Shown piece after piece: positions 1 to 64,000 of a stretch of DNA of 64,000 nt. Origin of the DNA: Acidobacteriota bacterium. Lineage in GTDB: Bacteria > Acidobacteriota > UBA6911 > RPQK01 > JAJDTT01. The stretch covers positions 3,360,001-3,424,000 of the forward strand of contig OZ242374.1 of assembly GCA_965209055.1 (NCBI GenBank), written 5' to 3'. Within the stretch, counting starts at the first letter, position 1. The number at the start of each line of letters is the position of its first letter. Both the position numbers and the translations under genes were made by a program. The notes below the pieces were generated by a model. The model made no database searches. It was not told where the DNA came from and saw nothing but the letters and a program-made list of their open reading frames with translations.

Positions 1-1
1 G

Positions 2-736
2 TCAAACCTGATCCGGCTGATTCGGATGGTCAAGAACGACTATGAGGTCGGTCTTCTGACCCGCTCGGCAGAGATCAACGAGGAGGCAGGGTTTCAGGTT
101 CTGTCGGAGACGAGGCCGGGCACGACCCTGGGAGAGATGAATGACCGTTACCGGGTCCTGGCGGCCCGGGAGGGGGCCGACTTCGACCACTTCTGCATCG
201 GCCTCGGCGGGCTGGGCATGGCCACCGAGCCGGACTACGCACTGGGCGAGGACGACGTCATGATGGTGGACTTCGGGTGCATCTACCGGCGTTGCTTCTC
301 GGACACGGGGACCACATTCGCTCTCAAGGAGTTGTCCGATCCGCTAATGCGCCGGTTCGAAGCAGTGCGTGAATGCGTTGCCGCGGGGGTTGGCGCCATG
401 AAGCCGGGCGTCCGCTGCTCGGCCGTCACGGGGGCCATGTTCCGGATCCTGGAAGAGCTGGAATTGACCGCGTCCTATCCCCACGGCCACGGGGTCGGTC
501 TGGACGTCCGGGACTATCCCACCGTCGTGGCCGACAACGGGTTGCGGGTGAACGACGACTGCGTCGACGTGGCCTCGGACATGCCCTTGGAAGAGAATAT
601 GGTCCTGAACCTGGAGGCCTCCATGTTCCTTCCGGGCGTCGGTTCGCTCCAGATGGAGCGCTCCCTGGTGATCACGCCGGACGGGTGCCGCGACTTGGTG
701 CCGCAGGATCGATCGCGGCCGTACATCCCCCGCTGA
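2..736 (+). CDS. Xaa-Pro aminopeptidase family (M24) protein, 5'-truncated by window edge
   Basis: Frame open from position 2 (LIRMVKNDYE); M24 metal motifs DFG...SD, HGHGVGLDV, LNLE and LQME. Confidence 0.85.
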   Translation, partial: SNLIRLIRMVKNDYEVGLLTRSAEINEEAGFQVLSETRPGTTLGEMNDRYRVLAAREGADFDHFCIGLGGLGMATEPDYALGEDDVMMVDFGCIYRRCFSDTGTTFALKELSDPLMRRFEAVRECVAAGVGAMKPGVRCSAVTGAMFRILEELELTASYPHGHGVGLDVRDYPTVVADNGLRVNDDCVDVASDMPLEENMVLNLEASMFLPGVGSLQMERSLVITPDGCRDLVPQDRSRPYIPR

Positions 737-766
737 GGGCCGTGACTGAACCGCGGCAACAAAAGG

Positions 767-1540
767 GTGGCTGAACCCCTCGACCCCCGCACGGCCGGGG
801 AGATCCGCAAGCGAAGCCGGACCTTCTTCGAAGCCGAGCTGGATCGTTACCGGGACGTTTCTCCGCCGTCCATCCAGGATGACGATCAGACCCGGCGACT
901 GCTCCAATCGTTGCCTGCGCCGCCGGATTCGAAACTGGTCGACATCGGGTGCGGTACCGGAATCGTCGCGTCGCACATGAAGCGGCTCTTCCCGAAAGCC
1001 GCGGTGTGGGGACTTGACATCTCTCCCAAGGTCATCGCCAGGGCCAGGGAATTGGACCGGACCGGGAGCATCGGATTCGTCGTGGCGACGGAGTCGGAAC
1101 TCCCATTTACCGATTCCGTATTCGACTCTGCCGTGTGCCGATTCTCGCTCCACCACTATCCCGATCTGGCGGCCCATTTTCGGGAAGTCAGGAGGATTCT
1201 CAAGAGGAAGGGAATCTATCTGATCGTCGAGGTCCTTCCCGAAGCCGGGCGGTTTCAAACTATGCTCAACGACGTGTTCGCCGCCGCGGAGCGGGAATCG
1301 GCCGGACACGTGGCCTACTATTCGCTGGAGGACTTCAGGGACCTGCTTGCGCCCGCGAAGCTGACGCTACGGTCGGTCCAGCCCATTCCGCTCCAATTGA
1401 AGATCGGTAAATACCTGAACCACTGCCAGGAGATCCGGAAGACGCCGACGTCCTTTCGGAACCGGATCTCGTTTGAGGAAGGGGACGACTGGTTTTCAGT
1501 CCGATTGCCGGCGGCGGGACTGTTTGCCGAGGCGGATTGA
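767..1540 (+). CDS. Class I SAM-dependent methyltransferase
   Basis: LVDIGCGTG motif I, GLDISP, LPFTDSVFD, LHHYPD, RILKRKG. Confidence 0.9.
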   Translation: MAEPLDPRTAGEIRKRSRTFFEAELDRYRDVSPPSIQDDDQTRRLLQSLPAPPDSKLVDIGCGTGIVASHMKRLFPKAAVWGLDISPKVIARARELDRTGSIGFVVATESELPFTDSVFDSAVCRFSLHHYPDLAAHFREVRRILKRKGIYLIVEVLPEAGRFQTMLNDVFAAAERESAGHVAYYSLEDFRDLLAPAKLTLRSVQPIPLQLKIGKYLNHCQEIRKTPTSFRNRISFEEGDDWFSVRLPAAGLFAEAD

Positions 1541-1601
1541 GAAGCCGGAATTCCGGGTATTCAGCAACCAGGACCAAGCGGGACGGCCCGCGCGGAGTTC
1601 G

Positions 1602-2582
1602 TCACTGGTCGATGCGGTACAGTGGCTCCAGCCCCGCGGCGATCCGGTCCAGGTTCTCGGCGGCGCACGCCGCCCGCTTGCGCGCGGTGCCGTCGGTGAC
1701 CCCGGCGATGTGAGGCGTCGTCACGGCGTTCGGCAATCGGAAAATGGCATCGGACAGATCAGGCGGTTCCTGGCTGAAAACGTCGATTCCGGCGCCGCCG
1801 ATCCAGCCTTCCACCAGGGCCTGCTCCAGGGCCGCCTCGTCCACCAGCTCTCCGCGGGAGACGTTGATCAGGAAAGCGGACGACTTCATCAGCTTCAGCC
1901 GGCGCTCGTTGATGATGTGGCGGGTCTCCCGGTTGAGATGCAGATGCAGGGAGACGACGTCCGATTGGGCGATGACGTCGTCCATGTCGGACGGCTTCCC
2001 GGCGAACTCCAGTCCCAGCTCGCTCACCTCATCGGGTCCGACGTCGCGGATGTCGATGGCGAGAGTCTTCATCCCGAAACCCGGGGCGCGCTTCGCCAAC
2101 TCGATGCCGCTGGCCCCCAAGCCGAGAATGCCCAGCTTCCAACCCTCCATTTCGGCGCCCATCGGCCTGTAGAGTTTGCCGCTGTCGAGGACCTCCTTCG
2201 AATCGTGGTACCTGCGGGCCAGCATCAGGATGAACATCATGGCGCAGTCGGCCAGGGCCACGGCGCTGAAGGCTCCCGGGCAATTGGAGGTCGGCATTCC
2301 CTTCGACTTCCAGTATTCCAGGTCGAAGTGGTCGAACCCCGTTCCAAGGATCTGCCAATGCTGGACCTTGCCCGCCGCCGCCAGGTCGACCATCTCCCGG
2401 GTTCCCACCGATCCGCCATGATCGATGACGGCGTCGATGCCTTCGAACTGCGGGGCCAGGGGCTGATCGTAGTCGGCAATGCGCAGGTCGTGATTCTTCG
2501 TCACGGCGTCGACGAGCTCGGACCCCCAGCGCTCGAACAAACCGGGTAAGGGGAGAAACAGCACCTTCAGTCTTTGGCTCAT
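1602..2582 (-). CDS. D-isomer-specific 2-hydroxyacid dehydrogenase
   Basis: GILGLGASG Rossmann motif, INVSRG, DVFSQEP, TPHIAG. Confidence 0.92.
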   Translation of the reverse strand: MSQRLKVLFLPLPGLFERWGSELVDAVTKNHDLRIADYDQPLAPQFEGIDAVIDHGGSVGTREMVDLAAAGKVQHWQILGTGFDHFDLEYWKSKGMPTSNCPGAFSAVALADCAMMFILMLARRYHDSKEVLDSGKLYRPMGAEMEGWKLGILGLGASGIELAKRAPGFGMKTLAIDIRDVGPDEVSELGLEFAGKPSDMDDVIAQSDVVSLHLHLNRETRHIINERRLKLMKSSAFLINVSRGELVDEAALEQALVEGWIGGAGIDVFSQEPPDLSDAIFRLPNAVTTPHIAGVTDGTARKRAACAAENLDRIAAGLEPLYRIDQ

Positions 2583-2654
2583 GGGCGCATCATAGCATGA
2601 GACGCGGTCCGTTTCGGTTGACGCTTCCGAGATTCAGCGGGTATGTTTTTCCTC

Positions 2655-2894
2655 ATGAAGACGACCCTCAACATCGATGATACGGTGATGCAGCGTCTGC
2701 GGGAAGAAGCGGCCCGGCGCGGCACCACCATGTCTGCTCTCGTTGAGGCGGGACTCCTCCGTGTCTTGGGGGGGAGTACGCGAATCGACGATGGACCGGA
2801 ACCCCTGGTACCGTTGCCCACCTGGAAAAGCGGCGGGCTCCGGGTCGGCATCGCCGACCGCGAAGCGCTCTACCAAAAGATGGATGAGGCGTGA
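2655..2894 (+). CDS. Ribbon-helix-helix antitoxin (VapB-like), orphan
   Basis: MKTTLNIDDTVMQRLREEAARRGTTMSALVEAGL is an RHH/VapB-type pattern; no intact toxin follows. Confidence 0.8.
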   Translation: MKTTLNIDDTVMQRLREEAARRGTTMSALVEAGLLRVLGGSTRIDDGPEPLVPLPTWKSGGLRVGIADREALYQKMDEA

Positions 2895-4651
2895 GTGCTG
2901 GTCTTCGATACACCTCCCTTCGTTGGCGCGGGCTCCTCGTGGCCCTTTTCCTGCTAGCGGCCCTGTCACCTCTGGCCGGATCGGACTCCGGCACGGTCCT
3001 CTTCAGCGACCAGGCTCAGGCGGCCGGAATCGATTTCGTCCACTTCAACGGGATGTCGGGAGAGAAGTACTACTGCGAGATGGTGGGGTCCGGCGGCGCC
3101 CTGTTCGACTACGACAACGACGGCGATCTGGACCTCTATATCGTCCAGGGCAACATGCTGGGGCCGGGAAAGGCCCTCAAGGACGCCCTCTTTCCACCGC
3201 GGGTCCCGTTGCCGCCGAGAGACCGCCTGTATCGAAACGACCTGGAGATCCGTGCGGACGGGAGCCGGAACCTGCGCTTCACCGACGTCACGCAACAGAG
3301 CGGCATCGAGTCCGCCGGATACGGCATGGGAGCGGCGGCGGCCGACGTCGACAACGACGGCTGGATCGATCTCTTCGTGACCAACTTCGGGAGGAATCAA
3401 CTCTTTCGCAACAACGGGGACGGCAGCTTCCGCGAGGCCGCGCTGCCGGAAAAGGCCGCGACCCGTTGGAGCGTCAGCGCGGCGTTCCTGGACTACGACC
3501 GCGACGGTTGGCTCGATCTCTTCGTCGGCAACTACGTCGACTTCAGCTTCTCTCACACCAAGAACTGTTTCGGTTCGACCGGGCGCGTCGACTACTGCGG
3601 GCCAACCAGCTATGAGCCGGTCCCGGACCAGTTGTTCCGCAACCGGGGAGACGGGAGCTTTGAGGACGCATCGGCCGCGTCCCAGATCGCCCGTCAATAC
3701 AACGGTTCCCTGGGCGTGGTCACGGCCGACTTCAACCTGGACGGTTGGATCGACCTCTACGTGGCCAACGACCAGCGCCCCAACCATCTCTGGATGAACC
3801 AGGGAAACGGAACCTTCAGGAACGAAGCGTTGCTGGCCGGCTGCGCCTTCAACAAGGACGGGAAGGCGGAGTCGAGCATGGGCGTGGATGCGGCGGACTT
3901 CGATAACGACGGCGACGAAGACCTGTTCATGACGCACCTGCTGAACGAGACCAACACCCTCTACCGGAACGACGGCACCGGCTGGTTCGAGGACCAGTCC
4001 TCGGGCACCCGGCTCGCGCCCCCCAGCGTCCCCTTCACTGGATTCGGAACGGCCTTCCTGGACTTCGACAACGACGGGTGGCTGGACGTCCTGGCTCTGA
4101 ACGGCCATGTCTCCACCTTGGAAGCCCTGGCCAAGGACAATGACCCGTACCCGCTTCATCAACCCAATCAACTCTTCCGCAACGTGGACGGAGAGACGTT
4201 CGAGGACTTGACCGGCGGGGCCGGGCCGGTGTTTGAGCTGTCGGAGGTGAGCCGTGGCGGCGCCTTCGGGGATGTGGACAACGACGGCGACACGGATGTC
4301 CTGGTGGCCAACAACAACGGGCGCGCGCGGCTGTTGATCAACCAGACGGGACAGCAGCGGCATTGGCTGGGACTGCGGCTGATGGACCGGCGGCTCAAGA
4401 GGGACCTGCTGGGGACTCGAGTCGGCGTGTTCCTCGCCGGAGGCCGGACGTTGTGGCGGCGCGTCCGGACCGATGGGAGCTACGCCTCTTCCAACGATCC
4501 CAGGCTGCTCTTCGGACTCGGAAACGAGACGCGGGTGTTGAAGGTCCGCGCCGAATGGACGGACGGAACAAAGGAGCAGTGGGACAGCCTGCCGGTAAAC
4601 CAATATACGGTTCTCTATCGGGGTAGCGGAACGGCGGTGACGAAACCATGA
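2891..4651 (+). CDS. CRTAC1-family FG-GAP repeat protein with C-terminal ASPIC/UnbV domain
   Basis: Signal peptide, repeated DxDNDGxxDL motifs, C-terminal GSYASSNDPRLLFGLG. Confidence 0.9.
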   Translation: MSAGLRYTSLRWRGLLVALFLLAALSPLAGSDSGTVLFSDQAQAAGIDFVHFNGMSGEKYYCEMVGSGGALFDYDNDGDLDLYIVQGNMLGPGKALKDALFPPRVPLPPRDRLYRNDLEIRADGSRNLRFTDVTQQSGIESAGYGMGAAAADVDNDGWIDLFVTNFGRNQLFRNNGDGSFREAALPEKAATRWSVSAAFLDYDRDGWLDLFVGNYVDFSFSHTKNCFGSTGRVDYCGPTSYEPVPDQLFRNRGDGSFEDASAASQIARQYNGSLGVVTADFNLDGWIDLYVANDQRPNHLWMNQGNGTFRNEALLAGCAFNKDGKAESSMGVDAADFDNDGDEDLFMTHLLNETNTLYRNDGTGWFEDQSSGTRLAPPSVPFTGFGTAFLDFDNDGWLDVLALNGHVSTLEALAKDNDPYPLHQPNQLFRNVDGETFEDLTGGAGPVFELSEVSRGGAFGDVDNDGDTDVLVANNNGRARLLINQTGQQRHWLGLRLMDRRLKRDLLGTRVGVFLAGGRTLWRRVRTDGSYASSNDPRLLFGLGNETRVLKVRAEWTDGTKEQWDSLPVNQYTVLYRGSGTAVTKP

Positions 4652-6420
4652 ACCGGCGAAGGGGGCAACGCCGAGCCTGGGGTGACCGGCGGACGCTCGT
4701 TGCCGTCGCGGGTCATCTGATTCCGTGCCTGTACTTCATGTCAGGTGTCGTGAGTTCCGCCTCCGGCGTCTTTACCGACGAAACTCATGCGGTCGGGATC
4801 GATTTCGTTCACTTCAACGGGATGTCGGGGGAGAAATACTTCTGTGAGGTGGTGGGATCGGGCGGCGCCCTGTTCGACTACGACAACGACGGAGACCTGG
4901 ACCTCTATATCGTCCAGGGCAACATGCTGGGGCCGGAAAAAGCTCTGAAGGACGCCCTCTTTCCGCCGCAGGTTCCCCTGCCCCCGAGAGACCGCCTGTA
5001 TCGAAACGACCTGGAGGTCCGTGCGGACGGGAGCCGCGTGCTGCGCTTCACCGACGTTACGGGGCAGAGCGGGATCGAGGCCACCGGGTACGGCATGGGG
5101 GCGGCCGTGGCCGACGTCGACAACGATGGCTGGATCGACCTCTATGTCACCAACTTCGGGCGGAACCAACTGTTTCTGAATAACGGGGACGGCAGCTTCC
5201 GCGAGGCGGTGCTGCCCGAAGAGGCCGCGCCCCGTTGGAGCGTCAGCGCGGCGTTTCTGGACTACGACCGCGACGGTTGGCTCGATCTGTTCGTGGGCAA
5301 CTACGTCAATTTCAGCTTCTCCTACACCAAGGACTGTTTCGGGATCACGGGGCGCGTCGACTACTGCGGGCCCCTCAGTTACGAGCCGGTCCCGGACCAG
5401 TTGTTTCGCAACCGGGGCGACGGGACTTTCGAAGACGTGTCGGCCCCATCCCAGATCGCCCGGCAATACAATGGTTCCCTGGGCGTGGTCACGGCCGATT
5501 TCAACCAGGACGGCTGGATCGACCTCTACGTGGCCAACGACCAGCGGCCCAATCATCTTTGGATGAATCAGAAGGACGGGACCTTCAGCAACGAGGCCTT
5601 GCTGGCCGGCTGCGCCTTCAACAAGGATGGGAAGGCGGAGTCGAGCATGGGGGTCGACGCGGCGGACTTCGACAACGACGGTGACGAAGATCTGTTCATG
5701 ACGCACCTCCTGAACGAGACCAACACCCTCTACCGGAACGACGGCAGCGGCTGGTTCGAGGACGAGTCCTCGGGAACCCGTCTCGCTCCCCCCAGTGTCC
5801 CCTACACCGGATTCGGCACGGCCTTTCTGGATTATGACAACGATGGCTGGCTGGACGTTCTCGCAGTGAACGGACACGTCGACACGCTTGACGTCCTGGC
5901 CAAGCAAAACGATCCTTATCCGCTTCATCAGCCCAATCAACTCTTCCGCAATTTGGAGGGGAGACGGTTCGAGGACGTGACGGGTGGAGCCGGCCCTGTT
6001 TTCGAGCTTTCGGAGGTGAGCCGGGGCGGAGCCTTCGGGGACGTGGACAATGACGGCGACACGGATGTTGTGGTGATCAACAACAACGGTCCCGTGCGGC
6101 TGTTGATCAACCGCATGGGCCAGCAGCGCCGCTGGCTGGGGCTGCGGTTGATGGACTGGCGGCTCAAGAGGGACCTGCTGGGGACTCGAGTCGGTGTTTT
6201 CCTCCCCGGAGGACAGACCTTGTGGCGGCGCGTCCGGACCGACGGGAGTTACGCCTCCGCCAACGATTCCAGGCTGCTCTTCGGACTTGGCGACGAGACG
6301 CGTGTGTTGAAGGTCCGCGCCGAATGGACGGACGGAATGGTGGAAGAGTGGAGCGCCCTGTCCGTCGACCAATACGCGATTCTCTATCGGGGTAGTGGTA
6401 CAACGGTGGCGGGCCGATGA
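4648..6420 (+). CDS. CRTAC1-family FG-GAP/ASPIC-UnbV protein, tandem paralog of 2891-4651
   Basis: Collinear and near-identical to the upstream gene except at the N-terminus. Confidence 0.9.
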   Translation: MNRRRGQRRAWGDRRTLVAVAGHLIPCLYFMSGVVSSASGVFTDETHAVGIDFVHFNGMSGEKYFCEVVGSGGALFDYDNDGDLDLYIVQGNMLGPEKALKDALFPPQVPLPPRDRLYRNDLEVRADGSRVLRFTDVTGQSGIEATGYGMGAAVADVDNDGWIDLYVTNFGRNQLFLNNGDGSFREAVLPEEAAPRWSVSAAFLDYDRDGWLDLFVGNYVNFSFSYTKDCFGITGRVDYCGPLSYEPVPDQLFRNRGDGTFEDVSAPSQIARQYNGSLGVVTADFNQDGWIDLYVANDQRPNHLWMNQKDGTFSNEALLAGCAFNKDGKAESSMGVDAADFDNDGDEDLFMTHLLNETNTLYRNDGSGWFEDESSGTRLAPPSVPYTGFGTAFLDYDNDGWLDVLAVNGHVDTLDVLAKQNDPYPLHQPNQLFRNLEGRRFEDVTGGAGPVFELSEVSRGGAFGDVDNDGDTDVVVINNNGPVRLLINRMGQQRRWLGLRLMDWRLKRDLLGTRVGVFLPGGQTLWRRVRTDGSYASANDSRLLFGLGDETRVLKVRAEWTDGMVEEWSALSVDQYAILYRGSGTTVAGR

Positions 6421-7883
6421 ACTGGCAGAGGGGAGAACGGCGAAACCAGAGCACGAGCGCCGTTGTCCTGCTTCTGAGCCTGGGCTTCGCGGTCTCTGTC
6501 GGGGGCCCGGCCCCGGCGGAAGAACTTCCTCCCGTGGCGGATCTGGCCCCGCTGAAGGATGAATTCGACGCCACGGCGTGGGAGCAGATCGAGGCGGCCG
6601 TGAACCGGCTGCGCTCGGAGCCCAAGTCCGCGGAGGCCAATGGCAGACTGGGCATGATCCTCCATGCCCATGAACGCTACAAGCCTGCGGAGCCGCTCTA
6701 TCACCGGTCACACCTGCTGGACCCGGGCCACTACCCCTGGGCCTACTACCTGGGAGTCGTCCGCGTCCCGCTGGGAAAGCTGAACGAAGCGGCGTCCGCG
6801 TTCCGCCGGGCCGTGGCGCTCAAACCGAATGACGTTCCGGCCCGCCTGGCGCTGGCGGACGTCCTCCGGCAGCTGGGACAGCCGGATGAGAGCCGCGAGG
6901 CGTACCAACGGATCATCCGGGACCACCCCGGCTCGGCCGTGGCTCACTATGGCCTGGGTCGGGTCCACGCCGGGGAAGGCGATCTGCCGCGAGCGGTCGA
7001 ACAGTTCCGAAAGGCGTGCGACCTGTTCCCGGAATATGGCGCCAGCCACTACGCACTGGGTCTGGCTTATCGGGATCTGGGCGAAGGCGCCAAGATGCGG
7101 GAGCATCTGGTCCGGTTCCGGCAACACTCGACCGGGGAGCCGCCCCGCCGGGACCCGTTGCTGGACGCGATCCAGTCACTCGCCTCCGGAGCCACCTGGT
7201 ATTTGGAGCAGGGGATCGCCCTTCGCGACCAGGGAGATTTCCGAGCCGCGGAAACAGCTTTTCTGAAGGCGCTGGAGATCAACCCGGATCACTCGGTGGT
7301 CCACGGGAATCTCTCCTCCCTGTACGTGGTGCTGCGTGACCCGGTCAAGGTGGAGGAACACTACCGCAAGGCGGTGGCCATCGACCCGGGCATGTACAAG
7401 ACCCACTACAACTTCGGCATGTTCCTGGGCATGTCCGGCCGTATGGGGGAGGCTGAGGAGGCGCTGAGAAAGGCTCTGGAGATCAATCCCTACCACGCCC
7501 TGAGCCACAACAACCTGGGGTATATCATGGCGCAGAAGGGCCAGGCCGACGAAGCGGCGCGGCATTTCCGTCTGGCCATCCAGTACGAGCCCAATTTCCA
7601 TCTCCCCCACTTCAACCTGGCCCGCCTGCTCATGAGCCAGGGGAAGCCCGCCGAAGCGGTCCGGCACCTGGAGAAGACGCTGGAACCCGAAAACGAGGGC
7701 ACGCCCGTATATCTGCACACCTTGGCCCTGGTGCGGATCGAGTTGAAACAGTTTCAGAAAGCCAAGGAGGCCGCGCTGAAGGCGAAACAAATGGCCGCTG
7801 CGTCCAACCAGCAGTCCCTGTTGCGGGAAATCGAGGCACTCCTGACCCGGCTGGAGGCGATGAGTGCTTTCGGCACCGAGTAG
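6417..7883 (+). CDS. Exported tetratricopeptide repeat protein
   Basis: Signal peptide and about 10 TPR-like units (AHYGLG, HYNFG, HNNLG, HFNLA). Confidence 0.9.
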   Translation: MNWQRGERRNQSTSAVVLLLSLGFAVSVGGPAPAEELPPVADLAPLKDEFDATAWEQIEAAVNRLRSEPKSAEANGRLGMILHAHERYKPAEPLYHRSHLLDPGHYPWAYYLGVVRVPLGKLNEAASAFRRAVALKPNDVPARLALADVLRQLGQPDESREAYQRIIRDHPGSAVAHYGLGRVHAGEGDLPRAVEQFRKACDLFPEYGASHYALGLAYRDLGEGAKMREHLVRFRQHSTGEPPRRDPLLDAIQSLASGATWYLEQGIALRDQGDFRAAETAFLKALEINPDHSVVHGNLSSLYVVLRDPVKVEEHYRKAVAIDPGMYKTHYNFGMFLGMSGRMGEAEEALRKALEINPYHALSHNNLGYIMAQKGQADEAARHFRLAIQYEPNFHLPHFNLARLLMSQGKPAEAVRHLEKTLEPENEGTPVYLHTLALVRIELKQFQKAKEAALKAKQMAAASNQQSLLREIEALLTRLEAMSAFGTE

Positions 7884-7896
7884 GATGAGAGACTCC

Positions 7897-9618
7897 ATGG
7901 GCCGTTTGCCGCGGGCATGCGTGCTGACTTTGGCCGTAGTCTTGGCCGGCGGACGACTGGAGGCAGAAGGGGACCCCGCATTCCGGGAAGCAGCCCGAGA
8001 ATTGGGTCTGGACTTCCATCATTTCATCGGAGCTACCGGAGAGTTCTATCTGCCCGAGATCATGGGCTCCGGGGTGGGACTGCTGGACTACGACGGCGAC
8101 GGCGACCTGGACGTCTACCTGATCCAGGGAGCAATGCTGGACCCGGCCAAGGCCCTCTCCCAATCCATGTTTCCGTTCCCAGGACCCGCCCCGCCGCGCA
8201 ACCGCCTCTTCCGCAATCAGTTGAAGGAGACGGGCCGGCTCGGGTTCGTCGATGCCACCGGCGGCTCCGGCGTGGGCCACGAGGGGTACGGGATGGGCCT
8301 GGCCGTCGGCGACTACGACGGCGACGGCGATCTGGACCTTTACCTGACCAATTTCGGACCCAACGTGTTGTATCGGAACCGCGGCGACGGGACTTTCCGG
8401 GATGTGACGCAAGACGCCGGCGTGGACGATCCCAGGTTCAGCACCAGCGCCTCTTTTCTGGACTACGACGGGGACGGCCGTCTGGACCTCTACGTCGCCA
8501 ACTACGTCTCCTTTACCGTCCGGGGAAACAAGATCTGCGGCGAGCCCCGCCGGGACTACTGTTCGCCCAGCGTCTACGAGCCGGTGCCGGACCGGCTGTT
8601 TCGGAACCTGGGGGGTGGCAGATTCGAAGACGTCAGCGAGGAGGCCGGGCTGGGCGCCGCCTTCGGGGCCGGATTGGGCGTCATTGCGGTGGACGCCAAC
8701 CGGGACCGCAGGTTGGATATCTACGTCGCCAATGACGGGACACCCAATCAACTGTGGATCAACGGCGGCGAGGAGGGCTTTGAGGATTTCGGGCTGATGT
8801 CCGGCGTGGCCTACAACGCCGACGGCGTGGCGGAGGCGGGCATGGGGGTGACGGCCGCCGATTTTGACGGCGACGGCGACGAGGACCTCTTCGTCACCCA
8901 CAACCAGCGAGAGACCAATACCCTCTACCTGAGCGATCTGGCCACGGGGTTCACCGACGCCACTTCCCGGTTCGCGCTGGCCCAGGCAAGTGTCCCCTAC
9001 ACTGGTTTCGGCACCCTCTGGTTCGACTACGATCACGACGGCTGGCTGGACCTGTTCGTGGCCAACGGGGCGGTCACCGTGGATGAGAACCAGCCCTCCG
9101 ATTCGGTCTATCCCTACGCCCAGAAGAACCAGCTCTTTCGGAACCACGGCGGGGGCGTGTACCGGGAAGTGTTCGCCTCGGCCGGGGGACCGGGACTGGA
9201 TCTGGTCGAAGTGAGCCGTGGAGCGGCCTTCGGGGACCTGGACGACGATGGCGATGTGGATGTCGTGGTCTCCAACAACAACGGACCGGTGCGTCTCCTG
9301 CTCAACCAGGCGTCATCGAGCCGGCGCTGGCTCGGCGTGCGCCTGGAAGGAGAGAATGCCCCCTACGCCGGGATCGAACAGGCGGGAGTTGCCGTGCTGC
9401 GGGAGGGAGTCCGGCCCCTCCTGCGCCGCTGCCGAACCGACGGCAGCTATCTCAGCGCCCATGACGGACGGATCCTTTTCGGTCTCGGCACGGCTGTGGA
9501 AGTGAAGGGTGTGGCCGTCGAGTGGCCGGACGGCCGATGCGAGGTCTGGCCTGGCGGAGAGTCCAACCGCTATATCACGGTACGCCGTAGTTCAGGACAG
9601 CCTTGCGGTTCCGAGTGA
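7897..9618 (+). CDS. CRTAC1-family FG-GAP/ASPIC-UnbV protein
   Basis: DYDGDGDLD repeats and GSYLSAHDGRILFGLG; start could be 7864, 7885 or 7897. Confidence 0.88.
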   Translation: MGRLPRACVLTLAVVLAGGRLEAEGDPAFREAARELGLDFHHFIGATGEFYLPEIMGSGVGLLDYDGDGDLDVYLIQGAMLDPAKALSQSMFPFPGPAPPRNRLFRNQLKETGRLGFVDATGGSGVGHEGYGMGLAVGDYDGDGDLDLYLTNFGPNVLYRNRGDGTFRDVTQDAGVDDPRFSTSASFLDYDGDGRLDLYVANYVSFTVRGNKICGEPRRDYCSPSVYEPVPDRLFRNLGGGRFEDVSEEAGLGAAFGAGLGVIAVDANRDRRLDIYVANDGTPNQLWINGGEEGFEDFGLMSGVAYNADGVAEAGMGVTAADFDGDGDEDLFVTHNQRETNTLYLSDLATGFTDATSRFALAQASVPYTGFGTLWFDYDHDGWLDLFVANGAVTVDENQPSDSVYPYAQKNQLFRNHGGGVYREVFASAGGPGLDLVEVSRGAAFGDLDDDGDVDVVVSNNNGPVRLLLNQASSSRRWLGVRLEGENAPYAGIEQAGVAVLREGVRPLLRRCRTDGSYLSAHDGRILFGLGTAVEVKGVAVEWPDGRCEVWPGGESNRYITVRRSSGQPCGSE

Positions 9619-9708
9619 TGGGCCGAGTCACAGGCGGGTGCCGTCTAACGGGAAAGAGTGTTGGCAGTATACTGGGACGCATGATCCGGTAGTCGGAAGC
9701 GACGAATC

Positions 9709-11700
9709 ATGGCGACAGCGAATCTGGACGGAAAGGCGATTCCGGGGCCGTTCTTCTTGGACCCGCGGCGGGTCTGGTTGACTACGGGGATCCTGGCTCT
9801 GGCCCTTTTCGGGGGGAACCGGGAAGCCGCCGGGCAGGAGGACGGCTCCCGGGCAGCGGTGCAAGTGTTGCCGATTCCGGACACGGTGCTGGCGCCCGAA
9901 TGGATGGAAATCCGAGGGGAACTGCAGATCGAAGGCAAGGACACCCTCGGTGTATTTCACGATTTTCGGTTCTCGGACCGCGTCGAAGAGAGTGGGATCG
10001 AGTTCCTTCACCGGATCGTGGATGATTCTGGGAAGTACTGGAAACCGGTGCACTACGACCACGGGAACGGAATTTCCGCCGCGGACGTGGACGGAGACGG
10101 GCTTGAGGACATCTATTTTCTCAACCAGGTCGGAGCCAATCAGCTCTGGAAGAACCTGGGCCGCGGCCGGTTCCGCGACCTGACCGAAGTGGCTGGAGTC
10201 GGCGTGCCCGACAGGATCAGTGTGGCGGCCTCCTTCGCCGACATGGACAACGACGGCGATGCCGACCTCTTCGTCACCACCGTGCGCCAGGGGAACGTCC
10301 TGTTCGAAAACAGGGGCAAGGGCCGGTTCCGGGACGTGACCAGGGAATCGGGCCTCGCCTATACGGGGCACTCATCCGGAAGCGTGTTCTTCGACTACGA
10401 TCGAGACGGCCTCCTGGACCTGCTCGTGACCAATGTGGGCGTTTACACCACCGAGCAGGTCGGCAGGGGAGGTTACTACGTCGGGGTGGACGATGCCTTC
10501 GGGGGCCACCTGAGGCCGGAGCGTACGGAGAAGAGCCTGCTCTACAGGAACCTGGGCGATTGCCGGTTCGAGGAGGTGTCCGGGAAAATGGGACTCGTCG
10601 ATGAAGGTTGGAGCGGCGACGCCAATCCCATCGACGTCAACCGCGACGGTTGGCCCGATCTCTACGTCCTGAACATGCAGGGCAACGATGAGTACTACGA
10701 AAACGTGGAGGGCCGGAAGTTCGTCAAGAAGAGCCGCGAGTTGTTTCCCAAAACCCCGTGGGGATCGATGGGGATCCAGGTCTTCGATTTCGACAACGAC
10801 GGGCGCATGGACATCTTTCTCACCGATATGCATTCGGACATGAGCGAAGGCATCCCTCCCCTCTTCGAGAAGCTCAAGTCGAACATGCAATGGACTCCGT
10901 CGCGCCTGGGCATTCCGCGGGAGGAGAGCATCTACGGGAATGCGTTCTATCTGAACCAGGGTCAAGGGCGATTCCGGGAAATCTCCGATCAGGTCGGCGC
11001 GGAGAACTACTGGCCCTGGGGCCTCAGCGCCGGAGATCTGAATGCCGACGGCTACATTGACGCCTTCATCGCGTCGAGCATGAACTATCCATTCCGTTAC
11101 GGGGTCAATTCGGTCCTGCTCAATGACGGGGGAAAGACCTTTCGGGACAGCGAATTCATCCTGGGAGTGGAGCCCAGGCGCGGAAACCGTACGGCCCGGC
11201 CCTGGTTCGAACTCGACTGTGACGGCGAGGACAAGACGCATTCAAGTTGCCGGCAAAAGAGCGGGCGATTCGTGGTCTGGGCCGCCTTGGGGTCTCGCTC
11301 ATCGGTGATATTCGACTTGGATGGCGACGGCGATCAGGACATCGTCACCAACGAGTTCAACTCCGAACCGATGGTGCTGGTCAGCGATCTGGCAGAGAAA
11401 AAGCCGATCAGCTATCTGAAGGTGAAGCTGCAGGGTGAGCGAAGCAACCGGGACGGTCTGGGCGCACGGGTGACGCTGCAGACCGGCACCCGAAGTTATA
11501 CTCGGGTCCACGATGGCAAATCGGGCTACCTCTCACAGAGCCGGCTGCCCCTGTACTTCGGACTGGGGAATTCGAATACCGTGGACCGGATCGAGGTGAT
11601 CTGGCCCTCCGGGGAACGCCAAGTTGTTTCGGGTCCCATCCCGACCAACCAACAATTGGAAATCAGGGAACCGGACGCGACAAGCGCCGGTTCCGAATGA
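9709..11700 (+). CDS. CRTAC1-family FG-GAP/ASPIC-UnbV protein (divergent subtype)
   Basis: DVDGDG/DMDNDG repeats and SGYLSQSRLPLYFGLG. Confidence 0.88.
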   Translation: MATANLDGKAIPGPFFLDPRRVWLTTGILALALFGGNREAAGQEDGSRAAVQVLPIPDTVLAPEWMEIRGELQIEGKDTLGVFHDFRFSDRVEESGIEFLHRIVDDSGKYWKPVHYDHGNGISAADVDGDGLEDIYFLNQVGANQLWKNLGRGRFRDLTEVAGVGVPDRISVAASFADMDNDGDADLFVTTVRQGNVLFENRGKGRFRDVTRESGLAYTGHSSGSVFFDYDRDGLLDLLVTNVGVYTTEQVGRGGYYVGVDDAFGGHLRPERTEKSLLYRNLGDCRFEEVSGKMGLVDEGWSGDANPIDVNRDGWPDLYVLNMQGNDEYYENVEGRKFVKKSRELFPKTPWGSMGIQVFDFDNDGRMDIFLTDMHSDMSEGIPPLFEKLKSNMQWTPSRLGIPREESIYGNAFYLNQGQGRFREISDQVGAENYWPWGLSAGDLNADGYIDAFIASSMNYPFRYGVNSVLLNDGGKTFRDSEFILGVEPRRGNRTARPWFELDCDGEDKTHSSCRQKSGRFVVWAALGSRSSVIFDLDGDGDQDIVTNEFNSEPMVLVSDLAEKKPISYLKVKLQGERSNRDGLGARVTLQTGTRSYTRVHDGKSGYLSQSRLPLYFGLGNSNTVDRIEVIWPSGERQVVSGPIPTNQQLEIREPDATSAGSE

Positions 11701-11709
11701 GGTGAAACC

Positions 11710-12741
11710 ATGAGCAAGGAAACCGTGAGCAAGAGAGTGTCTCGATGGTGGGTGGGTGTTCTGGGAGCGGCGGCTTTGGCCATTGCCGGTCCGGGCTGTG
11801 GCGGTTCGCCCCCAGGGGAGCCGGCAGCTGAGGAGCCGGCAGCCGAGGAGACCACGGCTCCCAGCCTGGTGACGCAGGCGGAGCACGAAGCCACCAAGGC
11901 CAAGTTGACGGTGCAGTTCAGCGACGATTTCAACCAGGTTTATGGTCCTCCGGACCAATTCGACCTGAAGCGGTGGACCCGCATGCCGACGGCCCGGGCG
12001 CGAATCCGGGACGGACATTGGCTGCTCGAGGTTGAGCGCGCGCCCCCGCCCGGTCCCGGCGAAGCCGTCCTGGGCGGTTTCGGCACCACCGGGAAGTACT
12101 TCAATCCCGGATTGGCCGGCACCAACGGCGCGGAGGTGACCGTCGGCGTGTTCAGCCACGAGGACTACCCAAAGGAAATGGACGAGAAGGGACAACTGGT
12201 CCAGGCGTGGAGCATCACGCTGGGCAGTTGGCACGGTTTCGTGGGTGGCCAGGAGGAGGAGGATCGGGGGGTGCAGCTCCATTTCGACCTGTTGCGGGAC
12301 GACGGGCTCTTTGTCTACCTGGTGCGCGGTCTCAGGCCCGATGACTTCGAGAAGTATCCGAGGGACAAGTTCGGGACCGAAGAAGCCAAGACGATGACCC
12401 CCCAGGAACTCAGGGTCGCCCATGAGGCGGCCATCGCAACGGGTGGTCCCTATGTGACCGTTCCCTGCATGGCGCTCGCCACCCGGGTTTATCGGGACCC
12501 GGCGGAGATCGCCGACTTGCTGGAGCGGCCCCGGCGCTGGGGAGTCTACCTGACCGACGACGCCAACACCGTCTACTGGACCCTGGACGACCAGGTGATG
12601 GACGTCCTGGACATCACCGGTTACTTCAGTTCCTCACCCAAGTCGGTGGAGGACGGCGCCCTCATCTCCATCATGGGCGTCGCCACGCACCAGCTCAACG
12701 TCTGGAAGATGGACGATCTGGCGTTTCTCGCGTCTCCCTGA
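11710..12741 (+). CDS. Hypothetical lipoprotein
   Basis: Signal peptide ending AGPGC, then EPAAEEPAAEE linker; in operon context. Confidence 0.7.
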   Translation: MSKETVSKRVSRWWVGVLGAAALAIAGPGCGGSPPGEPAAEEPAAEETTAPSLVTQAEHEATKAKLTVQFSDDFNQVYGPPDQFDLKRWTRMPTARARIRDGHWLLEVERAPPPGPGEAVLGGFGTTGKYFNPGLAGTNGAEVTVGVFSHEDYPKEMDEKGQLVQAWSITLGSWHGFVGGQEEEDRGVQLHFDLLRDDGLFVYLVRGLRPDDFEKYPRDKFGTEEAKTMTPQELRVAHEAAIATGGPYVTVPCMALATRVYRDPAEIADLLERPRRWGVYLTDDANTVYWTLDDQVMDVLDITGYFSSSPKSVEDGALISIMGVATHQLNVWKMDDLAFLASP

Positions 12742-12834
12742 CGGAAGGTTGTCCTCCATTCGGGACTCGTTTCGGTTCCATCCGAAGGAGGAGGAGAGCG
12801 TGGGCCAACTGAGGTCCCCCAGTCCTGGACAGGC

Positions 12835-14100
12835 ATGATCACCTCCGTTTTTGCGATTCAATTCATGGCGTTGACATTCCTCCTGGCGTCTCTCCTGGTG
12901 GCGCCGCCGCTCGCGGCACAGGACTGGCCCGAGTTTCGCGGACCGACCGCCCAGGGACACTCGGATGCCGTCGGGCTGCCCCTGATCTGGAGCGAAGCCG
13001 GGAACGTCGCCTGGAAAGTCCCCATTCCCGGGCAGGGTTGGTCCTCGCCCGTCATGCGCGACGGCAAGATCTGGCTGACCACCGGGATTTCCCAGGAGGA
13101 CTCACCGCAGGCGCGCCACTCGCTTCGCGCCCTGGGGCTGGACTTCGATTCGGGCCGTCTCCTGCACGACGTCGAGGTCATCGCGCTGGAGGGTTCCCCC
13201 TCGCTGCACACCAAGAACTCGTCGGCGTCTCCGACGCCGATCCTGGAAGCGGACCGGGTCTACGTCCACTTCGGCGACTTCGGCACGGCGGCCCTCGACG
13301 CCCGGGGCAAGATTCTCTGGAAGAGCCGCAACCTGCGCTACGTGGAGCAGTACGGACCCGGGTCGACACCGGCCATCGCGGATGACCTGCTCCTGATCAG
13401 TTGCGACGGCACCGATACCCAGTTCGTCGCGGCGTTGGACAAGAACGACGGCACGGTGCGGTGGAAGACCTTGCGCGAGGACGGCGACATGGCCTATTCG
13501 ACGCCTCTGGTCATCGACGCCGCCGGTCGGCGTCAGGTCATCAGCACCGGTGGCAACGTGGCCGCCTCCTACGAACTGACGACCGGCAAGAAGCTCTGGT
13601 GGATCCGGTACATCGGTTTCTCCCAGGTTCCCCGGCCCCTCTTCGTCCACGGTCTGGTCTACCTGGTCAATCCCGCGCTGGGCAGGCCCGAGTTGTATGC
13701 CGTTCGGCCCGACGGCCGCGGCGACGTCACCCAGTCGCACGTGGTCTGGAAGTGGCAGCGCGGGGTTCCCATCACGCCCTCTCCCCTGATCGTCGGACGG
13801 GAGATCTACTTCGTCAGCGACGGAGGTGTCCTCACCTGCCTGGACGCGCGGGAAGGGACTCTCCACTGGCGGGAACGGCTGGGAGGGAACTTCTCCGCCT
13901 CTCCCGCCTTCGCCGACGGCAAGATCTTCCTTCTGGACGAGGACGGCAAGACGACGGTCATCAAGCCGGGACGGCGTTTCGACCAGTTGGCGGAAAACCA
14001 ATTGGACGGACAGACCCTGGCGTCCATGGCCATCGCCGGCCGGTCGCTCCTGATTCGCAGCGACACCCACCTGTATCGGATCGAAAAATCCGCCAGATAG
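12835..14100 (+). CDS. PQQ-binding-like beta-propeller repeat protein (BamB-like)
   Basis: DWPEFRGP, GWSSPV and repeated ALDxxxGxxxW units. Confidence 0.9.
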   Translation: MITSVFAIQFMALTFLLASLLVAPPLAAQDWPEFRGPTAQGHSDAVGLPLIWSEAGNVAWKVPIPGQGWSSPVMRDGKIWLTTGISQEDSPQARHSLRALGLDFDSGRLLHDVEVIALEGSPSLHTKNSSASPTPILEADRVYVHFGDFGTAALDARGKILWKSRNLRYVEQYGPGSTPAIADDLLLISCDGTDTQFVAALDKNDGTVRWKTLREDGDMAYSTPLVIDAAGRRQVISTGGNVAASYELTTGKKLWWIRYIGFSQVPRPLFVHGLVYLVNPALGRPELYAVRPDGRGDVTQSHVVWKWQRGVPITPSPLIVGREIYFVSDGGVLTCLDAREGTLHWRERLGGNFSASPAFADGKIFLLDEDGKTTVIKPGRRFDQLAENQLDGQTLASMAIAGRSLLIRSDTHLYRIEKSAR

Positions 14101-14132
14101 GAGCTTCCGGTTTCCTGCCGCCCACTGGAGGG

Positions 14133-14147
14133 GGGACTGTTAGTCCC
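14133..14147 (+). repeat. Left attachment-site core GGGACTGTTAGTCCC
   Basis: Identical to 34723-34737; dyad GGGA-CTGTTAG-TCCC. Confidence 0.85.
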
Positions 14148-14184
14148 AACTGTCCCTAAGTCAAAGACTACCGAACATTAACGT

Positions 14185-14270
14185 TTTCAATTATTTACCG
14201 GGTTCTTCGCCGAATCGGTAAAGTGGTTGACTCTCCATGTTTGACATGCTGAACAGGCAACAAACAGGCA
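14185..14270 (+). promoter_or_regulatory. IHF-like site and tandem integrase arm-type sites, left end
   Basis: TTTCAATTATTTA (14185-14197) is one mismatch from WATCAANNNNTTR; tandem AACAGGCA at 14252-14270 recurs at 34614-34628. Confidence 0.65.
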
Positions 14271-14316
14271 GCCGAATCGGTTCCTGAAAGCCGACGCGCC
14301 CTTTTTCCCTCTTCCG

Positions 14317-14748
14317 TTGCCTGGCTCAGAGACATTATCGAATGGGCTTTGCCGACCGTTGGTCGTCACCGGAGGACTCTGCCTGAGGCCGAAGGTGTCT
14401 GACTTCGAATGGCTCGGCATTCCCAAGAATCGGCATCCCCGGCCAGTGTACTACGGCGCGGTGGGGAAGACCCGCCGCTACATGGCGTTCAAACTGCCGA
14501 TTGCCTTCGAGGCGACCCGGACCATCTTCGTCCGTGTCGATCCGGGGCACTCGACCGACCAGGGCCTGCTCAACTCCTACGGCGGGGTGACGGCCGCCTT
14601 GAAGCGGGCGGTCGAGTTGCAACCAGCGGCGGAAGGCCGCTCCTTCCAGGTCGTGATTGACGGTGAACGCACGTGGCAGTCGCAACGGCTGATGGAGGCT
14701 CGTTTCGGCAGTGCGAAAAGAGGGTCTCGCGCCCGCTCCGGGATGTGA
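14317..14748 (+). pseudogene. Fragment of an MGE-associated hypothetical protein (copy 1 of 3)
   Basis: RYMAFKLPIA...FVRVDPG matches RYFPRKLPLA...FVYVGPG (18003 ORF); SYGGVTAALKRAV matches SYGGVTPALKRAI (18694 ORF). Confidence 0.6.
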
Positions 14749-14883
14749 ATGGGACAAAGGGGGTGGATTCACAAAAAGCGGTTCCGGTGACTCACAAATC
14801 CGTCTCCCCCGATCCTTTGTCGTTTCAATCAGTTACGGACCCATTTCCGGCCACCGGGTGGCCGCACGGGGAAAATGGAGGTG

Positions 14884-14980
14884 GACGGGAGCGACCCCCC
14901 CTTTTTGCCGCCCGGTGCGGGCGCGGGGGTGCTGCGCAATTCACATTTGCGCAGCACCCCCTGGGGGGGTCGCTCCCGTC
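14884..14980 (+). repeat. Nested hairpin module, copy 1
   Basis: Perfect 18-bp IR GACGGGAGCGACCCCCCC (14884-14901/14963-14980) enclosing a 15-bp stem (14925-14939/14947-14961). Confidence 0.85.
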
Positions 14981-15509
14981 TCAATTATCCTAGCGGACTG
15001 TTTCTATAAAGTCCGTAAACCATAATATATAAACGAGTTATGAAAATTCTACCACCGCTCTTCCCCCCATTCTTTCCACCGGGTTGAATTGGATGTCTTT
15101 GGCCCTTCGTGGCCGTGAACGGACGTACCCGTTCGGCCAAGCCGTGGAAGAGCGGTCGGTCGGCATCCTCGCCGCAGTGATCAGATCCTGTCGGGTTGCG
15201 GTCGTGCTTGAACCACTTTTCGCGGCGGAAAGACCTCCCTGGGAAAGGATAACGGCAGGTGATCGTCGGCCGCAAAGTCCTTACGCGGCACGCGATCCGA
15301 CCGCATCGTTCCGGACGCCATGGGTCACCTTATCCGCTCCGTGCCTCCACCCCGTCGGAGGTGGAAGAGTGGCGCTTCGTCAGATGCTCGCCCTCCATTG
15401 AGCGCGAGGCCGAAGGTCCGGCTCAGGAAGTCGATCCCCACGGCTTGACCGAACGGTTACGCGTTCAAGTCCTCCGTTGCGAAGACCCGGCGGCGTTGGC
15501 CAACGGCAG

Positions 15510-15724
15510 ATGGAGTTGGCGGCAACGCTGGGCGATCGTTACGACCACACGAAGATCTCCCATGTGGAGAAGCGACACTAGGCACTGCTACTGGATGGGG
15601 CGGTTAAGGCAACGCGCGAGTTGAAGAAAATCGAGGAGGAGTGGCCGGGTCTCAACTACGGGCTGACGCGGGGCATCCTCATTGTCGAGCCATCCGCACC
15701 TTCGGTTCTCTCACTCACCCAGTA
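15510..15724 (+). pseudogene. Possible XRE-type HTH regulator remnant
   Basis: MELAATLGDRYDHTKISHVEKRH*ALLLDGAVKATREL has an HTH-like pattern with an internal stop. Confidence 0.35.
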
Positions 15725-16049
15725 GGCGGCGCGGTACTTTCCACATCCCCCAGGGACTTTTCGTACCAATGCCTAGAGTTTTCTTCTCTTCACTTAGTGC
15801 GGCCTGGACTGTAACGGGGAGTTCCAACAGACTGACCGGGAGCATGAAGCGAAAGAACGAGTCACAGCTAGTGAGTGACAGTCGAGGACTTCTACCGGAG
15901 TTGCCTCCAAGCGCGGTTCGCGGGTTGGTAAGGGGACGGATCGCTGGTGGGAAAAAGCGTGCGCCTCTCTGAGATCATCTTACGGACGGAAAGGAAAAAG
16001 GGAACTATACAAGCCTGTTCGAGAACCAGATTGGACACAGGGGGAGAGA

Positions 16050-16958
16050 ATGACCACTGAGCTTAGACACCTAGAACCTGTCGATCTCCGAGAAGTTTGG
16101 CCTGACGAAAAGGTAGATTTCACTCCTTGGATCGCCGCCAACCTCGAAGTGCTGAGGAGTCCACTGGGAATGGAACTGATAGACCCGGTGCTGGAGCGGC
16201 CAGTCGGTCACTATCAGGCGGACATTGTTTGCAGGGAAGTCAAAACTAACGCCACGGTGGTGATTGAGAATCAACTGGAGCCGACTGATCATGATCATCT
16301 CGGCAAGCTCATCACCTACTCAGCGGGGTTGAAAGCTGACATCAGCATCTGGATTGCCAAGAAATTCAAACACGAACATCATGATGCGCTCCACTGGCTG
16401 AACAAGACCAACGGCGACAAGGATCAATTCTATGGCATCGAGGTCCACGTGCGGTCGAACGAAGATTCGTACGAACCGAAGTTTGTCAAAGTCGACCTCT
16501 CGAAACCCGCACGACGCCCACAGTCATCGCAAAAAAAACGTTACGAAGAATACGGGAGTGCTCTTAACACGTTTCTCAAGTCCAAATTCCCGGACGGACC
16601 GTGGAAGGGTATGACGGGGGGCAATATGGAATACACTGCAGGATACCCTGGGAAGAAATCTGGGGGGCCGTTTGGATTGACCGTAATGCCAAACAAGCCG
16701 GAGCACCGTGTGCGGGTAAAGGTATGGGGTCCAAAAGAGCATTTGCGCCGTCTCAAAAGGCGAGAGGAACTCAACAGGTTAGACGGCTTGAAGTGGGGAC
16801 CCCCAAAGAAGTCCGAGGGGAATTTCCACTGCACCCTTCCCGCTGATCCGAAAGAGAAGTCGGATTGGTGCCGGCAACACAAGTGGATCGCGGACTGTCT
16901 GAATAAAATGCATGAGGTATTCCTCCCACTCGTAAAAGAACTGATCCGTGGCGATTAG
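16050..16958 (+). CDS. DUF4268-type protein with N-terminal NucS-like PD-(D/E)XK nuclease domain
   Basis: VDLREVWPDE..DFTPWIA, ADIVC...VVIENQLEPTDHDHLGKLITY; lower GC. Confidence 0.75.
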   Translation: MTTELRHLEPVDLREVWPDEKVDFTPWIAANLEVLRSPLGMELIDPVLERPVGHYQADIVCREVKTNATVVIENQLEPTDHDHLGKLITYSAGLKADISIWIAKKFKHEHHDALHWLNKTNGDKDQFYGIEVHVRSNEDSYEPKFVKVDLSKPARRPQSSQKKRYEEYGSALNTFLKSKFPDGPWKGMTGGNMEYTAGYPGKKSGGPFGLTVMPNKPEHRVRVKVWGPKEHLRRLKRREELNRLDGLKWGPPKKSEGNFHCTLPADPKEKSDWCRQHKWIADCLNKMHEVFLPLVKELIRGD

Positions 16959-17013
16959 AGGAGGCGAAGATCCCGAGAATGGCTCACAGTCGCAACGGGC
17001 TTCCAGGGAAGTA

Positions 17014-17289
17014 CTATTTTCCAGTAATCACCCAGTCCAGGAACTTGTTGAGCAGGACCGCGAGGCTGGCGATCGTGATGCCAGCCTTCCACATCTTGGA
17101 CTCAAGAGCGGTGGTGGAAACCTGTAGGTCCGCTTTGACCTCGACAATCTCGGCCTTTACAGCGGCCACATCCTCCTTGGTGGCCAACTGGTCGCTGATC
17201 GGAATAGCACTAGCTGCGGCCCGAGCCTTTGACTCTGGCGCACCGGCAGCTACCAGCGCGTCATAGACTTCACTCACCATGACTCCCAT
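17014..17289 (-). CDS. Small coiled-coil protein with C-terminal TM helix (DUF1640/CCDC90-like)
   Basis: YDALVAAGAPESKARAAA, LATKEDV, heptad repeats, hydrophobic tail; RBS GGAGG. Confidence 0.6.
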   Translation of the reverse strand: MGVMVSEVYDALVAAGAPESKARAAASAIPISDQLATKEDVAAVKAEIVEVKADLQVSTTALESKMWKAGITIASLAVLLNKFLDWVITGK

Positions 17290-17314
17290 GAGCTTTCCTC
17301 CAACTCAGCCCAGT

Positions 17315-17731
17315 TTACCTTCTCGCCGATAGATCATGCAGCATCGGAAGGCCGTCCAGAGGTGCAGACCAGGACGAAATCTTCCCGGCGCTCAACGACT
17401 TCCAACACGGTGGCGGACCAAGTGCCCCGCCGGCGCGTCGGGGTTTCGATGTGGCACCCAGCCAAGTTCTTGGGGTGCTTGCCCGGGTTGCCCCGGTAGG
17501 ATGAACTCCAAAAGCCATACCCTTCATTTGTTCGGCCTGGACCGCGCGAAGCGGCGAGCGGACCCAGGCGCCGACGTTCACATTGCGTTCCGACTTCAGA
17601 CATTCCGGGGCTCTATCCAGATCGTCGTCAAGGCGGTATTCATCCTTCAAGCGTACCACAGTGGCACCTGTAGCCTGTGGTGGTACATAGATGATTTTGT
17701 CGTGGGGGAATTGGACGTCTTCGATGGCCAC
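17315..17731 (-). CDS. Hypothetical protein, possibly frameshifted
   Basis: ATG with GAGGAG upstream; overlapping ORF 17334-17603 may hold the true C-terminus. Confidence 0.3.
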   Translation of the reverse strand: MAIEDVQFPHDKIIYVPPQATGATVVRLKDEYRLDDDLDRAPECLKSERNVNVGAWVRSPLRAVQAEQMKGMAFGVHPTGATRASTPRTWLGATSKPRRAGGALGPPPCWKSLSAGKISSWSAPLDGLPMLHDLSARR

Positions 17732-17780
17732 AACCGGGCTTCAGGAATCTCCTCAGGGGCCTTCCCGCAGGGATCATTAG

Positions 17781-17877
17781 GACGGGAGCGACCCCCCCAG
17801 GGGGTGTTGCGCAGATGTAAATTGCGCCACACCCCCGTGCCCGCGCCGGGCAGCAAAACGGGGGGGTCGCTCCCGTC
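17781..17877 (-). repeat. Nested hairpin module, copy 2 (inverted relative to copy 1)
   Basis: Same 18-bp IR; reverse complement aligns to copy 1, with similarity extending to ~18020; ATCCCTGCGGGAAGGC at 17774-17759. Confidence 0.85.
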
Positions 17878-18002
17878 CACCTCCGCTTTCCCCGTGCGGG
17901 CGCGGCGAAGCCGGGAATGTGGCCGGAACTGCATGAGCGACAAAGAGATCGGGGAAATCGGAGGTGTAAGTCAAAAGGCTTCCGGGATGTAACTCGCGTC
18001 CT

Positions 18003-18457
18003 TTGTCTCCCTTACACCTCCCGATCGACACCGGGAAGCCCTTTCGCCTCCCCATGAACCTCGTCGATCCGCAGGTGACGCAGCTGTCGCAGGCGCTGCA
18101 GGCGCTGGGCCTTTCCCGGCGGCTGTTCCCGTGCCGCCACTATGCCGGCCATGCCCAGGGACGGAGCCGGTACTTCCCCCGCAAGCTCCCCCTGGCCCTG
18201 GAGGAGGACCGGGCGACCTTCGTCTATGTTGGTCCCGGCCGGGACACCGACTCGGAACTGCTCTCGTTGGGGGTGCGGAGCACGCCCGGCTCTGGACCGC
18301 GCTACGCGCACAAGACCATCCGGTTCACGTGGTCGCGGTGGCCCGCGACGACCTCCGCCGGGAGCGGGCCGGGAAGGTCCTGCGGCGCTGGGCCAGCCCG
18401 AGTCCCAAGGCCGTGTTCCACCTCCGGGGGCCTGCCCGGCGAAGTCCCGGGATGTGA
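18003..18457 (+). pseudogene. Frameshifted fragment of the MGE-associated hypothetical protein (copy 2)
   Basis: Coding similarity is split across ORFs 18003 and 18131; ends CCGGGATGTGA like 14317-14748. Confidence 0.55.
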
Positions 18458-18592
18458 AACACACATGGGGGGGTGTGTTCCACTCTCGGAGCGGCGAGTG
18501 TTACACGCTCCCTTTCCGCCATCCTGTTGAGCCCCTTCGGTTTGTCCCCGCCCTCCGGGAGGAGGCGCGCCCGGACGGGGAGTCCGGGTAGG

Positions 18593-18701
18593 AGAAGTGA
18601 GCGACCCCCCTGTTTTCGTGCCTCGCACGTCACGCAGGCGCTGCCGGTGTTCCACTCCGTTGCACACCGGCGCGGCATGCGCGGGGGGGTCGCTCACTTC
18701 T
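18593..18701 (+). repeat. Hairpin module, copy 3 (divergent)
   Basis: Perfect 18-bp IR AGAAGTGAGCGACCCCCC (18593-18610/18684-18701); ATCCCTGCGGGAAGGC at 18708-18723. Confidence 0.8.
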
Positions 18702-18960
18702 TCATCGATCCCTGCGGGAAGGCCTCTGCGAAGATCGGGATAGGGAGAATTCCAGCCTGTCGTGAGAAAATGCGCCGCATGGGAGAGGACAACGGAAACT
18801 TGCAATGGGAGGCAAAGCAAGCGGCCAGGCGCTTGTCGATGGTCACCTCGACGGCGCGACCGGTTGCCAACGGTTCCAACCCGATCGCCCGCTTCAGCGC
18901 GGGCGTCACCCCGCCGTAGGAACCGAGCCGCGTGTGCTGGATCGCTGACGGAAACGCGAG
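18694..18960 (-). pseudogene. C-terminal fragment of the MGE-associated hypothetical protein (copy 3)
   Basis: LGSYGGVTPALKRAIGLEPLATGRAVEVTID aligns with LNSYGGVTAALKRAVELQPAAEGRSFQVVID; boundaries approximate. Confidence 0.5.
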
Positions 18961-19209
18961 GAACCTCCACTGGGTGGTGCAGAGTTCGCAGACCACAAAA
19001 CGGACTGCGCCCGTTGGTAGGAATCCCCGCTCCGGCAACGCCTCGCGGTGGATCCTGGACGATGTCCAATGGCCTATCCCCAACCCTTGGTCCGGCCTCG
19101 CCAAGCCAACACAGGCCATATGTTGCGGTCCGGATTATGTGGCGGACAGTCCGTATCATCCTGCTGCACGTGAGAACACACCGTATCTCAGCAACATAAT
19201 CTCCTTCAC

Positions 19210-20205
19210 TCAGAGCGCGGCCAGGAAGGCGATCAGTCCCGTGTTTGTCCTCCACGGGCGATCCGAACCGGGCTCGGCGGCATCGCAGAGCGCCATGGCC
19301 CTGGCCTTCATCTCCAGGTCGATCTCGGCGTAGATGTTGGTCGTATCGAGGCTGGCATGACCGAGCCAAGCGCGGATCGTGTTCAGATCGATGCCGGCCT
19401 GGAGCAGGTGGCAGGCGCTGGTGTGACGGATGGTGTGCGGCGTGACCCTCCTTCCGGCGAGCAACGGGACGCGGGCTGCAGAGCGCTCGACGAGCCGATA
19501 GACCCCGAACCGGGTATAGGACCTGCGCTGCCGGCTGAGGAAGACGGCATCCCCGGCTGCCCGTCCCTGCAAGAGTTCCGTGAGCGCGGCTTCGGTCCGG
19601 GGCCACAGCGGACACTGTCGGTGTTTTCCGCCCTTGCCGTGGATGTTGACGAGCGCTTGCCCGCCGCCGCGTCGTCCGATTTGCAGATCGCCCGCCACGA
19701 GCTGAGTCGTTTCGGAGACGCGTGCCCCGGTGTTGTAGAGGAACAGGAGCAGGGCGTGTTCGACCCGGCCTCTCGGCGTTCGCCGGTCCGGGACCTCGAG
19801 CAGTTCCTTCATCTCGGTCTTGCTGAGCCAGCCGATCGGCTTCGGCGCGGCCTTCTTCGAGGCAATCGCACGGATACTGCCGCTCCACTCGATACGTCCG
19901 GGATCGCGGCTGGCGATGAAGCGTGCGAAGGCCCGGATCGCCGATAGCCGCTGGTTGCGGGTCTGCACGGAGCAACCGCGGTCCTGCTCGAGATAGTCGA
20001 GGAACTGGCGCACGTGCCGGGCCGTGAGGTCCTGCACCGCGATCCGTTCGACTGGCTTGCGGGCCTTGGCGCCGACGAACGGCAGCAGGAGTGCGAAGGT
20101 ATCGCGGTAGCTCTTCTGAGTGTTGCGGGCGAGGTTGCGCTCGGTGACGATGTAATCGGCCAGGAAGCGGCGCAGCCAGGGGCCGAGCGTGCGGGGATTA
20201 CTCAT
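19210..20205 (-). CDS. RIT tyrosine recombinase C
   Basis: NTGARVSE, GKGGK, HTIRH, LGH, IY; SAM-like N-terminus RNTQKSYRD. Confidence 0.92.
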   Translation of the reverse strand: MSNPRTLGPWLRRFLADYIVTERNLARNTQKSYRDTFALLLPFVGAKARKPVERIAVQDLTARHVRQFLDYLEQDRGCSVQTRNQRLSAIRAFARFIASRDPGRIEWSGSIRAIASKKAAPKPIGWLSKTEMKELLEVPDRRTPRGRVEHALLLFLYNTGARVSETTQLVAGDLQIGRRGGGQALVNIHGKGGKHRQCPLWPRTEAALTELLQGRAAGDAVFLSRQRRSYTRFGVYRLVERSAARVPLLAGRRVTPHTIRHTSACHLLQAGIDLNTIRAWLGHASLDTTNIYAEIDLEMKARAMALCDAAEPGSDRPWRTNTGLIAFLAAL

Positions 20206-21151
20206 GGTTTCCTCCTCCGTTGACGTAGGCGTCGAAACGGACCGAAGCCTGATGCAGGAGTTCGGGCGTCATCGACAGATAGATCCGGGTGCCGTTGAGA
20301 TCCGTGTGGCCGAGCCAGGTGGATAGCGTCGGCAGCAGTCGCTGGACATCGGCGCCCTGCCGGTACCAGGACTCCAGCCGGTGTACGGCTGCGGCATGGC
20401 GCAGGGAATGAAAGCACGGACCTCGCCGTCCGTCGTTGCGACCTTCGATTCCGGCCTCCTTGAGCAGCTTGGTGAACGCGTGCGCGGCGGTGCTCTGGGC
20501 CAAGGGCGTCCCGTCGCGGTTGGCGAGGAAGGTCGAGGCCGTGCCCTTGGGGAAGGGGCGTTGTGCGCGCCGGGCGGCATAGGTCTTCAGCGCGTCGGCA
20601 AGTTGCCGGCAGACGGGAACGAGGCGGGTCTTGTAGAACTTGGTGTGACGTATGGTCAGCAGCGCATCGGGCAGGTCCACATCGTCGAGGGTCAGGCGCT
20701 GGGCCTCGCCGAATCGCAGCCCCGCACCGTAGAGAAGCTGGAGCAGTGTCCGCAGGGTATCGGCGTCGATCTGGATCGAACGTTGCCGACTGACATCGAT
20801 GGCGTCGAACAGGCGTTGCAACTCGTTGCGGGAGTACACGTAAGGTGGTGAGGACCGCGGTCGAGTCGGCTCTTCATCGCGCGCCGGAAGCGGCGACCGG
20901 GTCACGTAGCTGCGGCTGATCGCGTAGCGGTAGAAGCCGGCCAGGACGCTGTACTTGTTGGCCCGGTACCGGGTTATCGGACCTTGACCGGCAAGGAAGT
21001 CGAGAACGTGGGCTGGGGAGACGGCATCACAGCCGGCGCTCCCGCCGACCTGTTTCAGGAACCGGTGCAACAAGTATGCGCCGGTGTCGAACTTGGCGCC
21101 ATGGGCCTGACGCCAGGCGATATAGTCGTTGACCGCATCCCGGAGCATCAT
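20198..21151 (-). CDS. RIT tyrosine recombinase B
   Basis: GLRFGE, TKFYKTRLVP, HSLRH, LSTWLGH, IY. Confidence 0.92.
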   Translation of the reverse strand: MMLRDAVNDYIAWRQAHGAKFDTGAYLLHRFLKQVGGSAGCDAVSPAHVLDFLAGQGPITRYRANKYSVLAGFYRYAISRSYVTRSPLPARDEEPTRPRSSPPYVYSRNELQRLFDAIDVSRQRSIQIDADTLRTLLQLLYGAGLRFGEAQRLTLDDVDLPDALLTIRHTKFYKTRLVPVCRQLADALKTYAARRAQRPFPKGTASTFLANRDGTPLAQSTAAHAFTKLLKEAGIEGRNDGRRGPCFHSLRHAAAVHRLESWYRQGADVQRLLPTLSTWLGHTDLNGTRIYLSMTPELLHQASVRFDAYVNGGGNHE

Positions 21152-22380
21152 GTCAGGCCCTCAAGATCGATGTCGGCGACCTCACGGAGGGTGCTGAGGT
21201 TCACCTTGGCGTACACGGCGGTGGACGAGGTGCTGCGATGGCCGAGGTAATCGCCGACCTCCTTGATCGACAGGCCGTGGTCGAGCAGGTGCTGGGCGGC
21301 AGCATGACGAAGCGCATGGGCACCGCGACGTTTGCCGGTGATACCGAGCTGATCGAGGCGTGTCCTGACGACGTTCGAAACTGTCTGCCGGGTCACCGGA
21401 CGGATCGGAGCGATCAGAGTGAGGAACAGTGCCCTCTCCGGGCGCAAGGCACGAACCTCGGTGAGGTAACGCACGATCGACTGCCCGACGCCGCGGGAAA
21501 GCGGATAATGATGGGGGCATCCCGACTTGGGGCGGCGTACCCGTAGCGTCTCCTCTTCCCAGTCCAGATCATCGAGGAGCAGGCCGGCGACCTCGCGGGC
21601 ACGCAACCCGTACGCGATCAGCACCATCAGGATGGCACGGTCGCGAAGGTCGGCCGGCCGGTTGCCCTCGGAGGTTGCGAGCAGGCGGAGCACCTCGCCC
21701 CGGTTGAGTCCCTTCGGGAGTGTCTCGCCGGGATGGAACCGCACCGGCATGATCCCGTCAGCCAGCCCCAGTGTACACCAGCCCTGGCGTTCGGCGAACC
21801 GGGAAAAAGTGCGCAGACGCTGCCCGTAAACGCGGACCGTGCTCCGACTGCAGCCACGGGCGTGCCAGCGCATGACCGCCCGGTCGATGTCGGCGACAAC
21901 GACCGCATCCAAGGCAATGCCCCACTCGCCGAGCTAGTCGAAGAAGCAGTCCATCGTATGGCAGCAAGTACGGATCGTCACCTCGGACCATCCGCGCTCT
22001 TTGCGCATCCACTCCTTGAAGATCGTGGCCTCGGCGACGTGGGCGTGCCGTTGCCGCACCCTACAGGGCTCATCGAGCAGACCCGCGAAGCGTAGCCATC
22101 GCACTGCGCGGCTGACGAAGATCCGGCGCACCCCCGGTCGCGCCGAACGACACGGTCGACGGTCGGTCGCCGCCTCGATCCGGGGCAGGCTGACGCGCTC
22201 GCCTGCCCGCAAGTCCAGAAGACGAATCAGGGTGATCTGAGCCGCTGCGATCGTGCGTAATGTGAGCGGTCGCGCGCCCTCCTGCGCGCAATGCCTCAGG
22301 TAGCTCAACCGTTCTTCCAACAACGGTTCGCAGCGATAACGGCCTATCGTGCCGCGGTCGATGAACAGGGCCTCGAACAT
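21148..22380 (-). pseudogene. RIT tyrosine recombinase A with in-frame TAG
   Basis: ORFs 21934-22380 and 21148-21912 share a frame (CFFD*LGEWG); catalytic YGLRARE, HALRH, LGH, Y lie downstream of the stop. Confidence 0.85.
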
Positions 22381-22521
22381 GATCGTGCCTCCTTGTGGGG
22401 TGAAGACATGATTATGGTCGAACGACTTCCCGTCAGATAATTATGTTGCTGAGATACGGCGTGTTCTCATGTGCAGCAGGACGATGCAGACTGTCCGCCA
22501 CATAATCCGGACCGCAACATA

Positions 22522-22555
22522 TGGCCTGTTATGTGGCACTCAACATAACAGGCCA
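22522..22555. repeat. Perfect 13-8-13 palindrome (loxP-like geometry) at RIT right end
   Basis: TGGCCTGTTATGT-GGCACTCA-ACATAACAGGCCA. Confidence 0.8.
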
Positions 22556-22674
22556 AATGGCGGGCTTGTTTTTTCGGTAGTTCTCGATGATTGCGCCTGA
22601 GTGGGTTTCAGGCGGCATATCGGCGGACCATGGCTCCGCGCAGGACTTCAAGCTGGCGCTCTACGCAAGGCGGA

Positions 22675-23898
22675 TCAACGGAGCCGGACGGACGCCCGAG
22701 GCCGACTCTCGTCGGCCAGATAGCCCGCCCAGTTGTCCATGAGACGCCTCCGCCGCTCGAACAGGTCCGTCCTCCGGTAGGCCGCCTCGACCGGATTGCG
22801 CACCTTGTGCGCCAAAGCCGCCTCCGCCACCTCGCGCGGATGTTCCGTCTCCTCCGCCACCCAGTCCCGGAAACTCGACCGGAACCCGTGCGGCACCGCC
22901 GCGATCTTCAACCCCCGCAGCAGGTCCGACATGGCCGTATACCCGATGGGCTTTCCACCCACCCCCGGAAAAACGAGTGGGCTGCCGCCAGCGAGCGCCC
23001 GCGCCTCCTCCAGGATCTCCAACGCTCGCCGGGCCAACGGAACGCGGTGCTCCCGATTCACCTTCGTCCGTGGGGCCGGGATGGCCCATACTCCTTCCTC
23101 CCGGTCGATCTCCTTCCACGCGGCCCCACGGACCTCGCCGGAGCGTGTCGCCGTCAGGACCAGGAACTCGAACATCAGCTTCAACATCGGCCGCTTGTTC
23201 GATGCCCGCACCGTCTGGAGTGCGGACGCCACTTCACCGTGAGGCAACGCCCGCATGTGACGCACGGCGGTCCCCTGCGAGCCGAGTACCGGACCGATCC
23301 GGTCGCAGGGGTTGTCGGGCCGAAGATCCATCGCCACGGCCCACTCCAGAACCGCGCGGATGCGCTGGCGCAGCTTCCGGGCCGTGGCGGCCTTCTCGTG
23401 CCAGATCGGAGCCAGGATTCCGATCACGTCCGCGCTCGTCACCTGCGCAATCGGTATCTTCCCGATATGAGGCAAGACGTAGCGCTCCAGGCTCCACAGC
23501 CAGAGCCGCGCATGCCGGGGGGAGCGCCAGCCCGGCCGCAGCTGCTTCCAGACCGCCCCAGCGGCGTCCGCGAAGCTGGGCATCGACTCGGCCCGCCGGT
23601 TCGCGGCCCGGGGGTCGCCCCCGTCGCGGGCCAGCTTCCGGTTGGCGAATGCTTTCTCGCGCGCTTCCTTGAGCGAGACGAGGGGGAATCCACCGAGCCC
23701 GAGCTCGGTTCGCCGGCCCCGGATGGTGAGGCGCTGGATCCAGCCCCGGCTCCCTGTAGGCCGGACGTAGAGGTAGAGGCCGTGGCCGTCGCAGTATCGT
23801 CCGGACTGGCTCACGTTGCGGACAAAGGCCGGGGTCAGGGCATTGAGGGGATGCGGCCCGCGCGGCTTGCGTTTGGGAGGTTGTTTCGGGAATCTCAT
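22675..23898 (-). CDS. P4-like tyrosine integrase with arm-DNA-binding (DUF4102) domain
   Basis: GRYCDGHGLYL...LGLGGFPLVSLKEARE, TATRSGE, PHGFRSSFRDW, ALAH, AYRR. Confidence 0.92.
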   Translation of the reverse strand: MRFPKQPPKRKPRGPHPLNALTPAFVRNVSQSGRYCDGHGLYLYVRPTGSRGWIQRLTIRGRRTELGLGGFPLVSLKEAREKAFANRKLARDGGDPRAANRRAESMPSFADAAGAVWKQLRPGWRSPRHARLWLWSLERYVLPHIGKIPIAQVTSADVIGILAPIWHEKAATARKLRQRIRAVLEWAVAMDLRPDNPCDRIGPVLGSQGTAVRHMRALPHGEVASALQTVRASNKRPMLKLMFEFLVLTATRSGEVRGAAWKEIDREEGVWAIPAPRTKVNREHRVPLARRALEILEEARALAGGSPLVFPGVGGKPIGYTAMSDLLRGLKIAAVPHGFRSSFRDWVAEETEHPREVAEAALAHKVRNPVEAAYRRTDLFERRRRLMDNWAGYLADESRPRASVRLR

Positions 23899-24357
23899 AC
23901 CTACCACTATATATACCACAATATGGTGGATGCAAGGGGATGAAGCGGGTCGGTATGGGACAAGGTCGGATGTCCGATCTAGTTGTAAACCAATCATAAA
24001 CAAACACTTATGGACAATACTGGACTTACCTGGACGATGCACCTGATTAAATCTAGGCTTCCTAGCGGGAAGGCTCCAATAGGGCTACTCTGGCAATCTG
24101 TGTAGTCAATCCTCTATGAGCCAGCGCAGGCCATCGGTCTTGCCGATCTGGGGTGGAAAGTGGATCTGGTTGAACGCTCGATCCGGAATGGGAACCAGGA
24201 CCTCGTCGAAGCGCTGGAGCAGAACGCCGATAGACAAGTGAGACTATTTGACCTTGCCGTTCGGTAACGAATTGCAAAAGGTCCAAGTGATACTCCACCT
24301 TGCTCCGGTCGGCCAAATTGGCCAAGATTGACGTTTGCCATCAACTGTAGGAGTGGC

Positions 24358-24542
24358 ATGCGGAAGCCGAGCGCGAAAGACGCGAAGTACGGCTTCGGCC
24401 GACGCATCGGCCTCGCCCGCGCCGCGCCCGTCACGGTGACCAAGCACGGGCGGTTATCGTGGCGCTCTTGGTCGAGGAATACGAGCGCCTGAAGGCGCTT
24501 GACACACCTGAGGCACGCTCGGGAACGGAGGAACGGGAATGA
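24358..24542 (+). pseudogene. Phd/YefM antitoxin, frameshifted
   Basis: MRKPSAKDAKYGFGR..ARAAPVTVTKHGR, then in another frame [17 protein letters not shown]; GGCCAAATTGGCC dyad upstream. Confidence 0.7.
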
Positions 24543-24573
24543 CGTGGAACAGAACGGGAGGCCGCTGAGCCGG

Positions 24574-26898
24574 ATGGACAAGCGAGGCCTCTCAGAGCGT
24601 GACATCTGCACGAAGTTCATCACGCCCGCTCTGCGCAACGCCGGGTGGGACGAGATGTTGCAGATTCGCGAAGAGGTGAGCTTCACCCAGGGCCGGATCA
24701 TCGTGCGGGGCAAGCTGGTCGCACGCGGCAAGGGGAAACGCGCCGACTACATCCTTTATCTCAAGCCAAACATCCCGATCGCCGTGATCGAGGCGAAGGA
24801 CAATTCCCACAGCCTCGGCGACGGCATGCAGCAGGCTCTGGATTACGCCGAGATCCTGAACGTTCCCTTCGCGTTCTCTTCGAACGGCGACGGCTTCGTG
24901 TTCCACGACCGTACGGGGGCCAGTACACCGCTTGAGTCGGACCTTTCTCTTGAAGACTTTCCGTCACCCGCCGATCTGTGGGCGCGCTATCGGGCCTGGA
25001 AGGGCCTGACGCCGGAAGCCGAGGAGATCGTCCTTCAAGACTATTTCGAAGACGGCAGCGGCAAGACGCCGCGCTACTACCAAGTCAATGCCATCAACGC
25101 GACAATCGAGGCCATCGCCAAGGGGCAGAACCGTATCCTGCTCGTCATGGCCACGGGCACGGGCAAGACCTATACCGCCTTCCAGATCATCTGGAGGCTA
25201 TGGAAGGCGCGCCGCAAGAGACGCATCCTGTTTCTCGCCGACCGCAACGTGCTCGTCGATCAGACGATGACGAACGATTTCCGCCCGTTCGGCGGCACAA
25301 TGACCAAGCTCTCGCGCCGGATCGACCCGGCGTACGAGGTCTATCTCGGCCTCTATCAGGCAATCACCGGACCGGAGGAACGCCAGAAGACGTACCGAAA
25401 GTTCTCACCGGAGTTCTTCGATCTGATCGTGATCGACGAATGTCACCGGGGCAGTGCTGCCGACGATTCGGCGTGGCGCGAGATCCTTGAGTACTTCTCT
25501 GCCGCAACCCAGATCGGTCTCACCGCCACGCCGAAGGAGACGAAGTACGTCTCCAACATCGCCTATTTCGGGGAGCCGGTCTTCACTTACTCCTTGAAGC
25601 AGGGCATCAACGACGGTTTCCTCGCGCCCTACAAGGTGGTCAAGGTCCATATCGATCGGGACGTGGAGGGCTACCGCCCAGAGAAGGGAAAGGTCGACCG
25701 CGTCGGCGAGCCAGTTGAGGATCGCGTTTACAACTTGATGGACTTCGACCGAACTCTGGTCATCGACGAACGGACGACACTCGTCGCGCAGAAGGTCACG
25801 GCTTTCCTGAAGGAGAGTGGCGATCGTTTCCAGAAGGCGATCATCTTTTGCGTCGATCAAGAGCACGCCGCGCGGATGCGTCAGGCGCTGATCAACGAGA
25901 ACGCGGATCTCGTCGAGGGCAACTCACGTTACGTCATGCGGATCACCGGTGGAGATACTTTGGGACAGGCCGAACTCGGGAACTTCATCGATCCGGAATC
26001 GAAATACCCCGTCCTGGTCACCACATCGCGCCTGCTGTCCACCGGCGTCGACGTCCAGACTTGCCGGTTGATCGTGCTCGACCGAGCAGTGGGGTCGATG
26101 ACCGAGTTCAAGCAGATCGTCGGCCGCGGTACCCGCGTGCACGAAGACACACGAAAGTTCTACTTCACGCTCATCGACTTCCGGGGGGCCACGGGTCATT
26201 TCGCGGACCCGGACTTCGACGGCGAGCCGGTCCAGATTTACAGGCCGGAGGAAGACGGTCCGATCGCGCCACCCGATGGGCCGGATCCCGGCCCGAACGG
26301 GAACGGCGACGTAGATCCACCGCCGGGGCCACAGAAGAAAATCTATGTCGATGGCGTCGAAGTGGCCATCGTCGCTGCCCGGGTGCAATACCTCGACGGG
26401 CACGGCAAGCTGGTGACGGAGTCGTTGCGTGATTTCACGAGGAAAGCCCTGCGCCGGCGCTTCGCGAGCCTTGACGACTTCCTGAACCGTTGGAACGCCG
26501 CAGAGCGCAAGCAGGCAATCATTGATGAGATGGAGGCCGAGGGCCTGCCGCTGACCGTGATCGCCGAAGAGTTGGGCAAGGATCTCGACCCCTTCGATCT
26601 CGTCTGTCACATCGCCTTTGACGCCAAACCGCTGACCCGCCGCGAGCGGGCCGAGAATGTCAAGAAGCGGGACGTGTTCGCGAAATACGGAGGTCAGGCC
26701 CGCGCTGTGCTCGATGCGTTGCTCGACAAGTACGCGGACGAGGGCATTCTCAATCTCGACGACGCCAACGTCCTTAGAATCCCGCCACTCGACCGACTCG
26801 GTACACCGTTGGAACTGGTCCGCGCCTTTGGCGGGAAGCCCGGTTTCGAGCGGGCCGTGCACGATGTTCAATCCGCCCTCTATCGCGAGATCGCCTAA
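24574..26898 (+). CDS. hsdR: Type I restriction enzyme R subunit (EcoAI/EcoEI-like)
   Basis: ADYIL...IEAK nuclease, [25 protein letters not shown]; start taken at [12 protein letters not shown]. Confidence 0.95.
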
Positions 26899-26901
26899 GA
26901 G

Positions 26902-28353
26902 ATGTCCGTCAGCACGCTCGTCAAGTCGATTCAGAACATCATGCGCCAGGACGTGGGCGTCGATGGCGATGCGCAGCGCATCAGTCAACTGTGCTGGATG
27001 TTCTTCCTCAAGATCATCGACGATCAGGACCAGGAGCTCGAAGTTCTAAAGGACGGATACCGTTCGCCCGTACCTGACCCATTGCAATGGCGGAGTTGGG
27101 CCGGCGACCCGGAAGGCATCACAGGCGAGGAGTTGCTCGACTTCGTCAACGGCGATCTCTTTCCGAAGCTGAAGGAACTTCCGCGCAGGGCCGGCCCTCG
27201 CGCCAGCGTCGTGCGCGACGTGTTCGAGGACGCCTACAACTACATGAAGTCCGGCCCGCTGCTGCGGCAGGTTGTCAACAAGATCAACGGAATCGACTTC
27301 AACAACCTGACCGACCGGCGGCACTTCGGCGATATCTACGAGCAAGTCTTGAACGATCTGCAATCGGCCGGCAATGCGGGCGAATACTACACGCCACGCG
27401 CCGTGACCTCGTTCATGGCCCAAATGATCGACCCGAAACCGGGCGAGACCCTGCTCGATCCGGCGTGCGGCACTGGCGGGTTCCTCACCTGCGCCATCCG
27501 TCATATGCACGAACGCTACGTGAAGCGGACCGAAGATGAGGCAAGGATGCAGGCCTCCCTGCGGGCCATGGAGAAGAAGCCACTCCCCCACATGCTCGCC
27601 GTCACGAATATGCTCCTGCACGGCATCGAAGATCCGTCGTTTCTGCGCCACGACAACACACTGGCGCGCCCCTACATCTCTTGGGGCCGGGACGACCGCG
27701 TGGACATCGTGTTGACCAATCCGCCGTTCGGTGGCAAGGAGGAGGACGGCATCGAATCGAACTTCCCGAAGCACTTCCAGACGCGCGAGACGGCTGACCT
27801 GTTTCTCGCCCTGATCGTCCGACTTCTGAAACCCGGCGGCAGGGCTGCCGTGGTCCTACCCGACGGCTCCTTGTTCGGCGAGGGTGTCAAGACGCGGCTC
27901 AAAGAGCACTTGATGAGGGAATGCAACCTTCACACCATTGTGCGCCTGCCGAACTCGGTGTTCTGTCCCTACGCTTCGATCGGGACGAACTTGCTGTTCT
28001 TCGAGAAAGGCGAACCGACCAAGGATGTCTGGTTCTGGGAACACCTCGTACCTGAGGGCCAAAAGGCCTATTCAAAGACCAGACCCATCCGGCTGGAGCA
28101 TCTTGAGGACTGTGCCGCTTGGTGGGGCGGGGCGGAACGTAAGAGCCGCGAGGAAGGTGAACGAGCTTGGAAGGTGACTGCCGAGGAGATCGCTACGCGC
28201 GGCTACAACCTCGACATCAAGAATCCTCATACCGAAGAAGAGGACCTTGGCGATCCCGAGATGCTACTGGAGGAGCTGACGCGTGCCGAGGCCGAGGTGA
28301 ACTCAGTGCGAGACCAGTTGAAGGGAATCCTGACAGAGGCGCTGTCACGGTGA
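26902..28353 (+). CDS. hsdM: Type I RM N6-adenine methyltransferase
   Basis: GEYYTPR, DPACGTGGFL, NPPF. Confidence 0.95.
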   Translation: MSVSTLVKSIQNIMRQDVGVDGDAQRISQLCWMFFLKIIDDQDQELEVLKDGYRSPVPDPLQWRSWAGDPEGITGEELLDFVNGDLFPKLKELPRRAGPRASVVRDVFEDAYNYMKSGPLLRQVVNKINGIDFNNLTDRRHFGDIYEQVLNDLQSAGNAGEYYTPRAVTSFMAQMIDPKPGETLLDPACGTGGFLTCAIRHMHERYVKRTEDEARMQASLRAMEKKPLPHMLAVTNMLLHGIEDPSFLRHDNTLARPYISWGRDDRVDIVLTNPPFGGKEEDGIESNFPKHFQTRETADLFLALIVRLLKPGGRAAVVLPDGSLFGEGVKTRLKEHLMRECNLHTIVRLPNSVFCPYASIGTNLLFFEKGEPTKDVWFWEHLVPEGQKAYSKTRPIRLEHLEDCAAWWGGAERKSREEGERAWKVTAEEIATRGYNLDIKNPHTEEEDLGDPEMLLEELTRAEAEVNSVRDQLKGILTEALSR

Positions 28354-30089
28354 ATGCTGACCGCCTATTCGCCCTATACGACCGCGTAGCCGAGGCACCG
28401 GACGCCATTGGACGTCTGCGCCGCTTCGTGCTGGATCTCGCCTTGCGGGGAAAGCTTGTGGAGCAGGATCCGGCAGATGAACCGGCATTGGGACTGCTGA
28501 ACCGGATTGATGAGGCGAATGATCCACTGGCAGGATTCAACCGGGCTAAAAAATCACGAGCACTACCACCGATAAACCCGAGGGAGGTCCCTTTCGAGTT
28601 ACCATCAGCCTGGCAATGGGTGTATTTCGGGAACATCGTCGATTTTTCCGCAGGCCGGACGCCCCCACGGAAAGAACCATCGTATTGGAATACCGGTGAT
28701 TTCCCATGGATCAGCATCGCCGACATGGAGGACGGAAAGACCCTTCGATCTACGAAGGAGACTGTGAGCACCGAGGCCCGTCTCAACGTCTTTAAGCGTG
28801 AGCCGGAGCCACCCGGCACAATGATCATGAGCTTTAAGCTCACAATTGGAAAGATCGCCAAGCTGGGCATCTCCGCGTTTCATAACGAGGCAATTATTTC
28901 CATTCGGCCACATGTCGGTGACCTAAACTCCTACCTATTCAAGGTTCTACCTGATCTTGCACGGGGCGCCAATACCAAAGGAGCAATCAAGGGCGCAACG
29001 CTTAACCGTAAGTCACTTTTGACCATAATGGTCCCGCTCCCGCCTCTCGCTGAGCAGTGCCGCATCGTTGCCAAGGTCGATGAACTCTTGGCGGTTTGCG
29101 ACCAGTTGGAGAAAGCACGCACCGCGCGGGAGGACACCCGCGACCGGCTCACCAAGGCCAGTCTTACCCGTCTAGTTGCTCCCGACATCGACGCCCCGAC
29201 GTTTCGTTCTCACGCGCGCTTTGCCGTCGATGCCCTGCCCGCACTGACCGCTCGTGCCGATCAGATCAGGCATCTACGCCAGACGATTCTTGGCCTCGCC
29301 GTGCGGGGGAAGCTGGTGGAGCAGAATCCGGCGGACGAACCGGCGGACGAAATACTGGAACGGATCGCGGCAGAAAAGGTACGACTGTTGAGGGCACGAA
29401 AGATCAGGAGACACAAATCAACTGCATCGTTGTCACGAATAGAATCGGATTTTGGACTACCGAGTGGTTGGGCGGCAGCAAGGTTCTCGGATGTCGTGAC
29501 TGAGTTACGAACCGGACCCTTCGGCAGCTCCCTTCACCGGAGTGACTATGAAAAAGGCGGAACACCCGTCATCAATCCTGCATCAATACAGGATGGGAAG
29601 ATTGTTCCTTTCGAGAATATGGCGATAGGGGACGATACTCTTGAGAGACTCGCAACGTTCAAACTCCGCGCCGGTGACATCGTGATGGGCCGTCGTGGCG
29701 AAATGGGACGCTGCGCGGTGGTAGAACAGAGCGAGGAAGGTTGGCTCTGTGGGACGGGAAGCCTGATTCTCCGTCTTTCGAATAGCCTCTATCCAAAATA
29801 CCTAGCAATGCTCATCGGATCGCCCAATTTTCGGGAAAATCTTCGAGGTCATTCTGTCGGCGCTACAATGCAGAATCTGAATCAGTCCATTCTGTTGAAG
29901 ATGAGCATTGGTCTACCACCGCTCGCCGAGCAGTACCGCATCGTTGCCAAGGTCGATGAGTTCCTAGCGCTCTGCGACCGCCTAGAGGCCCGTATCACTA
30001 CCACAGATGGCACCCGCCATCGTCTCCTCGGAGCCCTTCTGCATAATGTGCTGGCATCAAACACGAAGCCGCGTCCTCTTGGAGGCTAA
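28350..30089 (+). CDS. hsdS: Type I RM specificity subunit
   Basis: Two TRDs with repeated GKLVEQ(D/N)PADEPA and PPLAEQxRIVAKVDE; GTG overlaps the hsdM stop. Confidence 0.93.
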   Translation: MNADRLFALYDRVAEAPDAIGRLRRFVLDLALRGKLVEQDPADEPALGLLNRIDEANDPLAGFNRAKKSRALPPINPREVPFELPSAWQWVYFGNIVDFSAGRTPPRKEPSYWNTGDFPWISIADMEDGKTLRSTKETVSTEARLNVFKREPEPPGTMIMSFKLTIGKIAKLGISAFHNEAIISIRPHVGDLNSYLFKVLPDLARGANTKGAIKGATLNRKSLLTIMVPLPPLAEQCRIVAKVDELLAVCDQLEKARTAREDTRDRLTKASLTRLVAPDIDAPTFRSHARFAVDALPALTARADQIRHLRQTILGLAVRGKLVEQNPADEPADEILERIAAEKVRLLRARKIRRHKSTASLSRIESDFGLPSGWAAARFSDVVTELRTGPFGSSLHRSDYEKGGTPVINPASIQDGKIVPFENMAIGDDTLERLATFKLRAGDIVMGRRGEMGRCAVVEQSEEGWLCGTGSLILRLSNSLYPKYLAMLIGSPNFRENLRGHSVGATMQNLNQSILLKMSIGLPPLAEQYRIVAKVDEFLALCDRLEARITTTDGTRHRLLGALLHNVLASNTKPRPLGG

Positions 30090-30129
30090 ATGCATGCAAA
30101 TGCATGGCCTACGAGGACACGGAGGGCGG

Positions 30130-30415
30130 ACTACGACTACGGCACCAATGTGCATCACAAGCTCAAGCGGAAAGAGTTGGCCTACGCCCACCTATCGACT
30201 TCGTTGGTTACTTCAAACGGGAGAACTGCCACGCCAGAAAGGAAATCTGGAGCGAAGCCTCTCCGGACGGTCGATGGCGCGCCTACTCGCTGGAAGCCCT
30301 TCTTCGACGAGATAAGACTAGCCTCAAAGTGTTCTGCCTGAAGGACCTATCCATGACCGATCTGGAGAACCTTCGCTCTGCGCAGAGCAGCTTCGAGGCG
30401 GTGAGAGAAAATTAG
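30130..30415 (+). pseudogene. C-terminal remnant of a second, different HsdM
   Basis: DYDYGTNVHHKLKRKEL (30090 frame) then DFVGYFKRENCHARKEIWSEASPDGRWRAYS...RDKTSLKVF.LKD (30104 frame) resembles an HsdM C-terminus. Confidence 0.6.
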
Positions 30416-30470
30416 GATCGCGCAATGCGCTGCTGGATGGATGGCACCCTTCCCTGACACACCGAACGTG

Positions 30471-31025
30471 TCAGGTTATCGATGTTGGTGGAACACGCTG
30501 CGGCGGCCGGAAAGCACTCCTGAGTTGCCAGGCAATTGCCATCATGCGGTATTTACGGTTTTGGGCTCCTGGTTCGATATCCAAGTTTTGGCAGATATCG
30601 GCGTGAAAGATATTCTCGGCGATGCCGGAGTCATAGACACAGAACAGCCGTTTTCCGCCTTTCCGCAATTTCCGGACATCTTTGGTGTAGGTTGCGATGA
30701 ACTGCAAATAGCCGTTGTACCGAGGGTCGATGCATTTGCTTGACTTTAGGAGCTCGGGACTCATCAGGAGCACACGGTCAACGGAGAACCCCTTGGTTGC
30801 GGGCTCGGGGCGAAAGTACACGGGCTTCACGTGCCCGTCTGGACCGATATGGTGTTCTCTGAATAGAGTGCGCACGAGCACCTCACTATCGGCCACTGGA
30901 CCAAGCGAGTACTCACTGACGGATTCGCGTTCACAAGCGCAGTCAGGAAACCTCTCGCGGTAGCGAGCGCACTTGCAGTCGTCTTGGCCATACTCGGTCT
31001 CCAACTCCAAACAGCTGCACGACAT
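30471..31025 (-). CDS. Hypothetical protein, possible ADP-ribosyltransferase-like fold
   Basis: Starts just after the upstream stop; Cys-rich N-terminus, then EVLVR...GFSVDR...NIFHADI. Confidence 0.6.
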   Translation of the reverse strand: MSCSCLELETEYGQDDCKCARYRERFPDCACERESVSEYSLGPVADSEVLVRTLFREHHIGPDGHVKPVYFRPEPATKGFSVDRVLLMSPELLKSSKCIDPRYNGYLQFIATYTKDVRKLRKGGKRLFCVYDSGIAENIFHADICQNLDIEPGAQNRKYRMMAIAWQLRSAFRPPQRVPPTSIT

Positions 31026-31038
31026 GACGATAGCGGAC

Positions 31039-31686
31039 TCAGGTGGGATCTTGTATGCGCAGGATTCGCAGCATGTCGTCCGGCCAAGGGTCGGTCGCAT
31101 CCACGCCGTCATTGCCGCACTTCTCAGCCACAGCTCCAGGCACTCCATGAACGGCGAAGTATGCATACGTGCCGTCGCCCTCGAAGGTCACCTCGGCGAA
31201 TACGTGTGCATGCCGGATATCCCAGTACACACCGACGTCCCCTTCGGCACCTTCCTCCGGGTAGGGCAATGGAATGTCGCCAGGCCTGCTGTCTAGGAAG
31301 GTCAAGGCGTCGTTTACCGCCTCTTGCGACGGTGCCTTAGCGCCGTCTCCGTCCCAGTTGTCATCCAATTGCGCATAGGAGACGAGTTCTTGGCGGAGCT
31401 TGGATTCGGCGTCAGAGGTGAATGAGGTCCAGCGGCCCGCCTCGCGGCTCTTTCGCGCACGGAGTGCTGTCGAGATCTTCGGCTGAGCATACCATGTCAG
31501 AGCTGATCGTCGTGAATCAACTTGGACATCTGGCTTGACGCAAGCTTCGCGGAACCGCCTCGCCCAAGAGTGCTCGGATTCTCCGGGCGTGGTCATGACG
31601 ATACAGGTACCTGGTATTGTTTCTACCAGAGTAGACAACTCCCCGACGGCAGGAGGCAAGGAACGCTCCACTAATCCATTGGTCAA
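31039..31686 (-). CDS. Hypothetical protein with LDDNWDGDGA motif
   Basis: TTG start after AGGAG; acidic C-terminal domain. Confidence 0.65.
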   Translation of the reverse strand: MTNGLVERSLPPAVGELSTLVETIPGTCIVMTTPGESEHSWARRFREACVKPDVQVDSRRSALTWYAQPKISTALRARKSREAGRWTSFTSDAESKLRQELVSYAQLDDNWDGDGAKAPSQEAVNDALTFLDSRPGDIPLPYPEEGAEGDVGVYWDIRHAHVFAEVTFEGDGTYAYFAVHGVPGAVAEKCGNDGVDATDPWPDDMLRILRIQDPT

Positions 31687-31696
31687 CGTAGATCTC

Positions 31697-32680
31697 CTAT
31701 CCTGCTCTTGGACCCGTCTTGATCGAGGTGATTGCAGGTTTGCTCTCGCCAACGTCGTTCTTGTGAGTCACTTGCACGTCGTATTCAGTGTTGGGCTTGA
31801 GATCAACGAAGGAGCACATGTTAAAAGGTGTCTCGAACCCGGGACTCCACGCTTGCGTTCCTGACTCCCTGATACGAACGACGGAAGTGACTGTCGGGTT
31901 CCATTTGGCCTCGAGCGTCCGTCCGAGCTTGTCGGGTAGCAGCACAGAGATCATTTTGCCGTCCCACACAAGGCGCGGATTTTCGGAGCGGCTCGACATC
32001 TGATGATCCATGGTCGTGTAATCCTGACCGAGCCTAGGCGCGATTTGCTCCGCAAGGATGCGGTCTAGGACGAGCACGGATCTCAACGGAATGTAAATGC
32101 GTATGACGGACCCGCGGCTCGTGCCCGAAAGTGAGAGGTGGCTATCGTGCAACATCCCACGCGACTGCCAATAGGCCAACATTGAGCGGAAATTACGGCG
32201 ACCCGCCGGGTGCTCGTCTCTAGCCTCCTCCGAGAACGGGCTAGTACTTATCTCCATCTCGAAGTCGTGAGCGCTCACTTGGTCGTATATATTGCACAGC
32301 GCCTCCCGTGAGGCAGTCGGAAGGGCATCGAACAATTTGGCGAGGTGCGGGGCGGCGTTGGCCGGAAGCGCATCTTTGTTCTGGGCGAGAAAGCTCAGCA
32401 GACGGAACGAGTGCACGTAGGCGAGACCGAGGTTCGTCGTCGCGGACAGGCACGCGCCGATGTGGCGGATGGCCCCGCCTCCCGGGAGTTCCGCCAACTT
32501 GCTTACCACATGGTCGGGGACAGCAAGCCTACCGTCGTCCTCCGTCTCCAGTTCCCGATATCCGTCGATCGCCTGCAGAACAGGGTCGAGGGTTACTCTG
32601 GCCGCTTCGAAAAACGAGATCACCATTTCGTAAAGGAACGGTACATGTGCATGTAGTTTGTGGGTATCAACTCCTGTCAT
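31697..32680 (-). CDS. Hypothetical protein: helical N-terminal domain plus C-terminal FN3-like domain
   Basis: C-terminal FVDLKPNTEYDVQVTHKNDVGESKP is an FN3 signature; HLAKLFDALP in the N-terminal part. Confidence 0.7.
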   Translation of the reverse strand: MTGVDTHKLHAHVPFLYEMVISFFEAARVTLDPVLQAIDGYRELETEDDGRLAVPDHVVSKLAELPGGGAIRHIGACLSATTNLGLAYVHSFRLLSFLAQNKDALPANAAPHLAKLFDALPTASREALCNIYDQVSAHDFEMEISTSPFSEEARDEHPAGRRNFRSMLAYWQSRGMLHDSHLSLSGTSRGSVIRIYIPLRSVLVLDRILAEQIAPRLGQDYTTMDHQMSSRSENPRLVWDGKMISVLLPDKLGRTLEAKWNPTVTSVVRIRESGTQAWSPGFETPFNMCSFVDLKPNTEYDVQVTHKNDVGESKPAITSIKTGPRAG

Positions 32681-32784
32681 GGCTGCCTAGCTTCGCGGTT
32701 GGTTGACGCGTGTGCTGTAGCCCTCGAACGTATGCAAAAGGGGTAGTGCGCACGGAATTGAAGGGCGCGGTGGTACCATGTAGT

Positions 32785-33120
32785 TCATTTCTTCAGAAAC
32801 GGAGTGATCTTCCCAACAGCACCGTTTGATTTCGTTCTGCACTTTAGCCTGATTGGAGGACCTTCGCCCGTTGCGTTTTTGTGCGTAACTTGGATCTCAT
32901 ATTCCGTGTTGGGTACAAGGCCGACGAAGCTGCAGCCGTTCAACGGTGTCTCGAAGCCAGGGCTCCAGATTTCTGTACCTGTCTCCCGTATCCGGACCAC
33001 GGTGGTGGTGCCGGGACGCCACTTGGCATCAATAATCCTGCCTTGAAGCGGAAGCGAGACTCTGAACTCTCCGTCAGTCCACTCAACCCTCGGTTCGGCA
33101 TCTCTGGGTTGCTTAGCCAT
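32785..33120 (-). CDS. Stand-alone FN3-like domain protein, paralogous to the C-terminus of 31697-32680
   Basis: VVRIRETGTEIWSPGFETPLNGCSFVGLVPNTEYEIQVTHKNATGEGPP; ATG at 33120 after GGAGA. Confidence 0.7.
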   Translation of the reverse strand: MAKQPRDAEPRVEWTDGEFRVSLPLQGRIIDAKWRPGTTTVVRIRETGTEIWSPGFETPLNGCSFVGLVPNTEYEIQVTHKNATGEGPPIRLKCRTKSNGAVGKITPFLKK

Positions 33121-33294
33121 ATGACTTCTCCGCAAAGGCATCTTGGAGATACCCTCCAACCTAGATGTCAACCTACCACAAACTAAGGTTTTGCGCGCAA
33201 CAGAGGGATGAGAATCGCGGAAGGCGGTGGAACGTCTGGCAGCGATGACCCGGGAGGTTGAAACGTGCATCTTCGCGTGAAGGAACAGACGTCC

Positions 33295-33520
33295 ATGATG
33301 ATCGGCAAGGCAGTCGTACTGATCTCAGGTACCCAACCGTAGGCTCTTCAGCGTTGCGGCTACGGCCCAGTACTTGGGAATGTCCATCGGTACGATTCGC
33401 AAACTGGCCGATATGAACATCATCAAAGCCAGAGCCGAATTCGACACCGCCGACCGGCGCCGTCGCGTCTTAGCCCGGGAAGACTTGAACCCCTGCGGCG
33501 ATTCTCTGGAGCCGTGTTAG
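33295..33520 (+). pseudogene. xis: Excisionase/RDF (HTH_17-like), frameshifted
   Basis: MMIGKAVVLISGTQP, one extra base, then RLFSVAATAQYLGMSIGTIRKLAD; directly upstream of int. Confidence 0.7.
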
Positions 33521-33567
33521 GATTCGCCGCAACGGCGAAGAACCCGGATCCAGAAAGGAGGAGATGC

Positions 33568-34656
33568 ATGGGCATCTACAAAGTGAAGGATCGCCGGGGG
33601 AGAAGACGCTATGTCGTCAGCAAGTACTGGCCGCACGGATCCGGTCGGCTCCGAATGTACGCCCCCAACTACCGGAGCGCACAGGCGCTTCAAACACGAA
33701 TCGAGTCCAGCATCCTGGACGGCACCTGGAAGCAGCTCAAGGAGGAGCTCGCCGGCGGGAAACGCACCATCTGGACGGTGCACAGCTTCTACGAGCGTTT
33801 CTTCGAGGAGTATTGCAAACCTCGCATGCGCTCCCGGCGTCGCTATGCGCTCTCGTTCAAGAGCCTCAACGCCATGCTGGGGAACATTCCCCTGAAGGAG
33901 TTCCGACGCAAGGACCTGTACCGCTACGTCGCCCAGAGGAAGAAGCAAGTGCAGCCGGCCACGGTGAACCGCGACATCGCCGCCCTCAGCAAGCTGTTTT
34001 CCTACGCGCTGGAGTGCGGGGAAGTGGACACGCACCCGCTGGTGAGATTCCCCAAACTCAAAGAACCCAAGAAGGTCTTCCGGCCCTTGACGGTTCCACA
34101 GTTCCGCGACCTGGTCGAGGCGATGGACAATCCGTACCTGCAAGCCATGGTTGCGGTGATCGGCGAGACGGGAATTCGGAAAGGCGAGGCGTTGTCGCTC
34201 ACCTGGAAACGGGTGGACCTGTCCCGGAGGCTGCTATGGGTGGAATTCACCAAGAACGACGAGACGAGGGAGATCCCGCTGTCGAAGTACGCTGCTGGAT
34301 ATCTGGCCGGGCTGGTTCGTTACCTGAACACGCCATACGTTTTCGTCAACACCCGGACCGGGACGAGATGGGTGAATCCGGACAAGCCATTGCGCCGCGC
34401 CGCCGAGCGAGTGGGGTTGAAGGTCGGATTTCACGATCTGAGACGATTCCGGTGCAGCCATTGGCTGATGCAGGGTGTGGACGTGAGGACGGTGCAGAAG
34501 CTGATGGGACACTCATCCATCAGCACGACCATGCGCTACGCCGGGTACGTCAGTTCGCATGCGCTTGCCAGCATTCGGGAGGCACAGGCTACCGAAGACT
34601 CCCAAACGCAACCGGCAACAAACAGGCAACGGGCAGGAAATAGGGTGAGTGACTAG
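33568..34656 (+). CDS. int: Tyrosine recombinase/integrase of the outer island
   Basis: PATVNRD, TGIRKGE, TKN, FHDLRR, MGH, TMRY; RBS AGGAGG. Confidence 0.93.
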   Translation: MGIYKVKDRRGRRRYVVSKYWPHGSGRLRMYAPNYRSAQALQTRIESSILDGTWKQLKEELAGGKRTIWTVHSFYERFFEEYCKPRMRSRRRYALSFKSLNAMLGNIPLKEFRRKDLYRYVAQRKKQVQPATVNRDIAALSKLFSYALECGEVDTHPLVRFPKLKEPKKVFRPLTVPQFRDLVEAMDNPYLQAMVAVIGETGIRKGEALSLTWKRVDLSRRLLWVEFTKNDETREIPLSKYAAGYLAGLVRYLNTPYVFVNTRTGTRWVNPDKPLRRAAERVGLKVGFHDLRRFRCSHWLMQGVDVRTVQKLMGHSSISTTMRYAGYVSSHALASIREAQATEDSQTQPATNRQRAGNRVSD

Positions 34657-34694
34657 AGTAAAGCAGTGGCGTAAACCCTTGAAAACAAAAGCGC

Positions 34695-34737
34695 ACGCCC
34701 GAATCTCAGCAGGACAGAGGACGGGACTGTTAGTCCC
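34695..34737 (+). other. Right attachment site with degenerate tRNA-5'-half-like sequence
   Basis: ACGCCCGAATCTCAGCAGGACAGAGGA resembles a tRNA acceptor 5' strand plus D-arm; the core forms a GGGA/TCCC stem with 7-nt loop CTGTTAG; no T-arm follows. Confidence 0.6.
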
Positions 34738-34863
34738 CCCGTCTTCGGTGTTGCTATGCGATCGGTCTCTGGCCGGTGACGGAGATTCCGAGTAACGTGG
34801 TCAGAACGCCGAAGAAGTCAAACCAAACGGAGATCACCCCATCGCAAGAGGAGCGCAGGAAAA

Positions 34864-36210
34864 ATGAACAAGCTCACAAGGCGTGGATTCGTAGGGGCCT
34901 CCCTGGCAGGAACAGCACTCCCGACGACTGTCTGGACCCGGAGGAGCAACCCGGTTCCGGAGGACTTCCGTCCGGTCACGCTTCGGCCGGAGATCCGGAA
35001 GGTGGTCGACGCTTGCCGGCATTTGGCTCTGGAGGAGCTGAAGCCCACCCGGAGCCAACTGGAACGGGGTTTCGAACTGCATTACAGCAGCTACGTCGCC
35101 GACGTCTGCGGCTGTCTCTATGTGGCGGATCCTCTCTTTATCTGGAAGGGCGACCGTCTGAATGGTGAGCTGGCAAGCTACCGAAACAAGCTGGAGAGGG
35201 ACGGTCTGGACCCGGAGGATGTCCAACAGCGGGTGGTCAACCGGTGGCGCGACATGAAGGCCTTTGAATCCGCCTTCGACCCCCAATGGCGGGAGGACTA
35301 CCGGAGCCTGTATCGCCTGGCGGGCATCGACCTGGCGGTGGAGGACGTGGGGCACTTCAGTGAACCCAGCTTCCGCGCCGGCCTCCAGCACACGGCACGG
35401 GCCGGGTTCGTCTACGACAAGATCAAGGCCGACGCCGTGCGCGTATCGGGAGTGGACGACCTGGATGCAGCCCGGCAGGACGAAAAGGTCGCCATCCTCC
35501 TGCACCTTCATGGCGCCAACTGGTTCGCCATGACTCCCGATCCAATTCAGACCCTGGACCTCTTCTTCGCGCTGGGAGTCCGTGCCTCCCAGTTGACCTA
35601 TCACGAACAGAACAGCCTGGCCTCTTCGGACGATTTCGATGGTGAGAGAGACAGAGGGCTCAGCAAACTTGGCAAGCGGGTAGTTCGCCGGATGAACGAG
35701 TTGGGAATCATGGTCAACCTGGCCCACTGCGGGCACCGCTCGGGGCTTGATGCCATTGAGGCCTCCAGCGAACCGGTCATCAACGCCCACACGGGCTGCC
35801 GGGCCATCTACGACCACTACAAGAACGAAGACGACGATTATCTTCGTACGCTGGCCCGGAAGGGGGGCGTCGCGGGGATGTACGCGGGATACTTGTCTTC
35901 CGATCCGGACTCCGGTTTTTCCTTCAACGCCTGGTTGCCCCACCTGGAGCACGCCGTCAAGGTGGCGGGTATCGACCACGTGGCCATCCCCTCGGATCTG
36001 ACCTTCATGCCGGACTACCCGCCCCGGCCCATGTCATGGAGCAACTGGCCCTACTACACGGTGGGACTGGTTTGCCGCGGATTCAGCGATGCCGAAATCC
36101 GGAAGCTCATCGGCGGGAACTTCCTGCGCCTCGCCAAGCAGGTGCTGGACAAACGCCCCTGGGGTCCCTTCATCGCCCGAGGCGAAGGATACAACTGGGT
36201 GGCCAGATAG
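34864..36210 (+). CDS. Tat-exported membrane dipeptidase (M19)-like amidohydrolase
   Basis: TRRGFV; GLSKLGKRVVRRMNELG.MVNLAH, AHT, GIDHVAIPSD, GGNFLR. Confidence 0.88.
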   Translation: MNKLTRRGFVGASLAGTALPTTVWTRRSNPVPEDFRPVTLRPEIRKVVDACRHLALEELKPTRSQLERGFELHYSSYVADVCGCLYVADPLFIWKGDRLNGELASYRNKLERDGLDPEDVQQRVVNRWRDMKAFESAFDPQWREDYRSLYRLAGIDLAVEDVGHFSEPSFRAGLQHTARAGFVYDKIKADAVRVSGVDDLDAARQDEKVAILLHLHGANWFAMTPDPIQTLDLFFALGVRASQLTYHEQNSLASSDDFDGERDRGLSKLGKRVVRRMNELGIMVNLAHCGHRSGLDAIEASSEPVINAHTGCRAIYDHYKNEDDDYLRTLARKGGVAGMYAGYLSSDPDSGFSFNAWLPHLEHAVKVAGIDHVAIPSDLTFMPDYPPRPMSWSNWPYYTVGLVCRGFSDAEIRKLIGGNFLRLAKQVLDKRPWGPFIARGEGYNWVAR

Positions 36211-36224
36211 CTGTGGTCTTGTAT

Positions 36225-36301
36225 GGAGGGGCGATTTCCAATCGCCCGTACGCCGTGTTTCGGGAGTTTCGAAGAATCGGCGGTTAGGAAACCGCCGCCC
36301 C
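36225..36301. repeat. Inverted pair of REP-like palindromes
   Basis: GGAG-GGGCGATT-TCC-AATCGCCC (36225-36247,+) and CGGCGGTT-TCCT-AACCGCCG type (36278-36301,-). Confidence 0.7.
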
Positions 36302-36330
36302 CACACCATCGCGGAGGGTGAACAGAAAAA

Positions 36331-37677
36331 ATGAAGCCGCTTTCAAGACGTGGATTCGTAGGGGCCTCCCTGGCGGGAGCGGCACTCCCGACCCATGTCC
36401 GGACCCAGGGAAGAAACCCGGTTCCGGAGGACTTCCGTCCCGTCACGCTCCGGCCGGAGATCCGGGAGGTGGTGGACGCCTGCCGGCATGCGGTTCTGGA
36501 AGAGCTGAAGCCCACCCGGAGTCAACTGGAACGGGGTTTCGAACTGCATTACGGCAGCTACGTCGCTGACCTCAGCGGTTGACTCTATGTGGCGGATCCT
36601 CTCTTCATCTGGAAGGGCGACCGTCTGAATCGCGAGCTGGAGGGCTACCGAAACAAGCTGGAGCGGTCGGGGCTGGACCGGGACGAGATCCAGCAACGGG
36701 TGCTCAACCGGTGGCGGGACATGAAGGCCTTCGAATCGGCCTTCGATCCCCAATGGCGAGAGGACTACCGGAACCTGTATCGCCTGGCCGGTATGGACCT
36801 GGCGGTGGAAGATGTGGGGCACTTCTACGAACCCAGCTTCCGCGCCGGCCTCCAGCACACGGCACGGGCCAGGTTCGTTTACGACAAGATCAAGGCCGAC
36901 GCCCTTCGGGTCTCGGGGGTGGAGGACTTGGATAGAGCCCGGCGGGCCGAAAAAGTCGCCGTCCTCCTGCAACTCCATGGCGCCAACTGGTTTGCCATGA
37001 CTCCCGATCCGCTTCAGACCCTGGACCTCTTCTATGCCCTGGGGGTCCGCGTCTCCCAGTTGACGTCTCACGAGAAAAATAGCTTGGCGTCATCTGACGA
37101 ATTCGAAGGTGAAAGAGATAAGGGACTCAGTCGGCTCGGCAAGCGGGTGGTTCGCCGGATGAACCAGTTGGGAATGATCATCAACCTGGCCCACTGTGGC
37201 CACCGCTCGGGGCTCGACGCCGTCGAGGCCTCCAGCGAACCGCTCTTGAATGCCCACACGGCCTGCCGGGCGGTCGACGACTACTACAAGAACGAAGACG
37301 ACGACTATCTTCGCACCTTGGCTCGGCGGGGGGGCATCGCGGGCATCATGGCCGCAGACTACTCTCCCGATCCGGATTCCAATTTTTCCTTCAATGCCTG
37401 GTTCCCCCACCTGGAACACGCCATCAAGGTGGCCGGCATTGACCACGTGGGTATCCCCTCGAACCTGACCTTGACGCCGAGCGACCCACCCTGGCCCATG
37501 TCGTGGAGCAACTGGCCCTACCTCACGGTGGGTCTGGTTTGCCGCGGACTCAGCGATGCCGAGATCCGGAAGATCATCGGCGGGAACTTCCTGCGCCTCG
37601 CCAAACAGGTGCTGGACAAGCGCCCCTGGGGTCCCTTCATCGCCCGAGGCGAGGGCTACAACTGGGTGGCTGGATAG
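36331..37677 (+). CDS. Tandem M19-like paralog with in-frame TGA at 36580-36582 (selenocysteine candidate or nonsense pseudogene)
   Basis: Same length (1347 nt) and collinear with 34864-36210; TGA aligns to TGT (Cys). Confidence 0.75.
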
Positions 37678-37695
37678 TCGCAGCCCAGGTCCGGC

Positions 37696-39258
37696 TCAAT
37701 CGGCGAAACGAAACGAAAAGAGCCTGCTCCGTTCCATGTGGAACTTCAGCACGATGGAGCGCCCCATCAAGCCGCTGACGTCGGATCCCTGGTTCCATTT
37801 CATGGTATGCCGCAGGCTGTCGCTCTTGACCGGCACCGCGTCTTTCCGGGCGAATCCTTCGATCGGTGTTCCCCCGGGCTCCAGGATCTCGACCGCCACC
37901 GACCCCTGGCTGGCATCGGCATTGACGACGAGCCGCTCTCCGGACATCCGGATCGGCTTGGTGGTCAGACTTCCGCTTCCGGCGTCGATCGACACGAAAC
38001 CGTCCAGGCGGAGTTTTGCCAGGCCCACCTTGCCCCCCTGGACCTCCTCCCGGCGGGTCGCCCAGTGGAGGCCGCTGAAGCCGATGTAGTAGATCCAGAT
38101 CTCATCTTCCACCACGAGCGGGTGCTGCATCACGAAGAGCATGCTGCGGTCGAAGGCATCGGGCCGGGTCCCCAGAGGCAGGAAGACGTTGCGGTCGCCG
38201 GCACGGTTCCAGGTCCGCCCATCCCGGCTGAAAGCCAACTGGATGTCGACCGTGTCGAGCCAATCGGGTCCGGATTGGATCTGTTGTGAGGTTGCGGTCT
38301 CCAGTCCGGGCAGCGTGTGGTAGACCGCGATGAAGCCGAAGTACACGTCACCGTACGGCATCCACTCCATGTTGTAGAACTGCTGGTTCCAAGGCGGATC
38401 TTCCCGGTCGGCGCTCATGATCACGCCCCGGGGCTCCCATTTGAGGAAGTCGTCGCTCTCGCTCTGGCGAACCTCGCGCCGCAGGAAGCTTCCCTCCACA
38501 CCGGGCCACAGGTCCTCGCGGAGGTCCCGGCGGACCTTCCAGTCCGGTGGAAGGTAGACGGGATTGACCCGGGTGTGGGCGACGTAGGTGCCCAATCGAG
38601 GATCCCACATCACCGAATTGGGACTGTCGGCCATGGGAATCACCGGTTTGTCGGTGGCCCGCTTCCAGTGAATCCCGTCCGCGGAGAAGGCGATTCCGAT
38701 GCCGTTGCCCGAGGTTCCCAATCCCGGAGAATCGTGCAGGTGGTAGATCATCTTGTAGCGGCGTTCCGGGTTGGTTTCGATCGCATCCTTGAAGACGCCT
38801 CCCGCCACCTCGCCCTTTCCGGCGGTGAAGACCAGGTTGTTGTCCTTGGATCCCTGGTGTTCCATCAGCCCCAGGTTGGGCAGTTCCCAGTGGATGCCAT
38901 CCTTCGAGGTGGCGTAGGCGAGGAAGACCTTGCTCCAGTCGTAGACGGCCGCGTCGTACCACATCTTGAAGATCTGCTCTTCGGCGTCGTAGATGACGTT
39001 CCCCATGACGACCACCAGATCCTGGCCTCCGACCTTCTGCTCCGGCTCAAGTGCGAGAACCGGGTTTCCCTCGTACTTCACCGGTTGATTCAGCAGGCGG
39101 TAAGCTCTTTCCAAGGAGCCGATGACGGAGTCATCGACGAACAGTTGCTTGGTGGTTCCGACATCAACCGCCCCGTCCGAATGCCTGGTCCAACCCAAGC
39201 CTGAGAAGAGCGCGGTCAGGACCGCCGTTAGTAGTAGTCTCTTGATCATGATTCCCAT
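37696..39258 (-). CDS. Exported five-bladed beta-propeller glycosidase-like protein
   Basis: KQLFVDD, YATSKDGIHW, FSADGIHW, FSRDGRTW, LRLDGFVS. Confidence 0.75.
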   Translation of the reverse strand: MGIMIKRLLLTAVLTALFSGLGWTRHSDGAVDVGTTKQLFVDDSVIGSLERAYRLLNQPVKYEGNPVLALEPEQKVGGQDLVVVMGNVIYDAEEQIFKMWYDAAVYDWSKVFLAYATSKDGIHWELPNLGLMEHQGSKDNNLVFTAGKGEVAGGVFKDAIETNPERRYKMIYHLHDSPGLGTSGNGIGIAFSADGIHWKRATDKPVIPMADSPNSVMWDPRLGTYVAHTRVNPVYLPPDWKVRRDLREDLWPGVEGSFLRREVRQSESDDFLKWEPRGVIMSADREDPPWNQQFYNMEWMPYGDVYFGFIAVYHTLPGLETATSQQIQSGPDWLDTVDIQLAFSRDGRTWNRAGDRNVFLPLGTRPDAFDRSMLFVMQHPLVVEDEIWIYYIGFSGLHWATRREEVQGGKVGLAKLRLDGFVSIDAGSGSLTTKPIRMSGERLVVNADASQGSVAVEILEPGGTPIEGFARKDAVPVKSDSLRHTMKWNQGSDVSGLMGRSIVLKFHMERSRLFSFRFAD

Positions 39259-39311
39259 ATTCCTTTCGTGAACCAGGAGGAGACATCCTTGTCACATATA
39301 CTCCTCGGAAT

Positions 39312-39335
39312 CGGCGGTTAGGAAACCGCCGCTCC
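39312..39335 (-). repeat. REP-like palindrome
   Basis: GGAG-CGGCGGTT-TCCT-AACCGCCG on the minus strand, intergenic. Confidence 0.75.
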
Positions 39336-39349
39336 GCTCCGGCACATGA

Positions 39350-40237
39350 TCAGCTCGCCAGTTTTTCCGGCATCGTCTTGCGTTTCCGGATCCGAAGCGG
39401 GATCCGGAAGTTGGCATCGGCGTCCGAGTCGGTTCCCGTCTCCCGGGCCAGGAACAGGGGGACGTCCTCCGCCGGGGGATTGGTTCGATCATGGGCCGTG
39501 GGAAAGCTGCGCATGATGATCCGCTGCTCCCGGTTCAGCGTCTCGATCCACCGGGGATCGCATTGCCGCCGGTCTCCCTCCCAGAGCCAGGAAGGGCAGT
39601 AACTCACGAACATGTTCTTTCGGATCGTCTCCGAATGGTTGACGTCGACCCGGTGCCAGGTCCCGCAGTGCATCACCGTCATGCTTCCGGCGGGAACCAC
39701 CAGGGGGACTTCCCCCGGGACGCTCTCGTGGGTGTAGTACTGCTCGAATTCCTGGTTTCGATGACTGCCCGGCATGTAGATGAAGTTGCCCATTCCGGCA
39801 TGAGGCAGATCGGTGAGCCAGAGGCCGATGCAGAGGCGCAGAGGGAGCTCCGTGGAGAAAACGGCATAGGGCGTGGGCCGAGGCGAGTCCGGGTGCCACA
39901 TGGACTCGTCCTTGAAGTCCGGGGGCCGAATGAAGATATCCGAGCGGTGGAGCTTCAGGAGCTCGCCGTAGAGATCGTAGCCGTACCCCACGTGGCGGGG
40001 GTGATCGATGAGCTCGCTCAGAACCGGATCGGCGGCGACGCAGTGAGGCTGCCGAAAATCCTTTCCGGGAGCATAGTTCGGATCGGTGGCGGCAACCCGG
40101 TCGAGGGCCTCGATGTAGCGTTGTACGTCCTCTTGGGGAATGGCGTTTTCGAAGACCAGAATCCCGTTTTCCTGGAATTCATCCCATTGATCCGGGGTGA
40201 AGCCGGGTGGCGCCACACGGTAAGAATTCTCTGTCAC
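39350..40237 (-). CDS. Phytanoyl-CoA dioxygenase (PhyH) family Fe(II)/2OG oxygenase
   Basis: WHPD, MPGSH, TWH...R; GTG at 40237 after AAGGAG. Confidence 0.88.
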   Translation of the reverse strand: MTENSYRVAPPGFTPDQWDEFQENGILVFENAIPQEDVQRYIEALDRVAATDPNYAPGKDFRQPHCVAADPVLSELIDHPRHVGYGYDLYGELLKLHRSDIFIRPPDFKDESMWHPDSPRPTPYAVFSTELPLRLCIGLWLTDLPHAGMGNFIYMPGSHRNQEFEQYYTHESVPGEVPLVVPAGSMTVMHCGTWHRVDVNHSETIRKNMFVSYCPSWLWEGDRRQCDPRWIETLNREQRIIMRSFPTAHDRTNPPAEDVPLFLARETGTDSDADANFRIPLRIRKRKTMPEKLAS

Positions 40238-40311
40238 GCGAGTCTCTCCTTTCAATTGCGGGTATCCTAGCAGTCCGTGGCGAAAGTTAAAGCTAGGGTG
40301 AACGGAATCTA

Positions 40312-42951
40312 ATGTCAGGGGTTTCACTCAAGGGTCATCAAAACGGCTGGCGGCAGCACTTGGCCATCGTCGTCATCTTGATCGTGTCCGGCGTTTCCTC
40401 TTCTTGTCAGAGTCCGGCTGATCTTTCCCGACAGGGGGACGCCGAGACAACCCACGACCAAGGTCTTCTGGAAGTCTCCCGGCAGCTTCAGGTGCCGGAG
40501 GGATTCGAGGTGGATCTGGTCTATTCGGTGCCGCTGGAGGAACAGGGTTCCTGGGTGGCGTTGACACCGGATTCCGCAGGGCGGCTGATTACTTCCGATC
40601 AATTCGGGAGTCTCTACCGCGTGACCTTGGGAGACGGAGATTCAGGCACGGAGGTCGAGAAGCTGAATCTTCCCATCGGCCACGCCCAGGGGCTTCTCTA
40701 CGCCTATGACAGTCTCTACGTGACGGTCAACCTGTATCGGACCTCGAAGGAGAAGGTGGCGCAGGGCAGCGGCTTTTACCGGGTGCTGGATACAGACGGT
40801 GATGATCGGTTCGACCAGGTGAAGCTGTTGAAACAATTGGAGGCCGTGGACAACGTGAATGGGCATGGCGAGCACGGGCCCCACGCCCCGGTGCTCGGCC
40901 CCGACGGTCTCATCTATCTGGTTGCGGGCAACGGCACCAAGGTGCCGGAAGGGTTGGCGCCAACCTCTCCATTCCGGAATTGGGCCAACGATCTGCTTAT
41001 TCCGCCCGAACCGGGATTCGTGCCGGCCGGATGGGTTGCCCGGACCGACGAAACGGGTTCGGTCTGGGAGTTGATTGCCGGTGGTTTCCGGAACCCCTAC
41101 GACTTAGCATTCAACGCCGAGGGCGAGCTGTTCACCTACGATGCGGACAGTGAAGCAGGCATCGGCACGCCCTGGTACCGCCCCACCCGCATCAACCAGG
41201 TCGTTTCCGGAGCGGAATTTGGCTGGCGTTACGACACCGGACGTTGGACACCTTACGGCAAGTGGCCTGAACACTACCCCGACAGTGTCGGCAGCGTGGT
41301 CGACGTCGGGTACGGGTCGCCGACCGGCATGGTTTTTGGATCCGGTGCTCGTTTTCCGGCCCGGTATCAGCGGGCGTTGTTCGCCTGTGATTGGGCGTCG
41401 GGGAAGATCTTTTCCGTTCACCTGAAGCCGGAGGGGGCGGGTTATACGGCGGCCTTCGAGCCGTTCCTGACGGGAAGCGCCGTGCCCGTGACCGACATCG
41501 TGGTCAACCGGGACGGACACCTGTATTTCACGGTGGGGGGGAGGGAGGCCAAGTCGGGTCTTTTTCGAATCCGCTACCGGGGAGGCGAAGTCACCGATCC
41601 GGCCAGTCCGGTCGACCATCCCGCAGCCGAGCGGGCACGTGGAATCCGAAGGCGCTTGGAACAGTTCCATGGTCGAGAAGACGTGCGCGCGGTGGCGGAA
41701 TCGTGGCCTCACCTGGCCAGCCCGGATCGCACGCTTCGCTATGCGGCGCGTGTCGCCATCGAGCGTCAGGACCTTGCAGAATGGCAGGATCGCGCGCTGC
41801 GCGAGAACGACCCTGTCGCGTCGATCCAGGCCATGCTGGCTCTGGCGCGAACCGGCCGGGCCGAGTTGCAGGAAACGGTCTTGGGGAGGCTCGGCCGGAT
41901 CCCCCTGGAGCAACTTCCCGAGGATCAACTTCTGGAGGCGCTACGCGCTTACAGCTTGGCGTTTATCCGGATGGGCGGCCCGCGCAAGCCATTGGGCCGA
42001 CAGGCCGCTGCACGGCTTGCTCGGCTCTTCCCCTCCTCCAGCCGCAGATTGAATCAGGAGCTTTGCCGGCTGCTCGTCTACTTGGAGGATCCGGGTGTCA
42101 TCGCCAAGTCATTGAGAATGATCGACTCCGGCGGGCGACAGGACAGGCTGTTCTATTTCGCAGCGTTGAGCCATCTTGGAAAGGGATGGACACTGCCGCA
42201 GCGCCAAATCTACTTTCGTGCCCTGAATTCGTCCCAGGGAGAGTATCTTCGTGCCGAGAAAACATTCGGGCGGAAGGGTCTCAACAGCCGTTTCATCTAC
42301 ACGCTTCAGAACCTGCGGCAATCGGCTGTTGAAACCCTCAGCGACGAGGAACGGACGGCACTGGAGGAGGTCATCGAAGACCAGCGGGCCCTGACCGTGG
42401 CTGACGAGGAACCGGTCCGTGGATTCGTGCGAACTTGGATGGTTGCCGACTTTCTGCCCCTGCTCAAGCAGGTGGCAAGGGGCCGTTCCTACGAGAACGG
42501 CAAGTCTGCCTACGAGGCGGCGGAATGCGCCCAGTGTCATCGATTTGATGACCAGGGAGGCACGACGGGGCCGGACATCACCACCGTCGGAAGTCGTTTC
42601 GATACGCAGTACTTGTTGGAGGCACTTCTCGATCCCTCCAAGGTGGTCGCCGATCGCTTCTTCAACGAGTCGATTCAGATGGAAGATGGCCGTATTCATG
42701 TTGGCCGGGTCGTTTACGACGATGGAAAACTGCTGCGGGTTCGCGCGAATCCGTTCACCCAAAAGGTCACCCAAGTTGCCTCGGACCGGATCAAGTCCCG
42801 CACGGTTTCGAGAATTTCAGAGATGCCGGAAGGACTGCTCGATACCTTTACCGAGGAAGAGGTTCTGGATCTGATCGCGTACATGAGGTCGGGCGGAAAT
42901 CCGAAAGATCCGGCGTTCAATTCTCTTCAGCGAGGAAACGAAGAGCCATGA
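40312..42951 (+). CDS. PVC-type haem-binding protein (sorbosone-dehydrogenase-like propeller, HEAT repeats, cytochrome c)
   Basis: GEHGPH, GFRNPYD, CAQCH, GPDIT, SEMPEGL. Confidence 0.85.
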   Translation: MSGVSLKGHQNGWRQHLAIVVILIVSGVSSSCQSPADLSRQGDAETTHDQGLLEVSRQLQVPEGFEVDLVYSVPLEEQGSWVALTPDSAGRLITSDQFGSLYRVTLGDGDSGTEVEKLNLPIGHAQGLLYAYDSLYVTVNLYRTSKEKVAQGSGFYRVLDTDGDDRFDQVKLLKQLEAVDNVNGHGEHGPHAPVLGPDGLIYLVAGNGTKVPEGLAPTSPFRNWANDLLIPPEPGFVPAGWVARTDETGSVWELIAGGFRNPYDLAFNAEGELFTYDADSEAGIGTPWYRPTRINQVVSGAEFGWRYDTGRWTPYGKWPEHYPDSVGSVVDVGYGSPTGMVFGSGARFPARYQRALFACDWASGKIFSVHLKPEGAGYTAAFEPFLTGSAVPVTDIVVNRDGHLYFTVGGREAKSGLFRIRYRGGEVTDPASPVDHPAAERARGIRRRLEQFHGREDVRAVAESWPHLASPDRTLRYAARVAIERQDLAEWQDRALRENDPVASIQAMLALARTGRAELQETVLGRLGRIPLEQLPEDQLLEALRAYSLAFIRMGGPRKPLGRQAAARLARLFPSSSRRLNQELCRLLVYLEDPGVIAKSLRMIDSGGRQDRLFYFAALSHLGKGWTLPQRQIYFRALNSSQGEYLRAEKTFGRKGLNSRFIYTLQNLRQSAVETLSDEERTALEEVIEDQRALTVADEEPVRGFVRTWMVADFLPLLKQVARGRSYENGKSAYEAAECAQCHRFDDQGGTTGPDITTVGSRFDTQYLLEALLDPSKVVADRFFNESIQMEDGRIHVGRVVYDDGKLLRVRANPFTQKVTQVASDRIKSRTVSRISEMPEGLLDTFTEEEVLDLIAYMRSGGNPKDPAFNSLQRGNEEP

Positions 42952-43577
42952 TTCGAACCCTGAAACTTCTATTTTTTGGCGCCGGTCTGGCGGTGGCTCC
43001 AGGATGTGCGGCGCCGTCGGACGACTCGCCTCCCGCTGGATTCACCAGGCTGTTCAATGGCCATGATCTGACCGGTTGGAAAGATGACGGCAGCGGACAC
43101 TGGCGGGCCGAGGACGGCATGATCGTTTACGATGGCGGAGGCTGGCAGCCGGCCCCGAATACGGTGTTCCAGCGCAATTTGCGAACGGAAAAGGAATACG
43201 GCGATTTCATACTGCTCATCGACTGGAAGATCGAGAAAGACGGGAACAGCGGCATCTATCTGCGTGGCGAGCTGCAAGTGGAGATCTGGGACAGAACGGC
43301 GGAGGTGTACTCATCTCCCCACGGGTCGGGTGGAATCGTCGGTTACACCGTCCCGGGACGCATCCCGCTACGGACTGTCGACCGTCCGTTGGGAGAGTGG
43401 AACCACTTCGAGATTCGCGTCGAGAATGAAACCGTCACCGTCCATCTCAATGACCAGCTCGTGATCGACAGACATGCGGCCGAGTTCAAGCGGTCCGAAG
43501 GGCCCATCGTGCTCCAGCACCATGGTTGGCCCCTGTGGTTCAAGAATGTATACGTCAAAGAGTTGGCCGAGAATTGA
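42948..43577 (+). CDS. DUF1080 (3-keto-disaccharide hydrolase-like) lipoprotein
   Basis: LFNGHDLTGW, GNSGIYLRG, GEWNHFEI, LQHHG...FKNV. Confidence 0.88.
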   Translation: MIRTLKLLFFGAGLAVAPGCAAPSDDSPPAGFTRLFNGHDLTGWKDDGSGHWRAEDGMIVYDGGGWQPAPNTVFQRNLRTEKEYGDFILLIDWKIEKDGNSGIYLRGELQVEIWDRTAEVYSSPHGSGGIVGYTVPGRIPLRTVDRPLGEWNHFEIRVENETVTVHLNDQLVIDRHAAEFKRSEGPIVLQHHGWPLWFKNVYVKELAEN

Positions 43578-43681
43578 CGAAGGCCGAAGCCGGACCGGAG
43601 ACACTCCAATGAACTCGCCCTTGCCGGTCCCGAGTGGTATAATCTCGCACTAACCAAAAACCATAAGCCTGAAAGCTCCGA

Positions 43682-45589
43682 ATGGTGAAACGCCGGCGAC
43701 ATTTTGACCACCCCGGATTCCCGGAATTGCGTGCGTGTTTCTTCGGTGCGGCTTGTATCGCCTTGTTGTTTTTGGTTCCGTCCGCTGGCCGGCTCGAGGC
43801 GCAAGCCTCCGGCGACGAGGCCACACCCGAGCCGATGTTGATTTCGGTCTTTCCTCCCGGCGGGCAGCAGGGTTCCGGCGTGGAACTCGTGATCCGGGGA
43901 GAAGCTCTGGACGGCGCCTATTCGCTCGTCTTTGGTTCCTCCGGCCTGGAGGCCCGGGTCGGCAAAGTCGAGATGATCGAGGGGCCTGATCCGGCGGGTC
44001 CGTATCCCAAAAAGGAGAAATCGCCCTTCTTCTTTCGTGTCACGGCGCGCCTCACCATAGATTCGTCGGTTCCCGTTGGAACCCATCCGTTTCGCCTGGT
44101 CTCTCATCGAGGAGTTTCCAACGCTCTCCACTTCCGGGTCGACGAAGGCGGCGTGATCAGCGAGATCGATACCCCCCATCCGTCCGCCCGGCAGGCGCAG
44201 GAGATTGACGTCCCCGTCATCGTCAACGGCCGGATCGACGAGCACGGCGAGCTGGACGCCTACGGGTTCGACGCGGTGGCCGGTCAGGAGTTCACCTTCG
44301 AAATCACTCAGGCGGCGCATTTCGAGCCGCGCCTCGCCCTTTACCGTCCCACCGGGAGCTGGCTCGATCCCGACCGTCCCACTCGCCTGCTTTTCCGGGA
44401 GCAGGAGTCTTCTGACCTGATTCCGATCCGGCCCGTTTACTCCTACCGCGTGGCGGAGTCGGGACGCTATTTGGTCGAAGTCGCGTCGCTCTTGGGAAAA
44501 GGGGGCCCCGACTGTGGTTATCAGCTTCGGGTTCTGACCACCGGTCCCGCTCCGCAGGCCAGTTCCGAACCCGCGTGGACCGAACGGGATTTCACCCGGA
44601 AGATCGACGGCGAGTGGACCGGCCGGCTCCGTTCCCGGACGGTCCGGCAGACGAATCCCGGTTCCGATTCCACGGAGATCGCCTCCGGCGCCGGGAGCCT
44701 GGCGGCGTCCCCCGATTCTCCGCCTTCGGCAGTGACTCCGGCTCTTGAGAGCCGGGCCCGCCTCCGGGAACAGGAGCCGAACGAGGCGCGCGGACAGGCC
44801 GTGCCGTTGGCCGTGGGAGACATCGTCGAAGGCAACATCAGCGCGCCCGGCGACCGCGACACCTACGCGTTCGAGGGGGAGGCGGGAGCGGAACTGGTGT
44901 TCGAGATCGAGACTTCCGGCGTGGAGCCGCCCCACTTCAACCCGCGCCTGGAGCTTTTGGGAGAAGACGGCGAATCGCTGCTGGCCAACGTTCACAAGCA
45001 CGTGACGGTCTACAACGGCGGTGGCATCCCCAGTACCTTTCTGAAGACGGTCGAACCCAAGATGGCCTACACCCTGGAGCGGAGCGGCCGATACTTCGTG
45101 GAGGTCAGCGACATCACCGCGCGGTACGGCGGTCCGGAATTCGGGTATCGGCTGCTTGTACGCGCTCCGATTCCCCACGTGGGCGCCATCGAAGTGGACC
45201 CGTCCGACCGCATCAACCTGGTCCCGGGACGAGCCCGGAAACTGAGCATCGTTACGCATCAAGAGGAGGGGTTTGCCGGGGAAGTCCTTTTTGACTGTTC
45301 CAACCTGCCGCCCGGTGTGCGGGTTTTTGCGGGAGCGGATGTGGAGAAGAAGGGTAACGCCCCCGTCAGCCAGCAGGAGGAAAATTTCTTGCCCGCTGTG
45401 CAGAAGACGACCCTGGTCCTCCTGGCCGACCCGGATGCTGCAGTCACCCGCATGCCGTCATTGGTCCGCTTGACCGCCAGGCCCGTGGTCGGTGGACGAG
45501 TTGGCGCAGACCTGCCCGTCGCGGAGCTCCTGCTGATGGTGGTCGCGCCTTCCGGTCCGGATCAGGCTGCCGAGCAAGGAGGCTCATGA
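43682..45589 (+). CDS. Pre-peptidase C-terminal (PPC) domain protein of a DUF1549/1501 cluster
   Basis: SVFPPGGQQG, GVSN, NGRIDEHGELDAY, EQEPNE, PGDRDTYAF; start uncertain. Confidence 0.78.
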   Translation: MVKRRRHFDHPGFPELRACFFGAACIALLFLVPSAGRLEAQASGDEATPEPMLISVFPPGGQQGSGVELVIRGEALDGAYSLVFGSSGLEARVGKVEMIEGPDPAGPYPKKEKSPFFFRVTARLTIDSSVPVGTHPFRLVSHRGVSNALHFRVDEGGVISEIDTPHPSARQAQEIDVPVIVNGRIDEHGELDAYGFDAVAGQEFTFEITQAAHFEPRLALYRPTGSWLDPDRPTRLLFREQESSDLIPIRPVYSYRVAESGRYLVEVASLLGKGGPDCGYQLRVLTTGPAPQASSEPAWTERDFTRKIDGEWTGRLRSRTVRQTNPGSDSTEIASGAGSLAASPDSPPSAVTPALESRARLREQEPNEARGQAVPLAVGDIVEGNISAPGDRDTYAFEGEAGAELVFEIETSGVEPPHFNPRLELLGEDGESLLANVHKHVTVYNGGGIPSTFLKTVEPKMAYTLERSGRYFVEVSDITARYGGPEFGYRLLVRAPIPHVGAIEVDPSDRINLVPGRARKLSIVTHQEEGFAGEVLFDCSNLPPGVRVFAGADVEKKGNAPVSQQEENFLPAVQKTTLVLLADPDAAVTRMPSLVRLTARPVVGGRVGADLPVAELLLMVVAPSGPDQAAEQGGS

Positions 45590-48168
45590 GCTTTCACGGG
45601 ACCGATCGATTTACTCTCGCGAGGAATCGCCCACGGCGACTGCGCCCGGCCCTCTGCTCGACCATTGCCGTCGTTGTCTCATTCCTTGCGTCCGCACCGG
45701 CCGCCGTCGTGGAACCCGCGCCGAGCCATGTTCCGACGCTGCTCTCCCTGCGTTTGGTCCCGGAGCAGGTGAACCTTCAGGGCCCGGGGGCTTCCCAGCG
45801 ATTCGTGGCCATGGGGACGTTTGCCGACGGACTGGAGCGGGATCTGACTGCCGCCAGCCGGTTTCATCTCTCCGATACCGAACTGGCCCGTGTGGACGAT
45901 GGCGGTAAGGTCGTGGCCCTGGCGCCGGGGGAGCTGACTCTACGGGTCGAGAACGGAGGCCACGAGGTCCATTCGAGGGTTCGAATCGACACGGTTGCGG
46001 AACCGAGGCCCTTCCGTTTCGATCGCGATATCGCCTCCATACTGACCAAACGGGGCTGCAACGCCAGCGAGTGCCACGGCAGCGTCAAGGGGCAGGGAGG
46101 ATTCAAGCTCTCCCTCGACGGCCTCTATCCGGAAGAAGACCACGAGTGGATCGTCAAAGGTGGGATCTACCAGGTTCTCGTCATGGAATCGGGGGGGCCG
46201 CGAGTCCCCCGGGTGAATCCGGGGCATCCGGAGCAGAGCCTGTTGCTGCAGAAGGCCACCATGCAGGTGGGCCACGTCGGAGGTGAGCGCATCGGCGCCG
46301 ATTCCGCGGACTACGCCACCCTCCTGGACTGGGTCCGGAAGGGGGCCGAATACGGCGATCGGAGTGAAGGCGGGCGGATCGCGCGAGTGACGGTCTTCCC
46401 GCAGGAAGCCGTACTGGACGGCGATGGCGTGCAGCAGCTTCTGGTGACCGCCTACGGGCCCGACGGACGGCGCGAGGACATCAGTCACCAGGCTCGTTAC
46501 GTCTCCCAGAATCCCCACGTCGTGACGGTCGACGAGAACGGCCGCGTTACGGCCACCGGAAGGGGAGAGACGACGGTGCTGGTCCGCACCGCAGGTCATG
46601 CCGTCAGTGCACGCTTCGGAGTAGTGGACGCGTCGGCTCCAGTCGAATTCAGAATCGAGCCCCGCAATCTCATCGACAAGCACGTCTTCGCCAAATTGCG
46701 GAAGTTCCAGATCCGTCCTTCTGCGCTTTCCAGCGATTCGGAATTCCTGCGCCGCGTCTGCCTGGACATCACCGGCACCCTGCCGCCGCCGGATCGGGTC
46801 CGGGAATTCCTGGCCGACACCGACCCTGGGAAACGGGACAAGCTCATCGAGACTCTCCTGGACTCTCCCCAGTACGCGGACTATTGGAGCTTCCTGTTCG
46901 CGGACCTGTTCCGTGTGACCTACACCACCGTGGGCCCGATCAAAGAGGTCAAGGCATACGACGACTGGGTGCGCAACGGCATCCTCCAGAACAAGCGGTA
47001 CGACCGCATGGCGCGCGAACGTATCGCCGCTCAGGGGTACGGGGCTCCCACCCGTCACTTTTTTCGGTATACCGAACTGATCGTGCCCCACGAGGTCATG
47101 GCCGAGCAGGTCCGCCTCTTCATGGGGCGCCGGCTGGATTGCGCCCAGTGCCACAATCATCCCTTCGAGACCTGGAGCCAGGACCAGTTCTGGGGAATGA
47201 CCGCCTTTTTCGGCAACGTCACGCAACTTTCGGATTCTCAGTTGGTTTTCGACAATCCGGAGGGTGGGCGATCCTATGACTTGAAACAGGAGGGGATCAA
47301 GACCGTCCATCCACGCCGGAAGGAAGAAGTCCGGGCCAGATTTATGGACGGGTCATTCCCGACCGGGGAACAGGAGCGCGACCCGCGCCTGGCTCTGGCC
47401 GACTGGATCATCGCCCAGCCCGCCTTCGCTGAGACTATCGTGAACCGGGTCTGGGGCTATTTCTTCGGCCGGGGTATCGTGGACCCGGTGGACGACTTCA
47501 AGGTGTCCAACCCGCCGACCCATCCCGTGCTGCTCTCCGCGCTGGCGGAAGACTTCGTGGAGCACGGCTACGACCTGAAGCATCTCATGAGGCGGATCGT
47601 CCGGTCGCGGACCTACCAGACTTCGGGAGTCCCCAACCGGACCAACAGGGAAGATGGAATCAACTATTCCCGGGCTTTGGCCCGGCCGCTGCAGGCGACC
47701 GTCCTGCTGGACGCCATCTCCTACGCCACCGGAGTCCCGGAGGAGTTTCCGGTGCACCCCAAGACCGTGCGCACCGGCGCGGCTCGCCCGGGGGCCCGGG
47801 CCATCGACCTGATTCCCGAACTTTTCCCCTGTCATTTCCTCGACGTCTACGGACGGTCCATGCGCAAGTCGCTTCCGGAAAAGCCGTCGCTGACGTTGAC
47901 CCAGGCCCTGCACATGTGGGCGGGATCGACCTATACCACCAAGATCACGCAGGAAGGCGGACGTCTCGACCGGGCGCTGAAGGACGGCCTGTCCGATTCC
48001 CAGATCATCGAAGACTTCTACCTGGCGGCGCTGTCGCGATACCCGACCGAACGGGAACGATCCGACCTGGAAGCGTTTGTCCGGGAGGAATCCTCCCCGC
48101 GGCCGGAGCAATTGGCGAACCTGATGTGGGCCCTCATCAGTTCGCGGGAGTTTGCATACAATCATTGA
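45586..48168 (+). CDS. DUF1549/DUF1553 protein with Ig-like (Big_2) domains
   Basis: GCNASECHG, EFLRRVCLDITG, CAQCHNHPF, VNRVW..FFGRG, SREF. Confidence 0.9.
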   Translation: MSFHGTDRFTLARNRPRRLRPALCSTIAVVVSFLASAPAAVVEPAPSHVPTLLSLRLVPEQVNLQGPGASQRFVAMGTFADGLERDLTAASRFHLSDTELARVDDGGKVVALAPGELTLRVENGGHEVHSRVRIDTVAEPRPFRFDRDIASILTKRGCNASECHGSVKGQGGFKLSLDGLYPEEDHEWIVKGGIYQVLVMESGGPRVPRVNPGHPEQSLLLQKATMQVGHVGGERIGADSADYATLLDWVRKGAEYGDRSEGGRIARVTVFPQEAVLDGDGVQQLLVTAYGPDGRREDISHQARYVSQNPHVVTVDENGRVTATGRGETTVLVRTAGHAVSARFGVVDASAPVEFRIEPRNLIDKHVFAKLRKFQIRPSALSSDSEFLRRVCLDITGTLPPPDRVREFLADTDPGKRDKLIETLLDSPQYADYWSFLFADLFRVTYTTVGPIKEVKAYDDWVRNGILQNKRYDRMARERIAAQGYGAPTRHFFRYTELIVPHEVMAEQVRLFMGRRLDCAQCHNHPFETWSQDQFWGMTAFFGNVTQLSDSQLVFDNPEGGRSYDLKQEGIKTVHPRRKEEVRARFMDGSFPTGEQERDPRLALADWIIAQPAFAETIVNRVWGYFFGRGIVDPVDDFKVSNPPTHPVLLSALAEDFVEHGYDLKHLMRRIVRSRTYQTSGVPNRTNREDGINYSRALARPLQATVLLDAISYATGVPEEFPVHPKTVRTGAARPGARAIDLIPELFPCHFLDVYGRSMRKSLPEKPSLTLTQALHMWAGSTYTTKITQEGGRLDRALKDGLSDSQIIEDFYLAALSRYPTERERSDLEAFVREESSPRPEQLANLMWALISSREFAYNH

Positions 48169-48192
48169 GGAGCGGCGGTTTTCTTACCGCCG
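48169..48192 (+). repeat. REP-like palindrome
   Basis: GGAG-CGGCGGT-TTTCTT-ACCGCCG directly after the stop codon. Confidence 0.7.
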
Positions 48193-48267
48193 ATCTCCAT
48201 TGAAACAACGGGCAAAGAGGGATCGGATGACCGCAACGTCGCCCCTCCAAGGACGGACGGAGAAGGA

Positions 48268-49617
48268 ATGTTGAAAGAATATCGTTGTTTCCAGTGCAGG
48301 CGGACCAGACTCGGGCGCCGCGACTTCCTCCGTGCCGGCTCCCTGAGCTTTCTCGGGATGAACGCCGGCGACCTCTTCAGGCTGGAACGTCTCCAAGCGG
48401 CCTCCAACGACAAGCCGGCGGCCGGACAGGCGCAGGCGTGCATTCTCCTCTTCCTGGAGGGCGGTGCCAGCCAGATGGACACCTGGGACCCCAAGGGGAA
48501 CACCAACTTCGGCTCCATCGCCACCAACGTCGACGGCATCCGGATCTCCGAACTCCTGCCCAAGACGGCCCAGCACATGGACAAGCTCTCGCTGATCCGT
48601 TCCATGCGGACGGAGGAGACCAACCATCCGCAGGGAACCATCGAGTCGCTGACCGGCCATCGGCCCAGCCCCACCATGAAGTTCCCGGGATTCGGGTCGA
48701 TCGTGGCCAAGGAAATGGGCGCCCGTAACAACATGCCGCCGTTCACCACGGTCCCCATGCCTTGGGAGAACGACTTTTACAACTACGAGGAGGCCTTCAA
48801 GGGCTCGTACATCGGAGCCGAGTATGACGCCATGGTCCTGCCGGACCCCAGCGCCGAGGAATTCGTCGTGCCCGATCTCCGGTTGCCCAAAACGGTTTCC
48901 GCCGCGGCCATCGAGGATCGAAAGACTCTGCTCAGCATCGTGGACCGGCACTACCGGTCCACCCAGGAGGTAGCCGAGTTCGGCAAGATGGACACGTATC
49001 GCGAGCAGGCGCTGGGCATGATCCTGTCGCCGCACGTCCAGAAGGCCTTCGACCTCTCCAGCGAATCGGAGAAGACCCGGGACGCGTATGGACGCCACCG
49101 CTTCGGACAGAGCGTGCTGATGGCCCGCCGCCTGGTGGAGGCCGGATGCCGCTTCGTCACGGCGGCCGGCTACAAACACGGGCAGTGGGACACGCACGGG
49201 AGCAACGACAAGCGGATGAAGGAAGACTTGACGCCTCCCCTGGATAAGGCGCTCTCCGCTCTGTTGGAAGATCTGGATCAAAGAGGTCTGTGGGAATCGA
49301 CGGTGGTGCTGGTCATGGGAGAGTTCGGACGCACCCCCCACATCAATCCCGGCCTGGGACGGGATCACTGGCCCCACTGCTGGTCGCTGGCGCTGGGCGG
49401 CGGCGGTATCCAGGGGGGACAGGTCATCGGCGTCAGCGACGACCGGGCGGCCTACGTTGCGGAACGCCCCATCTCCATCGGCGACCTTTACGCCACCATC
49501 TACAAGGCGCTGGGCATCGATTGGACCAAGACCTACATGGCCCCCGTGGGTCGTCCCGTCTACATCGCCAACGGTTTCGACGACACCATGGGGCAGCCCA
49601 TCCCGGAATTGATCTGA
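48268..49617 (+). CDS. DUF1501 protein (Tat signal)
   Basis: RRDFL, GGASQMDTWDPK, WDTH, GEFGRTP, GRDHWP. Confidence 0.92.
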   Translation: MLKEYRCFQCRRTRLGRRDFLRAGSLSFLGMNAGDLFRLERLQAASNDKPAAGQAQACILLFLEGGASQMDTWDPKGNTNFGSIATNVDGIRISELLPKTAQHMDKLSLIRSMRTEETNHPQGTIESLTGHRPSPTMKFPGFGSIVAKEMGARNNMPPFTTVPMPWENDFYNYEEAFKGSYIGAEYDAMVLPDPSAEEFVVPDLRLPKTVSAAAIEDRKTLLSIVDRHYRSTQEVAEFGKMDTYREQALGMILSPHVQKAFDLSSESEKTRDAYGRHRFGQSVLMARRLVEAGCRFVTAAGYKHGQWDTHGSNDKRMKEDLTPPLDKALSALLEDLDQRGLWESTVVLVMGEFGRTPHINPGLGRDHWPHCWSLALGGGGIQGGQVIGVSDDRAAYVAERPISIGDLYATIYKALGIDWTKTYMAPVGRPVYIANGFDDTMGQPIPELI

Positions 49618-49626
49618 CAGCCCGTC

Positions 49627-52389
49627 GTGAACCCGTCCGTCAGATCGGATAGCCTCGATACTCCCTGGCCGCTCGGTTCCTGTCCGAATCTGGGCCGTTC
49701 CATCCCGAGTCGGATGCATGCCCTGACCCTGTACCGGGACCAATACGGTCCACCCCGGGACGTGGTCCGCTTGGAGGAGGTAGAGGTTCCACGCCTCCGC
49801 GCGGCCGACGCCCGGGGAGTCCTGGTGGCCGTTCTGGCCAGCGGACCCAACTTCAACACCAATTTCGCGGCTCTGGGACTGCCGGTTCCCGTCTTCGCCC
49901 GGGGCGACAGCGCCATCCTCCACATTCCGGGAAGCGACGCCCTGGGAATCGTGGTGGATGCCGGTCCCGCGGTCCGGTCGGTGAAGGTGGGTCAGGCCGT
50001 CATTCTCGATTCCTGGACCGGACACAACATTCGAGGCTATGAGACCCACGACGGCTTCAATGCCCAGTTCGCCATGGTCGACGAGGAACGGGCCATTCCG
50101 GTCCCTCCCTCCCTCGGCAGCCATAGTCCCGAGCAGTTGTCGGCCATGCTGCTCACCTATGGAACGGCCTACCGCACCGTGGTGGAGCGCCTGGCCGTCG
50201 GTCCGGGAGACTCCATGCTGGTCCTGGGAGGAGGGAAGGGAACCAGCTTCGCCGCCGCGCAACTGGGAAAGGCCCTCGGGGCCCGCGTGGTCCTGATGGG
50301 TTCCAATCCGGCGTTGGGCCGGTCGCTCATCGAGCGGGGAATCGCCGACTCCTTCGTCGACCGGCGGCGGATCCCGGCCGAAGTCTTCGGCGTGGTCGAC
50401 GTCGGGGAGGAATACGGCGAGTGGCATGCCCGGACCGAGCCCTTTCGCCGCATCGTGCTGGCCGCCAACGACGGCCGTCCGGTGGACACGGTCTTCGAGC
50501 ATACCGGGGGCGCCAATTTCCCCCTGCTGGTTTCGGTTCTTGCCCCCAAGGGACGGCTCGCCTTCTTCGGCGCCACCGGACGGGGCCTCAAGGGCGAATA
50601 CAAGGAGACCTTCTTCTACGACGGACGCCGCTTCGTCCTGGATGCCCGCTGGGTCTGGATGCGCCAGAAGCAGGTCCTCTTTCGGAGTGGGACCCCAGCG
50701 GAGATCTTCTCGGAGATCGGGCTGCTGCCGGGGCGAAGAGGGCTGGTCTGGGGGGCTGACCGGTACGCGCGGGAGTTCGTCGAAGCGGCGCTTCAGCGGC
50801 GGGCGGACCTGGCGGTGGTCGCGTCCCGTTCCCGGGAAGCAGAGGGACTGGCCGCTCTGTCCCGCATGGGCCTCGACGGGTCGCGGATCATCGACCGCGA
50901 CCGGTTCCGGCTACCCGTCGACATGCCGGATCCCTTGACCGACAAAGGGACGCCGAATCCCGCCTACATGTCGGACTTCATGCTGGACGCACGCGCTCTC
51001 GGGAGGGCCATCTGGGAGGTCTTCGGCCCCCGGGTCAATCCGGACTTCATCGTGGAGCGTCCCGATCAGAGCACGCTCCATGTCAGCACCTTCCTGTTGA
51101 GGGACCATGACGAGAAGGACGAGATGTCCTGCGGCATCATCGTGGCCCGCGGGTCGTCCGATCTGACCGTCTCCGGATCCCACATGTATCGGGCCGCTCA
51201 GGCCCGGGAGACGGTTCGCCTGTTGGCCCGGAACCGGATCGTCATGGACCAGGAGGACCTGGAGGTGGTGGATCTGGCGGGTTTGCCGGAGATCCAGCAG
51301 AAGATGCTGGACGGCACCATGGCGAAACCCAAGGGTGTGTCGCTCGTCCAGGCGGACGGTGCGGGCCGGAAGATCTCCGACTACGAGGTCGAATACCTGG
51401 GCAGGACGCTCCGCGAGGCCGACCCGGAGAACGGCCGGTTCATCGACTTGAGCCTGATCGAAGAGGTGGGAATCCTCACCCTCAGGCGGCCGGACGCCCT
51501 GAATGCCCTCAATCAGGAACTGCTGGCCCAGCTTGCCCAACTGACGGAGGAGCTCGGAGCGCACGGAACCCTCCACGGAGGGAGGACGACCGCCCTGATC
51601 GTGCGCGGTTCCGGACGCGCATTCGTGGCGGGGGCCGACGTTCAGGGCTTTGTGGGAGGGGATGCCGAGTCCATCCGGCGGCTGGCGGCGGAGAACATGG
51701 CTCTCTTCCGGCGGTTGGAATCCCTGCCTCTTCCGGTGGTGTCGATCGTGGACGGCTTCGCGCTGGGCGGCGGCAACGAGCTGGCCATGAGCACCCACTA
51801 TCGAATCGTCACCGAAAACGCCGTCATCGGACAGCCGGAGGTGAAGCTCGGCATCATCCCGGGATATGGGGGCATGCAGCGGCTGCCGAGGCTCGTCGGT
51901 CCGCGGAGAGCCGCCGAAATCGCGGTCAACGGAGAGTCGGTGGACGGACGCACGGCGGTCCGGATCGGGCTGGCCCACGAGTTCCATCCCGCCTCCACCG
52001 CCCTGACCAGGGCGTTCCGGGTAGCGGACGAGCTCCGGTCCGGTGCGCGCCGATTCCAGGCGTCCGATTGGGACGAGCTTGCCGCCGGTCAAAGCCGGGC
52101 GTTGGAGGCGCTTTACGGAAGCGATGCCGTGAGCGGAATCCTGCAATCACCCACGCCCGTCGGCGAAGCGGCGGAAGGTCTTCGGGCCGCTCGCCGGTTC
52201 GCGGCCCGGCTGGCCCTGGATGCCATGCGGTTCGGCTACGAACGCGGATTCACCCAGGGTATGGACAACGACGCCAAACTGTTCGGCGAAGCCGTAGCAT
52301 CGGAGTCCGGTCAGTGGTGGGTGCGGCGCTTCCTGGCGAAAGATCCCAGACAGTCCGCCTTCGTGACGTTGCTGCAGCCTGAGGGTTGA
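49627..52389 (+). CDS. Fusion of a crotonyl-CoA carboxylase/reductase-like MDR domain and an enoyl-CoA hydratase domain
   Basis: PNFN, HIPGSD, GYET, LTYGTAYR, VFEHTG, WMRQK, GSH; C-terminal AFVAGAD, GGGNEL, GQPEVKLG. Confidence 0.85.
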   Translation: MNPSVRSDSLDTPWPLGSCPNLGRSIPSRMHALTLYRDQYGPPRDVVRLEEVEVPRLRAADARGVLVAVLASGPNFNTNFAALGLPVPVFARGDSAILHIPGSDALGIVVDAGPAVRSVKVGQAVILDSWTGHNIRGYETHDGFNAQFAMVDEERAIPVPPSLGSHSPEQLSAMLLTYGTAYRTVVERLAVGPGDSMLVLGGGKGTSFAAAQLGKALGARVVLMGSNPALGRSLIERGIADSFVDRRRIPAEVFGVVDVGEEYGEWHARTEPFRRIVLAANDGRPVDTVFEHTGGANFPLLVSVLAPKGRLAFFGATGRGLKGEYKETFFYDGRRFVLDARWVWMRQKQVLFRSGTPAEIFSEIGLLPGRRGLVWGADRYAREFVEAALQRRADLAVVASRSREAEGLAALSRMGLDGSRIIDRDRFRLPVDMPDPLTDKGTPNPAYMSDFMLDARALGRAIWEVFGPRVNPDFIVERPDQSTLHVSTFLLRDHDEKDEMSCGIIVARGSSDLTVSGSHMYRAAQARETVRLLARNRIVMDQEDLEVVDLAGLPEIQQKMLDGTMAKPKGVSLVQADGAGRKISDYEVEYLGRTLREADPENGRFIDLSLIEEVGILTLRRPDALNALNQELLAQLAQLTEELGAHGTLHGGRTTALIVRGSGRAFVAGADVQGFVGGDAESIRRLAAENMALFRRLESLPLPVVSIVDGFALGGGNELAMSTHYRIVTENAVIGQPEVKLGIIPGYGGMQRLPRLVGPRRAAEIAVNGESVDGRTAVRIGLAHEFHPASTALTRAFRVADELRSGARRFQASDWDELAAGQSRALEALYGSDAVSGILQSPTPVGEAAEGLRAARRFAARLALDAMRFGYERGFTQGMDNDAKLFGEAVASESGQWWVRRFLAKDPRQSAFVTLLQPEG

Positions 52390-52398
52390 CCGGGGGCG

Positions 52399-52974
52399 TC
52401 AGCGGTTCCTGGCCGGATTCTCCAGGAACAGCCTGAAACGGACCTGCTCCCAATCGCCCCAATTCCTCCTCCTCTGAAAGAGAAAGTGGACCTCCGAGTC
52501 CTCCGATCCGCGAAAGGCCCGGAGCGTATTCTCCCAGTTTTGCTCCTGGTCCTGGTACTGCGGCCGGCCCGTCTTGCTCAACTGCCTTTCTTCCGCCGTT
52601 CCCAGCGGGACGGCCGTCGACCGGAGATACAGAGTTCCGACCAAGGGAATGACTCGATCCGTCTCCGTTTCAGCGCCCTCTTGGCCCGCGACAGTGGTCA
52701 CGACCTGCTCGCCCCGCAGAAAGACCAGGGAACAGCCCTCCTCCTCGCGGCGGACTTCCAGATCGAAGCCACCCCGGTCCAACCGCTTACCGCCCTCCGT
52801 GTAAAGAGTTCGATCCAGCCGAATCTCCGTCACGTAGACCTCGCCGGCTGCCGTCGCCACTCCGAGTCCCACCATCACAATCATCGTCAGAAGGGATCTT
52901 GTAGTCTGCCGAGCTATTCCCACGGAGGTCTTGACAATAGCGCTCCGTACAGACTTCACGTTGCAATCCCACAC
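52399..52974 (-). CDS. Hypothetical exported protein
   Basis: Hydrophobic signal-like segment; true start probably downstream of 52974. Confidence 0.55.
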   Translation of the reverse strand: MWDCNVKSVRSAIVKTSVGIARQTTRSLLTMIVMVGLGVATAAGEVYVTEIRLDRTLYTEGGKRLDRGGFDLEVRREEEGCSLVFLRGEQVVTTVAGQEGAETETDRVIPLVGTLYLRSTAVPLGTAEERQLSKTGRPQYQDQEQNWENTLRAFRGSEDSEVHFLFQRRRNWGDWEQVRFRLFLENPARNR

Positions 52975-53023
52975 GGCACGTAGTGCGCTGCTGATCGCCT
53001 TTGATCTCGGGTTTGGACGAGAA

Positions 53024-53218
53024 TTATCTTTTCCCGACCACCGGAACCGAGAGTTTCCGACAGATCTTACCTACCAAACGGTTGGGTATCTCAAGATGAC
53101 GTGGGACGGTCTCGACTGCGCCCGTATTCGGGTTGCACCAAAGCGAGTGAGATCTTCCTTCCCGTTTGAGAAAACACCCGTGCCTTCGGAGGTGCCGGAG
53201 CAGGCCGGACCTCTTCAT
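53024..53218 (-). CDS. hicA: HicA toxin
   Basis: GCFLKREGRSHSLW...VPRH..I..L...I; 64 aa. Confidence 0.9.
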   Translation of the reverse strand: MKRSGLLRHLRRHGCFLKREGRSHSLWCNPNTGAVETVPRHLEIPNRLVGKICRKLSVPVVGKR

Positions 53219-53430
53219 GGCACCGTGACAGTTTCTCGGATTGCTTCAGGGGGTACACCCCGCAATCCCTCCTCGCGCCGATCCTCCAGGATAAGTGCTA
53301 TGGCTTCAGCTAAATTGTCGCGGGCTTCACGCTTGGTTCTTCCCTGTCCATTGGCTCCAGGGATTTCAGGGCAATAGGCGATGTGCCAGTCTCCGTCATG
53401 CTCGATAATGGCCGTGAACTGATTTTCCAA
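53215..53430 (-). CDS. hicB: HicB antitoxin (short, no DNA-binding domain)
   Basis: AYCPEIPGANGQGRTKREARDNLAEAI. Confidence 0.9.
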   Translation of the reverse strand: MENQFTAIIEHDGDWHIAYCPEIPGANGQGRTKREARDNLAEAIALILEDRREEGLRGVPPEAIRETVTVP

Positions 53431-53463
53431 TGGAGAAATCTCCCAAGTTTTCCAGATCTAATA

Positions 53464-54933
53464 TTAGCTCGCCTGAAGGAGCCGTTGCGAGAGGTCGTTG
53501 TATCCGCCCACGTCAGTGAGCCGCCGGTCTCGTCCCTGGAAGAAGTACGTGAGTCCTTCGTGGTCCAGACCCAGCAGAGAGAGGATGGTGGCGTGCAGGT
53601 CGTGGACGTGGACCTTGTCCTCGGTCACCTTCATTCCCAGATCGTCGGTGGCGCCGATGGCCTTTCCTCCCTGGATTCCGGCTCCCGCCATCCAGCAGGA
53701 GAAGCCGTACGGGTGGTGGTCCCGGCCGAGTTTCCCCTGCACGAATGGGGTTCGGCCGAACTCTCCGGAACAGAATACGAGGGTGCTGTCCATCAGTCCG
53801 CGCTGTTTGAGATCCTGCAGGAGGCCGGCGATGGGCTGGTCCACCTTCCTGGAGTTTTCCCAGTGGTTTCGGGAGCACTGCTCGTGGCCGTCCCAGTCGG
53901 TGCTGATCAGGTGCACGAAACGGACGCCGCGCTCCAACATGCGCCGGGTCAGCAGGCACATCCGCCCGAACTTCCGGCTCTTTTCCTGGTCCAGTCCGTA
54001 GAGGCGCCGGACGTGTTCCGGCTCCCGGGAAAGGTCCACCAGTTCCGGCGCAGCGGTCTGCATCCGGAAGGCCAGCTCGTAGTTGGTGATGCGAGCCGCC
54101 AGACTCGTGTCGTCGGCGCGGTCCTGGTAGTGCCGCCGGTTCGATTTCCGGATCCAGTCCAGGAGGTTCCGCTGATCCGCCGCGGTCATCTCCCGGGGCG
54201 GAGTCAGGTCCTTGAGGGGAGAGCCCTCGGAACGGAGCAGGGTGCCCTGATAGATGGCGGGCAGGAACCCGGAGCCGAAGTGGTTCCGGTTGGTCCGGCC
54301 CCACAAGTTGCCGTCGGTCATCACCATGTAGGCGGGAAGGTTGTCGTTCTCGCTCCCCAGGCCGTAGAGGATCCAGGACCCGACGCTGGGATGCCCGTTC
54401 AGGATGGAGCCGGTGCTGAGATAGTTGCTCGCCGGACCGTGGACGAAGGAGTCGTGGTAACAGGAGCGCACCACCGCCAGATCGTCGGCATGGGCGGCCA
54501 CGTTCCGCATGAGATCCGAAATTTCCAGGCCCGAGTCGCCGTACCGGTGGAAGGGGATGTCCGAACCCATCAGCTTGGCATCTCCGGCGGCGATATTGGC
54601 GAAATTGAGATCGTCCGAGGCGAAGCTCTGAGGAAGGGTCTGACCATCGAAGCGGGTCAGGACCGGCTTGGGATCCAGGGTGTCCACGTGGCTGGCGCCT
54701 CCCTGGAGATAGATAAAGACCACGTTGCGGCCGCTGGCGCTCTGGTGCGGCGGCTTGGGTGCGAGCGGGTGCGGGACCGGTTCCCGGGTTCCCTTGGCGG
54801 AGGCCGTCCGGAAGAACGATTCCCGCTCCAGCAGATGGATCAACGGCAGGGAGCCGAAGCCCATTCCCCACTTGCTCAGAAACTCCCGGCGGGAGCCGGC
54901 CGTCTCATGGCGCTGGCAACGGAAGGGATTCAT
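53464..54933 (-). CDS. DUF1501 protein (Tat signal)
   Basis: SRREFL, GGASHVDTLDPK, WDGH, GEFGRTP, GRDHHP, VHDLHAT. Confidence 0.92.
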   Translation of the reverse strand: MNPFRCQRHETAGSRREFLSKWGMGFGSLPLIHLLERESFFRTASAKGTREPVPHPLAPKPPHQSASGRNVVFIYLQGGASHVDTLDPKPVLTRFDGQTLPQSFASDDLNFANIAAGDAKLMGSDIPFHRYGDSGLEISDLMRNVAAHADDLAVVRSCYHDSFVHGPASNYLSTGSILNGHPSVGSWILYGLGSENDNLPAYMVMTDGNLWGRTNRNHFGSGFLPAIYQGTLLRSEGSPLKDLTPPREMTAADQRNLLDWIRKSNRRHYQDRADDTSLAARITNYELAFRMQTAAPELVDLSREPEHVRRLYGLDQEKSRKFGRMCLLTRRMLERGVRFVHLISTDWDGHEQCSRNHWENSRKVDQPIAGLLQDLKQRGLMDSTLVFCSGEFGRTPFVQGKLGRDHHPYGFSCWMAGAGIQGGKAIGATDDLGMKVTEDKVHVHDLHATILSLLGLDHEGLTYFFQGRDRRLTDVGGYNDLSQRLLQAS

Positions 54934-54948
54934 GGAAAATACCGCTTC

Positions 54949-57573
54949 TCAGTCAATATGGCTGAACTCGTTGAGATTAAACAGGCCCAGGCAGAGCTGG
55001 GTCAAGGCAGCCGCCCGGGGCCGCGGGATTTTCTCGAGCCCGGCCGGCAGCTCGGACCAACTCTCCGCCTTCACCTCGCGGGCCCGGGCCGACATCAATT
55101 CCAGCGCCTCCTTCTTCTCCTCGGGCGAAGGCGCCCGGCTCAAGGCCAGCCGCCACGCCTTTTCGACCCAGGCTGCCGGGTCGTCCCCCTCGCTCTCCAC
55201 CAGCCGGGACGCGAGGGCTACTGCCTGCCGGAAGGCCATCCGGTTGTTGAGAAACCAGAGGGCCTGCGGTGCCACCGTGGTGACGTCACGGCGGGGGCAG
55301 CTGACGGCGTTCTGGGGGCTGTCGAAGACGTCGAACATGGGAAACCGGAGATTGCGGCGGCTGAGGATGTAGACGCCCCGGCGGTATTGGGATTCGGGGT
55401 CCGCAGCGGTCAGCCAACCTTTGGGATCTCCCAGGCTTGCCATCTCTTCATCTCCCAGCGGCGGCGCCGCCGGACGGCCGTACGCCCCGAGATTCAAAGT
55501 GCCGGCCACCGCAAGTGTGGCGTCCCAGAGGACTTCCGCTTCCAACCGCCGCCGGTTCATTCTCCAGAGGAGACGGTTTTCGGGGTCCAGCGAGAGAGCG
55601 GCCGGGTCGCTGTGCAAGCTGGACATGCGGTAGGTGCTGGAGTTCAGGATCAGCCAGTGCATCGCCTTGAGGCTCCAGTTCCGGGCTGTGAACTCGACGG
55701 CCAGCCAATCCAGGAGCTGCGGATGGCTGGGCGCCTCCCCCTGGCGGCCGTAGTCGTTGGGAGTTCTCACCAGTCCTCGTCCCAAATGCCACTGCCAGAG
55801 CCGGTTCACCATGACCCGGGCGGTGAGAGGGTGGTCGGGACGGCTCAGCCAGAGCGCCAACTGCTTGCGGGGGCGGTTCTCCATTGATCCCGAGAAGACG
55901 CCGTTGGGATCGGTCTCCCCGCTCAACACCGCCGGGAAGCCGGGTCCGACCCGTTCCTCCTTTTGTCTGAACTCGCCTCGACTCAAGACGTGAACGGGCG
56001 CGGAAGCCTCCCGATCGTAATGACCCAGCACTGAAGCGGTCGGCAACTCGAGCAGTCCTTCGAACCGGACCAGATTGGAGCCCTCGATCTCGGAGACCTT
56101 GAGTACGGCGCGGGCCAGCCCGATAAGCAGATTTTCGTGCTGGTCCTTCTCCGGCTCGGTCAGAGCCTCCTCGAACTTGACGGCGCGAACCGCGTCCATC
56201 AGGAGCTTCGCCAATTCTTCCTGCTCCGGGGTCCGACGATCCTTTTCCGTCTCGTAGGCCTCGACCACCTCCGGAGCAAATTTCGCTTTCTTCTCCTGTT
56301 CGATCCTCTTCTTGACCTGTTTCTCGAATCGGCGGTAAGCGGAACGGCTTTCGTCCACGGCGATGACGGCGGGGTAGTCGATGTTCCGCGAGACCGCCTG
56401 AATGGGACTCATGACGGGGATGTCGACCTTGCGGCTGTTGGCAAACAGCGCTTGGAAGGCGTAGTAGTCCCTCTGGCTGATGGGGTCGGCCTTGTGATCG
56501 TGACAGCGGGCGCAGCCCAGGGTGAGGCCCAGGAAGGCGGCGCCGGTGGTGTCCGCCCAGTCGGTCAGTTCCTCGGCGCGCAACTGCTGGGCGTCCTGCA
56601 TCGATTCCAGCACCTCGGGTCCGAACGTGTAGAGGCCGGTTCCGACCCGGGCTTCCAGGTATTCGTTCTTCTTCAGGGGAATGGTCCGGCTCCCCAGGAG
56701 CTCGAACCGTTGGGGCCAGAGCTCGTCTCCGGCGATCTGCTCCTGCAGGAAACGGTCGTAGGGCTTGTCCTCGTTGAACGACTTGATGACGTAGTCCCGA
56801 TACCGCCAGGCGTTGGGATAGTAGTGATCCGACTCGTATCCGCTGCTGTCGGCATAGCGGACCACGTCCAGCCAGTGCCGGGCCCAGCGCTCGCCGTAGC
56901 GCGGCGATTCCAGCAGCTCGCCCACCATCCTGCCGTAGGGATCCGGCGAGTCGTCTCCCAAGTGCCGGTCCATCTGCTCCGGCGTCGGCGGAAGTCCGAT
57001 GAGGTCGAAGTAGGCCCTTCGGATCAGGGTTCTCCGGTCGGCCTCGGGAGCCGGTTTCAAGCCCTTCTCCTGCAACCGGGCCAGCACGAAGGCATCGATG
57101 GGGTTGCTGACCCAACCGTCCGCATCCGCCGCCGGAACGGCAGGCCGCCGGAGCTTCCGGAACGACCACCAGGAGGGTGGGGAGGAGCCGTCTTCGCGAA
57201 CGCTGGCCCATGGGAGGCCGCCGTCGATCCAGCGGCGCAGCACTTCCAGATCCGCAGCCGCCAGCGGAGAGCCGCCCGGGGGCATCTTCAGCTCGCCGTC
57301 ATGGGACGCGGCCAGAAACAGGAGGCTCGATCCGGCGTCTCCGGGGACCGCCGCCGGACCCCGGTGGCCGCCTTCCAGGAGAGTTTGCCGACTGCCCAGA
57401 TCAAGTCCCCCCTGGCGCGCCACGCCATGGCAGGCAAGGCAGTTCCGCTCCATGATCCGGAGAGCATCCGCCGCCAAAGATCCGTCCGCTTCGGAACGGC
57501 TGGAACTACCCTCCAGAAACGGCAGCAAGCAACTGGATACGACGGCGAGTAGCAACCACGGCCGACTATTCAT
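54949..57573 (-). CDS. DUF1549/DUF1553 protein with planctomycete cytochrome c domain
   Basis: CLACH, YGERWARHWLD, CARCHDHK, RVMVNRLWQ, NLNEF. Confidence 0.92.
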   Translation of the reverse strand: MNSRPWLLLAVVSSCLLPFLEGSSSRSEADGSLAADALRIMERNCLACHGVARQGGLDLGSRQTLLEGGHRGPAAVPGDAGSSLLFLAASHDGELKMPPGGSPLAAADLEVLRRWIDGGLPWASVREDGSSPPSWWSFRKLRRPAVPAADADGWVSNPIDAFVLARLQEKGLKPAPEADRRTLIRRAYFDLIGLPPTPEQMDRHLGDDSPDPYGRMVGELLESPRYGERWARHWLDVVRYADSSGYESDHYYPNAWRYRDYVIKSFNEDKPYDRFLQEQIAGDELWPQRFELLGSRTIPLKKNEYLEARVGTGLYTFGPEVLESMQDAQQLRAEELTDWADTTGAAFLGLTLGCARCHDHKADPISQRDYYAFQALFANSRKVDIPVMSPIQAVSRNIDYPAVIAVDESRSAYRRFEKQVKKRIEQEKKAKFAPEVVEAYETEKDRRTPEQEELAKLLMDAVRAVKFEEALTEPEKDQHENLLIGLARAVLKVSEIEGSNLVRFEGLLELPTASVLGHYDREASAPVHVLSRGEFRQKEERVGPGFPAVLSGETDPNGVFSGSMENRPRKQLALWLSRPDHPLTARVMVNRLWQWHLGRGLVRTPNDYGRQGEAPSHPQLLDWLAVEFTARNWSLKAMHWLILNSSTYRMSSLHSDPAALSLDPENRLLWRMNRRRLEAEVLWDATLAVAGTLNLGAYGRPAAPPLGDEEMASLGDPKGWLTAADPESQYRRGVYILSRRNLRFPMFDVFDSPQNAVSCPRRDVTTVAPQALWFLNNRMAFRQAVALASRLVESEGDDPAAWVEKAWRLALSRAPSPEEKKEALELMSARAREVKAESWSELPAGLEKIPRPRAAALTQLCLGLFNLNEFSHID

Positions 57574-57720
57574 GGATTCGATTCCGGAAGTGGAAATCGG
57601 TCCGTCTATACCTGCGTAAGTCTACCAATTCCGATCAGGTGTTGCTGATAGTAGGTTCTTGTTGGGACAGCGGCTTTCTTGCCGCCGCACTCCGATGGTT
57701 CACGGGGAAGGAAACCTCAC

Positions 57721-58143
57721 TTACGGCATCACGTCGAGACCCTCCAATTCGGCGGCGATCGACAGCCGCTGGTCAAGACAAACGAAGGTGAGAGGGGAAC
57801 TCAATTGTTCCTGCACCAACATCGCGGCGGCAAGCTGACCCGCATCCGCGGCGCGCAAGGAATGCCGTGCCAACAGCAGGTTCGCTCGCACTCGGACGGC
57901 GAGGATGTCCGTTACCTCATCCCAATGGGAGGCGAAGGCATCGAATTGTCTGAGCAGGTTTCGCCGCTGCAGGCGAGTCAGCGCCTCTTCACGTGTCCGT
58001 CGTTCAATCGCGCTTACGATCTCGGTTCTTGTCCAGGCCCAGGTGATGATCCGGTCGTCTTCCGCCAATCGATCATGTGCCCAGCCACTTTTGGTTTCGG
58101 CAATGATCAGCGGCACCACCGCAGATGCATCCCAGTACCTCAC
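57721..58143 (-). CDS. vapC: VapC PIN-domain toxin
   Basis: MRYWDASAVV, TE, LRAADAGQLA, CLDQRL. Confidence 0.88.
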   Translation of the reverse strand: MRYWDASAVVPLIIAETKSGWAHDRLAEDDRIITWAWTRTEIVSAIERRTREEALTRLQRRNLLRQFDAFASHWDEVTDILAVRVRANLLLARHSLRAADAGQLAAAMLVQEQLSSPLTFVCLDQRLSIAAELEGLDVMP

Positions 58144-58421
58144 AACCGGTCCTTGCGATCCTCGGCCAGCGCCTCGGAAATGCTCACCGGCAACACCAGT
58201 CGAGGCTTGTCCAGAATAGCAGCCGCGCCGCCTCGGCCCGGTCTGATCACTCCTTGGCTGATCAGCCGTTCTCGGGCTCCCTGGTCTTCCCCGGCTCCTG
58301 TTGCAACAAGTCTCGCGACCGGTTTGCCGCGGTCGAGAATCTGGACCTCCCCGCCTCGCCGGACTTCCCGAACGTAGTATGAGAGATTGGCCTTCAACTC
58401 GGAAATCGACACCGTCGTCAT
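58140..58421 (-). CDS. Phd/YefM-family antitoxin
   Basis: MTTVSISELKANLSYYVREVRRGGEVQILDRGKPVARL. Confidence 0.88.
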   Translation of the reverse strand: MTTVSISELKANLSYYVREVRRGGEVQILDRGKPVARLVATGAGEDQGARERLISQGVIRPGRGGAAAILDKPRLVLPVSISEALAEDRKDRL

Positions 58422-58577
58422 AGTGACTAATATAGTCTTAATAATGAGACTATTCAAGTCTGAAACAGAATTGTGGGTGACAAAGGAAGGAGAAATTTCC
58501 CCACCGGATGCTTCCCGGCCATTTTTTGATGCGTTCTCTCCCGTCACGGTCTGTAGTCAATTGGCTACAATTTTGAC

Positions 58578-58922
58578 ATGATCAAGGTCGTCCACTATGT
58601 GGCGGAAGACGGAACGGACTACTTTGACAGATGGCTTCAAAGGCAGGGCACTGAGGTCCGATCTCGCATCCTGACCCGGATCGACCGGGTCGAACTTGGA
58701 AACTTCGGTGACCACAAAGGTGTGGGCAAGGGCGTTTCGGAGCTTCGAATCGACTTCGGCCCCGGATACCGGGTGTACTATGGCTTGGACAGTATGAATC
58801 TGGTGATCCTGTTGACCGGCGGGACCAAGAGTCGGCAACGCCGCGACATCCACAAGGCTCAGGCGTGTTGGAAGGCATACCGAGAGGAGGAACGACATGC
58901 CCGTAAAAGAACACAGAACTGA
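58578..58922 (+). CDS. RelE/ParE-family toxin (addiction-module killer, HigB-like)
   Basis: GNFGDHKGVGKGVSELRIDFGPGYRVYY...LLTGGTK. Confidence 0.9.
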   Translation: MIKVVHYVAEDGTDYFDRWLQRQGTEVRSRILTRIDRVELGNFGDHKGVGKGVSELRIDFGPGYRVYYGLDSMNLVILLTGGTKSRQRRDIHKAQACWKAYREEERHARKRTQN

Positions 58923-59181
58923 CCATTACCTCCGGACACCGGAAGACATCGCCGCGTATCTGAACGCTGTGATCGAGGAGTTCGACGGCGACCCTCGATT
59001 GTTGATGAAAGCCTTCCGTAACGTGGCAGCAGCGCAGGGGGGCGTCTCAGAGATCGCACGTCGAGCCGATATCGACCGTGTGGGCCTCTCCCGCAGCTTG
59101 TCGGGCAAGAGAGATCCGCGGCTTGGTACAGTGACCAAGATCGCCTCCGTTTGCGGCGTGAAGCTTCAGTTCGTGGCTTGA
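58897..59181 (+). CDS. Addiction-module antidote HTH antitoxin
   Basis: YLRTPEDIAAYL...GVSEIARRADI.R..L.RSLS...DPRL. Confidence 0.88.
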   Translation: MPVKEHRTDHYLRTPEDIAAYLNAVIEEFDGDPRLLMKAFRNVAAAQGGVSEIARRADIDRVGLSRSLSGKRDPRLGTVTKIASVCGVKLQFVA

Positions 59182-59316
59182 CGGATCTGGGTAAATGCCG
59201 CACGGTGGCAGAATCGACTTTAACCGGTTTTCTTGTTAGTCTCGCCGGGTTTCCAGCGGGCGGTCGCCGGACCGGCGCCGGCTCGCACTGAGTCCCATCC
59301 AACACCAGAGGCGCTC

Positions 59317-60312
59317 ATGGCGTTGACAACCGAATCGACCCCGTCGCAACAACTTGATCCCGCCACCCGGCTGGACTTCCTGCGCCAGATGCTCACGATT
59401 CGGGCGTTCGAGTTTCGCGTGGGGGAATTCTACGAACGGGCCGAGATGCCCGGCATCACCCATCTCTCCATCGGACAGGAGGCGGTGGCCGTCGGCGTCT
59501 GCGCTCACCTCGACCACAACGACTACATCACCAGCACGCATCGCGGGCACGGGCACTGCTACGCCAAGGGCGCCGGCCTCGTCCCCATGTTCGGGGAACT
59601 GCTGGGCAAGGCGAACGGATACTGCCGCGGCAAGGGCGGGTCCATGCACATCGCCGACCGGGAGACGGGCCACCTGGGCGCCAACGCCATCATCGGCGGC
59701 GGCATTCCGCTGGCGACCGGCGCCGCTCTCTCGGCGAAGGTGCTCCGGAACCGGGGCGTCGGCGTGTCGTTTTTCGGCGATGGAGCCCTCAACGAGGGCA
59801 TCCTGCTGGAATCGATGAACCTGGCGGCCATCTGGAATCTGCCCGCCATCTTCGCCTGTGAGAACAATCACTACGGGGAGTACACGCCGACGGAGCAGGT
59901 CACGGCCGGCCGTCTCACGCTCCGCGGCGAAGCCTTCGGCATCCCTTCCGCCGAAGTGGACGGCATGGACGTCCTGGCCGTCTACGATGCCACGCACGCC
60001 GCCGTACAGCGCGCCAGGAACGGGGAGGGCCCCAGCTTCTTCGTCTTCGACACCTATCGCTATCTGGGCCACGGCATGTCGGACCGGACCCGGCCCTACC
60101 GGTCGCGCGAAGAAGAGGACCTGTGGCGGACCCGGCGCGACCCCATCGAGCGATTGCGGAAGCAGTTGCTTGAGGCCGGGCACACCAGCGAGTCGGAGTT
60201 GGACGCCATGGCGGAGGCGGTCAACGCCGAGGTGGAGGAAGCCGCCCGATTGGCTCAAGAGGCGCCGTTCCCGGATCCGGAGGAGGTGGACCGACATGTC
60301 TTCGCCGACTGA
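59317..60312 (+). CDS. TPP-dependent dehydrogenase E1 alpha (acetoin/pyruvate dehydrogenase type)
   Basis: HLSIGQEA, STHRGHGH, GGSMH, GDGA..N. Confidence 0.92.
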   Translation: MALTTESTPSQQLDPATRLDFLRQMLTIRAFEFRVGEFYERAEMPGITHLSIGQEAVAVGVCAHLDHNDYITSTHRGHGHCYAKGAGLVPMFGELLGKANGYCRGKGGSMHIADRETGHLGANAIIGGGIPLATGAALSAKVLRNRGVGVSFFGDGALNEGILLESMNLAAIWNLPAIFACENNHYGEYTPTEQVTAGRLTLRGEAFGIPSAEVDGMDVLAVYDATHAAVQRARNGEGPSFFVFDTYRYLGHGMSDRTRPYRSREEEDLWRTRRDPIERLRKQLLEAGHTSESELDAMAEAVNAEVEEAARLAQEAPFPDPEEVDRHVFAD

Positions 60313-61297
60313 AACCCGCCAACTCACCTTCAGCCAGGCCGTCAACGAAGCGATCCGGGAGGAGATGGATCGCGACCACCGGGTGATCCTGTTCGGCGAG
60401 GATGTGGCGGCGGCCGGCGGGGTCTGGAAGGTGACCGAAGGACTCCTGGACCGGTTTGGGGCGGAACGGGTCCTGGACACGCCCATCTCCGAAGCCGGGA
60501 TCGCCGGGCTGGGGGTGGGGGCGGCCATGACCGGCCTGCGGCCCATCGTCGAGATCATGTTCGGCGACTTTCTGCCGCTCGCCTCCGATCAGATCGTCAA
60601 CCAGGCGGCCAAGACCTATTACATGTCGGGCGGGATGACCAGCGTCCCCATGGTCTTCCTCACCTCCATGGGAGCCGGGCGCCGTTTGGCGGCCCAGCAC
60701 TCTCAGAGCTTGCAAGCCTGGTTCGCCCACATCCCCGGGTTGAAGGTGGTGCTGCCCTCCGGTCCTTACGACGCCAAGGGGCTGATGAAGACCGCCATCC
60801 GGGACGAAAACCCCGTGATCTTCCTACAGGACAAGGTGGACATCTACCAGAAAGGTCCGGTCCCCGATCCATCCCACGAGTACACCATCCCTTTCGGCCG
60901 CGCCGACGTGAAGCGGGAGGGAGAGGATCTGACCCTCGTCGCCACCTCCAGCATGGTCCGCCAGGCCTTGGATGCTGCGTCCGAGCTGGCGGAGGAGGGA
61001 ATCGAGTCGGAGGTCATCGACCCGCGCACCCTGGCGCCGCTGGACGAAGAGACGTTGCTGGACTCGGTCCGAAAGACGGGACGGTGCCTGGTGATCGACG
61101 AGGGTTACCAGCGCTACGGGGCGGGAGCCGAGATCGCGGCTCTGGTCGGCGAAAATCTGTTTTTCGACCTGGAGGCTCCGGTTCGGAGGCTGGGCGCCAT
61201 GGATGTCCCCGTTCCGTTCTCACCGACGCTGGAGGACCTGACCATTCCCGGCAAGGAGCAGGTCGTCGAGATCGCCCGCCAGATGTTCGAAGATTAG
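60296..61297 (+). CDS. 2-oxoacid/acetoin dehydrogenase E1 beta
   Basis: DTPISE, AAQHSQ, IDPRTLAPLD; ATG at 60296. Confidence 0.92.
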   Translation: MSSPTETRQLTFSQAVNEAIREEMDRDHRVILFGEDVAAAGGVWKVTEGLLDRFGAERVLDTPISEAGIAGLGVGAAMTGLRPIVEIMFGDFLPLASDQIVNQAAKTYYMSGGMTSVPMVFLTSMGAGRRLAAQHSQSLQAWFAHIPGLKVVLPSGPYDAKGLMKTAIRDENPVIFLQDKVDIYQKGPVPDPSHEYTIPFGRADVKREGEDLTLVATSSMVRQALDAASELAEEGIESEVIDPRTLAPLDEETLLDSVRKTGRCLVIDEGYQRYGAGAEIAALVGENLFFDLEAPVRRLGAMDVPVPFSPTLEDLTIPGKEQVVEIARQMFED

Positions 61298-61330
61298 ACC
61301 TCGCCGTTCCATCCCAGCCGGAGAAGCAAC

Positions 61331-62500
61331 GTGGCCACTGAAGTCATCATGCCTGCGCTGGAAATGTCCCAGGAGCAGGGCGTCCTGGTGCGTTGGCTCA
61401 AGTCCGAGGGGGAGTTCGTGGCCCGGGGCGAGCCCCTGATGGAGATCGAGACCGACAAGGCGGTGATGGAGATCGAGGCCTCCGCTTCGGGGATCCTGTC
61501 CAACGTCACGGCCCGGGAGGGGGACGAGGTCCCGGTGGGGCAGGGGATCGCCTGGCTCCTGAACGAGGGTGAAGCGGCCCCCCCGCCGGCCGTCGGTGCG
61601 CCCAGGCCGCAGCGACCCTCCGCTCGCCCCGGAACCGCCCGCCGTGAACGCGAAACCAAGACTCCAGCCCGGTCACCGGCCCGCCGGGGAAGGGTGCGGG
61701 CAACCCCTCGAGCCAGGAAGCTGGCCCGAAAGTTGGGCATCGACCTGGCCGCCGTCACCGGAACCGGCCCCAAGGGCGCCATCCTGCCCCGGGATCTGGA
61801 GGCGCACCAGACTGCTTCCAAGAAAGACGCCGCCGCGGAATCGGAGTATCGCGCCGTGCCCATCAAGGGAACACGGCGCTCCATCGCCCGGCGCACGAGC
61901 GAGAGCTACCGGAACGCACCCCACATCACCCTCTCCCTCTCTCTGGACGTGACCGAACTGCAGGCCAGGACGCCGCCGCAACGCCGCCTCACGCCCTGCC
62001 TGCTGAAAGCGGTGGCCGAAGCGCTCTTGAAACACCCCCGGCTCAACGCTCACGTTGTTGAGGAGGAGATCCGCGAGTTCCCGTCAGTCCATCTGGGCGT
62101 GGCCGTCTCGCTGGACGACGGCCTCGTGGTTCCGGTGTTGCGCAACGTGGAGCGGAAGGAAATCGAACGGATCCAGACGGAGCTGGCGGATCTGGCCCAT
62201 CGATCCCGAAAACGGACGCTCCAGCCCGAGGAGATGAAGGGAAGCACCTTCTCGGTCTCCAACCTGGGCATGTACGGCATCGAGCAGTTCACCTCCATCC
62301 TGAATCCGCCTGAGGTGGGGATCCTCTCGGTGGGGACGGTCCGCGCCGTGCCGGTGGCGGTAGACGGGAAGGTCGCCGTCCGCTCCAGGATGCAGGTGAC
62401 CCTGAACGCCGATCACCGGGCGGTGGATGGTGCGGTTGCGGCCCGGTTTCTGCAGACCCTCAAGGCGTCTGTCGAGTCCGCCGGCGAGGCGGTGTCCTGA
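61331..62500 (+). CDS. Dihydrolipoamide acyltransferase E2
   Basis: Lipoyl ETDKA, E3-binding ATPRARKLA...GTGPKG, DHRAVDG. Confidence 0.93.
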   Translation: MATEVIMPALEMSQEQGVLVRWLKSEGEFVARGEPLMEIETDKAVMEIEASASGILSNVTAREGDEVPVGQGIAWLLNEGEAAPPPAVGAPRPQRPSARPGTARRERETKTPARSPARRGRVRATPRARKLARKLGIDLAAVTGTGPKGAILPRDLEAHQTASKKDAAAESEYRAVPIKGTRRSIARRTSESYRNAPHITLSLSLDVTELQARTPPQRRLTPCLLKAVAEALLKHPRLNAHVVEEEIREFPSVHLGVAVSLDDGLVVPVLRNVERKEIERIQTELADLAHRSRKRTLQPEEMKGSTFSVSNLGMYGIEQFTSILNPPEVGILSVGTVRAVPVAVDGKVAVRSRMQVTLNADHRAVDGAVAARFLQTLKASVESAGEAVS

Positions 62501-62508
62501 GTCCAACT

Positions 62509-64000
62509 TTGCGAAGGTCGACTCTGCAGCTCGTTTTTCTGATCCTGCTCACAAACGCCGGAATCCTCACCGGTTTCTCCCGGTCGGGAGGCGGCGAAGA
62601 CGGGGTTTTCTCCGACGAAACGGAAAAGGCGGGCCTCGACTTCGTCCATTTCAACGGCATGTCGGGCAAGTTCTACTACTGCGAGATGGTGGGTGGAGGC
62701 GGCGCCCTTTTCGACTACGACAGCGACGGCGACCTGGACCTCTATGTGATCCAGGGCCACATGTTGGGAGAGGGTGATCCGTCCGGCGGCACCGGCGTTT
62801 CCCGGGCGGGGACGGCTCCCATGGACCGGCTCTACCGGAACGATCTGCTGGTGCAGCCGGATGGAACCCGCCGGGTCCGCTTTACCGACGTCACCGCCTC
62901 CAGCGGGATCCGGTCACTCGGTTACGGAATGGGGGTGGCCACAGCGGACTTCGACAACGACGGCTGGGTCGACCTCTACGTCATGAACTTCGGCCCCAAT
63001 CAGATGTTTCGGAACCGGGGCGACGGCACCTTCGAGGACGTCACCGCGAAAACCGGCACCGGCGACGGGAGATGGGGGGTGAGTGCGGCCTTTCTGGACT
63101 ACGACCGGGACGGTTGGCTCGACCTCTTCCTGGGGAACTACGTCGATTTCAGATTCTCCAACCAGAAGCTCTGCCATGCTCCCAGCGGTGCCGTCGACTA
63201 CTGCGGTCCCCTGGGTTACGAACCGGTGCCCAATCGCCTCTATCGAAACCGGCGGGACGGAAGCTTCGAGGACGTGTCGGCCAGGAGCCAGATCTCAAGG
63301 GAGTACCACGGGGCATTGGGCGTGGTGGCGGCCGACCTGAACGCCGACGGCTGGCCGGACGTCTACGTGGCCAACGACCAGAGGCCCAACGACCTCTGGA
63401 TCAATCAGAAGGACGGGACCTTCATGAACGAGTCCCTGCTGGCCGGAGCCGCCTTCAACCGGGACGGAATGGCCGAGTCCAGCATGGGAGTCGACGCGGC
63501 GGATTTCGACAACGACGGGGACGAAGACCTCTTCATGACCCATCTGAAGAGCGAGAAGAACACCCTCTATACCAATGACGGCACGGGTTTTTTCAAGGAC
63601 GCGTCGCTGGAAGCCAACCTGGCCGTCTCCAGCCTCCCGTTCACGGCCTTCGGCACCCGGTTCTTCGACTACGACAACGATGGTTGGCTGGACCTGTTCG
63701 CCGCCAACGGCGAGGTGCGGACCATCGAGGCCCTGGCGAGGCGGGGCGACCCGTATCCCTTGCATCAGCCGAACCAGCTCTTTCGCAACCTGGGCGACGG
63801 CCGGTTCCGGGAAGTGACCAGCCAGGCGGGACCGGTGTTCCGGCTTTCGGAAGTAAGCCGCGGCGCGGCGTTCGGGGACGTGGACAACGACGGAGACACC
63901 GACGTGTTGCTCTTCAACAACAACGGACGCACCCGGTTGCTGGTCAACCGGGCCGGAACCGAAAACCGCTGGTTGGGCCTGCGCCTGGTGGGACGAAAGA
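62509..64000 (+). CDS. CRTAC1-family FG-GAP protein, 3'-truncated by window edge
   Basis: Frame open to the window end (not in the ORF track); DFVHFNGMSGKFYYCEMVG is paralogous to the 2891 and 4648 genes; start uncertain. Confidence 0.88.
   Translation, partial: MRRSTLQLVFLILLTNAGILTGFSRSGGGEDGVFSDETEKAGLDFVHFNGMSGKFYYCEMVGGGGALFDYDSDGDLDLYVIQGHMLGEGDPSGGTGVSRAGTAPMDRLYRNDLLVQPDGTRRVRFTDVTASSGIRSLGYGMGVATADFDNDGWVDLYVMNFGPNQMFRNRGDGTFEDVTAKTGTGDGRWGVSAAFLDYDRDGWLDLFLGNYVDFRFSNQKLCHAPSGAVDYCGPLGYEPVPNRLYRNRRDGSFEDVSARSQISREYHGALGVVAADLNADGWPDVYVANDQRPNDLWINQKDGTFMNESLLAGAAFNRDGMAESSMGVDAADFDNDGDEDLFMTHLKSEKNTLYTNDGTGFFKDASLEANLAVSSLPFTAFGTRFFDYDNDGWLDLFAANGEVRTIEALARRGDPYPLHQPNQLFRNLGDGRFREVTSQAGPVFRLSEVSRGAAFGDVDNDGDTDVLLFNNNGRTRLLVNRAGTENRWLGLRLVGRK

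Follow-up and report, generated by a model that had tools for sequence, protein, structure and literature searches.

We conclude that the 20.6-kb island within the window (the whole 64,000-nucleotide stretch of DNA analyzed here) is very probably an integrative element whose own lambda-type integrase recombines a tRNA-mimic attP core with REP hairpins of its host, an uncultured sponge-associated bacterium of the Acidobacteriota represented by a 6.08-Mb MAG. An initial sequence-only reading had proposed that this integrase uses a potentially multicopy intergenic repeat as its attB, a proposal that our analysis supports and extends to 28 related element ends in the host genome, every one of which abuts a GGAG-type hairpin.

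The island is bounded by 15-bp direct copies of GGGACTGTTAGTCCC at 14133-14147 and 34723-34737. Within the window this repeat is only weakly beyond chance (two matches versus 0.18 expected, with 3/100 shuffles reaching two); the decisive evidence that it is more than chance is that the 37 copies of the exact 15-mer in the whole genome fall into junction and empty forms. The left host flank reads GGAG+GGG (14127-14132) and the right CCC+GTCTTC (34738-34746), and the palindrome that had been predicted from joining the two was confirmed, and other parts of the genome contain the same sequence as intact, free hairpins. The junctions on the host side are as follows:

14127-14147, plus strand: attL, comprising the host GGAG and left REP stem, including the left 15-bp core
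34738-34746, plus strand: host side of attR, comprising CCC, the rest of the right stem, and the REP hairpin's GTCTTC flank

The same-genus genome G001 carries an intact hairpin at the window's site, where the two genes that flank the island site are 60 bp apart around it, with the same GTCTTCGGTGTTGC flank. Likewise, for the TCC-class element at 1118796, the two flanks are contiguous in G001, where an intact hairpin lies between them and the gap is 30 bp. Core copies are identical at both junctions in every paired GTT or AAC element and, as for a lambda-type integrase, the empty site has the same core as the two junctions. Of the four further element sites compared, E337 and E4495 have a hairpin of a different class in the sister genomes, and at E3004 a hairpin of the matching class was not seen in the sister genomes compared, so at these three sites we infer the pre-insertion sequence. 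Neither an excised circle nor an attP junction was seen, and therefore we infer element activity from the empty sites in other species and from identical copies: two elements at separate loci are 100% identical across 2780 bp, and a second pair is 100% identical across 2982 bp. Both halves of the GGACAG/CTGTCC dyad that had been described at the circle junction exist (34712-34717 and 14150-14155, respectively), but the dyad as such is not conserved: GGACAG represents what remains of the D arm in a tRNA-like segment, and CTGTCC varies between element classes, with CCGTCC, TAGCCC and CTGTTC as its counterparts.

The GGAG hairpins are a true, REP-like repeat family. Genome-wide there are 772 of them, in discrete sequence classes, versus 208 in a reversed-genome control, and they consist of GGAG and a ~8-bp, G-rich stem closed by a 3-nt loop. 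The rebuilt attB is a member of this set and is not single-copy, as its 11-mer centre occurs at 45 sites, 33 of them scored as junction half-sites and 12 as free. The free palindromes reported earlier at 36225, 39312-39335 (minus strand) and 48169 all proved to be GGAG hairpins, the first of them belonging to a class in use elsewhere:

36225-36247, plus strand: TCC-class REP hairpin that is free and unoccupied, the class being used by 11 other elements in the genome

At the individual sites inspected the hairpins were placed extragenically. GGAG variants of the REP tetranucleotide are known. The host hairpins share the design described for S. maltophilia REPs, namely a ~8-bp stem with a 3-nt loop and, on its 5′ side, a tetranucleotide (PMC8266576), differing from the REPs of that report in having GGAG rather than GTAG as the conserved tetranucleotide. 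As in REPtrons, there is also a RAYT-like gene beside a hairpin array, although its protein, which has an HUH-like NHVHV motif, matches NF047646 just under the curated 80-bit cut-off (76.8 bits, E 1.5e-21) and the three to four hairpins in the array are on its 5′ side only. This gene likely spreads the hairpin target, not the island.

Could the hairpins instead be terminal repeats carried by the elements, or excision footprints, such that the “free” copies are scars and not host REPs? In favor of scars, the GTT class in this genome has few members, most of them occupied (17 elements versus ~10 intact free hairpins), and there are two sites where sister species show a different hairpin centre. 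However, conservative tyrosine recombination restores attB without creating new copies, and the 772 hairpins of many classes, including 54 of the GATT-TCC-AATC class, far exceed the elements. In addition, G001 has 19 GTT-core copies versus one element terminus, and hairpins stand in an array beside the RAYT-like gene and, in G003, in a BIME-like tandem array at the window's own intergenic spot, where G004 and G002 have pairs. We consider a scar origin highly improbable and regard the hairpins as host REPs into which the elements insert.

A search of the genome with the left terminus gave 31 matches, of which 28 are real, each adjoining a hairpin. There are 26 intact full-length integrases (90.4-100% identical), all of which pair with a hairpin-abutting left end, and in the sister genomes hairpin right ends were found for 13/16 close integrase copies; hence homologues do not all sit at tRNA genes; had they done so, the window's site would have counted as a secondary one. 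The elements range in size from 2.6 to 25 kb, and what is common to all 26 is the terminal integrase and both termini. Minimal elements of ~2.7 kb have the same ends and targets and code for the terminal integrase alone. No excisionase was found, and the minimal elements are without a second conserved coding frame; such a factor may act in trans or be very small. The left part of the island's backbone is non-coding, with substitutions by codon position of 378/271/336 and a gap length of 1 nt in 36/54 gaps, and contains a structured repeat (about 14860-14990) with ~60 occurrences in the genome:

14148-14300, plus strand: conserved left terminus, the P′ arm, in ~28-30 copies, with two candidate arm sites (ACAGGCA)
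14300-15000, no strand assigned: non-coding left backbone, including the strongly structured ~130-nt repeat

Between these termini the island bears cargo that includes further recombinases:

19210-21912, minus strand: three overlapping tandem tyrosine recombinase genes, a recombinase-in-trio (19210-20205, 20198-21151 and 21148-21912; PF00589 E 4.6e-27, 2.3e-23 and 2.7e-30)
22675-24042, minus strand: a second, unrelated P4-type integrase (Arm-DNA-bind_3 + Phage_int_M + Phage_integrase)
24499-30089, plus strand: type I restriction-modification system (hsdR 24499-26898; hsdM 26902-28353; hsdS starting somewhere within ORF 28167-30089)

The cargo recombinases, the element family as a whole and the tRNA-like right end were all absent from the sequence-only reading. 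With four additional tyrosine recombinases in the island and a RAYT-like gene in the genome, it is fair to ask whether the mover is another enzyme, either one from the cargo (the trio or the P4-type integrase) or the RAYT-like HUH enzyme through its action on hairpins. That the minimal elements manage with the terminal integrase, the one gene that all 26 elements share, argues against this, as does the location of the genome's two Y1_Tnp matches, neither of which is inside an element. We regard any such mover as extremely unlikely and attribute the insertions to the terminal integrase, which, with its candidate sites, is located as follows:

33568-34656, plus strand: the element's own integrase, 362 aa, a three-domain lambda-type tyrosine recombinase
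34584-34630, plus strand: candidate P-arm sites within the 3′ tail of int (ACAGGC at 34584-34589 and a block at 34614-34630)
34672-34685, plus strand: IHF-like site lying downstream of the int stop codon and before the core, at a position kept in distant relatives

The integrase matches PF00589 with an E of 2.7e-27 (96.1 bits, cut-off 27.1), and across 41 homologues its catalytic residues R204, H289, R292, H315 and Y324 are invariant, with K229 at least 90% conserved. The protein matched none of the Pfam arm-domain models. In the AF2 model (pLDDT 89.2 overall), however, its N-terminus is predicted to form strands at 3-7, 13-20 and 27-32 followed by a helix at 35-51 (pLDDT 84-91), and the best Foldseek matches are to full-length lambda integrase (341-349 aligned columns, E 1e-13). 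The protein thus has the catalytic domain and, as modelled, the N-terminal arm-binding domain of the lambda-type (heterobivalent) class. Candidates for the arm-type and IHF-like sites previously proposed near the junction are present. ACAGGCA, which has only 401 occurrences on both strands of the 6.08 Mb, is found twice in the left arm (14253-14259 and 14264-14270) and again at 34622, inside the block at 34614-34630 that is invariant in 25/25 right ends; the IHF-like site has one mismatch to the consensus. These motifs would serve as binding sites for the arm domain and for IHF, respectively.

How does one type of integrase handle a varied set of hairpins? Loops of GTT, AAC, TCC, TCT, TTT, TTC and TTTCCT are served by integrases that are 75-100% identical. 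The GTT and AAC integrases do not form separate groups in the tree and have no diagnostic residues, and between classes only one residue is diagnostic in proteins that differ by less than 10%. Orientation of insertion follows the asymmetric hairpin loop in 16/16 scorable cases: GGAG is on the left-end side in 9/10 GTT-class elements, the tenth (3004475) having no GGAG beside it, and on the right-end side in 7/7 AAC-class elements, while 11/12 of the sites scored free read GGAG and then GTT. In the mechanism we propose, the integrase would join an attP core that mimics a tRNA anticodon stem-loop to a host GGAG REP-type hairpin, with strand exchange inside the centre common to attP and attB (15 bp in the class of this island, 11 bp in the TCC class). 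Exchange would most likely cover the loop and two stem base pairs per side, much like a 7-nt anticodon loop, and an exchange that spans the asymmetric loop would thereby let the loop set the direction of insertion.

The same enzyme and targets would also be compatible with recognition of the hairpin as an extruded or single-stranded fold and not as duplex DNA, which is how integron attC sites, and dif in the case of the CTX phage, are recognized. The target here is a perfect hairpin with an 8-bp stem, closely similar integrases use cores that are alike in shape and unlike in sequence, and IntI4 is among both the structural and the sequence matches, which also include Xer proteins. Set against these points, it is full-length lambda integrase that is the best structural match, arm-type repeats are present, and the integron-integrase models score far below their cut-offs (TIGR02249, 60.8 versus 265 bits; NF011946, 28.5 versus 435). 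Moreover, each junction has its own copy of the core, which is what duplex exchange produces, and the family's ancestors targeted a tRNA gene, the classic attB in duplex form. Recognition of a folded target therefore seems to us unlikely, and we favor duplex exchange between the attP core and the hairpin.

That ancestral target can still be traced in the right ends of the elements, which resemble the 5′ halves of the genome's tRNA-Arg genes:

34694-34737, plus strand: vestigial 5′ half of a tRNA-Arg, made up of acceptor strand, D arm and anticodon-arm look-alike and ending in the right core

ARAGORN found no tRNA genes in the window and did not call this vestigial half. Integrases 40-48 nt upstream of a complete tRNA-Arg gene, on the same strand, were found in G003 (83% identity), G035 (72%, two copies), G010 (72%) and L028 (85%, partial), and 40/55 of the more distant loci scanned contain a tRNA or tmRNA gene. 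Because homologues at 72-85% identity and below sit at tRNA genes, the tRNA would be the ancestral site, and because the right ends are a vestigial tRNA-Arg half and the outgroups (72-83%) are at tRNA-Arg, the lineage appears to have moved from the tRNA anticodon arm to REP hairpins that look like it. The hairpin-using clade has the G003 copy as its sister in the tree (support 0.95), and L028, the partial integrase associated with tRNA-Arg, nests inside that clade, with weak backbone support (0.32-0.83), so that the switch from tRNA to hairpin may not have occurred only once.

If relatives still use tRNA-Arg and the right end still resembles it, is a tRNA-Arg gene the true primary attB, with hairpins as occasional secondary sites when the tRNA is unavailable? 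In this genome 0/5 tRNA-Arg genes are within 5 kb of a family integrase, and among the 68 tRNAs called there is no real tRNA near one, the sole close call being an odd 85-nt prediction inside an element. Hairpin use, at 28 ends here and in most close copies elsewhere, is hardly occasional. In lambda, integration at a mismatched secondary site is expected to leave two differing junctions, whereas here the cores of every paired GTT or AAC element are identical. Each element's attP core is also an exact match, 11-15 bp long, to the hairpin class of that element and differs from the tRNA-Arg anticodon arm, from which the TCT- and TCC-class cores are one or two bases away; the REP is thus not a secondary site. 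A tRNA-Arg gene as primary attB is therefore a very improbable explanation, and the hairpins are better regarded as the elements' regular targets. We propose that the lineage descended from integrases that targeted the tRNA-Arg anticodon arm, and that it would have been retargeted via changes in the attP core with the protein almost unchanged.

With 28 ends and minimal 2.7-kb forms the element acts like an insertion sequence because its hairpin target is multicopy. We give even odds to the broader proposition that the lineage left a single-copy tRNA for REP hairpins and became a tyrosine-recombinase “insertion sequence,” its target set by the attP core and not by the protein, and naturally retargetable. 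At its boldest, this reading would extend to a conversion of hairpin centres through integration into, and excision from, mismatched hairpins, by which the elements would seed their own attB class.

Several known systems share features with these elements. Tyrosine integrases are the textbook case of single-site, tRNA-directed integration, and islands and prophages of Islander class A, of the lambda/P4 type, likewise have a three-domain tyrosine integrase beside att, a tDNA fragment in attP and a stem-loop core with a central overlap, with the nearest outgroups of the present family at tRNA-Arg. Islander reports anticodon-centred attP sites in 2083/3919 islands and the 5′-half geometry of the tDNA fragment in only 159/3919 (PMC4383910). 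The island in the window has a tDNA fragment next to int and is not inserted in a tRNA or tmRNA gene; in contrast to Islander islands, its target is a multicopy REP hairpin, its tDNA fragment is a vestigial 5′ half and there are 28 copies in one genome, not one per site. REP-targeting insertion sequences, which include IS1397, ISKpn1, IS621, ISPa11, ISPpu9/10 and ISRm22, are described as inserting specifically into REPs with many copies per genome (PMC1525189), as the present elements do. Those insertion sequences, however, use DDE/DEDD transposases (IS3, IS110, IS4, IS256 and IS5 families), whereas the sole gene common to the elements described here encodes a tyrosine recombinase with candidate arm sites, and they bear cargo of up to ~22 kb and duplicate an 11-15-bp core by conservative exchange. 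The integron integrase with attC and Xer-dependent elements at dif are also cases of tyrosine recombinases acting on palindromes, with shape above sequence, but the present element brings its own integrase with a predicted arm-binding domain, lacks any integron-specific signature and gives no sign of single-stranded substrates. In our literature search we found no published tyrosine integrase with REPs as attB, REP targeting being found for transposase-driven insertion sequences only.

What might such a lineage tell us? Its host being an uncultured sponge-associated bacterium, the case is of basic and not medical interest. A single clade displays the steps of a target switch, from tRNA-Arg relatives through a vestigial tRNA half to hairpins that mimic the anticodon arm, and it constitutes a natural experiment on integrase specificity and direction, with one protein, varied cores and an orientation that goes with the loop, which bears on the engineering of integrases to use new sites. 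For the host itself, REPs that serve as landing pads mean that defence-bearing islands, such as this one with its type I restriction system, can accumulate in the genome.

The 15-mer GGGACTGTTAGTCCC occurs twice in the window, at 14133-14147 and 34723-34737, and judged within the window alone this repeat is weakly beyond chance (0.18 expected, with two reached in 3 of 100 shuffles). Its whole-genome copies fall into junction and empty forms, which confirms the proposal of the sequence-only reading that the repeat bounds an integrase island at 14127-34740. On the left host side the end of a PQQ-type beta-propeller gene (12835-14100) is followed by GGAG and three G, and on the right host side three C and GTCTTC precede an M19 dipeptidase gene (34864-36210). 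A tyrosine recombinase of 362 aa (33568-34656; PF00589, E 2.7e-27) is encoded directly inside the right repeat, and G+C is 56-58% in the right half of the island versus 62-66% in the flanks. The window has no tRNA genes, and positions 13900-35000 gave no Rfam matches (E up to 0.1). The explanation we favor, and hold to be very probable, is that this is an integrative element whose lambda-type terminal integrase inserts into REP-type hairpins.

The source genome is a single contig (C1) of 6,077,182 bp, in which the 15-mer is found 37 times in three contexts: as an intact palindrome with GGAG before it, at a left junction where the conserved terminus ...CAGTCAAAGACTAC... follows, and at a right junction with ...GGACAGAGC... 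before it. A search of the genome with the left terminus returned 31 matches, 28 of them real element ends, and a hairpin adjoins every one of the 28. By tblastn the genome also has 26 full-length copies of the integrase (90.4-100% identity) plus fragments; every one of the 26 has a left end as its partner, and the elements so defined span 2.6 to 25 kb. That there are 28 ends and 26 integrases genome-wide leads to the conclusion that the window island is one member of an abundant family. Two left ends, at C1:474741 and 484580, point toward each other across about 10 kb that has no family integrase, an arrangement that may reflect a rearrangement between two elements. The contig itself stops within the right end of the last element (6074485-6077182), where the assembly was probably broken or opened at the element repeat.

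The smallest elements (2.7 kb) are made up of a left backbone (about 830 bp), a stretch that varies, the integrase gene (int) and the right end. A conserved coding frame in the left backbone, suggested by eye, was rejected, as the codon-position counts (378/271/336) and frequent 1-nt gaps are not those of a coding sequence; because the left backbone is non-coding, the integrase is the sole gene common to all members. The backbone also carries a structured repeat, which in the window island is accompanied by two groups of recombinase cargo genes.

14860-14990: strongly structured repeat, about 130 nt long, with two hairpins inside a long outer stem; second copy, inverted, near 17757-17973
19210-21912, minus strand: recombinase-in-trio arrangement of tyrosine recombinase genes, three in tandem and overlapping by 4-8 bp, island cargo
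22675-24042, minus strand: second complete integrase, P4 type (Arm-DNA-bind_3, Phage_int_M, Phage_integrase), island cargo

Genome-wide, copies spanning the structured repeat number 58; of its 66 blastn matches, 30 fall outside integrase elements. Its consensus fold has 32 pairs, nine of them with compensatory changes, and non-canonical cells number 54 of 1694; both strands fold equally well, and the repeat has no Rfam match. Two copies (genome positions 3841235 and 5203736) were miscalled by ARAGORN as 85-nt tRNA-Val genes. The window island's other cargo is a type I restriction-modification system, along with two ORFs whose fibronectin-type matches are weak. The P4-type integrase sits just upstream of the restriction-modification genes and may mark an older island nested in the present one. 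With a restriction system, a recombinase trio and a P4-type integrase as cargo, the window island is therefore composite, and because the minimal elements have the same ends without these genes, the cargo is dispensable for the shared ends.

The hairpins beside which the elements lie are abundant in their own right. The genome has 772 instances of GGAG with a perfect stem of 7 bp or more after it, versus 208 in the reversed genome, and these hairpins form discrete classes (e.g., GATT-TCC-AATC, n = 54). The GACT-GTT-AGTC class is used by 17 elements, and TCC/TCT-type hairpins, among them the class to which the free palindrome at position 36225 of the window belongs, by 11, a count taken from left ends only since the free/occupied pattern is too loose in the TCC class and right ends are over-called. 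The GTT-class center is present at 45 sites, 33 of them scored as junction half-sites and 12 as free; among the latter are one misclassified junction and one half-site, leaving about 10 intact free hairpins. The design, a tetranucleotide with an 8-bp stem and a 3-nt loop, is that of the S. maltophilia REPs as presented in PMC8266576, with GGAG here and GTAG there. In addition, a gene at C1:1142808-1143728 (minus strand; L001) encodes a protein similar to RAYT, the protein of REPtrons (NF047646, E 1.5e-21, 76.8 bits, under the cut-off of 80), and has three or four GGAG/GGAA hairpins on its 5' side, one of which is occupied by an integrase element. The genome's own tRNA-Asn was rejected as the target, as its anticodon arm differs and the gene is uninterrupted. 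A 98-nt "tRNA-Asn" called by ARAGORN at C1:5832285-5832382 has no tRNA-like look and is probably a false call.

Are the unoccupied forms of these sites found in related genomes? In the same-genus genome G001, the genes flanking the window island are 60 bp apart, with an intact hairpin of the same class between them and the same right flank, GTCTTCGGTGTTGC; the stems of the G001 and window hairpins differ by paired changes. Likewise, both flanks of the TCC-class element at 1118796 are contiguous in G001 around an intact hairpin. The suggestion that the integrase uses a multicopy intergenic repeat as attB is supported by the 28 element ends at hairpins, the free copies and the empty site in G001. 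G001 has 19 copies of the GTT core and one match to the element terminus, so the hairpin class exists without elements. Other same-genus genomes have other hairpin classes at the window's site, and in G003 (L008) the intergenic region is taken up by about nine GGAG hairpins in tandem, with two classes alternating, making this site a REP hotspot. For three other GTT-class elements (E3004, E337 and E4495) we found no matching empty hairpin in the sister genomes, which have other hairpin classes or unrelated sequence there; at two of these sites the relatives' hairpins have the same outer stem and a different center. At the site orthologous to window 14100-34860, G006 (L006) has an 868-bp insert with two short ORFs and no hairpin; by eye, these ORFs look like an antitoxin-toxin pair, the second PIN-like.

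What, then, determines which hairpin an element enters, and in which direction? Read in element orientation, the core loop is GTT in 10 elements and AAC in seven. Of the 10 GTT elements, nine have the host GGAG on the left-end side and one lacks it; in all seven AAC elements it is on the right-end side. Eleven of the 12 sites scored free read GGAG, then GTT. Because the GGAG side follows the loop, the host hairpin has one polarity and the element enters where its own loop matches. We regard this as strong, if indirect, evidence for strand exchange across the loop, with the asymmetric overlap in the loop that is expected of a tyrosine recombinase. GTT and AAC integrases are intermixed in the integrase tree with no diagnostic residues, and a single fully diagnostic residue, position 359 in the tail, distinguishes the GTT/AAC from the TCC group. 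Sister-genome integrases that are 74-93% identical have core loops of TCC, TCT, TTT, TTC and TTTCCT. As far as such sequence comparisons go, target specificity would reside in the DNA core. A guide RNA like the bridge RNAs of IS110 was also considered; however, an internal copy of the element's own central 9-mer is present in 0 of 25 elements, so nothing suggests a guide.

The integrase has conserved catalytic residues in 41 homologues with identities down to 40%. Sequence-only searches matched it to Xer-type proteins only, over residues about 100-340, and the best structural matches of its AF2 model (pLDDT 89.2), which has an N-terminal three-strand sheet and helix followed by core-binding and catalytic domains, are full-length lambda integrase. 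A rare motif and candidate arm site, ACAGGCA, with 401 occurrences genome-wide on both strands, is present in both arms, with two copies in the left and one or two in the right. The right-arm block containing it is invariant across 25 of 25 right ends, although the C-terminal tail of int in which the block lies is variable. An IHF-like sequence is located after the int stop codon and before the core, and distant relatives have it in the same position. The GGACAG...CTGTCC dyad that had been noted at the circle junction is indeed present in the sequence but is not conserved across element classes.

The element at 4.495 Mb and that at 6.054 Mb match at every one of their 2780 bp, and two further elements are identical to each other over 2982 bp; such pairs indicate very recent copy gain. 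With a conservative recombinase, copy number could rise by reintegration after replication, by replication of the circle or by re-entry from other cells. Twenty-three runs, most labelled sponge metagenomes, are recorded as containing the stretch in full or in part. For four of them the contigs, all from short reads and broken at the repeats, were aligned to a minimal element and its flanks. Where a joint begins at the final base of the left core, its sides measure 19-26 letters and it lands 66-96 bp beyond the right core. No circle was observed.

A further question is where such an element came from. At its right end is a sequence like a tRNA 5' half (acceptor strand, D arm and anticodon stem), similar to the genome's tRNA-Arg genes, and a TCT-class core matches the tRNA-Arg(TCT) anticodon arm at all but one of twelve bases. 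Integrase matches at E 1e-40 or better are found in 18 of 401 genomes of the phylum, and of 19 loci (33-83% integrase identity) inspected for a downstream tRNA, 16 have a complete tRNA gene immediately after int. At four loci with 72-83% identity (G003, G035 twice and G010) this is a tRNA-Arg on the same strand, 41-48 nt after int, and at 11 loci an opposite-strand tRNA (Arg, Leu, Thr, Ser, Cys or Asn); one further locus has a tRNA-Arg fragment ending at the anticodon arm. The integrase tree places all the hairpin users in a shallow clade, whose sister is the G003 tRNA-Arg copy (support 0.95). A partial integrase at locus L028 (85% identity), followed by a complete tRNA-Arg(TCT) gene, nests within that clade on weakly supported branches. 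According to PMC4383910, anticodon-centered attP sites are common, and few islands (159 of 3919) have a 5' tDNA fragment. Taken from these sequence relationships, the element family appears to derive from a tRNA site.

REPs are documented as targets for five IS families, all transposases, in PMC1525189, and our searches turned up no tyrosine integrase that uses a REP as its attB in the literature outside subscription journals and supplementary files (e.g., the REP-IS tables of PMC1525189). We conclude that the element works like a lambda-type integrative element, with which it shares the enzyme, the architecture and the core duplication; neither a tRNA target nor an excisionase was found for it. 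Relative to lambda-type integrative elements, its own marks are a multicopy REP as attB, an IS-like abundance and retargeting through the core.

Follow-up and report, generated by a model that had tools for sequence, protein, structure and literature searches.

A three-way-junction DNA site in conjugative elements of Acidobacteriota and Gemmatimonadota: a candidate transfer origin whose mini-palindrome also receives P4-type-integrase islands

What is the function of a perfect DNA hairpin that recurs three times within a few kilobases, beside remnants of one gene family? The window analyzed here, a stretch of 64,000 nucleotides from an Acidobacteriota genome (contig OZ242374.1), was originally predicted to hold such a module as part of an undescribed gene-plus-site mobile unit, with an origin of the oriT or dso type, a recombination site, and a structured RNA named as possible functions. 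Comparison of its copies within the genome and with related loci elsewhere makes the start of DNA transfer the most likely role of the site. The label of a mobile unit proved misleading, as the module is not self-mobile but serves DNA processing in elements of the ICE/IME type.

Anatomy of the composite site

All three copies are best explained as relics of a composite site that acts in cis, and this site has a constant order: lineage-specific boxes, a three-way junction, and a mini-palindrome of the form ATCCCT-N(1-4)-GGGAAGG. The box array comprises three short boxes, one inverted and two direct. About 60 nt beyond it lies the junction, the outer stem of which (GGGAGCGACCCC/GGGGTCGCTCCC) is conserved and encloses two hairpins, a short one on the 5′ side and a longer one on the 3′ side, with the apical loop of the latter repeating the box word; the mini-palindrome follows 6 to 12 nt past the junction. 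The inner hairpin of the original prediction is therefore present, and there are in fact two per site, making the structure a three-way junction.

Perfect inverted arms were confirmed for all three copies in the window: 18 nt in copy 1 (14884-14901/14963-14980), 19 nt in copy 2 (17780-17798/17860-17878), and 18 nt in copy 3 (18593-18610/18684-18701). Their proposed constant core, GAGCGACCCCCC, occurs exactly six times in the window, two per hairpin; shuffled windows averaged 1.37 matches, and none of 100 shuffles reached seven. The outer arms covary as claimed, with GGACGG/CCGTCC in one form and AGAAGT/ACTTCT in the other, a compensatory change. Copies 1 (14884..14980, plus strand) and 2 (17781..17877, minus strand) are inverted relative to each other, belong to loop class A, and share 209 nt of inverted homology at 79%. 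Copy 3 (18593..18701, plus strand) belongs to class B. Folded as DNA, copy 1 reaches -54.1 kcal/mol (z -12.1) and copy 3 reaches -47.7 kcal/mol (z -9.3).

The predicted TCACA and TTACA boxes exist. As read from the sequence, the array of copy 1 (14744..14796, plus strand) consists of an inverted TGTGAAT (14744-14750), ATTCACA (14767-14773), and ACTCACA (14790-14796), and its box word recurs in the apical loop of the junction at 14939-14945. The array of copy 2 (17965..18017, minus strand) reads ACTTACA, AGTTACA, and an inverted GTGTAAG on the minus strand; these boxes are of the TTACA type, in agreement with the apical loop of that copy, ATTTACA (TGTAAAT on the plus strand, 17816-17822). The array of copy 3 (18453..18508, plus strand) contains GTGTTCCACTC (18475-18485), GTGTTACACGC (18498-18508), and an inverted relative (18455-18463), and GTGTTCCACTC appears again in its junction loop (18648-18658).

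The remnants beside these sites derive from a gene, here termed X, all copies of which are broken in the window. Upstream of copy 1, a conserved non-coding 5′ segment of the module (14127..14316, plus strand) represents a type with 31 copies in the genome, always oriented like the downstream junction hairpin and, for most, 533 to 3569 nt from it. It is followed by a decayed X remnant (14317..14748, plus strand) corresponding to residues 129-211 and 258-305 of an intact 307-aa protein, with an internal deletion. A frame-shifted remnant of about residues 111-234 (18003..18457, plus strand) precedes copy 3, and a short one of residues 260-295 (18832..18939) lies beyond it on the minus strand, opposite to that copy. 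Copies 1 and 3 do stand behind the same decayed gene family, as predicted, but CCGGGATGTGA is not the 3′ end of the gene, since the stop of the intact gene lies upstream; GATGTGAAT is instead the first, inverted box. Copy 1 also adjoins a type I restriction-modification system.

Conservation, covariation, and the strand that folds

Across the genome, 58 hairpins match exactly and 69 near-exactly (one mismatch per core), the latter comprising 51 of class A, nine of class B, and nine of class C. Related loci were confirmed in 566 cases, and the best 80 of these, from Acidobacteriota, Gemmatimonadota/Longimicrobiales, Terriglobia, and one Dehalococcoidia, were used for comparison. All ten representatives folded as DNA gave the outer stem with two inner hairpins (z from -3.4 to -12.1). 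In an alignment of 31 sequences, 88.2% of cells were paired, versus 42-52% with slid partners; both sides had changed in 14 of 36 pairs, and the covariation score was 0.194, which none of 500 shuffles reached, versus 0.101 for the shuffles. The correspondence between loop and boxes is also general: hexamers of the apical loop recurred 5.12 times per locus in the 150 nt upstream. The rate fell to 0.50 when the upstream DNA was shuffled and to 0.95 when loops were compared with loci of a different loop class, and 71 of 76 loci had one match or more. The words themselves differ by lineage (TTCACA, TTACAT, TGTACC, GTGCAC, TGCGCA, and TGTTTCC).

Could the junction act as a structured RNA, or as an mRNA element located between X and the gene for the coupling protein, for example in processing, stabilization, or translational control? 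The genes on either side point the same way, which would place the junction within a transcript, and the folds are very stable. In many loci, moreover, GGAAGG stands close ahead of the downstream start codon (about 12-14 nt before that of the coupling protein in Gemmatimonadota loci), and a ribosome-binding site could account for part of the conservation of the mini-palindrome. However, the only Rfam match, RF04341, reached 23.2 bits (E 0.76), below its gathering score of 53.1, and a search for a terminator-like site found none. G-T cells (59) and A-C cells (48) were about equal, so that neither strand is favored in the way expected of an RNA; the loop word also occurs in the double-stranded boxes upstream, and 40 of the 69 own-genome copies persist with no recognizable X gene within 700 nt. 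A role as RNA, one of the functions originally proposed, is accordingly very unlikely.

The abundance of the hairpin, with many of the 69 copies lacking an intact gene and some arrayed at a spacing of 540-900 bp, might instead recall a self-spreading selfish repeat of the MITE or REP type. The copies differ by 8-30%, though, and form three loop classes, to which the gene variants correspond; they have neither terminal inverted repeats of their own nor target duplications, they keep the same position with respect to X and the T4SS genes from phylum to phylum, and X matches no transposase family. No known Rfam or MITE family was recovered, and a selfish repeat is hardly credible as an explanation of the site.

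Gene X and a candidate origin of transfer

The linkage of the site to genes holds in other genomes, as does the covariation. The core hairpin lies no more than 700 nt past X in 76 of the best 80 loci, at about 190 nt after the gene, with VirB8 just upstream in 70, the coupling protein just downstream in 66, and ArdC in 50. An intact element in the genome itself has the order AlpA, primase-helicase (a CHC2 zinc finger with an AAA_25 domain), VirB2, B3, B4, B9, B10, B6, B8, X, site, T4CP, an ORF, and ArdC. Small islands retain just an integrase, an ArdC::X fusion, and the site, which is the make-up expected of a mobilization module.

The 307-aa protein X belongs to no Pfam family. Its predicted structure (pLDDT 91.7) combines an N-terminal MarR-like winged helix (4xrf, Z 8.5, rmsd 3.1, 81 aligned) with what appears to be a PD-(D/E)XK-like fold. 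Modeled alone (pLDDT 92.8), the C-terminal domain had top matches that were almost all PD-(D/E)XK nucleases, led by SdaI (2ixs, Z 7.2, rmsd 3.9, 119 aligned) and including NucS (2vld, Z 7.0), CdiA-CT (4g6u, Z 6.7), and the nickase N.BspD6I (Z 6.2); these structural matches are only middling (Z 5-7.2), and Foldseek returned nothing at E ≤ 0.001. Polar residues conserved among 34 X sequences are Y85 (33), D112 (33), K162 (K or R in 32), D178 (32), and H194 (31). The canonical D...(D/E)XK triad could not be placed on the predicted strands, and X may thus be catalytically inactive or use another geometry.

With a probability of roughly 60%, judged from sequence and gene context, the site is the oriT of these elements and X is the protein that binds and nicks it. 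The site lies within a conjugative element beside DNA-processing and coupling-protein genes, and its inverted repeat adjoins a conserved short sequence that could hold a nick. Of the origin types originally proposed, the oriT is thereby the best supported, through its context between X and the coupling-protein gene. From this arrangement we infer binding, nicking, and transfer in the following form: X would bind boxes and loop with its winged helix and use the PD-(D/E)XK-like domain to cut one strand in or near the mini-palindrome, and the cut strand would then be handed to the coupling protein. Two further conserved ORFs of the element, encoding 293-aa and 252-aa proteins, could be the true nickase; the former weakly resembles X in the winged helix (E 0.028). 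Searches of the genome with five of seven relaxase families (PF03432, PF13814, PF08751, PF03389, and PF07514) gave no match, the blank for PF13814 being a weak one because this profile matched in no control genome. Relaxases of the MOBM type, which are tyrosine-recombinase-like, cannot be told apart from the many integrases present here.

The closest known counterparts are the MOBC relaxases and their oriT (TraX of pAD1/pTEF1, MobC of CloDF13; PF13814, Replic_Relax), in which an N-terminal winged helix is followed, as the model suggests for X, by a restriction-endonuclease-like domain, and the gene of which adjoins the coupling-protein gene in pTEF1, as does that of X. According to a review (PMC12857230), the repeats bound by TraX are tens of bases away from its presumed nick region, a separation that would be shared by the site described here. 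Judged by its model, X has a MOBC-like architecture, but membership in that family could not be detected: none of 34 X proteins matched the PF13814 profile at E ≤ 1, while the pTEF1 MOBC protein used as a positive control scored 28.5 bits (cut-off 25.3), and aligning the X profile to that protein (one representative) with hhalign gave a probability of 0.2% (E 0.3) over 50 winged-helix columns only. X is also longer at its C-terminus, and the present site differs from MOBC origins in forming a three-way junction with a loop that repeats the box word. The hosts differ as well, being Bacillota and enterobacterial plasmids for MOBC and ICEs of Acidobacteriota and Gemmatimonadota for X, of which no homologue was found among 72,556 PLSDB plasmids.

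Some of the same features could belong to a replication or priming site, in which the boxes would be iterons and X a Rep-like initiator, or the junction would be a single-strand initiation site or promoter used by the primase-helicase of the element after transfer. Boxes, a structured region, and a winged-helix protein of 300 aa together resemble iteron origins, the element does encode a primase-helicase, the complementary strand gives the more stable fold in 72 of 76 loci, and the junction marks the border between the T4SS genes and the block holding ArdC. In contrast, X is part of the T4SS operon, where VirB8 and the coupling protein flank it, and does not adjoin the primase; its second domain resembles, in the model, a nuclease fold and not a second winged helix; and the element contains no other candidate pair of relaxase and oriT that could be found. 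A role in replication or priming is therefore considered unlikely.

The mini-palindrome as an attachment site for islands

The original prediction that the same 16-nt motif follows each hairpin was accurate for two copies only: the exact 16-mer ATCCCTGCGGGAAGGC occurs just twice in the window, after copy 2 (17759..17774, minus strand) and after copy 3 (18708..18723, plus strand). Copy 1 is followed by ATCCTAGCGG joined directly to ACTGTTTC, the junction with an inserted island, and the missing half of its motif is found at 24059..24074 (plus strand) as TTCCTAGCGG followed by GAAGGC. The left half (14985..14996, plus strand) is now attL and the right half attR, with the core TCCTAGCGG repeated at both ends of the island (14987-14995 and 24060-24068). 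From 24061, the sequence matches at 91.4% over 1946 nt the DNA directly following the uninterrupted site in another genome. The island itself (14997..24059, 9.06 kb) carries copies 2 and 3, an RIT element, and, at its right end, a P4-type tyrosine integrase (22675..24042, minus strand) with Arm-DNA-bind_3, Phage_int_M, and Phage_integrase domains. With a repeated core, an integrase at one end, and an uninterrupted site elsewhere, the mini-palindrome was shown, on sequence grounds, to be also the attB of P4-type-integrase islands, which bears out directly, for the 16-nt motif, the recombination site proposed originally.

Two further features of this island were noted. A segment bounded by 24-nt inverted repeats (92% complementary) at 15124..15461 occurs in both orientations among paralogous copies. 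The RIT element (19111..22547, minus strand) has three tandem tyrosine-recombinase genes (19210-20205, 20198-21151, and 21148-21912) between terminal inverted repeats of 90 nt, and contigs without the element as well as end-to-end joints were found.

Other copies have been used in the same way. Conserved island ends occur 12 times (left) and 10 times (right) in the genome; seven of the 12 left ends abut a junction with ATCC..GCGG, and five of the 10 right ends have the form gcgg followed directly by GAAGG. Island junctions lie within the motif at three of 69 own-genome hairpins and at three of 76 loci in other genomes, and a P4-like integrase match is present no more than 12 kb from 44 of the 69. 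These directly observed junctions might indicate that the three-way junction and mini-palindrome are primarily a target for P4-type integrases, as tRNA genes are, with no role in conjugation. Such a reading is distinctly unlikely: in other phyla the site is kept inside the T4SS cluster, with a P4-like integrase in just 16 of 80 loci; crossover uses the mini-palindrome only, leaving the junction, the boxes, and the covariation of the loop unexplained; and the same integrase family also targets unrelated hairpins. At the tRNA-gene attB sites of P4-type integrases, too, the integrase has an Arm-DNA-bind_3 domain and crossover takes place within a short symmetric core that resembles a stem-loop and recurs at the two ends of the island, whereas the target here is a conserved motif beside the putative conjugation site; ARAGORN found no tRNA gene in the window.

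Integron attC sites are likewise folded hairpins that follow short gene cassettes and are sometimes arrayed. Identity with attC was rejected, as the stems here are perfect and free of extrahelical bases, GTTRRRY boxes were absent when read by eye, and the nearby integrases are P4-type and not IntI.

The transfer-origin reading further invites comparison with the oriT-only integrative elements termed iOriT (Ares-Arroyo et al., bioRxiv 10.64898/2026.01.13.699239), since many of the present sites also occur on islands with neither a T4SS nor an intact X. The two cases differ in that many of the present copies are not clean islands with an oriT alone but modules of putative relaxase and oriT in visible decay, and in that the motif adjacent to the putative oriT doubles as an integration site, of which no account was found in the accessible portion of that preprint.

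A broader proposal, which is possible though tentative, is that X founds a separate relaxase family, built from a winged helix and a nuclease-like fold and unconnected to MOBC at profile level, serving the T4SS elements of Acidobacteriota and Gemmatimonadota; that its three-way-junction oriT would present the recognition word of the protein in two forms, single-stranded in the loop and double-stranded in the boxes; and that P4-type integrases may have evolved to enter the mini-palindrome on the nick side. If so, each island landing in the motif would sit beside a working transfer origin and thereby become mobilizable, and such landings would build the arrays and nested islands of this genome.

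The putative site in the window and across the genome

The three hairpins of the window lie where the original prediction had placed them (copies 1 to 3, at 14884-14980 on the forward strand, 17781-17877 on the reverse strand and 18593-18701 on the forward strand), with perfect arms of 18, 19 and 18 nt. The outer arm bases differ in a compensatory manner, as had also been claimed, reading GGACGG/CCGTCC in copies 1 and 2 and AGAAGT/ACTTCT in copy 3. The 12-nt core has six exact occurrences in the window, two per hairpin, as compared to a mean of 1.37 matches in shuffled sequences. The 16-mer ATCCCTGCGGGAAGGC, expected behind every copy, follows copies 2 and 3 exactly but not copy 1, which is continued on its 3′ side by ATCCTAGCGG and then by unrelated DNA of lower GC.

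Across the 6.08-Mb genome, a gapped core pattern gave 58 matches and its reversed control none; with one mismatch per core allowed, 69 copies were identified, comprising 51, 9 and 9 members of loop classes A, B and C, respectively. The mini-palindrome, ATCC(C)(T)-N-GGGAAGG with a variable centre, is located 3′ of 65 of these 69 hairpins, while three others carry an island junction of the copy 1 type and one a variant. Homology around copy 1 spans 14127-14996, its ends being repeated more often than its middle. The AT-richer, non-coding segment at 14127-14316, which includes the words TTGACT and TTGACA, has 31 copies in the genome, each of them 5′ of a junction hairpin that points the same way; it may mark the left end of class-A islands or serve as a promoter region. 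Integron cassettes were considered and dropped.

Folded as single-stranded DNA, all ten representatives, taken from different lineages, form an outer stem with two hairpins, a short one on the 5′ side and a longer one on the 3′ side (z-scores of -3.4 to -12.1). RNAalifold on plain MAFFT alignments recovered the outer stem and only part of the inner helices; the structure was therefore hand-written from the fold of one sequence and its pairs were counted on a 31-sequence alignment, a procedure that favours that structure. Counted against this single-member structure in the 31 sequences, 88.2% of cells were paired, compared to 42-52% with slid partners, both sides had changed in 14 of 36 pairs, and the covariation score was 0.194 versus 0.101 for shuffles, a value reached by 0 of 500 shuffles. 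The outer stem exchanges CG/UA/AU and GC/CG/UA at 4-6 positions, also in the RNAalifold run, which is free of this bias. In 72 of 76 loci, folding energy is lower for the complementary strand, but wobble counts lack a strand bias; neither strand was assigned as the folding one. A conserved fold of this kind could also belong to an RNA element, a very unlikely reading of the site; an Rfam scan at the E-value threshold returned only a chance-level plastid match, and a terminator and promoter scan revealed no terminator-like site.

The junction is preceded on its 5′ side by three boxes, of which one is inverted and two are direct; their word is also that of the apical loop in the 3′ hairpin. In 76 loci, the upstream 150 nt contain 5.12 loop 6-mer matches per locus, versus 0.50 in shuffled sequences and 0.95 against loci with other loop words, with at least one match in 71 of the 76 loci, and the words depend on lineage (TTCACA, TTACAT, TGTACC, GTGCAC, TGCGCA, TGTTTCC). 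Within the window, the boxes read TCACA at copy 1, TTACA at copy 2 and GTGTTCCACTC at copy 3; given the joint drift of boxes and loop word, the TCACA/TTACA difference already remarked on has proved to be a real lead. Judged from the sequences, this co-variation is what would be expected of a sequence-specific protein with jointly drifting sites.

Protein X and its gene neighbourhood

The genes located 5′ of the hairpins in this genome are mostly broken; there are six near-full copies, two of which have clean frames of 307 and 310 aa (GC3 0.82) encoding the protein termed X. An intact class-C copy sits in a T4SS cluster, in which AlpA, primase-helicase, VirB2, VirB3, VirB4, VirB9, VirB10, VirB6 and VirB8 are followed by X, the site, a coupling protein, a 252-aa ORF, ArdC and a 293-aa ORF; intact class-B copies are ArdC-X fusions adjoining a P4-type integrase. 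A replication or priming site, a role that the primase-helicase gene of this cluster would accommodate, is an unlikely though not negligible alternative; the site itself lies between X and the coupling protein.

A scan of one genome per species yielded at least 596 candidate stretches, 566 of which were confirmed. The best 80 of these at least 566 loci, which belong to Acidobacteriota, Gemmatimonadota/Longimicrobiales, Terriglobia and one Dehalococcoidia MAG, many of them from sponges, have a core hairpin no more than 700 nt 3′ of X in 76 cases and, in a stricter search, a perfect stem of at least 10 bp in 68. VirB8 is encoded upstream in 70 of the 80 and the coupling protein downstream in 66, while ArdC is found in 50 and a P4-like integrase in 16. 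A selfish repeat, as the 69 copies in one genome might be taken to indicate, is scarcely credible as an account of a site that keeps this company. The five relaxase Pfam families searched, of seven (PF03432, PF13814 or Replic_Relax, PF08751, PF03389 and PF07514), had no match in the genome, the Replic_Relax blank being weak because this model gave no hit in any control genome.

The 293-aa ORF after ArdC is conserved (6760-7641 on the reverse strand of locus L018, with relatives in 43 of the 80 loci); it lacks a Pfam family, matches X weakly in the winged helix (hhalign E 0.028), and is the second candidate for a DNA-processing protein of the element. At four other-genome loci (L034, L064, L093 and L100), a P4-like integrase gene, 51-78% identical to that of the window, is found about 1 kb 3′ of the site, behind a coupling-protein gene that is truncated, an arrangement that suggests either another insertion point or a mobilisable derivative that has been shortened.

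X has no sequence match in Pfam, NCBIfam or PDB; 34 relatives have no Pfam family save weak MarR-type matches, an ESM Atlas search returned only "hypothetical protein" clusters, and tblastn against PLSDB plasmids found no homologue. Homologues are nonetheless common: of 1.84 billion representatives, 1872 match at E ≤ 0.001, and a word-indexed search at the same threshold gave 3205 clusters. An IS200/IS605 or RAYT-type element was dropped because X lacks a transposase match. Intact copies of the adjacent gene were sought and modelled with AlphaFold, the route that the original prediction had proposed toward a Rep or relaxase fold; a winged helix was obtained, together with a nuclease-like fold that is less firm. 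The model (pLDDT 91.7) has the winged helix at its N-terminus (predicted model versus 4xrf: Z 8.5, rmsd 3.1, 81 aligned). For the C-terminal 212 residues, modelled alone (pLDDT 92.8), the top structural matches are nearly all PD-(D/E)XK nucleases, including SdaI (Z 7.2, rmsd 3.9, 119 aligned), NucS (Z 7.0), CdiA-CT (6.7), AF1548 (6.5) and the nickase N.BspD6I (6.2). Since these Z values are middling and Foldseek against PDB returned no match at E ≤ 0.001 for either whole X or this domain, a PD-(D/E)XK-type fold of the modelled domain is probable, not certain. Y85, D112, K162, D178 and H194 are conserved in 31-33 of 34 X sequences, and mapping of these residues onto the canonical triad was unsuccessful. 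A complex predicted for X and the cytoplasmic portion of the coupling protein scored 0.23 versus a mark of 0.32, a value that, from this control-free run, counts neither for nor against a contact.

The favoured reading, held at a probability of roughly 0.6, is that the site is an oriT; its anatomy, conservation, covariation, synteny and att junctions are observed features. We infer that X would bind the boxes and the loop and would cut near the mini-palindrome, with the cut strand then being handed to the coupling protein. Classical origins are cut 3′ of the hairpin. Were the gene-sense strand cut at this position, transfer into the recipient would begin with the coupling-protein/ArdC side and end with the T4SS genes, an order that would suit an anti-restriction gene.

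An island nested in the motif of copy 1

The left half of the copy 1 motif ends at 14996, and its right half lies at 24059-24074, directly behind a P4-type integrase gene on the reverse strand (22675-24042); TCCTAGCGG is present at both junctions. In another genome, locus L022 has an intact X, the junction and ATCCCTAGCGGGAAGGCTCC, followed directly by DNA matching window positions 24061-26000 (91.4% over 1946 nt). Across the window's genome, a junction hairpin with ATCC..GCGG borders seven of 12 left ends of the island, five of ten right ends read ..gcgg/GAAGG (slash, junction), and the remaining ends sit at a different, REP-like hairpin. The split motif halves, the repeated core, the recurring ends and the uninterrupted L022 site thus define a 9.06-kb island (14997-24059) nested in the copy 1 module. 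The same kind of motif break was found in three of 76 other-genome loci (L029, L043 and L069). On this sequence evidence, the 16-nt motif is an integration site. A pure attachment site, which would account for the broken motifs, is a distinctly unlikely reading of the whole array of boxes, junction and motif.

Junctions at the second target, which belong to the same integrase-island family, read ..CCCGGCGG/actgatt and ..cccggcgg/ACTGCGTTGCGATTCGGG beside REP-like hairpins (G000, the window's own genome: 571499, 2474503, 4956953 and 83994; right ends 68130, 580077, 2485184 and 4968579). A contig joint from 14990 to 24066, with CTGC between, was rejected as an empty-site allele and not counted, because it most likely derives from the paralogous uninterrupted copy at G000:2190417.

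The island contains copies 2 and 3, which are arranged head to head, along with more X remnants, cargo of low GC and a RIT element. The latter is complete (19111-22547), with three tandem tyrosine recombinases and 90-nt terminal inverted repeats that are 94% complementary; a RIT-less joint (19110 to 22548) is present in contigs of sequencing runs X1, X5 and X6, and an end-to-start joint (22549 to 19116), suggesting a circle or a tandem copy, in those of X5 and X7. At 15124-15461, a segment of about 290 bp between 24-nt inverted repeats faces one way relative to the neighbouring island end in three paralogous copies, including that of the window, and the other way in five; with opposite-strand joints at 15125/15460 in contigs of runs X1 and X7, which possibly also come from paralogues, it may represent an invertible switch of the island arm. 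Cargo ORFs at 16050-16958, in a low-GC, otherwise unique stretch, and at 17014-17289 and 17315-17731 (both on the reverse strand) have no family match above threshold; a 138-aa cargo ORF is found again behind the motif at several further copies. The original motif of copy 1 is directly followed by a type I restriction-modification system (hsdR, hsdM; 24499-28353), and a further tyrosine integrase is located at 33514-34656; copy 1 is probably part of a defence island.

The window feature is real and non-trivial: it comprises three relic modules of a putative transfer origin, with a nested integrase island interrupting one of them. As the copies there are relics, its own practical value lies in the correct annotation of that island.

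Relation to known systems and implications

The closest known system is a MOBC relaxase with its oriT. The architecture of X and its gene neighbourhood agree with MOBC, whereas X is not recognised as a member at either the sequence or the profile level, where the positive control, the MOBC protein of pTEF1, is; pTEF1 was taken since the CloDF13 annotation and Pfam provided no usable MobC. Many copies in this genome (40 of 69) lack X, a likeness to the oriT-only islands described by Ares-Arroyo et al. Literature word searches of narrow scope, which provide thin evidence of absence, returned no description of the X family or the site.

The T4SS elements of these phyla yielded no match to the relaxase families searched. 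If the absent pair is X with its site, many elements from soil and sponge bacteria would become interpretable, X being present in at least 566 genomic loci, and a plausible way of being transferred would exist for dozens of small defence-gene islands. The lineage-specific boxes would then represent a direct, testable code for protein-DNA specificity, and an oriT-adjacent motif serving as the integration target would tie integration mechanistically to mobilisation.

Follow-up and report, generated by a model that had tools for sequence, protein, structure and literature searches.

The window, a 64-kb stretch of Acidobacteriota DNA, carries a tyrosine-integrase island measuring 20,590 bp from loop to loop (about 20.6 kb; Table 1), an extent given by a 15-bp direct repeat that lies at one end and recurs once, at the other. 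The flanking host genes, a PQQ-repeat gene (12835-14100) and an M19 dipeptidase gene (34864-36210), are co-oriented. Elsewhere in the host part there are a duplicated M19 dipeptidase pair (34835-37677) and tandem paralogues with many repeated DxDxDG-type motifs (2987-11346 and 62601-63987). A genome scan for relatives of the integrase confirmed at least 494 loci, of which 80 were analysed (designated here by L-numbers). The flanks of the island matched these 80 loci nowhere beyond the repeats described below, and neither an empty site nor an excised circle was observed.

Table 1. Features of the island, its attachment sites and a neighbouring hairpin pair, in window coordinates.
Feature	Position	Strand	Basis or remark
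Integrative island	14137..34733	+	15-bp direct repeats; junctions; ends homologous to L003, L004 and L049 islands
attL host half: GGAG tag and 5' arm of REP-like hairpin	14127..14136	+	
attL core, 7-bp overlap 14137-14143	14133..14147	+	15-bp direct repeat; junction
IHF-like site, left arm, 41 nt from overlap	14185..14197	+	1 mismatch to IHF consensus
Arm-type repeat, left	14256..14270	+	same 15-mer at 34614; L003 and L004 carry it at each end
Frameshifted HTH_17 gene, probable excisionase pseudogene	33295..33520	+	
Tyrosine integrase, 362 aa, pointing at attR	33568..34656	+	Pfam PF00589; alignment
Arm-type repeat, right, overlapping the integrase gene end	34614..34628	+	same 15-mer as at 14256
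IHF-like site, right arm, ending 42 nt 5' of overlap	34672..34684	+	
Probable decayed tRNA-Arg 5' half: acceptor strand, D arm, 5' strand of anticodon stem	34695..34726	+	
attR core, overlap 34727-34733 placed like an anticodon loop	34723..34737	+	direct repeat; junction
attR host half: hairpin 3' arm and flank	34734..34756	+	20/25 identity to flank 3' of L003 attR
Vacant pair of related GGAG-type hairpins, inverted, BIME-like	36225..36301	.	

The two ends have the layout of a lambda-type attP whose arms are now divided between attL and attR, with putative roles for the motifs. Both sides show the same symmetric arm layout, namely repeat, IHF-like site, about 42 nt, and core. The IHF-like sites come from a scan with what we take to be the IHF consensus, which gives 17 matches in the whole window on both strands. 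From their sequence and placement, the 15-mer repeats are candidate integrase arm sites, and the motifs on both arms are predicted to have an IHF role. The host half at attL pairs at 6/6 positions with the host arm at attR, and its region is identical at 19-20 of 21 positions to free repeats in L002, L003 and L049.

Several other elements are nested in the island. An inverted repeat of 209 nt (14788-14996 and 17765-17973) holds a unit of about 100 nt with 18-nt terminal inverted repeats, an inner 15-bp stem and a 7-nt loop; each of the four islands has this unit, frequently in inverted pairs, and the 209-nt repeat may be a candidate origin, a MITE or a cassette boundary. A RIT-like set of three tandem tyrosine recombinase genes with a truncated N-terminal piece (19111-22529) is bounded by a 90-nt inverted repeat. 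A second, P4-like integrase with Arm-DNA-bind_3 and Phage_int_M domains (22675-24042, reverse strand) is 86% identical in DNA to a copy in L002, and a short stretch from its 3' end is found directly 5' of the integrase in L003. The cargo at 24499-30089 is a Type I restriction-modification operon (R, M and S, the last with repeated specificity domains), and at 31697-33270 (reverse strand) two adjacent ORFs have in common a fibronectin-III-like C-terminal stretch (134-nt repeat, 71% identical).

The integrase at the right end retains an intact catalytic set in the alignment (R204, K229, H289, R292, H315 and Y324). Comparison with solved structures returned generic tyrosine recombinases only, and searches of plasmid and phage collections at E 1e-30 and 1e-25 yielded no relatives. 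The frameshift in the HTH_17 gene could reflect decay or an assembly error; intact homologues of 85 aa are present in L007, L012 and L050, and the domain match has an E-value of 6.7e-4 for the window piece and 1e-11 for the L012 protein. In L002-L004 no intact excisionase gene was found in the region 5' of the integrase.

The segment of chief interest begins 38 nt 3' of the integrase stop codon. It consists, in order, of a 27-mer (34695-34721), a 5-nt arm (34722-34726), the loop CTGTTAG (34727-34733) and TCCCC (34734-34738); the stem around the loop has 4 bp, its outermost pair being mismatched. The first-pass annotation had described this as a tRNA start agreeing with a typical template at 22 of 27 positions and leading at the expected spacing into a stem with a 7-nt loop. 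A hand count gives the same 22/27, with mismatches at 1, 8, 10, 21 and 26, against this template, which is not a database entry, and the arm and loop do stand at the expected spacing. It had also noted that neither T-arm nor CCA follows, and indeed ARAGORN predicts 0 tRNAs in the window, while its relaxed mode (-ps80) returns noise only. The segment does not form the full cloverleaf of a functional tRNA gene, as T-arm and 3' acceptor strand are absent; in the D-stem register it is paired at 4/4 positions.

The identity of this half-tRNA was assessed against a reference library of 59 tRNAs predicted by ARAGORN in the 80 loci, which provide 51 distinct 5' parts. With the loop as anchor, the best match is to tRNA-Arg, at 20/26 positions, and none of 15,000 random window positions or 5000 shuffles does as well. 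Against the Acidobacteriota tRNA-Arg(TCG) of L014 the identity is 20/27. With the acceptor strand removed it is 14/20, which is equalled by 8 of 10,000 random positions. A comparison with E. coli tRNAs gives 19-20 matches of the 5' part for argU/argX and 12 for asnT. Covariance models had been proposed as a check, the lack of a significant score counting against the reading, and their outcome depends on the model. An Arg-specific model built from seven Arg 5' halves ranks 34695-34738 at the top of 14 window hits (17.4 bits, E about 1.4e-4 with a rough calibration; next hit 8.0 bits), although the choice of Arg followed the first template and the library match and hence was not blind. The generic tests are not significant: a 5'-half model from 50 tRNAs gives 9.4 bits (E 2.4, rank 7/27), a tRNA PSSM gives 2.0 bits, a value reached at 229 of 127,948 window positions, and an Rfam scan of the window reports nothing. 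Such tests are weak for half-tRNAs, and the Rfam blank is uninformative, because a control, the tRNA-Ser 5' half beside the integrase of L023, was likewise missed by Rfam and the generic covariance model. Together with the comparisons that follow, this leads us to read the segment, with good confidence, as what remains of a tRNA-Arg 5' half; it stands at attR in an island belonging to a clade that today uses REP-like hairpins as insertion sites.

Among the matches listed, four sister loci (L002, L003, L004 and L049) on one Acidobacteriota chromosome encode integrases 88-90% identical to that of the window. The right end is retained in L002-L004, and L049 has a GTAG hairpin there instead. Arg-like 5' halves are present in L002, L003 and L004 in the same register as in the window, matching at 19, 18 and 15 of 26 positions. 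Of 5000 shuffles, 0 reach the Arg match for the window, 0 for L002, 1 for L003 and 26 for L004. When the four relics are summed, the six Arg 5' parts take the first six places among the 51, with a top score that is not attained in any of 10,000 column shuffles. A blind blastn of the 59 tRNAs against the 80 loci also recovered the L002 relic as Arg (E 0.005). The Arg covariance model gives E 0.017 for L002 and E 0.36 for L003, and does not list the L004 relic, an unrelated site in L004 scoring higher. None of the four relics contains an indel (4/4), and the distance from IHF-like motif to loop is 42 nt in each; their decay differs, such that they agree with Arg at partly different positions.

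The pairwise identity of the relics is 11-19/27, and the window relic is nearer to tRNA-Arg (20/27) than to any sister relic (11-15). Fourfold-degenerate sites of the integrase genes remain 72-84% identical, and the greater divergence of the relics is not accounted for by simple neutral decay of a single ancestral copy. The bases just inside the left end are strongly variable as well, and for this reason sequence close to the crossover may evolve at an unusual speed or be subject to exchange. The relic stem ACGGA of L002 and L003 equals the Arg(TCT) stem of L001, a relative that targets this tRNA, and the first left-arm bases also agree with the L001 Arg(TCT) arm; this tentatively suggests the UCU isoacceptor of tRNA-Arg as the source of the relic.

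The wider integrase family is a tRNA-targeting one. Among the matches listed, 22 loci encode integrases at 37-66% identity, and in 20 of these a tRNA, or half of one, lies no more than about 250 nt from where the integrase ends; of the other two, L014 has a tRNA-Arg(TCG) beyond an inserted segment of about 1.1 kb and L012 has none. The same inserted segment breaks the att arm of two different integrases of one genome (L012 and L014). Targets that are tRNA-Arg genes occur in L001 (TCT) and L014 (TCG). Displaced tRNA fragments start at about position 26-33, which places the crossover of the family at the anticodon arm. These results bear out the earlier reading of the segment as a fossil of tRNA targeting, as does a quick tree of the integrases, in which the repeat-targeting clade nests within the tRNA-targeting family. 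The tree was midpoint-rooted and includes 29 protein-only rows without a target label, long branches (L008, L025 and L058) and two short rows.

In 19 of the 20 tRNA-adjacent relatives the tRNA is antisense, 3' end first, and in one (L010, Leu) it is sense; the displaced fragment of L010 was not found on its short contig. No relative was seen with an intact sense Arg half, and the integrases at 55-74% identity are known as proteins only. Since the relics are sense 5' halves, the ancestor of the clade would have been of the rarer 5'-replacing kind, implying a flip in orientation from an antisense 3' half to a sense 5' half. A possible route is a microhomology swap, as in both kinds of half an acceptor strand comes first and a strand of the anticodon stem comes last. 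Sense tRNAs lie directly 3' of the integrases of L010 (5143-5227), L023 (5723-5765), L030, L058, L021 and L037, so that the 5'-replacing arrangement recurs on several branches.

The present targets of the clade are of a different nature. Left ends were located for L003, L004 and L049. Four right ends and one further left end all lie in GGAG-led REP-like hairpins and 0 in tRNAs; the window, L002-L004 and L049 yielded 0 tRNAs, and none lies at any end. In the three both-ended islands the loop is the same at both ends of each island and the host arms pair at 6, 6 and 5 of 6 positions; across islands the loops are CTGTTAG, TTTCTAG and TTTCCAA. The window and the four sister loci (about 147 kb) contain seven free hairpins of the target type, with GGAG, a 6-bp stem closed by GA/TC and a 7-nt loop; one of them is a single loop base off the target of the island in the window. 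In the window alone such hairpins show no enrichment (4, against 0-5 in shuffles). Further copies of related GGAG hairpins are found at 39312-39335 and 48169-48192. The first-pass annotation had proposed retargeting to a REP, and the repeated hairpin with host arms pairing 6/6 agrees with this. The label itself holds less well. These repeats are short, extragenic, GC-rich, multi-copy hairpins with related types in inverted pairs, but the foot tag is GGAG (window, L003 and L049) or changed (L004) and not GTAG or GTGG, and a crude RAYT motif scan of the window and the 80 loci detected none; they are for these reasons called REP-like here. The attR of L004 (11161-11200) has two tandem target-like hairpin halves, the second with the loop of L003, possibly the scar of an earlier insertion. 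A selected GTC 8-10 nt after the loop, mimicking tRNA positions 46-48, was considered and rejected, as 2/4 primary attR sites and 1/7 free repeats with it are too few to support the idea.

It is also conceivable, though we regard it as doubtful, that the repeats themselves descend from a tRNA-Arg arm, the integrase having followed its old target into a repeat family. The repeat at 39312-39335 (reverse strand) aligns at 20/22 columns with part of a tRNA-Arg(CCT) from Acidobacteriota (L075, 10906-10982), namely the anticodon arm and the end of the D stem, and related GGAG repeats lie at 48169-48192 and 36278-36301. None of 1500 palindrome-keeping shuffles scores as high, the shuffle space being small; the likeness was first spotted by eye, 2 of 8 repeat variants scored well, and the similarity of the targeted subtypes to the tRNA-Arg arm is not significant. 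If this descent were true, a bacterial repeat of tRNA origin would be paired with an integrase that exploits it, the island having become multi-copy and transposon-like.

Taking the decayed tRNA-Arg half as the preferred reading, the segment 34695-34726 is likely the attP arm, preserved at attR, of a tyrosine-integrase island of the lambda type. The target of an ancestor would have been the anticodon loop in a tRNA-Arg gene, probably that for the UCU isoacceptor; the 5' half would have come with the island itself, restoring the tRNA on the downstream side of the integrase. Later the clade would have switched to host repeats that fit the same enzyme, with a GC stem, GA/TC closure and a 7-nt pyrimidine-led loop, in which the loop acts as overlap while the stems act as core sites. 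Once a tRNA no longer had to be repaired, substitutions would have worn down the half, its length being kept because it fills the spacer between IHF-like site and core. The overlap of each island would be the loop of the repeat last entered, and the multi-copy nature of the target would allow several such islands to accumulate per genome; four copies (L002-L004 and L049) are found in one genome, and contigs of a single length recur in three of the protein clusters. In a comparison at up to 2 motif mismatches, with L012, L014, L025 and L042 left out, the IHF-like motif lies 41-43 nt from the loop in 11/11 cases with a short-arm tRNA, a sense tRNA or a repeat, and 52-54 nt in 11/11 antisense Leu cases. 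The relic thus probably survives as a helically phased spacer of fixed length, although the argument from spacing is partly circular, as the length of the tRNA half itself sets much of it.

Continued selection on the half, either as structured RNA at the 3' end of the integrase transcript or through occasional entry into tRNA-Arg genes or refreshing of the arm from them, would account for certain features, such as pairing of the D-stem register in the four relics (4/4, 4/4, 2/4 and 3/4), the closeness of the window relic to tRNA-Arg and the rate at which the relics outpace synonymous sites. We nevertheless judge it unlikely, as covariation does not exceed that of shuffles (46-75/500), no promoter- or terminator-like site is found nearby, and the conserved T8, G10, G15 and G18 are lost in different copies, so that a rebuilt tRNA would be defective. 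A chance resemblance of ordinary non-coding DNA to a tRNA start gains from the insignificance of the generic models and from the relatedness of the four relics, which are not four independent trials. It is nonetheless hardly credible in view of the random-position and shuffle controls, the top rank under the Arg model, the exact register with the overlap, the partly different positions at which the sisters match Arg, and a family of integrases that targets tRNAs.

Two other tRNA origins were also weighed. The first-pass annotation set off GTT at the centre of the loop; taken as an inherited Asn anticodon, this would point to an island targeting tRNA-Asn(GTT) that landed once at a secondary site, and the loop is identical to that of E. 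coli asnT at 6/7 positions and the stem is similar. However, the body of the half is Arg-like, the 5' part agreeing far better with argU/argX than with asnT (E. coli being the only Asn reference), and all 5 junction sets seen lie in repeats. The sisters use other loops, and one free repeat has a loop only a single base different from this one; GTT therefore belongs to the repeat, as its loop, and an Asn origin appears very improbable. The relic might instead derive from an antisense 3' half that looks like a 5' half only because acceptor strands are complementary, which would accord with the antisense orientation in 19/20 tRNA-adjacent close relatives and with a 42-nt spacing equal to that of L001. 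Yet the best antisense match is 9/26 as opposed to 20/26 for sense, the gapped scores are 23 and 36, and the D-arm part alone is significant; ungapped and gapped match scores refute this origin for the window, L002 and L003, and only L004, the most decayed, is ambiguous (27 vs 25). As an account of the relics in general, it is extremely improbable.

Known mobile elements offer partial parallels to the arrangement proposed here. In the Islander collection 2083 of 3919 islands are described as A-site, and 159 are listed with a 5' fragment (PMC4383910). The present islands resemble this 5'-fragment class in having an on-board tyrosine integrase, a crossover in a 7-nt loop with a palindromic stem around it, and an attP carrying part of a tRNA in register with that loop. 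They differ in that no tRNA is rebuilt or displaced and the target is a repeat: in the window, L002-L004 and L049 there is no intact tRNA at one end with a fragment at the other. What is called damage in the Islander text, moreover, is a small deletion near the 3' end, unlike a half decayed throughout. Use of a 5' tRNA half has been reported for pTN3-like integrases of archaea, where the anticodon arm fits the att core of the recombinases and secondary sites have a role (PMC8371274). Frequent target switching is described for Islander islands (PMC4383910). The specificity change proposed here is akin to these accounts in its target switching and secondary att sites (PMC8371274, PMC4383910); it departs from them in that the switches described in those texts are among tRNAs or single sites, whereas in the present islands attP still shows the old target, and a repeat family has taken its place.

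Insertion sequences, too, use REP sequences as landing sites (PMC3733652, citing Tobes and Pareja 2006), and share with the islands the choice of multi-copy extragenic palindromes. In contrast to them, the islands are 4-21 kb long and are moved by a tyrosine integrase with arm and IHF-type sites rather than by a transposase, an enzyme that descends from tRNA-targeting integrases. The repeats themselves resemble the GTAG REP/RAYT (TnpAREP) systems, whose structure and tags are treated in PMC8266576, PMC6006769 and PMC3733652, in their tetranucleotide foot, short GC-rich perfect hairpin, extragenic location and inverted pairs, and GTAG versions are also present in the same loci as the GGAG repeats. 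They are distinguished by the GGAG start of the targeted copies, a tag absent from the main text of these three papers, and by the lack of any RAYT gene seen nearby. A literature search covering open texts and few subscription papers found neither a REP-targeting tyrosine-integrase clade nor decayed tRNA halves in attP.

As a rule, switching of integrase targets is deduced from trees; in this case the old target is legible in the att site beside the new one, in several sister islands and at different stages of decay. The route from anticodon arm to palindromic repeat by structural mimicry is directly testable with one enzyme and two substrates. The acceptance by an integrase of several 7-nt loops within a multi-copy repeat bears on overlap identity as a constraint on retargeting, and the finding points to a class of islands that is invisible to tRNA-based island finders.

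Follow-up and report, generated by a model that had tools for sequence, protein, structure and literature searches.

The open reading frame at positions 49,627–52,389 of the window (the whole 64,000-nt stretch of DNA analysed here) joins a reductase related to crotonyl-CoA carboxylase/reductase (Ccr) to an enoyl-CoA hydratase. The question raised by this locus is which reaction the fused enzyme carries out, and whether CO2 is fixed in it. A sequence-only reading had proposed a channelled dehydratase-carboxylase of possibly new architecture. The protein is probably a relative of propionyl-CoA synthase (PCS) that lacks the ligase and has its domains swapped, and that dehydrates a short 3-hydroxyacyl-CoA and then reduces and/or carboxylates the product. 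The most likely reaction is the conversion of 3-hydroxypropionyl-CoA to acrylyl-CoA and then to propionyl- or methylmalonyl-CoA.

Gene and domain organization

The gene is a single intact open reading frame that runs from a GTG codon, placed 9 nt beyond the stop codon of an upstream DUF1501 gene, to a TGA stop. Its parts are listed below with positions in the window.

49627..52389, + strand: whole gene, 920-aa reductase-hydratase fusion
49666..50196, + strand: N-terminal catalytic (GroES-like) part of the Ccr-type reductase, aa 14–190 (Pfam ADH_N; alignments to Ccr 4gi2 and PCS; conservation)
49849–49860, + strand: NFNT (N75, N77, T78) in the GroES-like part (motif alignment)
50035–50046, + strand: GYET (Y138, E139) in the GroES-like part (motif alignment)
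50197..50682, + strand: Rossmann domain 1, aa 191–352, likely NADPH site (Pfam ADH_zinc_N; alignments)
50683..51174, + strand: second, degenerate Rossmann-like domain, aa 353–516 (double alignments to Ccr and AntE; common to PCS-type reductases; model)
51175..51414, + strand: C-terminal return into the reductase catalytic domain, aa 517–596, starting with GSH (alignments, conservation, structure)
51415..52065, + strand: crotonase-fold enoyl-CoA hydratase core, aa 597–813 (Pfam ECH_1/ECH_2; PDB matches; invariant residues)
51778–51780, + strand: catalytic E718 of the hydratase (invariant)
51838–51840, + strand: catalytic E738 of the hydratase (invariant)
52066..52386, + strand: helical C-terminal extension of the hydratase, aa 814–920, as in PCS and FadB-type multifunctional enzymes

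The reductase (aa 1–596) is followed by the hydratase (aa 597–920), and the fusion read from the sequence is borne out by Pfam, NCBIfam and PDB alignments. ADH_N is found at aa 65–160 (27.6 bits, cut-off 23.5) and ADH_zinc_N at aa 209–321 (32.1 bits, cut-off 31.8), which places the protein narrowly within the MDR group. ECH_1 (aa 614–814, E-value = 3.5e-39, 135.1 bits, cut-off 27) and ECH_2 (aa 614–885, 113.7 bits, cut-off 27.2) identify the hydratase as a crotonase; both catalytic Glu residues are present, as is the oxyanion hole (AGADV, aa 668–672, invariant). The best NCBIfam model is that of Ccr, TIGR01751 (aa 27–350, E-value = 2e-49), whose equivalog cut-off of 378.55 bits lies above the 168.3 bits obtained (135.2 bits in the genome search). 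No AMP-binding (ligase) domain was found in the fusion by Pfam. The AlphaFold2 model (pLDDT 88.9, pTM 0.88) displays confident packing of both domains.

All motifs named from the sequence were located, including VDTVFEHT (aa 286–293), WMRQK (344–348), GLVWGA (372–377) and PDFIVERP (472–479). The first two, with GGGKGTS (201–207), are in Rossmann domain 1, and the last two, with DMPDP (432–436), are in the second Rossmann-like domain. NFNTNF (75–80), GSD (containing S103) and GYET (137–140) lie in the GroES-like part, GSH (517–519) at the return into the catalytic domain, and GGGNELAM (714–721, with E718) and GQPEVKLG (735–742, with E738) in the hydratase.

The second Rossmann-like domain

WMRQK and GSH are 168 residues apart. 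An insertion of ~165 aa that echoes the NADPH domain had been noticed, and this description holds, but the insertion is not unique to the protein. PCS reductase carries the same extra domain (aa 39–492 align with PCS 1266–1727 by sequence, and model positions 8–591 with 1229–1840 by VIA), and the relatives that bear the insert all fall in one clade (94/89). The motifs L.PG...YGA and PD..VER are common to the insertion and PCS-type reductases.

Residues 371–517 show a beta-alpha-beta pattern in the AlphaFold2 model. Ccr-type chains match the fusion protein twice, for instance AntE 4y0k at aa 14–248 and 446–536; so does the true Ccr L092, at aa 16–349 and 421–584 (E-value = 8e-10). A profile-profile comparison of Rossmann domain 1 with the insertion (hhalign) gave a weak match, with an E-value of 0.072 over 69 columns. 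It is because of the double alignments to Ccr and the model, rather than this match, that the insertion is taken to be a duplication of the NADPH domain. The Gly-rich dinucleotide motif is absent from aa 353–516. Within the insertion, G376, D378, M433-P434-D435, P472, D473 and R478 are invariant among 47 aligned sequences. The insertion would be a structural element passed down together with reductases of the PCS type, and may replace the partner subunit of the MDR dimer and help to close the active site.

Relationship to PCS and to other CoA-ester enzymes

PCS is the model for a multi-enzyme “nanoreactor”, in which a toxic intermediate is kept concealed; it is also known from Chloroflexus. 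In PMC10266731, PCS is described as activating 3-hydroxypropionate, dehydrating it to acrylyl-CoA and reducing the acrylyl-CoA, which is sequestered in a closed reaction chamber.

The comparison with PCS made from the sequence was correct. PCS of Erythrobacter sp. NAP1 (6EQO) is the top PDB match by sequence (E-value = 2.6e-47, with the hydratase at aa 613–906 aligned to PCS 905–1203) and also the top structural match (Foldseek E-value = 1.3e-35 over 654 columns; VIA Z = 31.9, rmsd 3.4 over 539 residues). Both proteins have, on one polypeptide, a Ccr-type reductase with the second Rossmann-like domain and a hydratase with the same helical C-terminal extension. In contrast to PCS, the fusion has no acyl-CoA ligase domain and its order is reversed, as had been proposed, i.e. 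the reductase precedes the hydratase, whereas it follows the hydratase in PCS. Identity is only ~24%–25%. WMRQK comes after Rossmann domain 1 in the fusion and just before GSH in PCS.

The reductase has the MDR fold of the Ccr/ECR enzymes (KsCcr 6OWE, 4GI2, AntE 4Y0K, CinF 4A0S) and is collinear with them over aa 14–350, but differs in its 168-aa extra domain, the attached hydratase and the score below the TIGR01751 cut-off. A maximum likelihood tree of the reductase core (39 rows) joins the fusion family (100/100) with PCS-type reductases (100/99) and a reductase-MaoC dehydratase fusion (P0242) in the clade supported at 94/89. True Ccr is the sister clade (96/90), and the fusion family lies apart from the clade whose members pass the Ccr model. 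AMP-binding/ACAS_N domains are present in two PCS-like sequences, P0208 and P0469. This type of reductase has been fused to hydratases repeatedly and independently (P0210, P0204/P0220, P0242 and PCS).

The hydratase has the fold of FadB-type and short-chain enoyl-CoA hydratases (VIA Z = 32–35 over model positions ~594–910; Z = 35.1 for 1wdk_B residues 1–298 over 594–906) and shares their oxyanion hole and both Glu residues. Unlike FadB-type enzymes, it is not followed by a 3-hydroxyacyl-CoA dehydrogenase and has a reductase in front of it. It scores 119 bits with the short-chain crotonase 5z7r and 105 bits with PCS. The match to generic crotonases as well as to PCS weighs against a PCS-like function.

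These crotonase matches, the best among single-domain PDB entries, would suit a C4-specific enzyme, i.e. a fused crotonase-Ccr that converts (S)-3-hydroxybutyryl-CoA to crotonyl-CoA and then to butyryl-CoA or ethylmalonyl-CoA in an ethylmalonyl-CoA-type or butyrate-type route. The Ccr model as best NCBIfam hit would also suit it, as would the MaoC fusion of P0242 and the source label of a Tara homologue, K14446, the KEGG number for Ccr. A C4 role is nevertheless unlikely. The closest structural relative, PCS, handles acrylyl-CoA. In the host genome no sequence passes the Ccr model and no dedicated ethylmalonyl-CoA pathway marker was identified; only two methylmalonyl-CoA-mutase-like (MCM-like) large subunits were seen. 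The partner module described below points to C3 substrates.

The stem of the fusion family is long (1.68 changes per column), and an ~8-residue loop before GYE, present in both Ccr and PCS-types, is deleted in the family. These features may reflect a shift of substrate or mechanism, which would count against the PCS-like reading. Together with other family-specific indels, variable gene neighbourhoods and the absence of the partner module from genomes with a stand-alone copy, they could even mean that no sequential action links the two domains, or that the substrate is an unrelated one (a longer, branched or ring-derived enoyl-CoA of a degradation pathway), the likeness to PCS being ancestral only. 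This is highly improbable, given that both sites are very tightly conserved in different phyla, and in view of the repeated independent reductase-hydratase fusions and the confident two-domain packing in the model.

Active-site residues and carboxylation

Conservation was scored over 47 aligned sequences. N77, Y138, E139, G517-S518-H519, E718 and E738 are invariant, and N75, T78 and S103 are conserved in at least 90% of the sequences. Thus both active sites are intact and strongly constrained, and the two catalytic Glu residues assigned to the hydratase from its sequence are among the invariant positions.

The CO2 pocket of KsCcr is defined by N81, F170, E171 and H365 (PMC6628652). Alignment to Ccr chains and true Ccr sequences shows the equivalents in the fusion to be N77, Y138, E139 and H519, which agrees with the residues recognised earlier in NFN, GYET and GSH. 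The second-shell residues T82 and S119 of KsCcr are also retained, as T78 and S103. The Tyr at the F170 position appears to be compatible with carboxylation, as the KsCcr F170Y variant retains 100% carboxylation (PMC6628652, Table 1). At the T82 position, Asp is found in the five PCS-type rows with an intact motif (NFND/NYND), and two divergent rows, P0270 and P0280, likewise end in Asp. PCS also differs from the fusion in having GSG in place of GSD.

Carboxylation is plausible, though unproven, because the Ccr CO2 pocket and the second-shell Thr and Ser are kept and PCS has Asp at the Thr position. The Thr that follows the CO2-anchoring Asn, judged from the alignment, leans towards carboxylation. 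The pocket residues do not decide the matter, however, since PCS-type reductases retain N, Y-E and mostly H and yet reduce; PCS itself has been described as a reductase with merely promiscuous carboxylation.

The fusion could be an obligate reductive carboxylase, a channelled dehydratase-carboxylase that adds CO2 to acrylyl-CoA or another enoyl-CoA to form (2S)-methylmalonyl-CoA (an alkylmalonyl-CoA) as its physiological product. The pocket just described agrees with this, as does the Ccr of M. extorquens, which carboxylates acrylyl-CoA at 40% of its rate with crotonyl-CoA (PMC10266731). The loop deletion, which may affect water exclusion, the position outside the true Ccr clade and the low TIGR01751 score argue against it, and a PccB/MmdA-like carboxyltransferase of the host would make a carboxylating reductase unnecessary. 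Obligate carboxylation is possible but rather doubtful.

Distribution of the family and its malonyl-CoA-reductase-like module

The fusion family is tight (62%–93% identity) and widespread. All 80 loci kept are from metagenome-assembled genomes, and relatives are present in 141 genomes. The family occurs in Acidobacteriota, Desulfobacterota-type “Deltaproteobacteria”, Deferrimicrobiaceae, Actinomycetota, Gammaproteobacteria, Gemmatimonadota and Methylomirabilis. Current annotations of its proteins read “enoyl-CoA hydratase” or “SDR family oxidoreductase”. In the literature within reach, which did not extend to the two original papers on PCS (Nat Chem Biol 2018; JACS 2019), neither a paper on such a reductase-hydratase fusion or its fusion to malonyl-CoA reductase (MCR), nor an assayed enzyme of the family, was found. 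The architecture suggested earlier as possibly new is not a one-off.

A ~1660-aa module similar to MCR accompanies the fusion in 21 of the 80 loci; it is fused in frame in 15 and lies directly downstream, after 6–17 nt, in six. Such fusions (2026–2647 aa) account for 49 of the 50 matches in a search for longer proteins. The module was located by tblastn with the tail of P0177. Clustering of open reading frames had missed it because it is within the same open reading frame in many loci.

The best PDB matches of the module are to full-length MCR (8hjw/8hi4), in two stretches: positions 539–752 match SDR3 and positions 1090–1311 match SDR1. As in RfxMCR (8HI4), both catalytic SDR domains and the malonate motif are present. 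The SDR1-like part retains T and Y..R..Y...K, corresponding to RfxMCR T165, Y172, R175, Y178 and K182, and the SDR3-like part retains the YxxRxxY malonate motif (both compared with PMC10470521). In contrast to RfxMCR, the halves are permuted, with the C-type half first, and the Lys of the SDR3-like YxxxK aligns with Gln, a Lys being present three residues later. The module also has an additional N-terminal domain of ~530 aa without a recognisable fold. This domain gave no Pfam match and no sign of a ligase or CoA-transferase; its AlphaFold2 model (pLDDT 83.6) has a best Foldseek E-value of 0.35 and a best VIA Z of 8.8, from helical hairpins only. No ligase domain is recognisable in the long fusions. 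A Protein Atlas search with the module yielded SDR clusters only, including one of 1239 aa. Of five genomes that carry the long form (assemblies of 1.5–3.4 Mb and uncertain completeness), all have MCM-like genes and two have an HpcH/HpaI (malyl-CoA-lyase-type) gene.

This genetic link to an MCR-like module, found in about a quarter of related loci, is new here; where there was only an imprecise domain annotation, it provides a pathway hypothesis that can be tested. The link points to 3-hydroxypropionate, and possibly to CO2 fixation; a module of this kind with the malonate motif indicates C3 chemistry.

Proposed reaction and its significance

In the proposed PCS-like mechanism, the C-terminal crotonase would remove water from a short-chain (S)-3-hydroxyacyl-CoA, in all likelihood 3-hydroxypropionyl-CoA, and so form the enoyl-CoA (acrylyl-CoA). 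The N-terminal Ccr-type reductase, presumably NADPH-dependent, would at once turn acrylyl-CoA into propionyl-CoA and/or, with CO2, into (2S)-methylmalonyl-CoA.

The reaction order of the “3HP route” of the HOPAC cycle, an in vitro design described as new-to-nature (McLean et al. 2023, PMC10266731), corresponds to the set of domains found in the long fusions: malonyl-CoA is converted to 3-hydroxypropionate, 3-hydroxypropionyl-CoA, acrylyl-CoA and the ECR product. Unlike HOPAC, the long fusions are natural and have no recognisable ligase domain, and their carboxylation is putative. A speculative and quite doubtful extension is that these natural enzymes couple the dehydration of 3-hydroxypropionyl-CoA, by channelling, to a reductive carboxylation of acrylyl-CoA. 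The ~2550-aa long form would then hold, on one polypeptide, the greater part of the reductive half of a CO2-fixing 3-hydroxypropionate route, and the stand-alone copy in the window would be this carboxylating module working by itself. Such a route would bypass the ATP-dependent propionyl-CoA carboxylase and be a natural counterpart of HOPAC.

ECRs are described as the fastest known CO2-fixing enzymes (PMC6628652). The family, which is spread over many uncultured lineages, combines the body of a PCS-type enzyme with the CO2 pocket of the Ccr type and has its domains in reversed order. Should the enzyme carboxylate, synthetic CO2-fixation cycles that save ATP would gain a natural component ready for use, and its occurrence would indicate a 3-hydroxypropionate route so far overlooked in anoxic sediments and soils. 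Should it reduce only, it would be a compact, ligase-free PCS analogue useful for channelling studies.

Gene neighbourhood and host genome

In the window the gene lies among DUF1501/PSD1 gene pairs, which are uninformative on CoA-ester metabolism. The open reading frames of the 80 loci were clustered by all-against-all BLAST, and 30 cluster representatives were annotated with Pfam. No neighbour is conserved across the family, which weighs against the PCS-like reading. An ADP-forming acyl-CoA synthetase gene is near the fusion gene in 11 of the 80 loci, which speaks for that reading.

In the host genome, tblastn with the MCR-like module gave generic SDR matches only (35% identity or less over ~200 aa), and no ADP-forming synthetase of the neighbouring type was found at an E-value of 1e-20. 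The module was likewise not found in any of five other genomes with a stand-alone copy. These absences also weigh against the PCS-like reading.

The host has one PccB/MmdA-like carboxyltransferase and two MCM-like genes, whose large subunits are not resolved further by NCBIfam. With these genes either product, propionyl-CoA or methylmalonyl-CoA, would be usable, so they do not discriminate between the two. A promoter scan gave no promoter-like sites, and terminator-like sites were no more frequent than in shuffled sequences. Four metatranscriptome runs of one study, in which carry-over of DNA is possible, contain short contigs that are mostly 90%–95% like parts of the gene and represent sequences of its relatives.

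Fusion gene and encoded domains

The fusion gene is real, intact and strongly conserved. It forms one open reading frame that encodes 920 amino acids and starts with a GTG codon, 9 nt past the stop codon of a DUF1501 gene. This start is plausible because W14, P20 and P27, close to the N-terminus, each reach at least 90% conservation across the family. Pfam domains in the amino acid sequence are those of an MDR reductase (ADH_N, aa positions 65–160; ADH_zinc_N, 209–321) and a crotonase (ECH_1, 614–814; ECH_2, 614–885). Of the NCBIfam models, TIGR01751 (crotonyl-CoA carboxylase/reductase) fits the N-terminal part best, with a score of 168 bits that is far under its cut-off of 378.55 bits. The motifs quoted in a sequence-only reading are all found where it placed them, and 168 residues separate WMRQK (aa positions 344–348) from GSH (517–519).

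Features of the window
28167–30089 (+), type I restriction-modification specificity subunit
33514–34656 (+), phage-type integrase
43682–49617 (+), first DUF1501/PSD1-PSCyt2 (DUF1553/DUF1549) gene set
49627–52389 (+), fusion gene
52399–52974 (-), 191-aa open reading frame, tail to tail with the fusion gene, conserved hypothetical, no Pfam match
53464–57573 (-), second DUF1501/PSD1-PSCyt2 (DUF1553/DUF1549) gene set
59233–62500 (+), 2-oxoacid dehydrogenase E1alpha/E1beta/E2 cluster

A PPC-domain protein is encoded ahead of the first DUF1501/PSD1-PSCyt2 set. As this set ends 9 nt before the fusion-gene start, co-transcription is possible. The 191-aa open reading frame (cluster c2) has conserved counterparts at the equivalent site of 9 related acidobacterial loci. 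The two gene sets and this open reading frame give no hint to the function of the fusion protein. The integrase lies in a lower-GC stretch (0.56–0.58) at window 28–34 kb.

Second Rossmann-like domain and likeness to PCS

The insertion between WMRQK and GSH is a second Rossmann-like domain, common to the fusion protein and propionyl-CoA synthase (PCS). That the insertion echoes the NADPH domain had been noticed in the sequence-only reading, and the alignments bear this out. AntE, a Ccr-type chain, aligns to the fusion protein twice (aa positions 14–248, then 446–536), as does a true Ccr from an acidobacterial genome (16–349, then 421–584, E-value = 8e-10). The AlphaFold2 model, which is confident (pLDDT 88.9, pTM 0.88), displays an alternating strand-helix pattern at residues 371–517. 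A direct profile comparison of the first Rossmann domain with the insertion is weak (E-value = 0.072), thus the second copy is strongly diverged; its Gly-rich motif is missing (GLVWGAD versus GGGKGTS in the first copy).

PCS of Erythrobacter (6EQO) is collinear with the fusion protein through the insertion, with aa positions 39–492 aligning to PCS 1266–1727. In structure, residues 8–591 of the model match PCS 1229–1840 (Z = 31.9, rmsd 3.4, 539 residues), and Foldseek places PCS (E-value = 1.3e-35, 654 columns) above every Ccr structure. The insertion motifs L.PG..l..YGA and PD..VER..Q.TL are present in all aligned PCS-type sequences and not in true Ccr. The hydratase plus its helical tail (aa positions 613–906) is matched by the PCS dehydratase (905–1203), and by crotonase plus linker of FadB-type enzymes (Z about 35).

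Family and phylogeny

A word-indexed protein search with the fusion protein yielded 513 matches, the best 120 of which show 63–91% identity and are 822–982 aa long; clustering at 50% leaves one representative for the entire family. A relative is encoded in 141 of 176 candidate stretches from a species-representative genome collection, and all 80 loci kept carry MAG in the title. Among 301 sampled Acidobacteriota genomes the family pattern (model positions 3/4–331 plus an open frame of at least 915 aa) is found in eight, all in the window's order. Other Ccr-like matches in Acidobacteriota, G214:C58:3139–3972, G038:C72:25739–26629, G281:C2:141415–142305 and G286:C2:1085541–1086386 (genome:contig:positions), lie in open frames of 1963, 2411, 840 and 959 aa, respectively, and are multi-domain relatives.

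In a careful maximum likelihood tree built on the reductase core (39 rows, 369 columns), the Ccr-type group (100/100) has two sides, true Ccr (96/90) versus an insert-bearing clade (94/89). The latter consists of a reductase-MaoC fusion, a PCS-type group (100/99) and the fusion-protein family (100/100), whose stem is 1.68 changes per column. The PCS-type group includes more reductase-then-hydratase forms: P0220; P0210, a 939-aa family with the domain order of the fusion protein and only 33% identity to it; P0204 (ECH-ligase-reductase-ECH, 2388 aa); and a segment (2419–3345) of the 6910-aa P0203. The MaoC dehydratase fusion, P0242 (711 aa), has an uncharacterised architecture, as do P0204, P0203 and P0210.

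Reduction or carboxylation

The fusion protein probably couples 3-hydroxyacyl-CoA dehydration to reduction by a Ccr-type enoyl-CoA reductase, acting on C3 units, and is predicted to work most like PCS minus the ligase. It is not a PCS member, because the three-domain order is not present, and it is not in the curated Ccr family, because it falls below the cut-off and outside the clade. The literature searched, a scope that leaves out the primary PCS papers and supplements, contains no account of the reductase-hydratase architecture or of its MCR fusion.

PMC6628652 defines the CO2 pocket of KsCcr by four residues, with T82 and S119 as a second shell. The equivalents in the fusion protein are N77, Y138, E139 and H519, and T78 and S103, each of which is invariant or has at least 90% conservation among family members. 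The five PCS-type rows with an intact motif have Asp at the T82 position (NFND or NYND). Changing this Asp to Ser in PCS reportedly raised carboxylation in one study. GSG replaces GSD in all six PCS-type rows of the alignment, and the His is lost in two divergent rows. In KsCcr, T82D lowers turnover more than 50-fold (PMC6628652). Reviews describe a promiscuous carboxylation activity of PCS that was enhanced by engineering.

The sequence-only reading proposed a dehydratase-carboxylase, and retention of all four pocket residues and both second-shell equivalents is consistent with this. The family, however, is outside the true Ccr clade, the loop before GYE is missing, and a biotin-type carboxyltransferase is present in the window's organism. 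Carboxylation is less likely than not to be the main physiological reaction. True Ccr sequences of Acidobacteriota (L089–L095) display GYQT in 5/5 aligned sequences over the Ccr cut-off, with Gln at the position of the pocket Glu; the corresponding residues of KsCcr and M. extorquens Ccr are F/Y-E.

MCR-like module in relatives

One relative, P0177 (2552 aa), extends past the hydratase. A tblastn search with its tail shows a malonyl-CoA reductase (MCR)-like module of ~1660 aa directly after the fusion-gene relative in 21 of 80 loci (3 of the remaining 59 end within 600 nt and cannot be judged). In 15 loci it continues the reading frame with no intervening stop codon, and in 6 it forms a separate gene 6–17 nt downstream. 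A search for longer proteins gave 50, i.e. 49 reductase-hydratase-module fusions (2026–2647 aa) and one PCS-like protein. Public records label the single polypeptides of ~2550 aa that combine the reductase-hydratase with the module (L067:9755–17716 (+) and 14 other loci; P0177; P0421–P0468) merely as "enoyl-CoA hydratase" or "SDR family oxidoreductase".

The top PDB matches of the module are full-length malonyl-CoA reductases (8hjw, 8hi4), in two stretches of permuted order: module positions 539–752 correspond to MCR SDR3 and 1090–1311 to SDR1. An alignment to the MCR-C fragment 6k8v spans 380 residues. Residues were counted in the PDB alignment against the RfxMCR numbering of PMC10470521. Equivalents of T165, Y172, R175, Y178 and K182 are retained in the SDR1-like domain. 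Those of Y743, R746 and Y749, the residues of the YxxRxxY malonate motif (PMC10470521), are retained in the SDR3-like domain, where the position of K753 holds a Gln and a Lys lies three residues further on.

For the N-terminal ~530 residues of the module there is no Pfam match and no recognisable fold. The first ~540 aa (e.g. L048:12739–14358 (+)) form a conserved domain with 71% mean column identity in 17 sequences, H156, E160, H167 and E174 being among the invariant residues. Among the faint Foldseek rows (E-value 0.35 or worse), zinc-peptidase-like helical proteins prevail. The domain occupies the position at which an activity that activates 3-hydroxypropionate would be required.

A FastTree phylogeny of 80 family members, with P0210 as the root, has module-linked forms on its early branches and requires a minimum of 5 state changes; the root is uncertain because it depends on a single, very long outgroup branch. 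The window's fusion protein falls in a clade (support 100) that comprises 45 rows of stand-alone genes. Upstream of the fusion-gene relative are an alanine-dehydrogenase-type gene in 19/80 loci and, in 11/80, an ADP-forming acyl-CoA synthetase (e.g. L056:4100–5209 (-) and L056:5213–7264 (-), respectively); most of these loci belong to the module-linked part of the family. Five loci that lack the module have an aldehyde dehydrogenase immediately downstream.

Genome of the window's organism

The genome is a single contig of 6.08 Mb. It lacks an orthologue of the MCR-like module, as do five other genomes in which the gene stands alone, and contains neither a sequence that passes the Ccr cut-off nor an ADP-forming synthetase of the neighbouring type. 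Its gene content includes two methylmalonyl-CoA-mutase-like large subunits and a single PccB/MmdA-like carboxyltransferase. In genome G000, which has a contamination estimate of 7.4%, two HMGL-like genes (C1:607541–608722 and 39560–40741), about 567 kb apart in opposite orientation, have identical tblastn statistics and may mark a region that is duplicated exactly. In the window's organism the substrate may come from uptake or breakdown routes that give 3-hydroxypropionate or acrylate.
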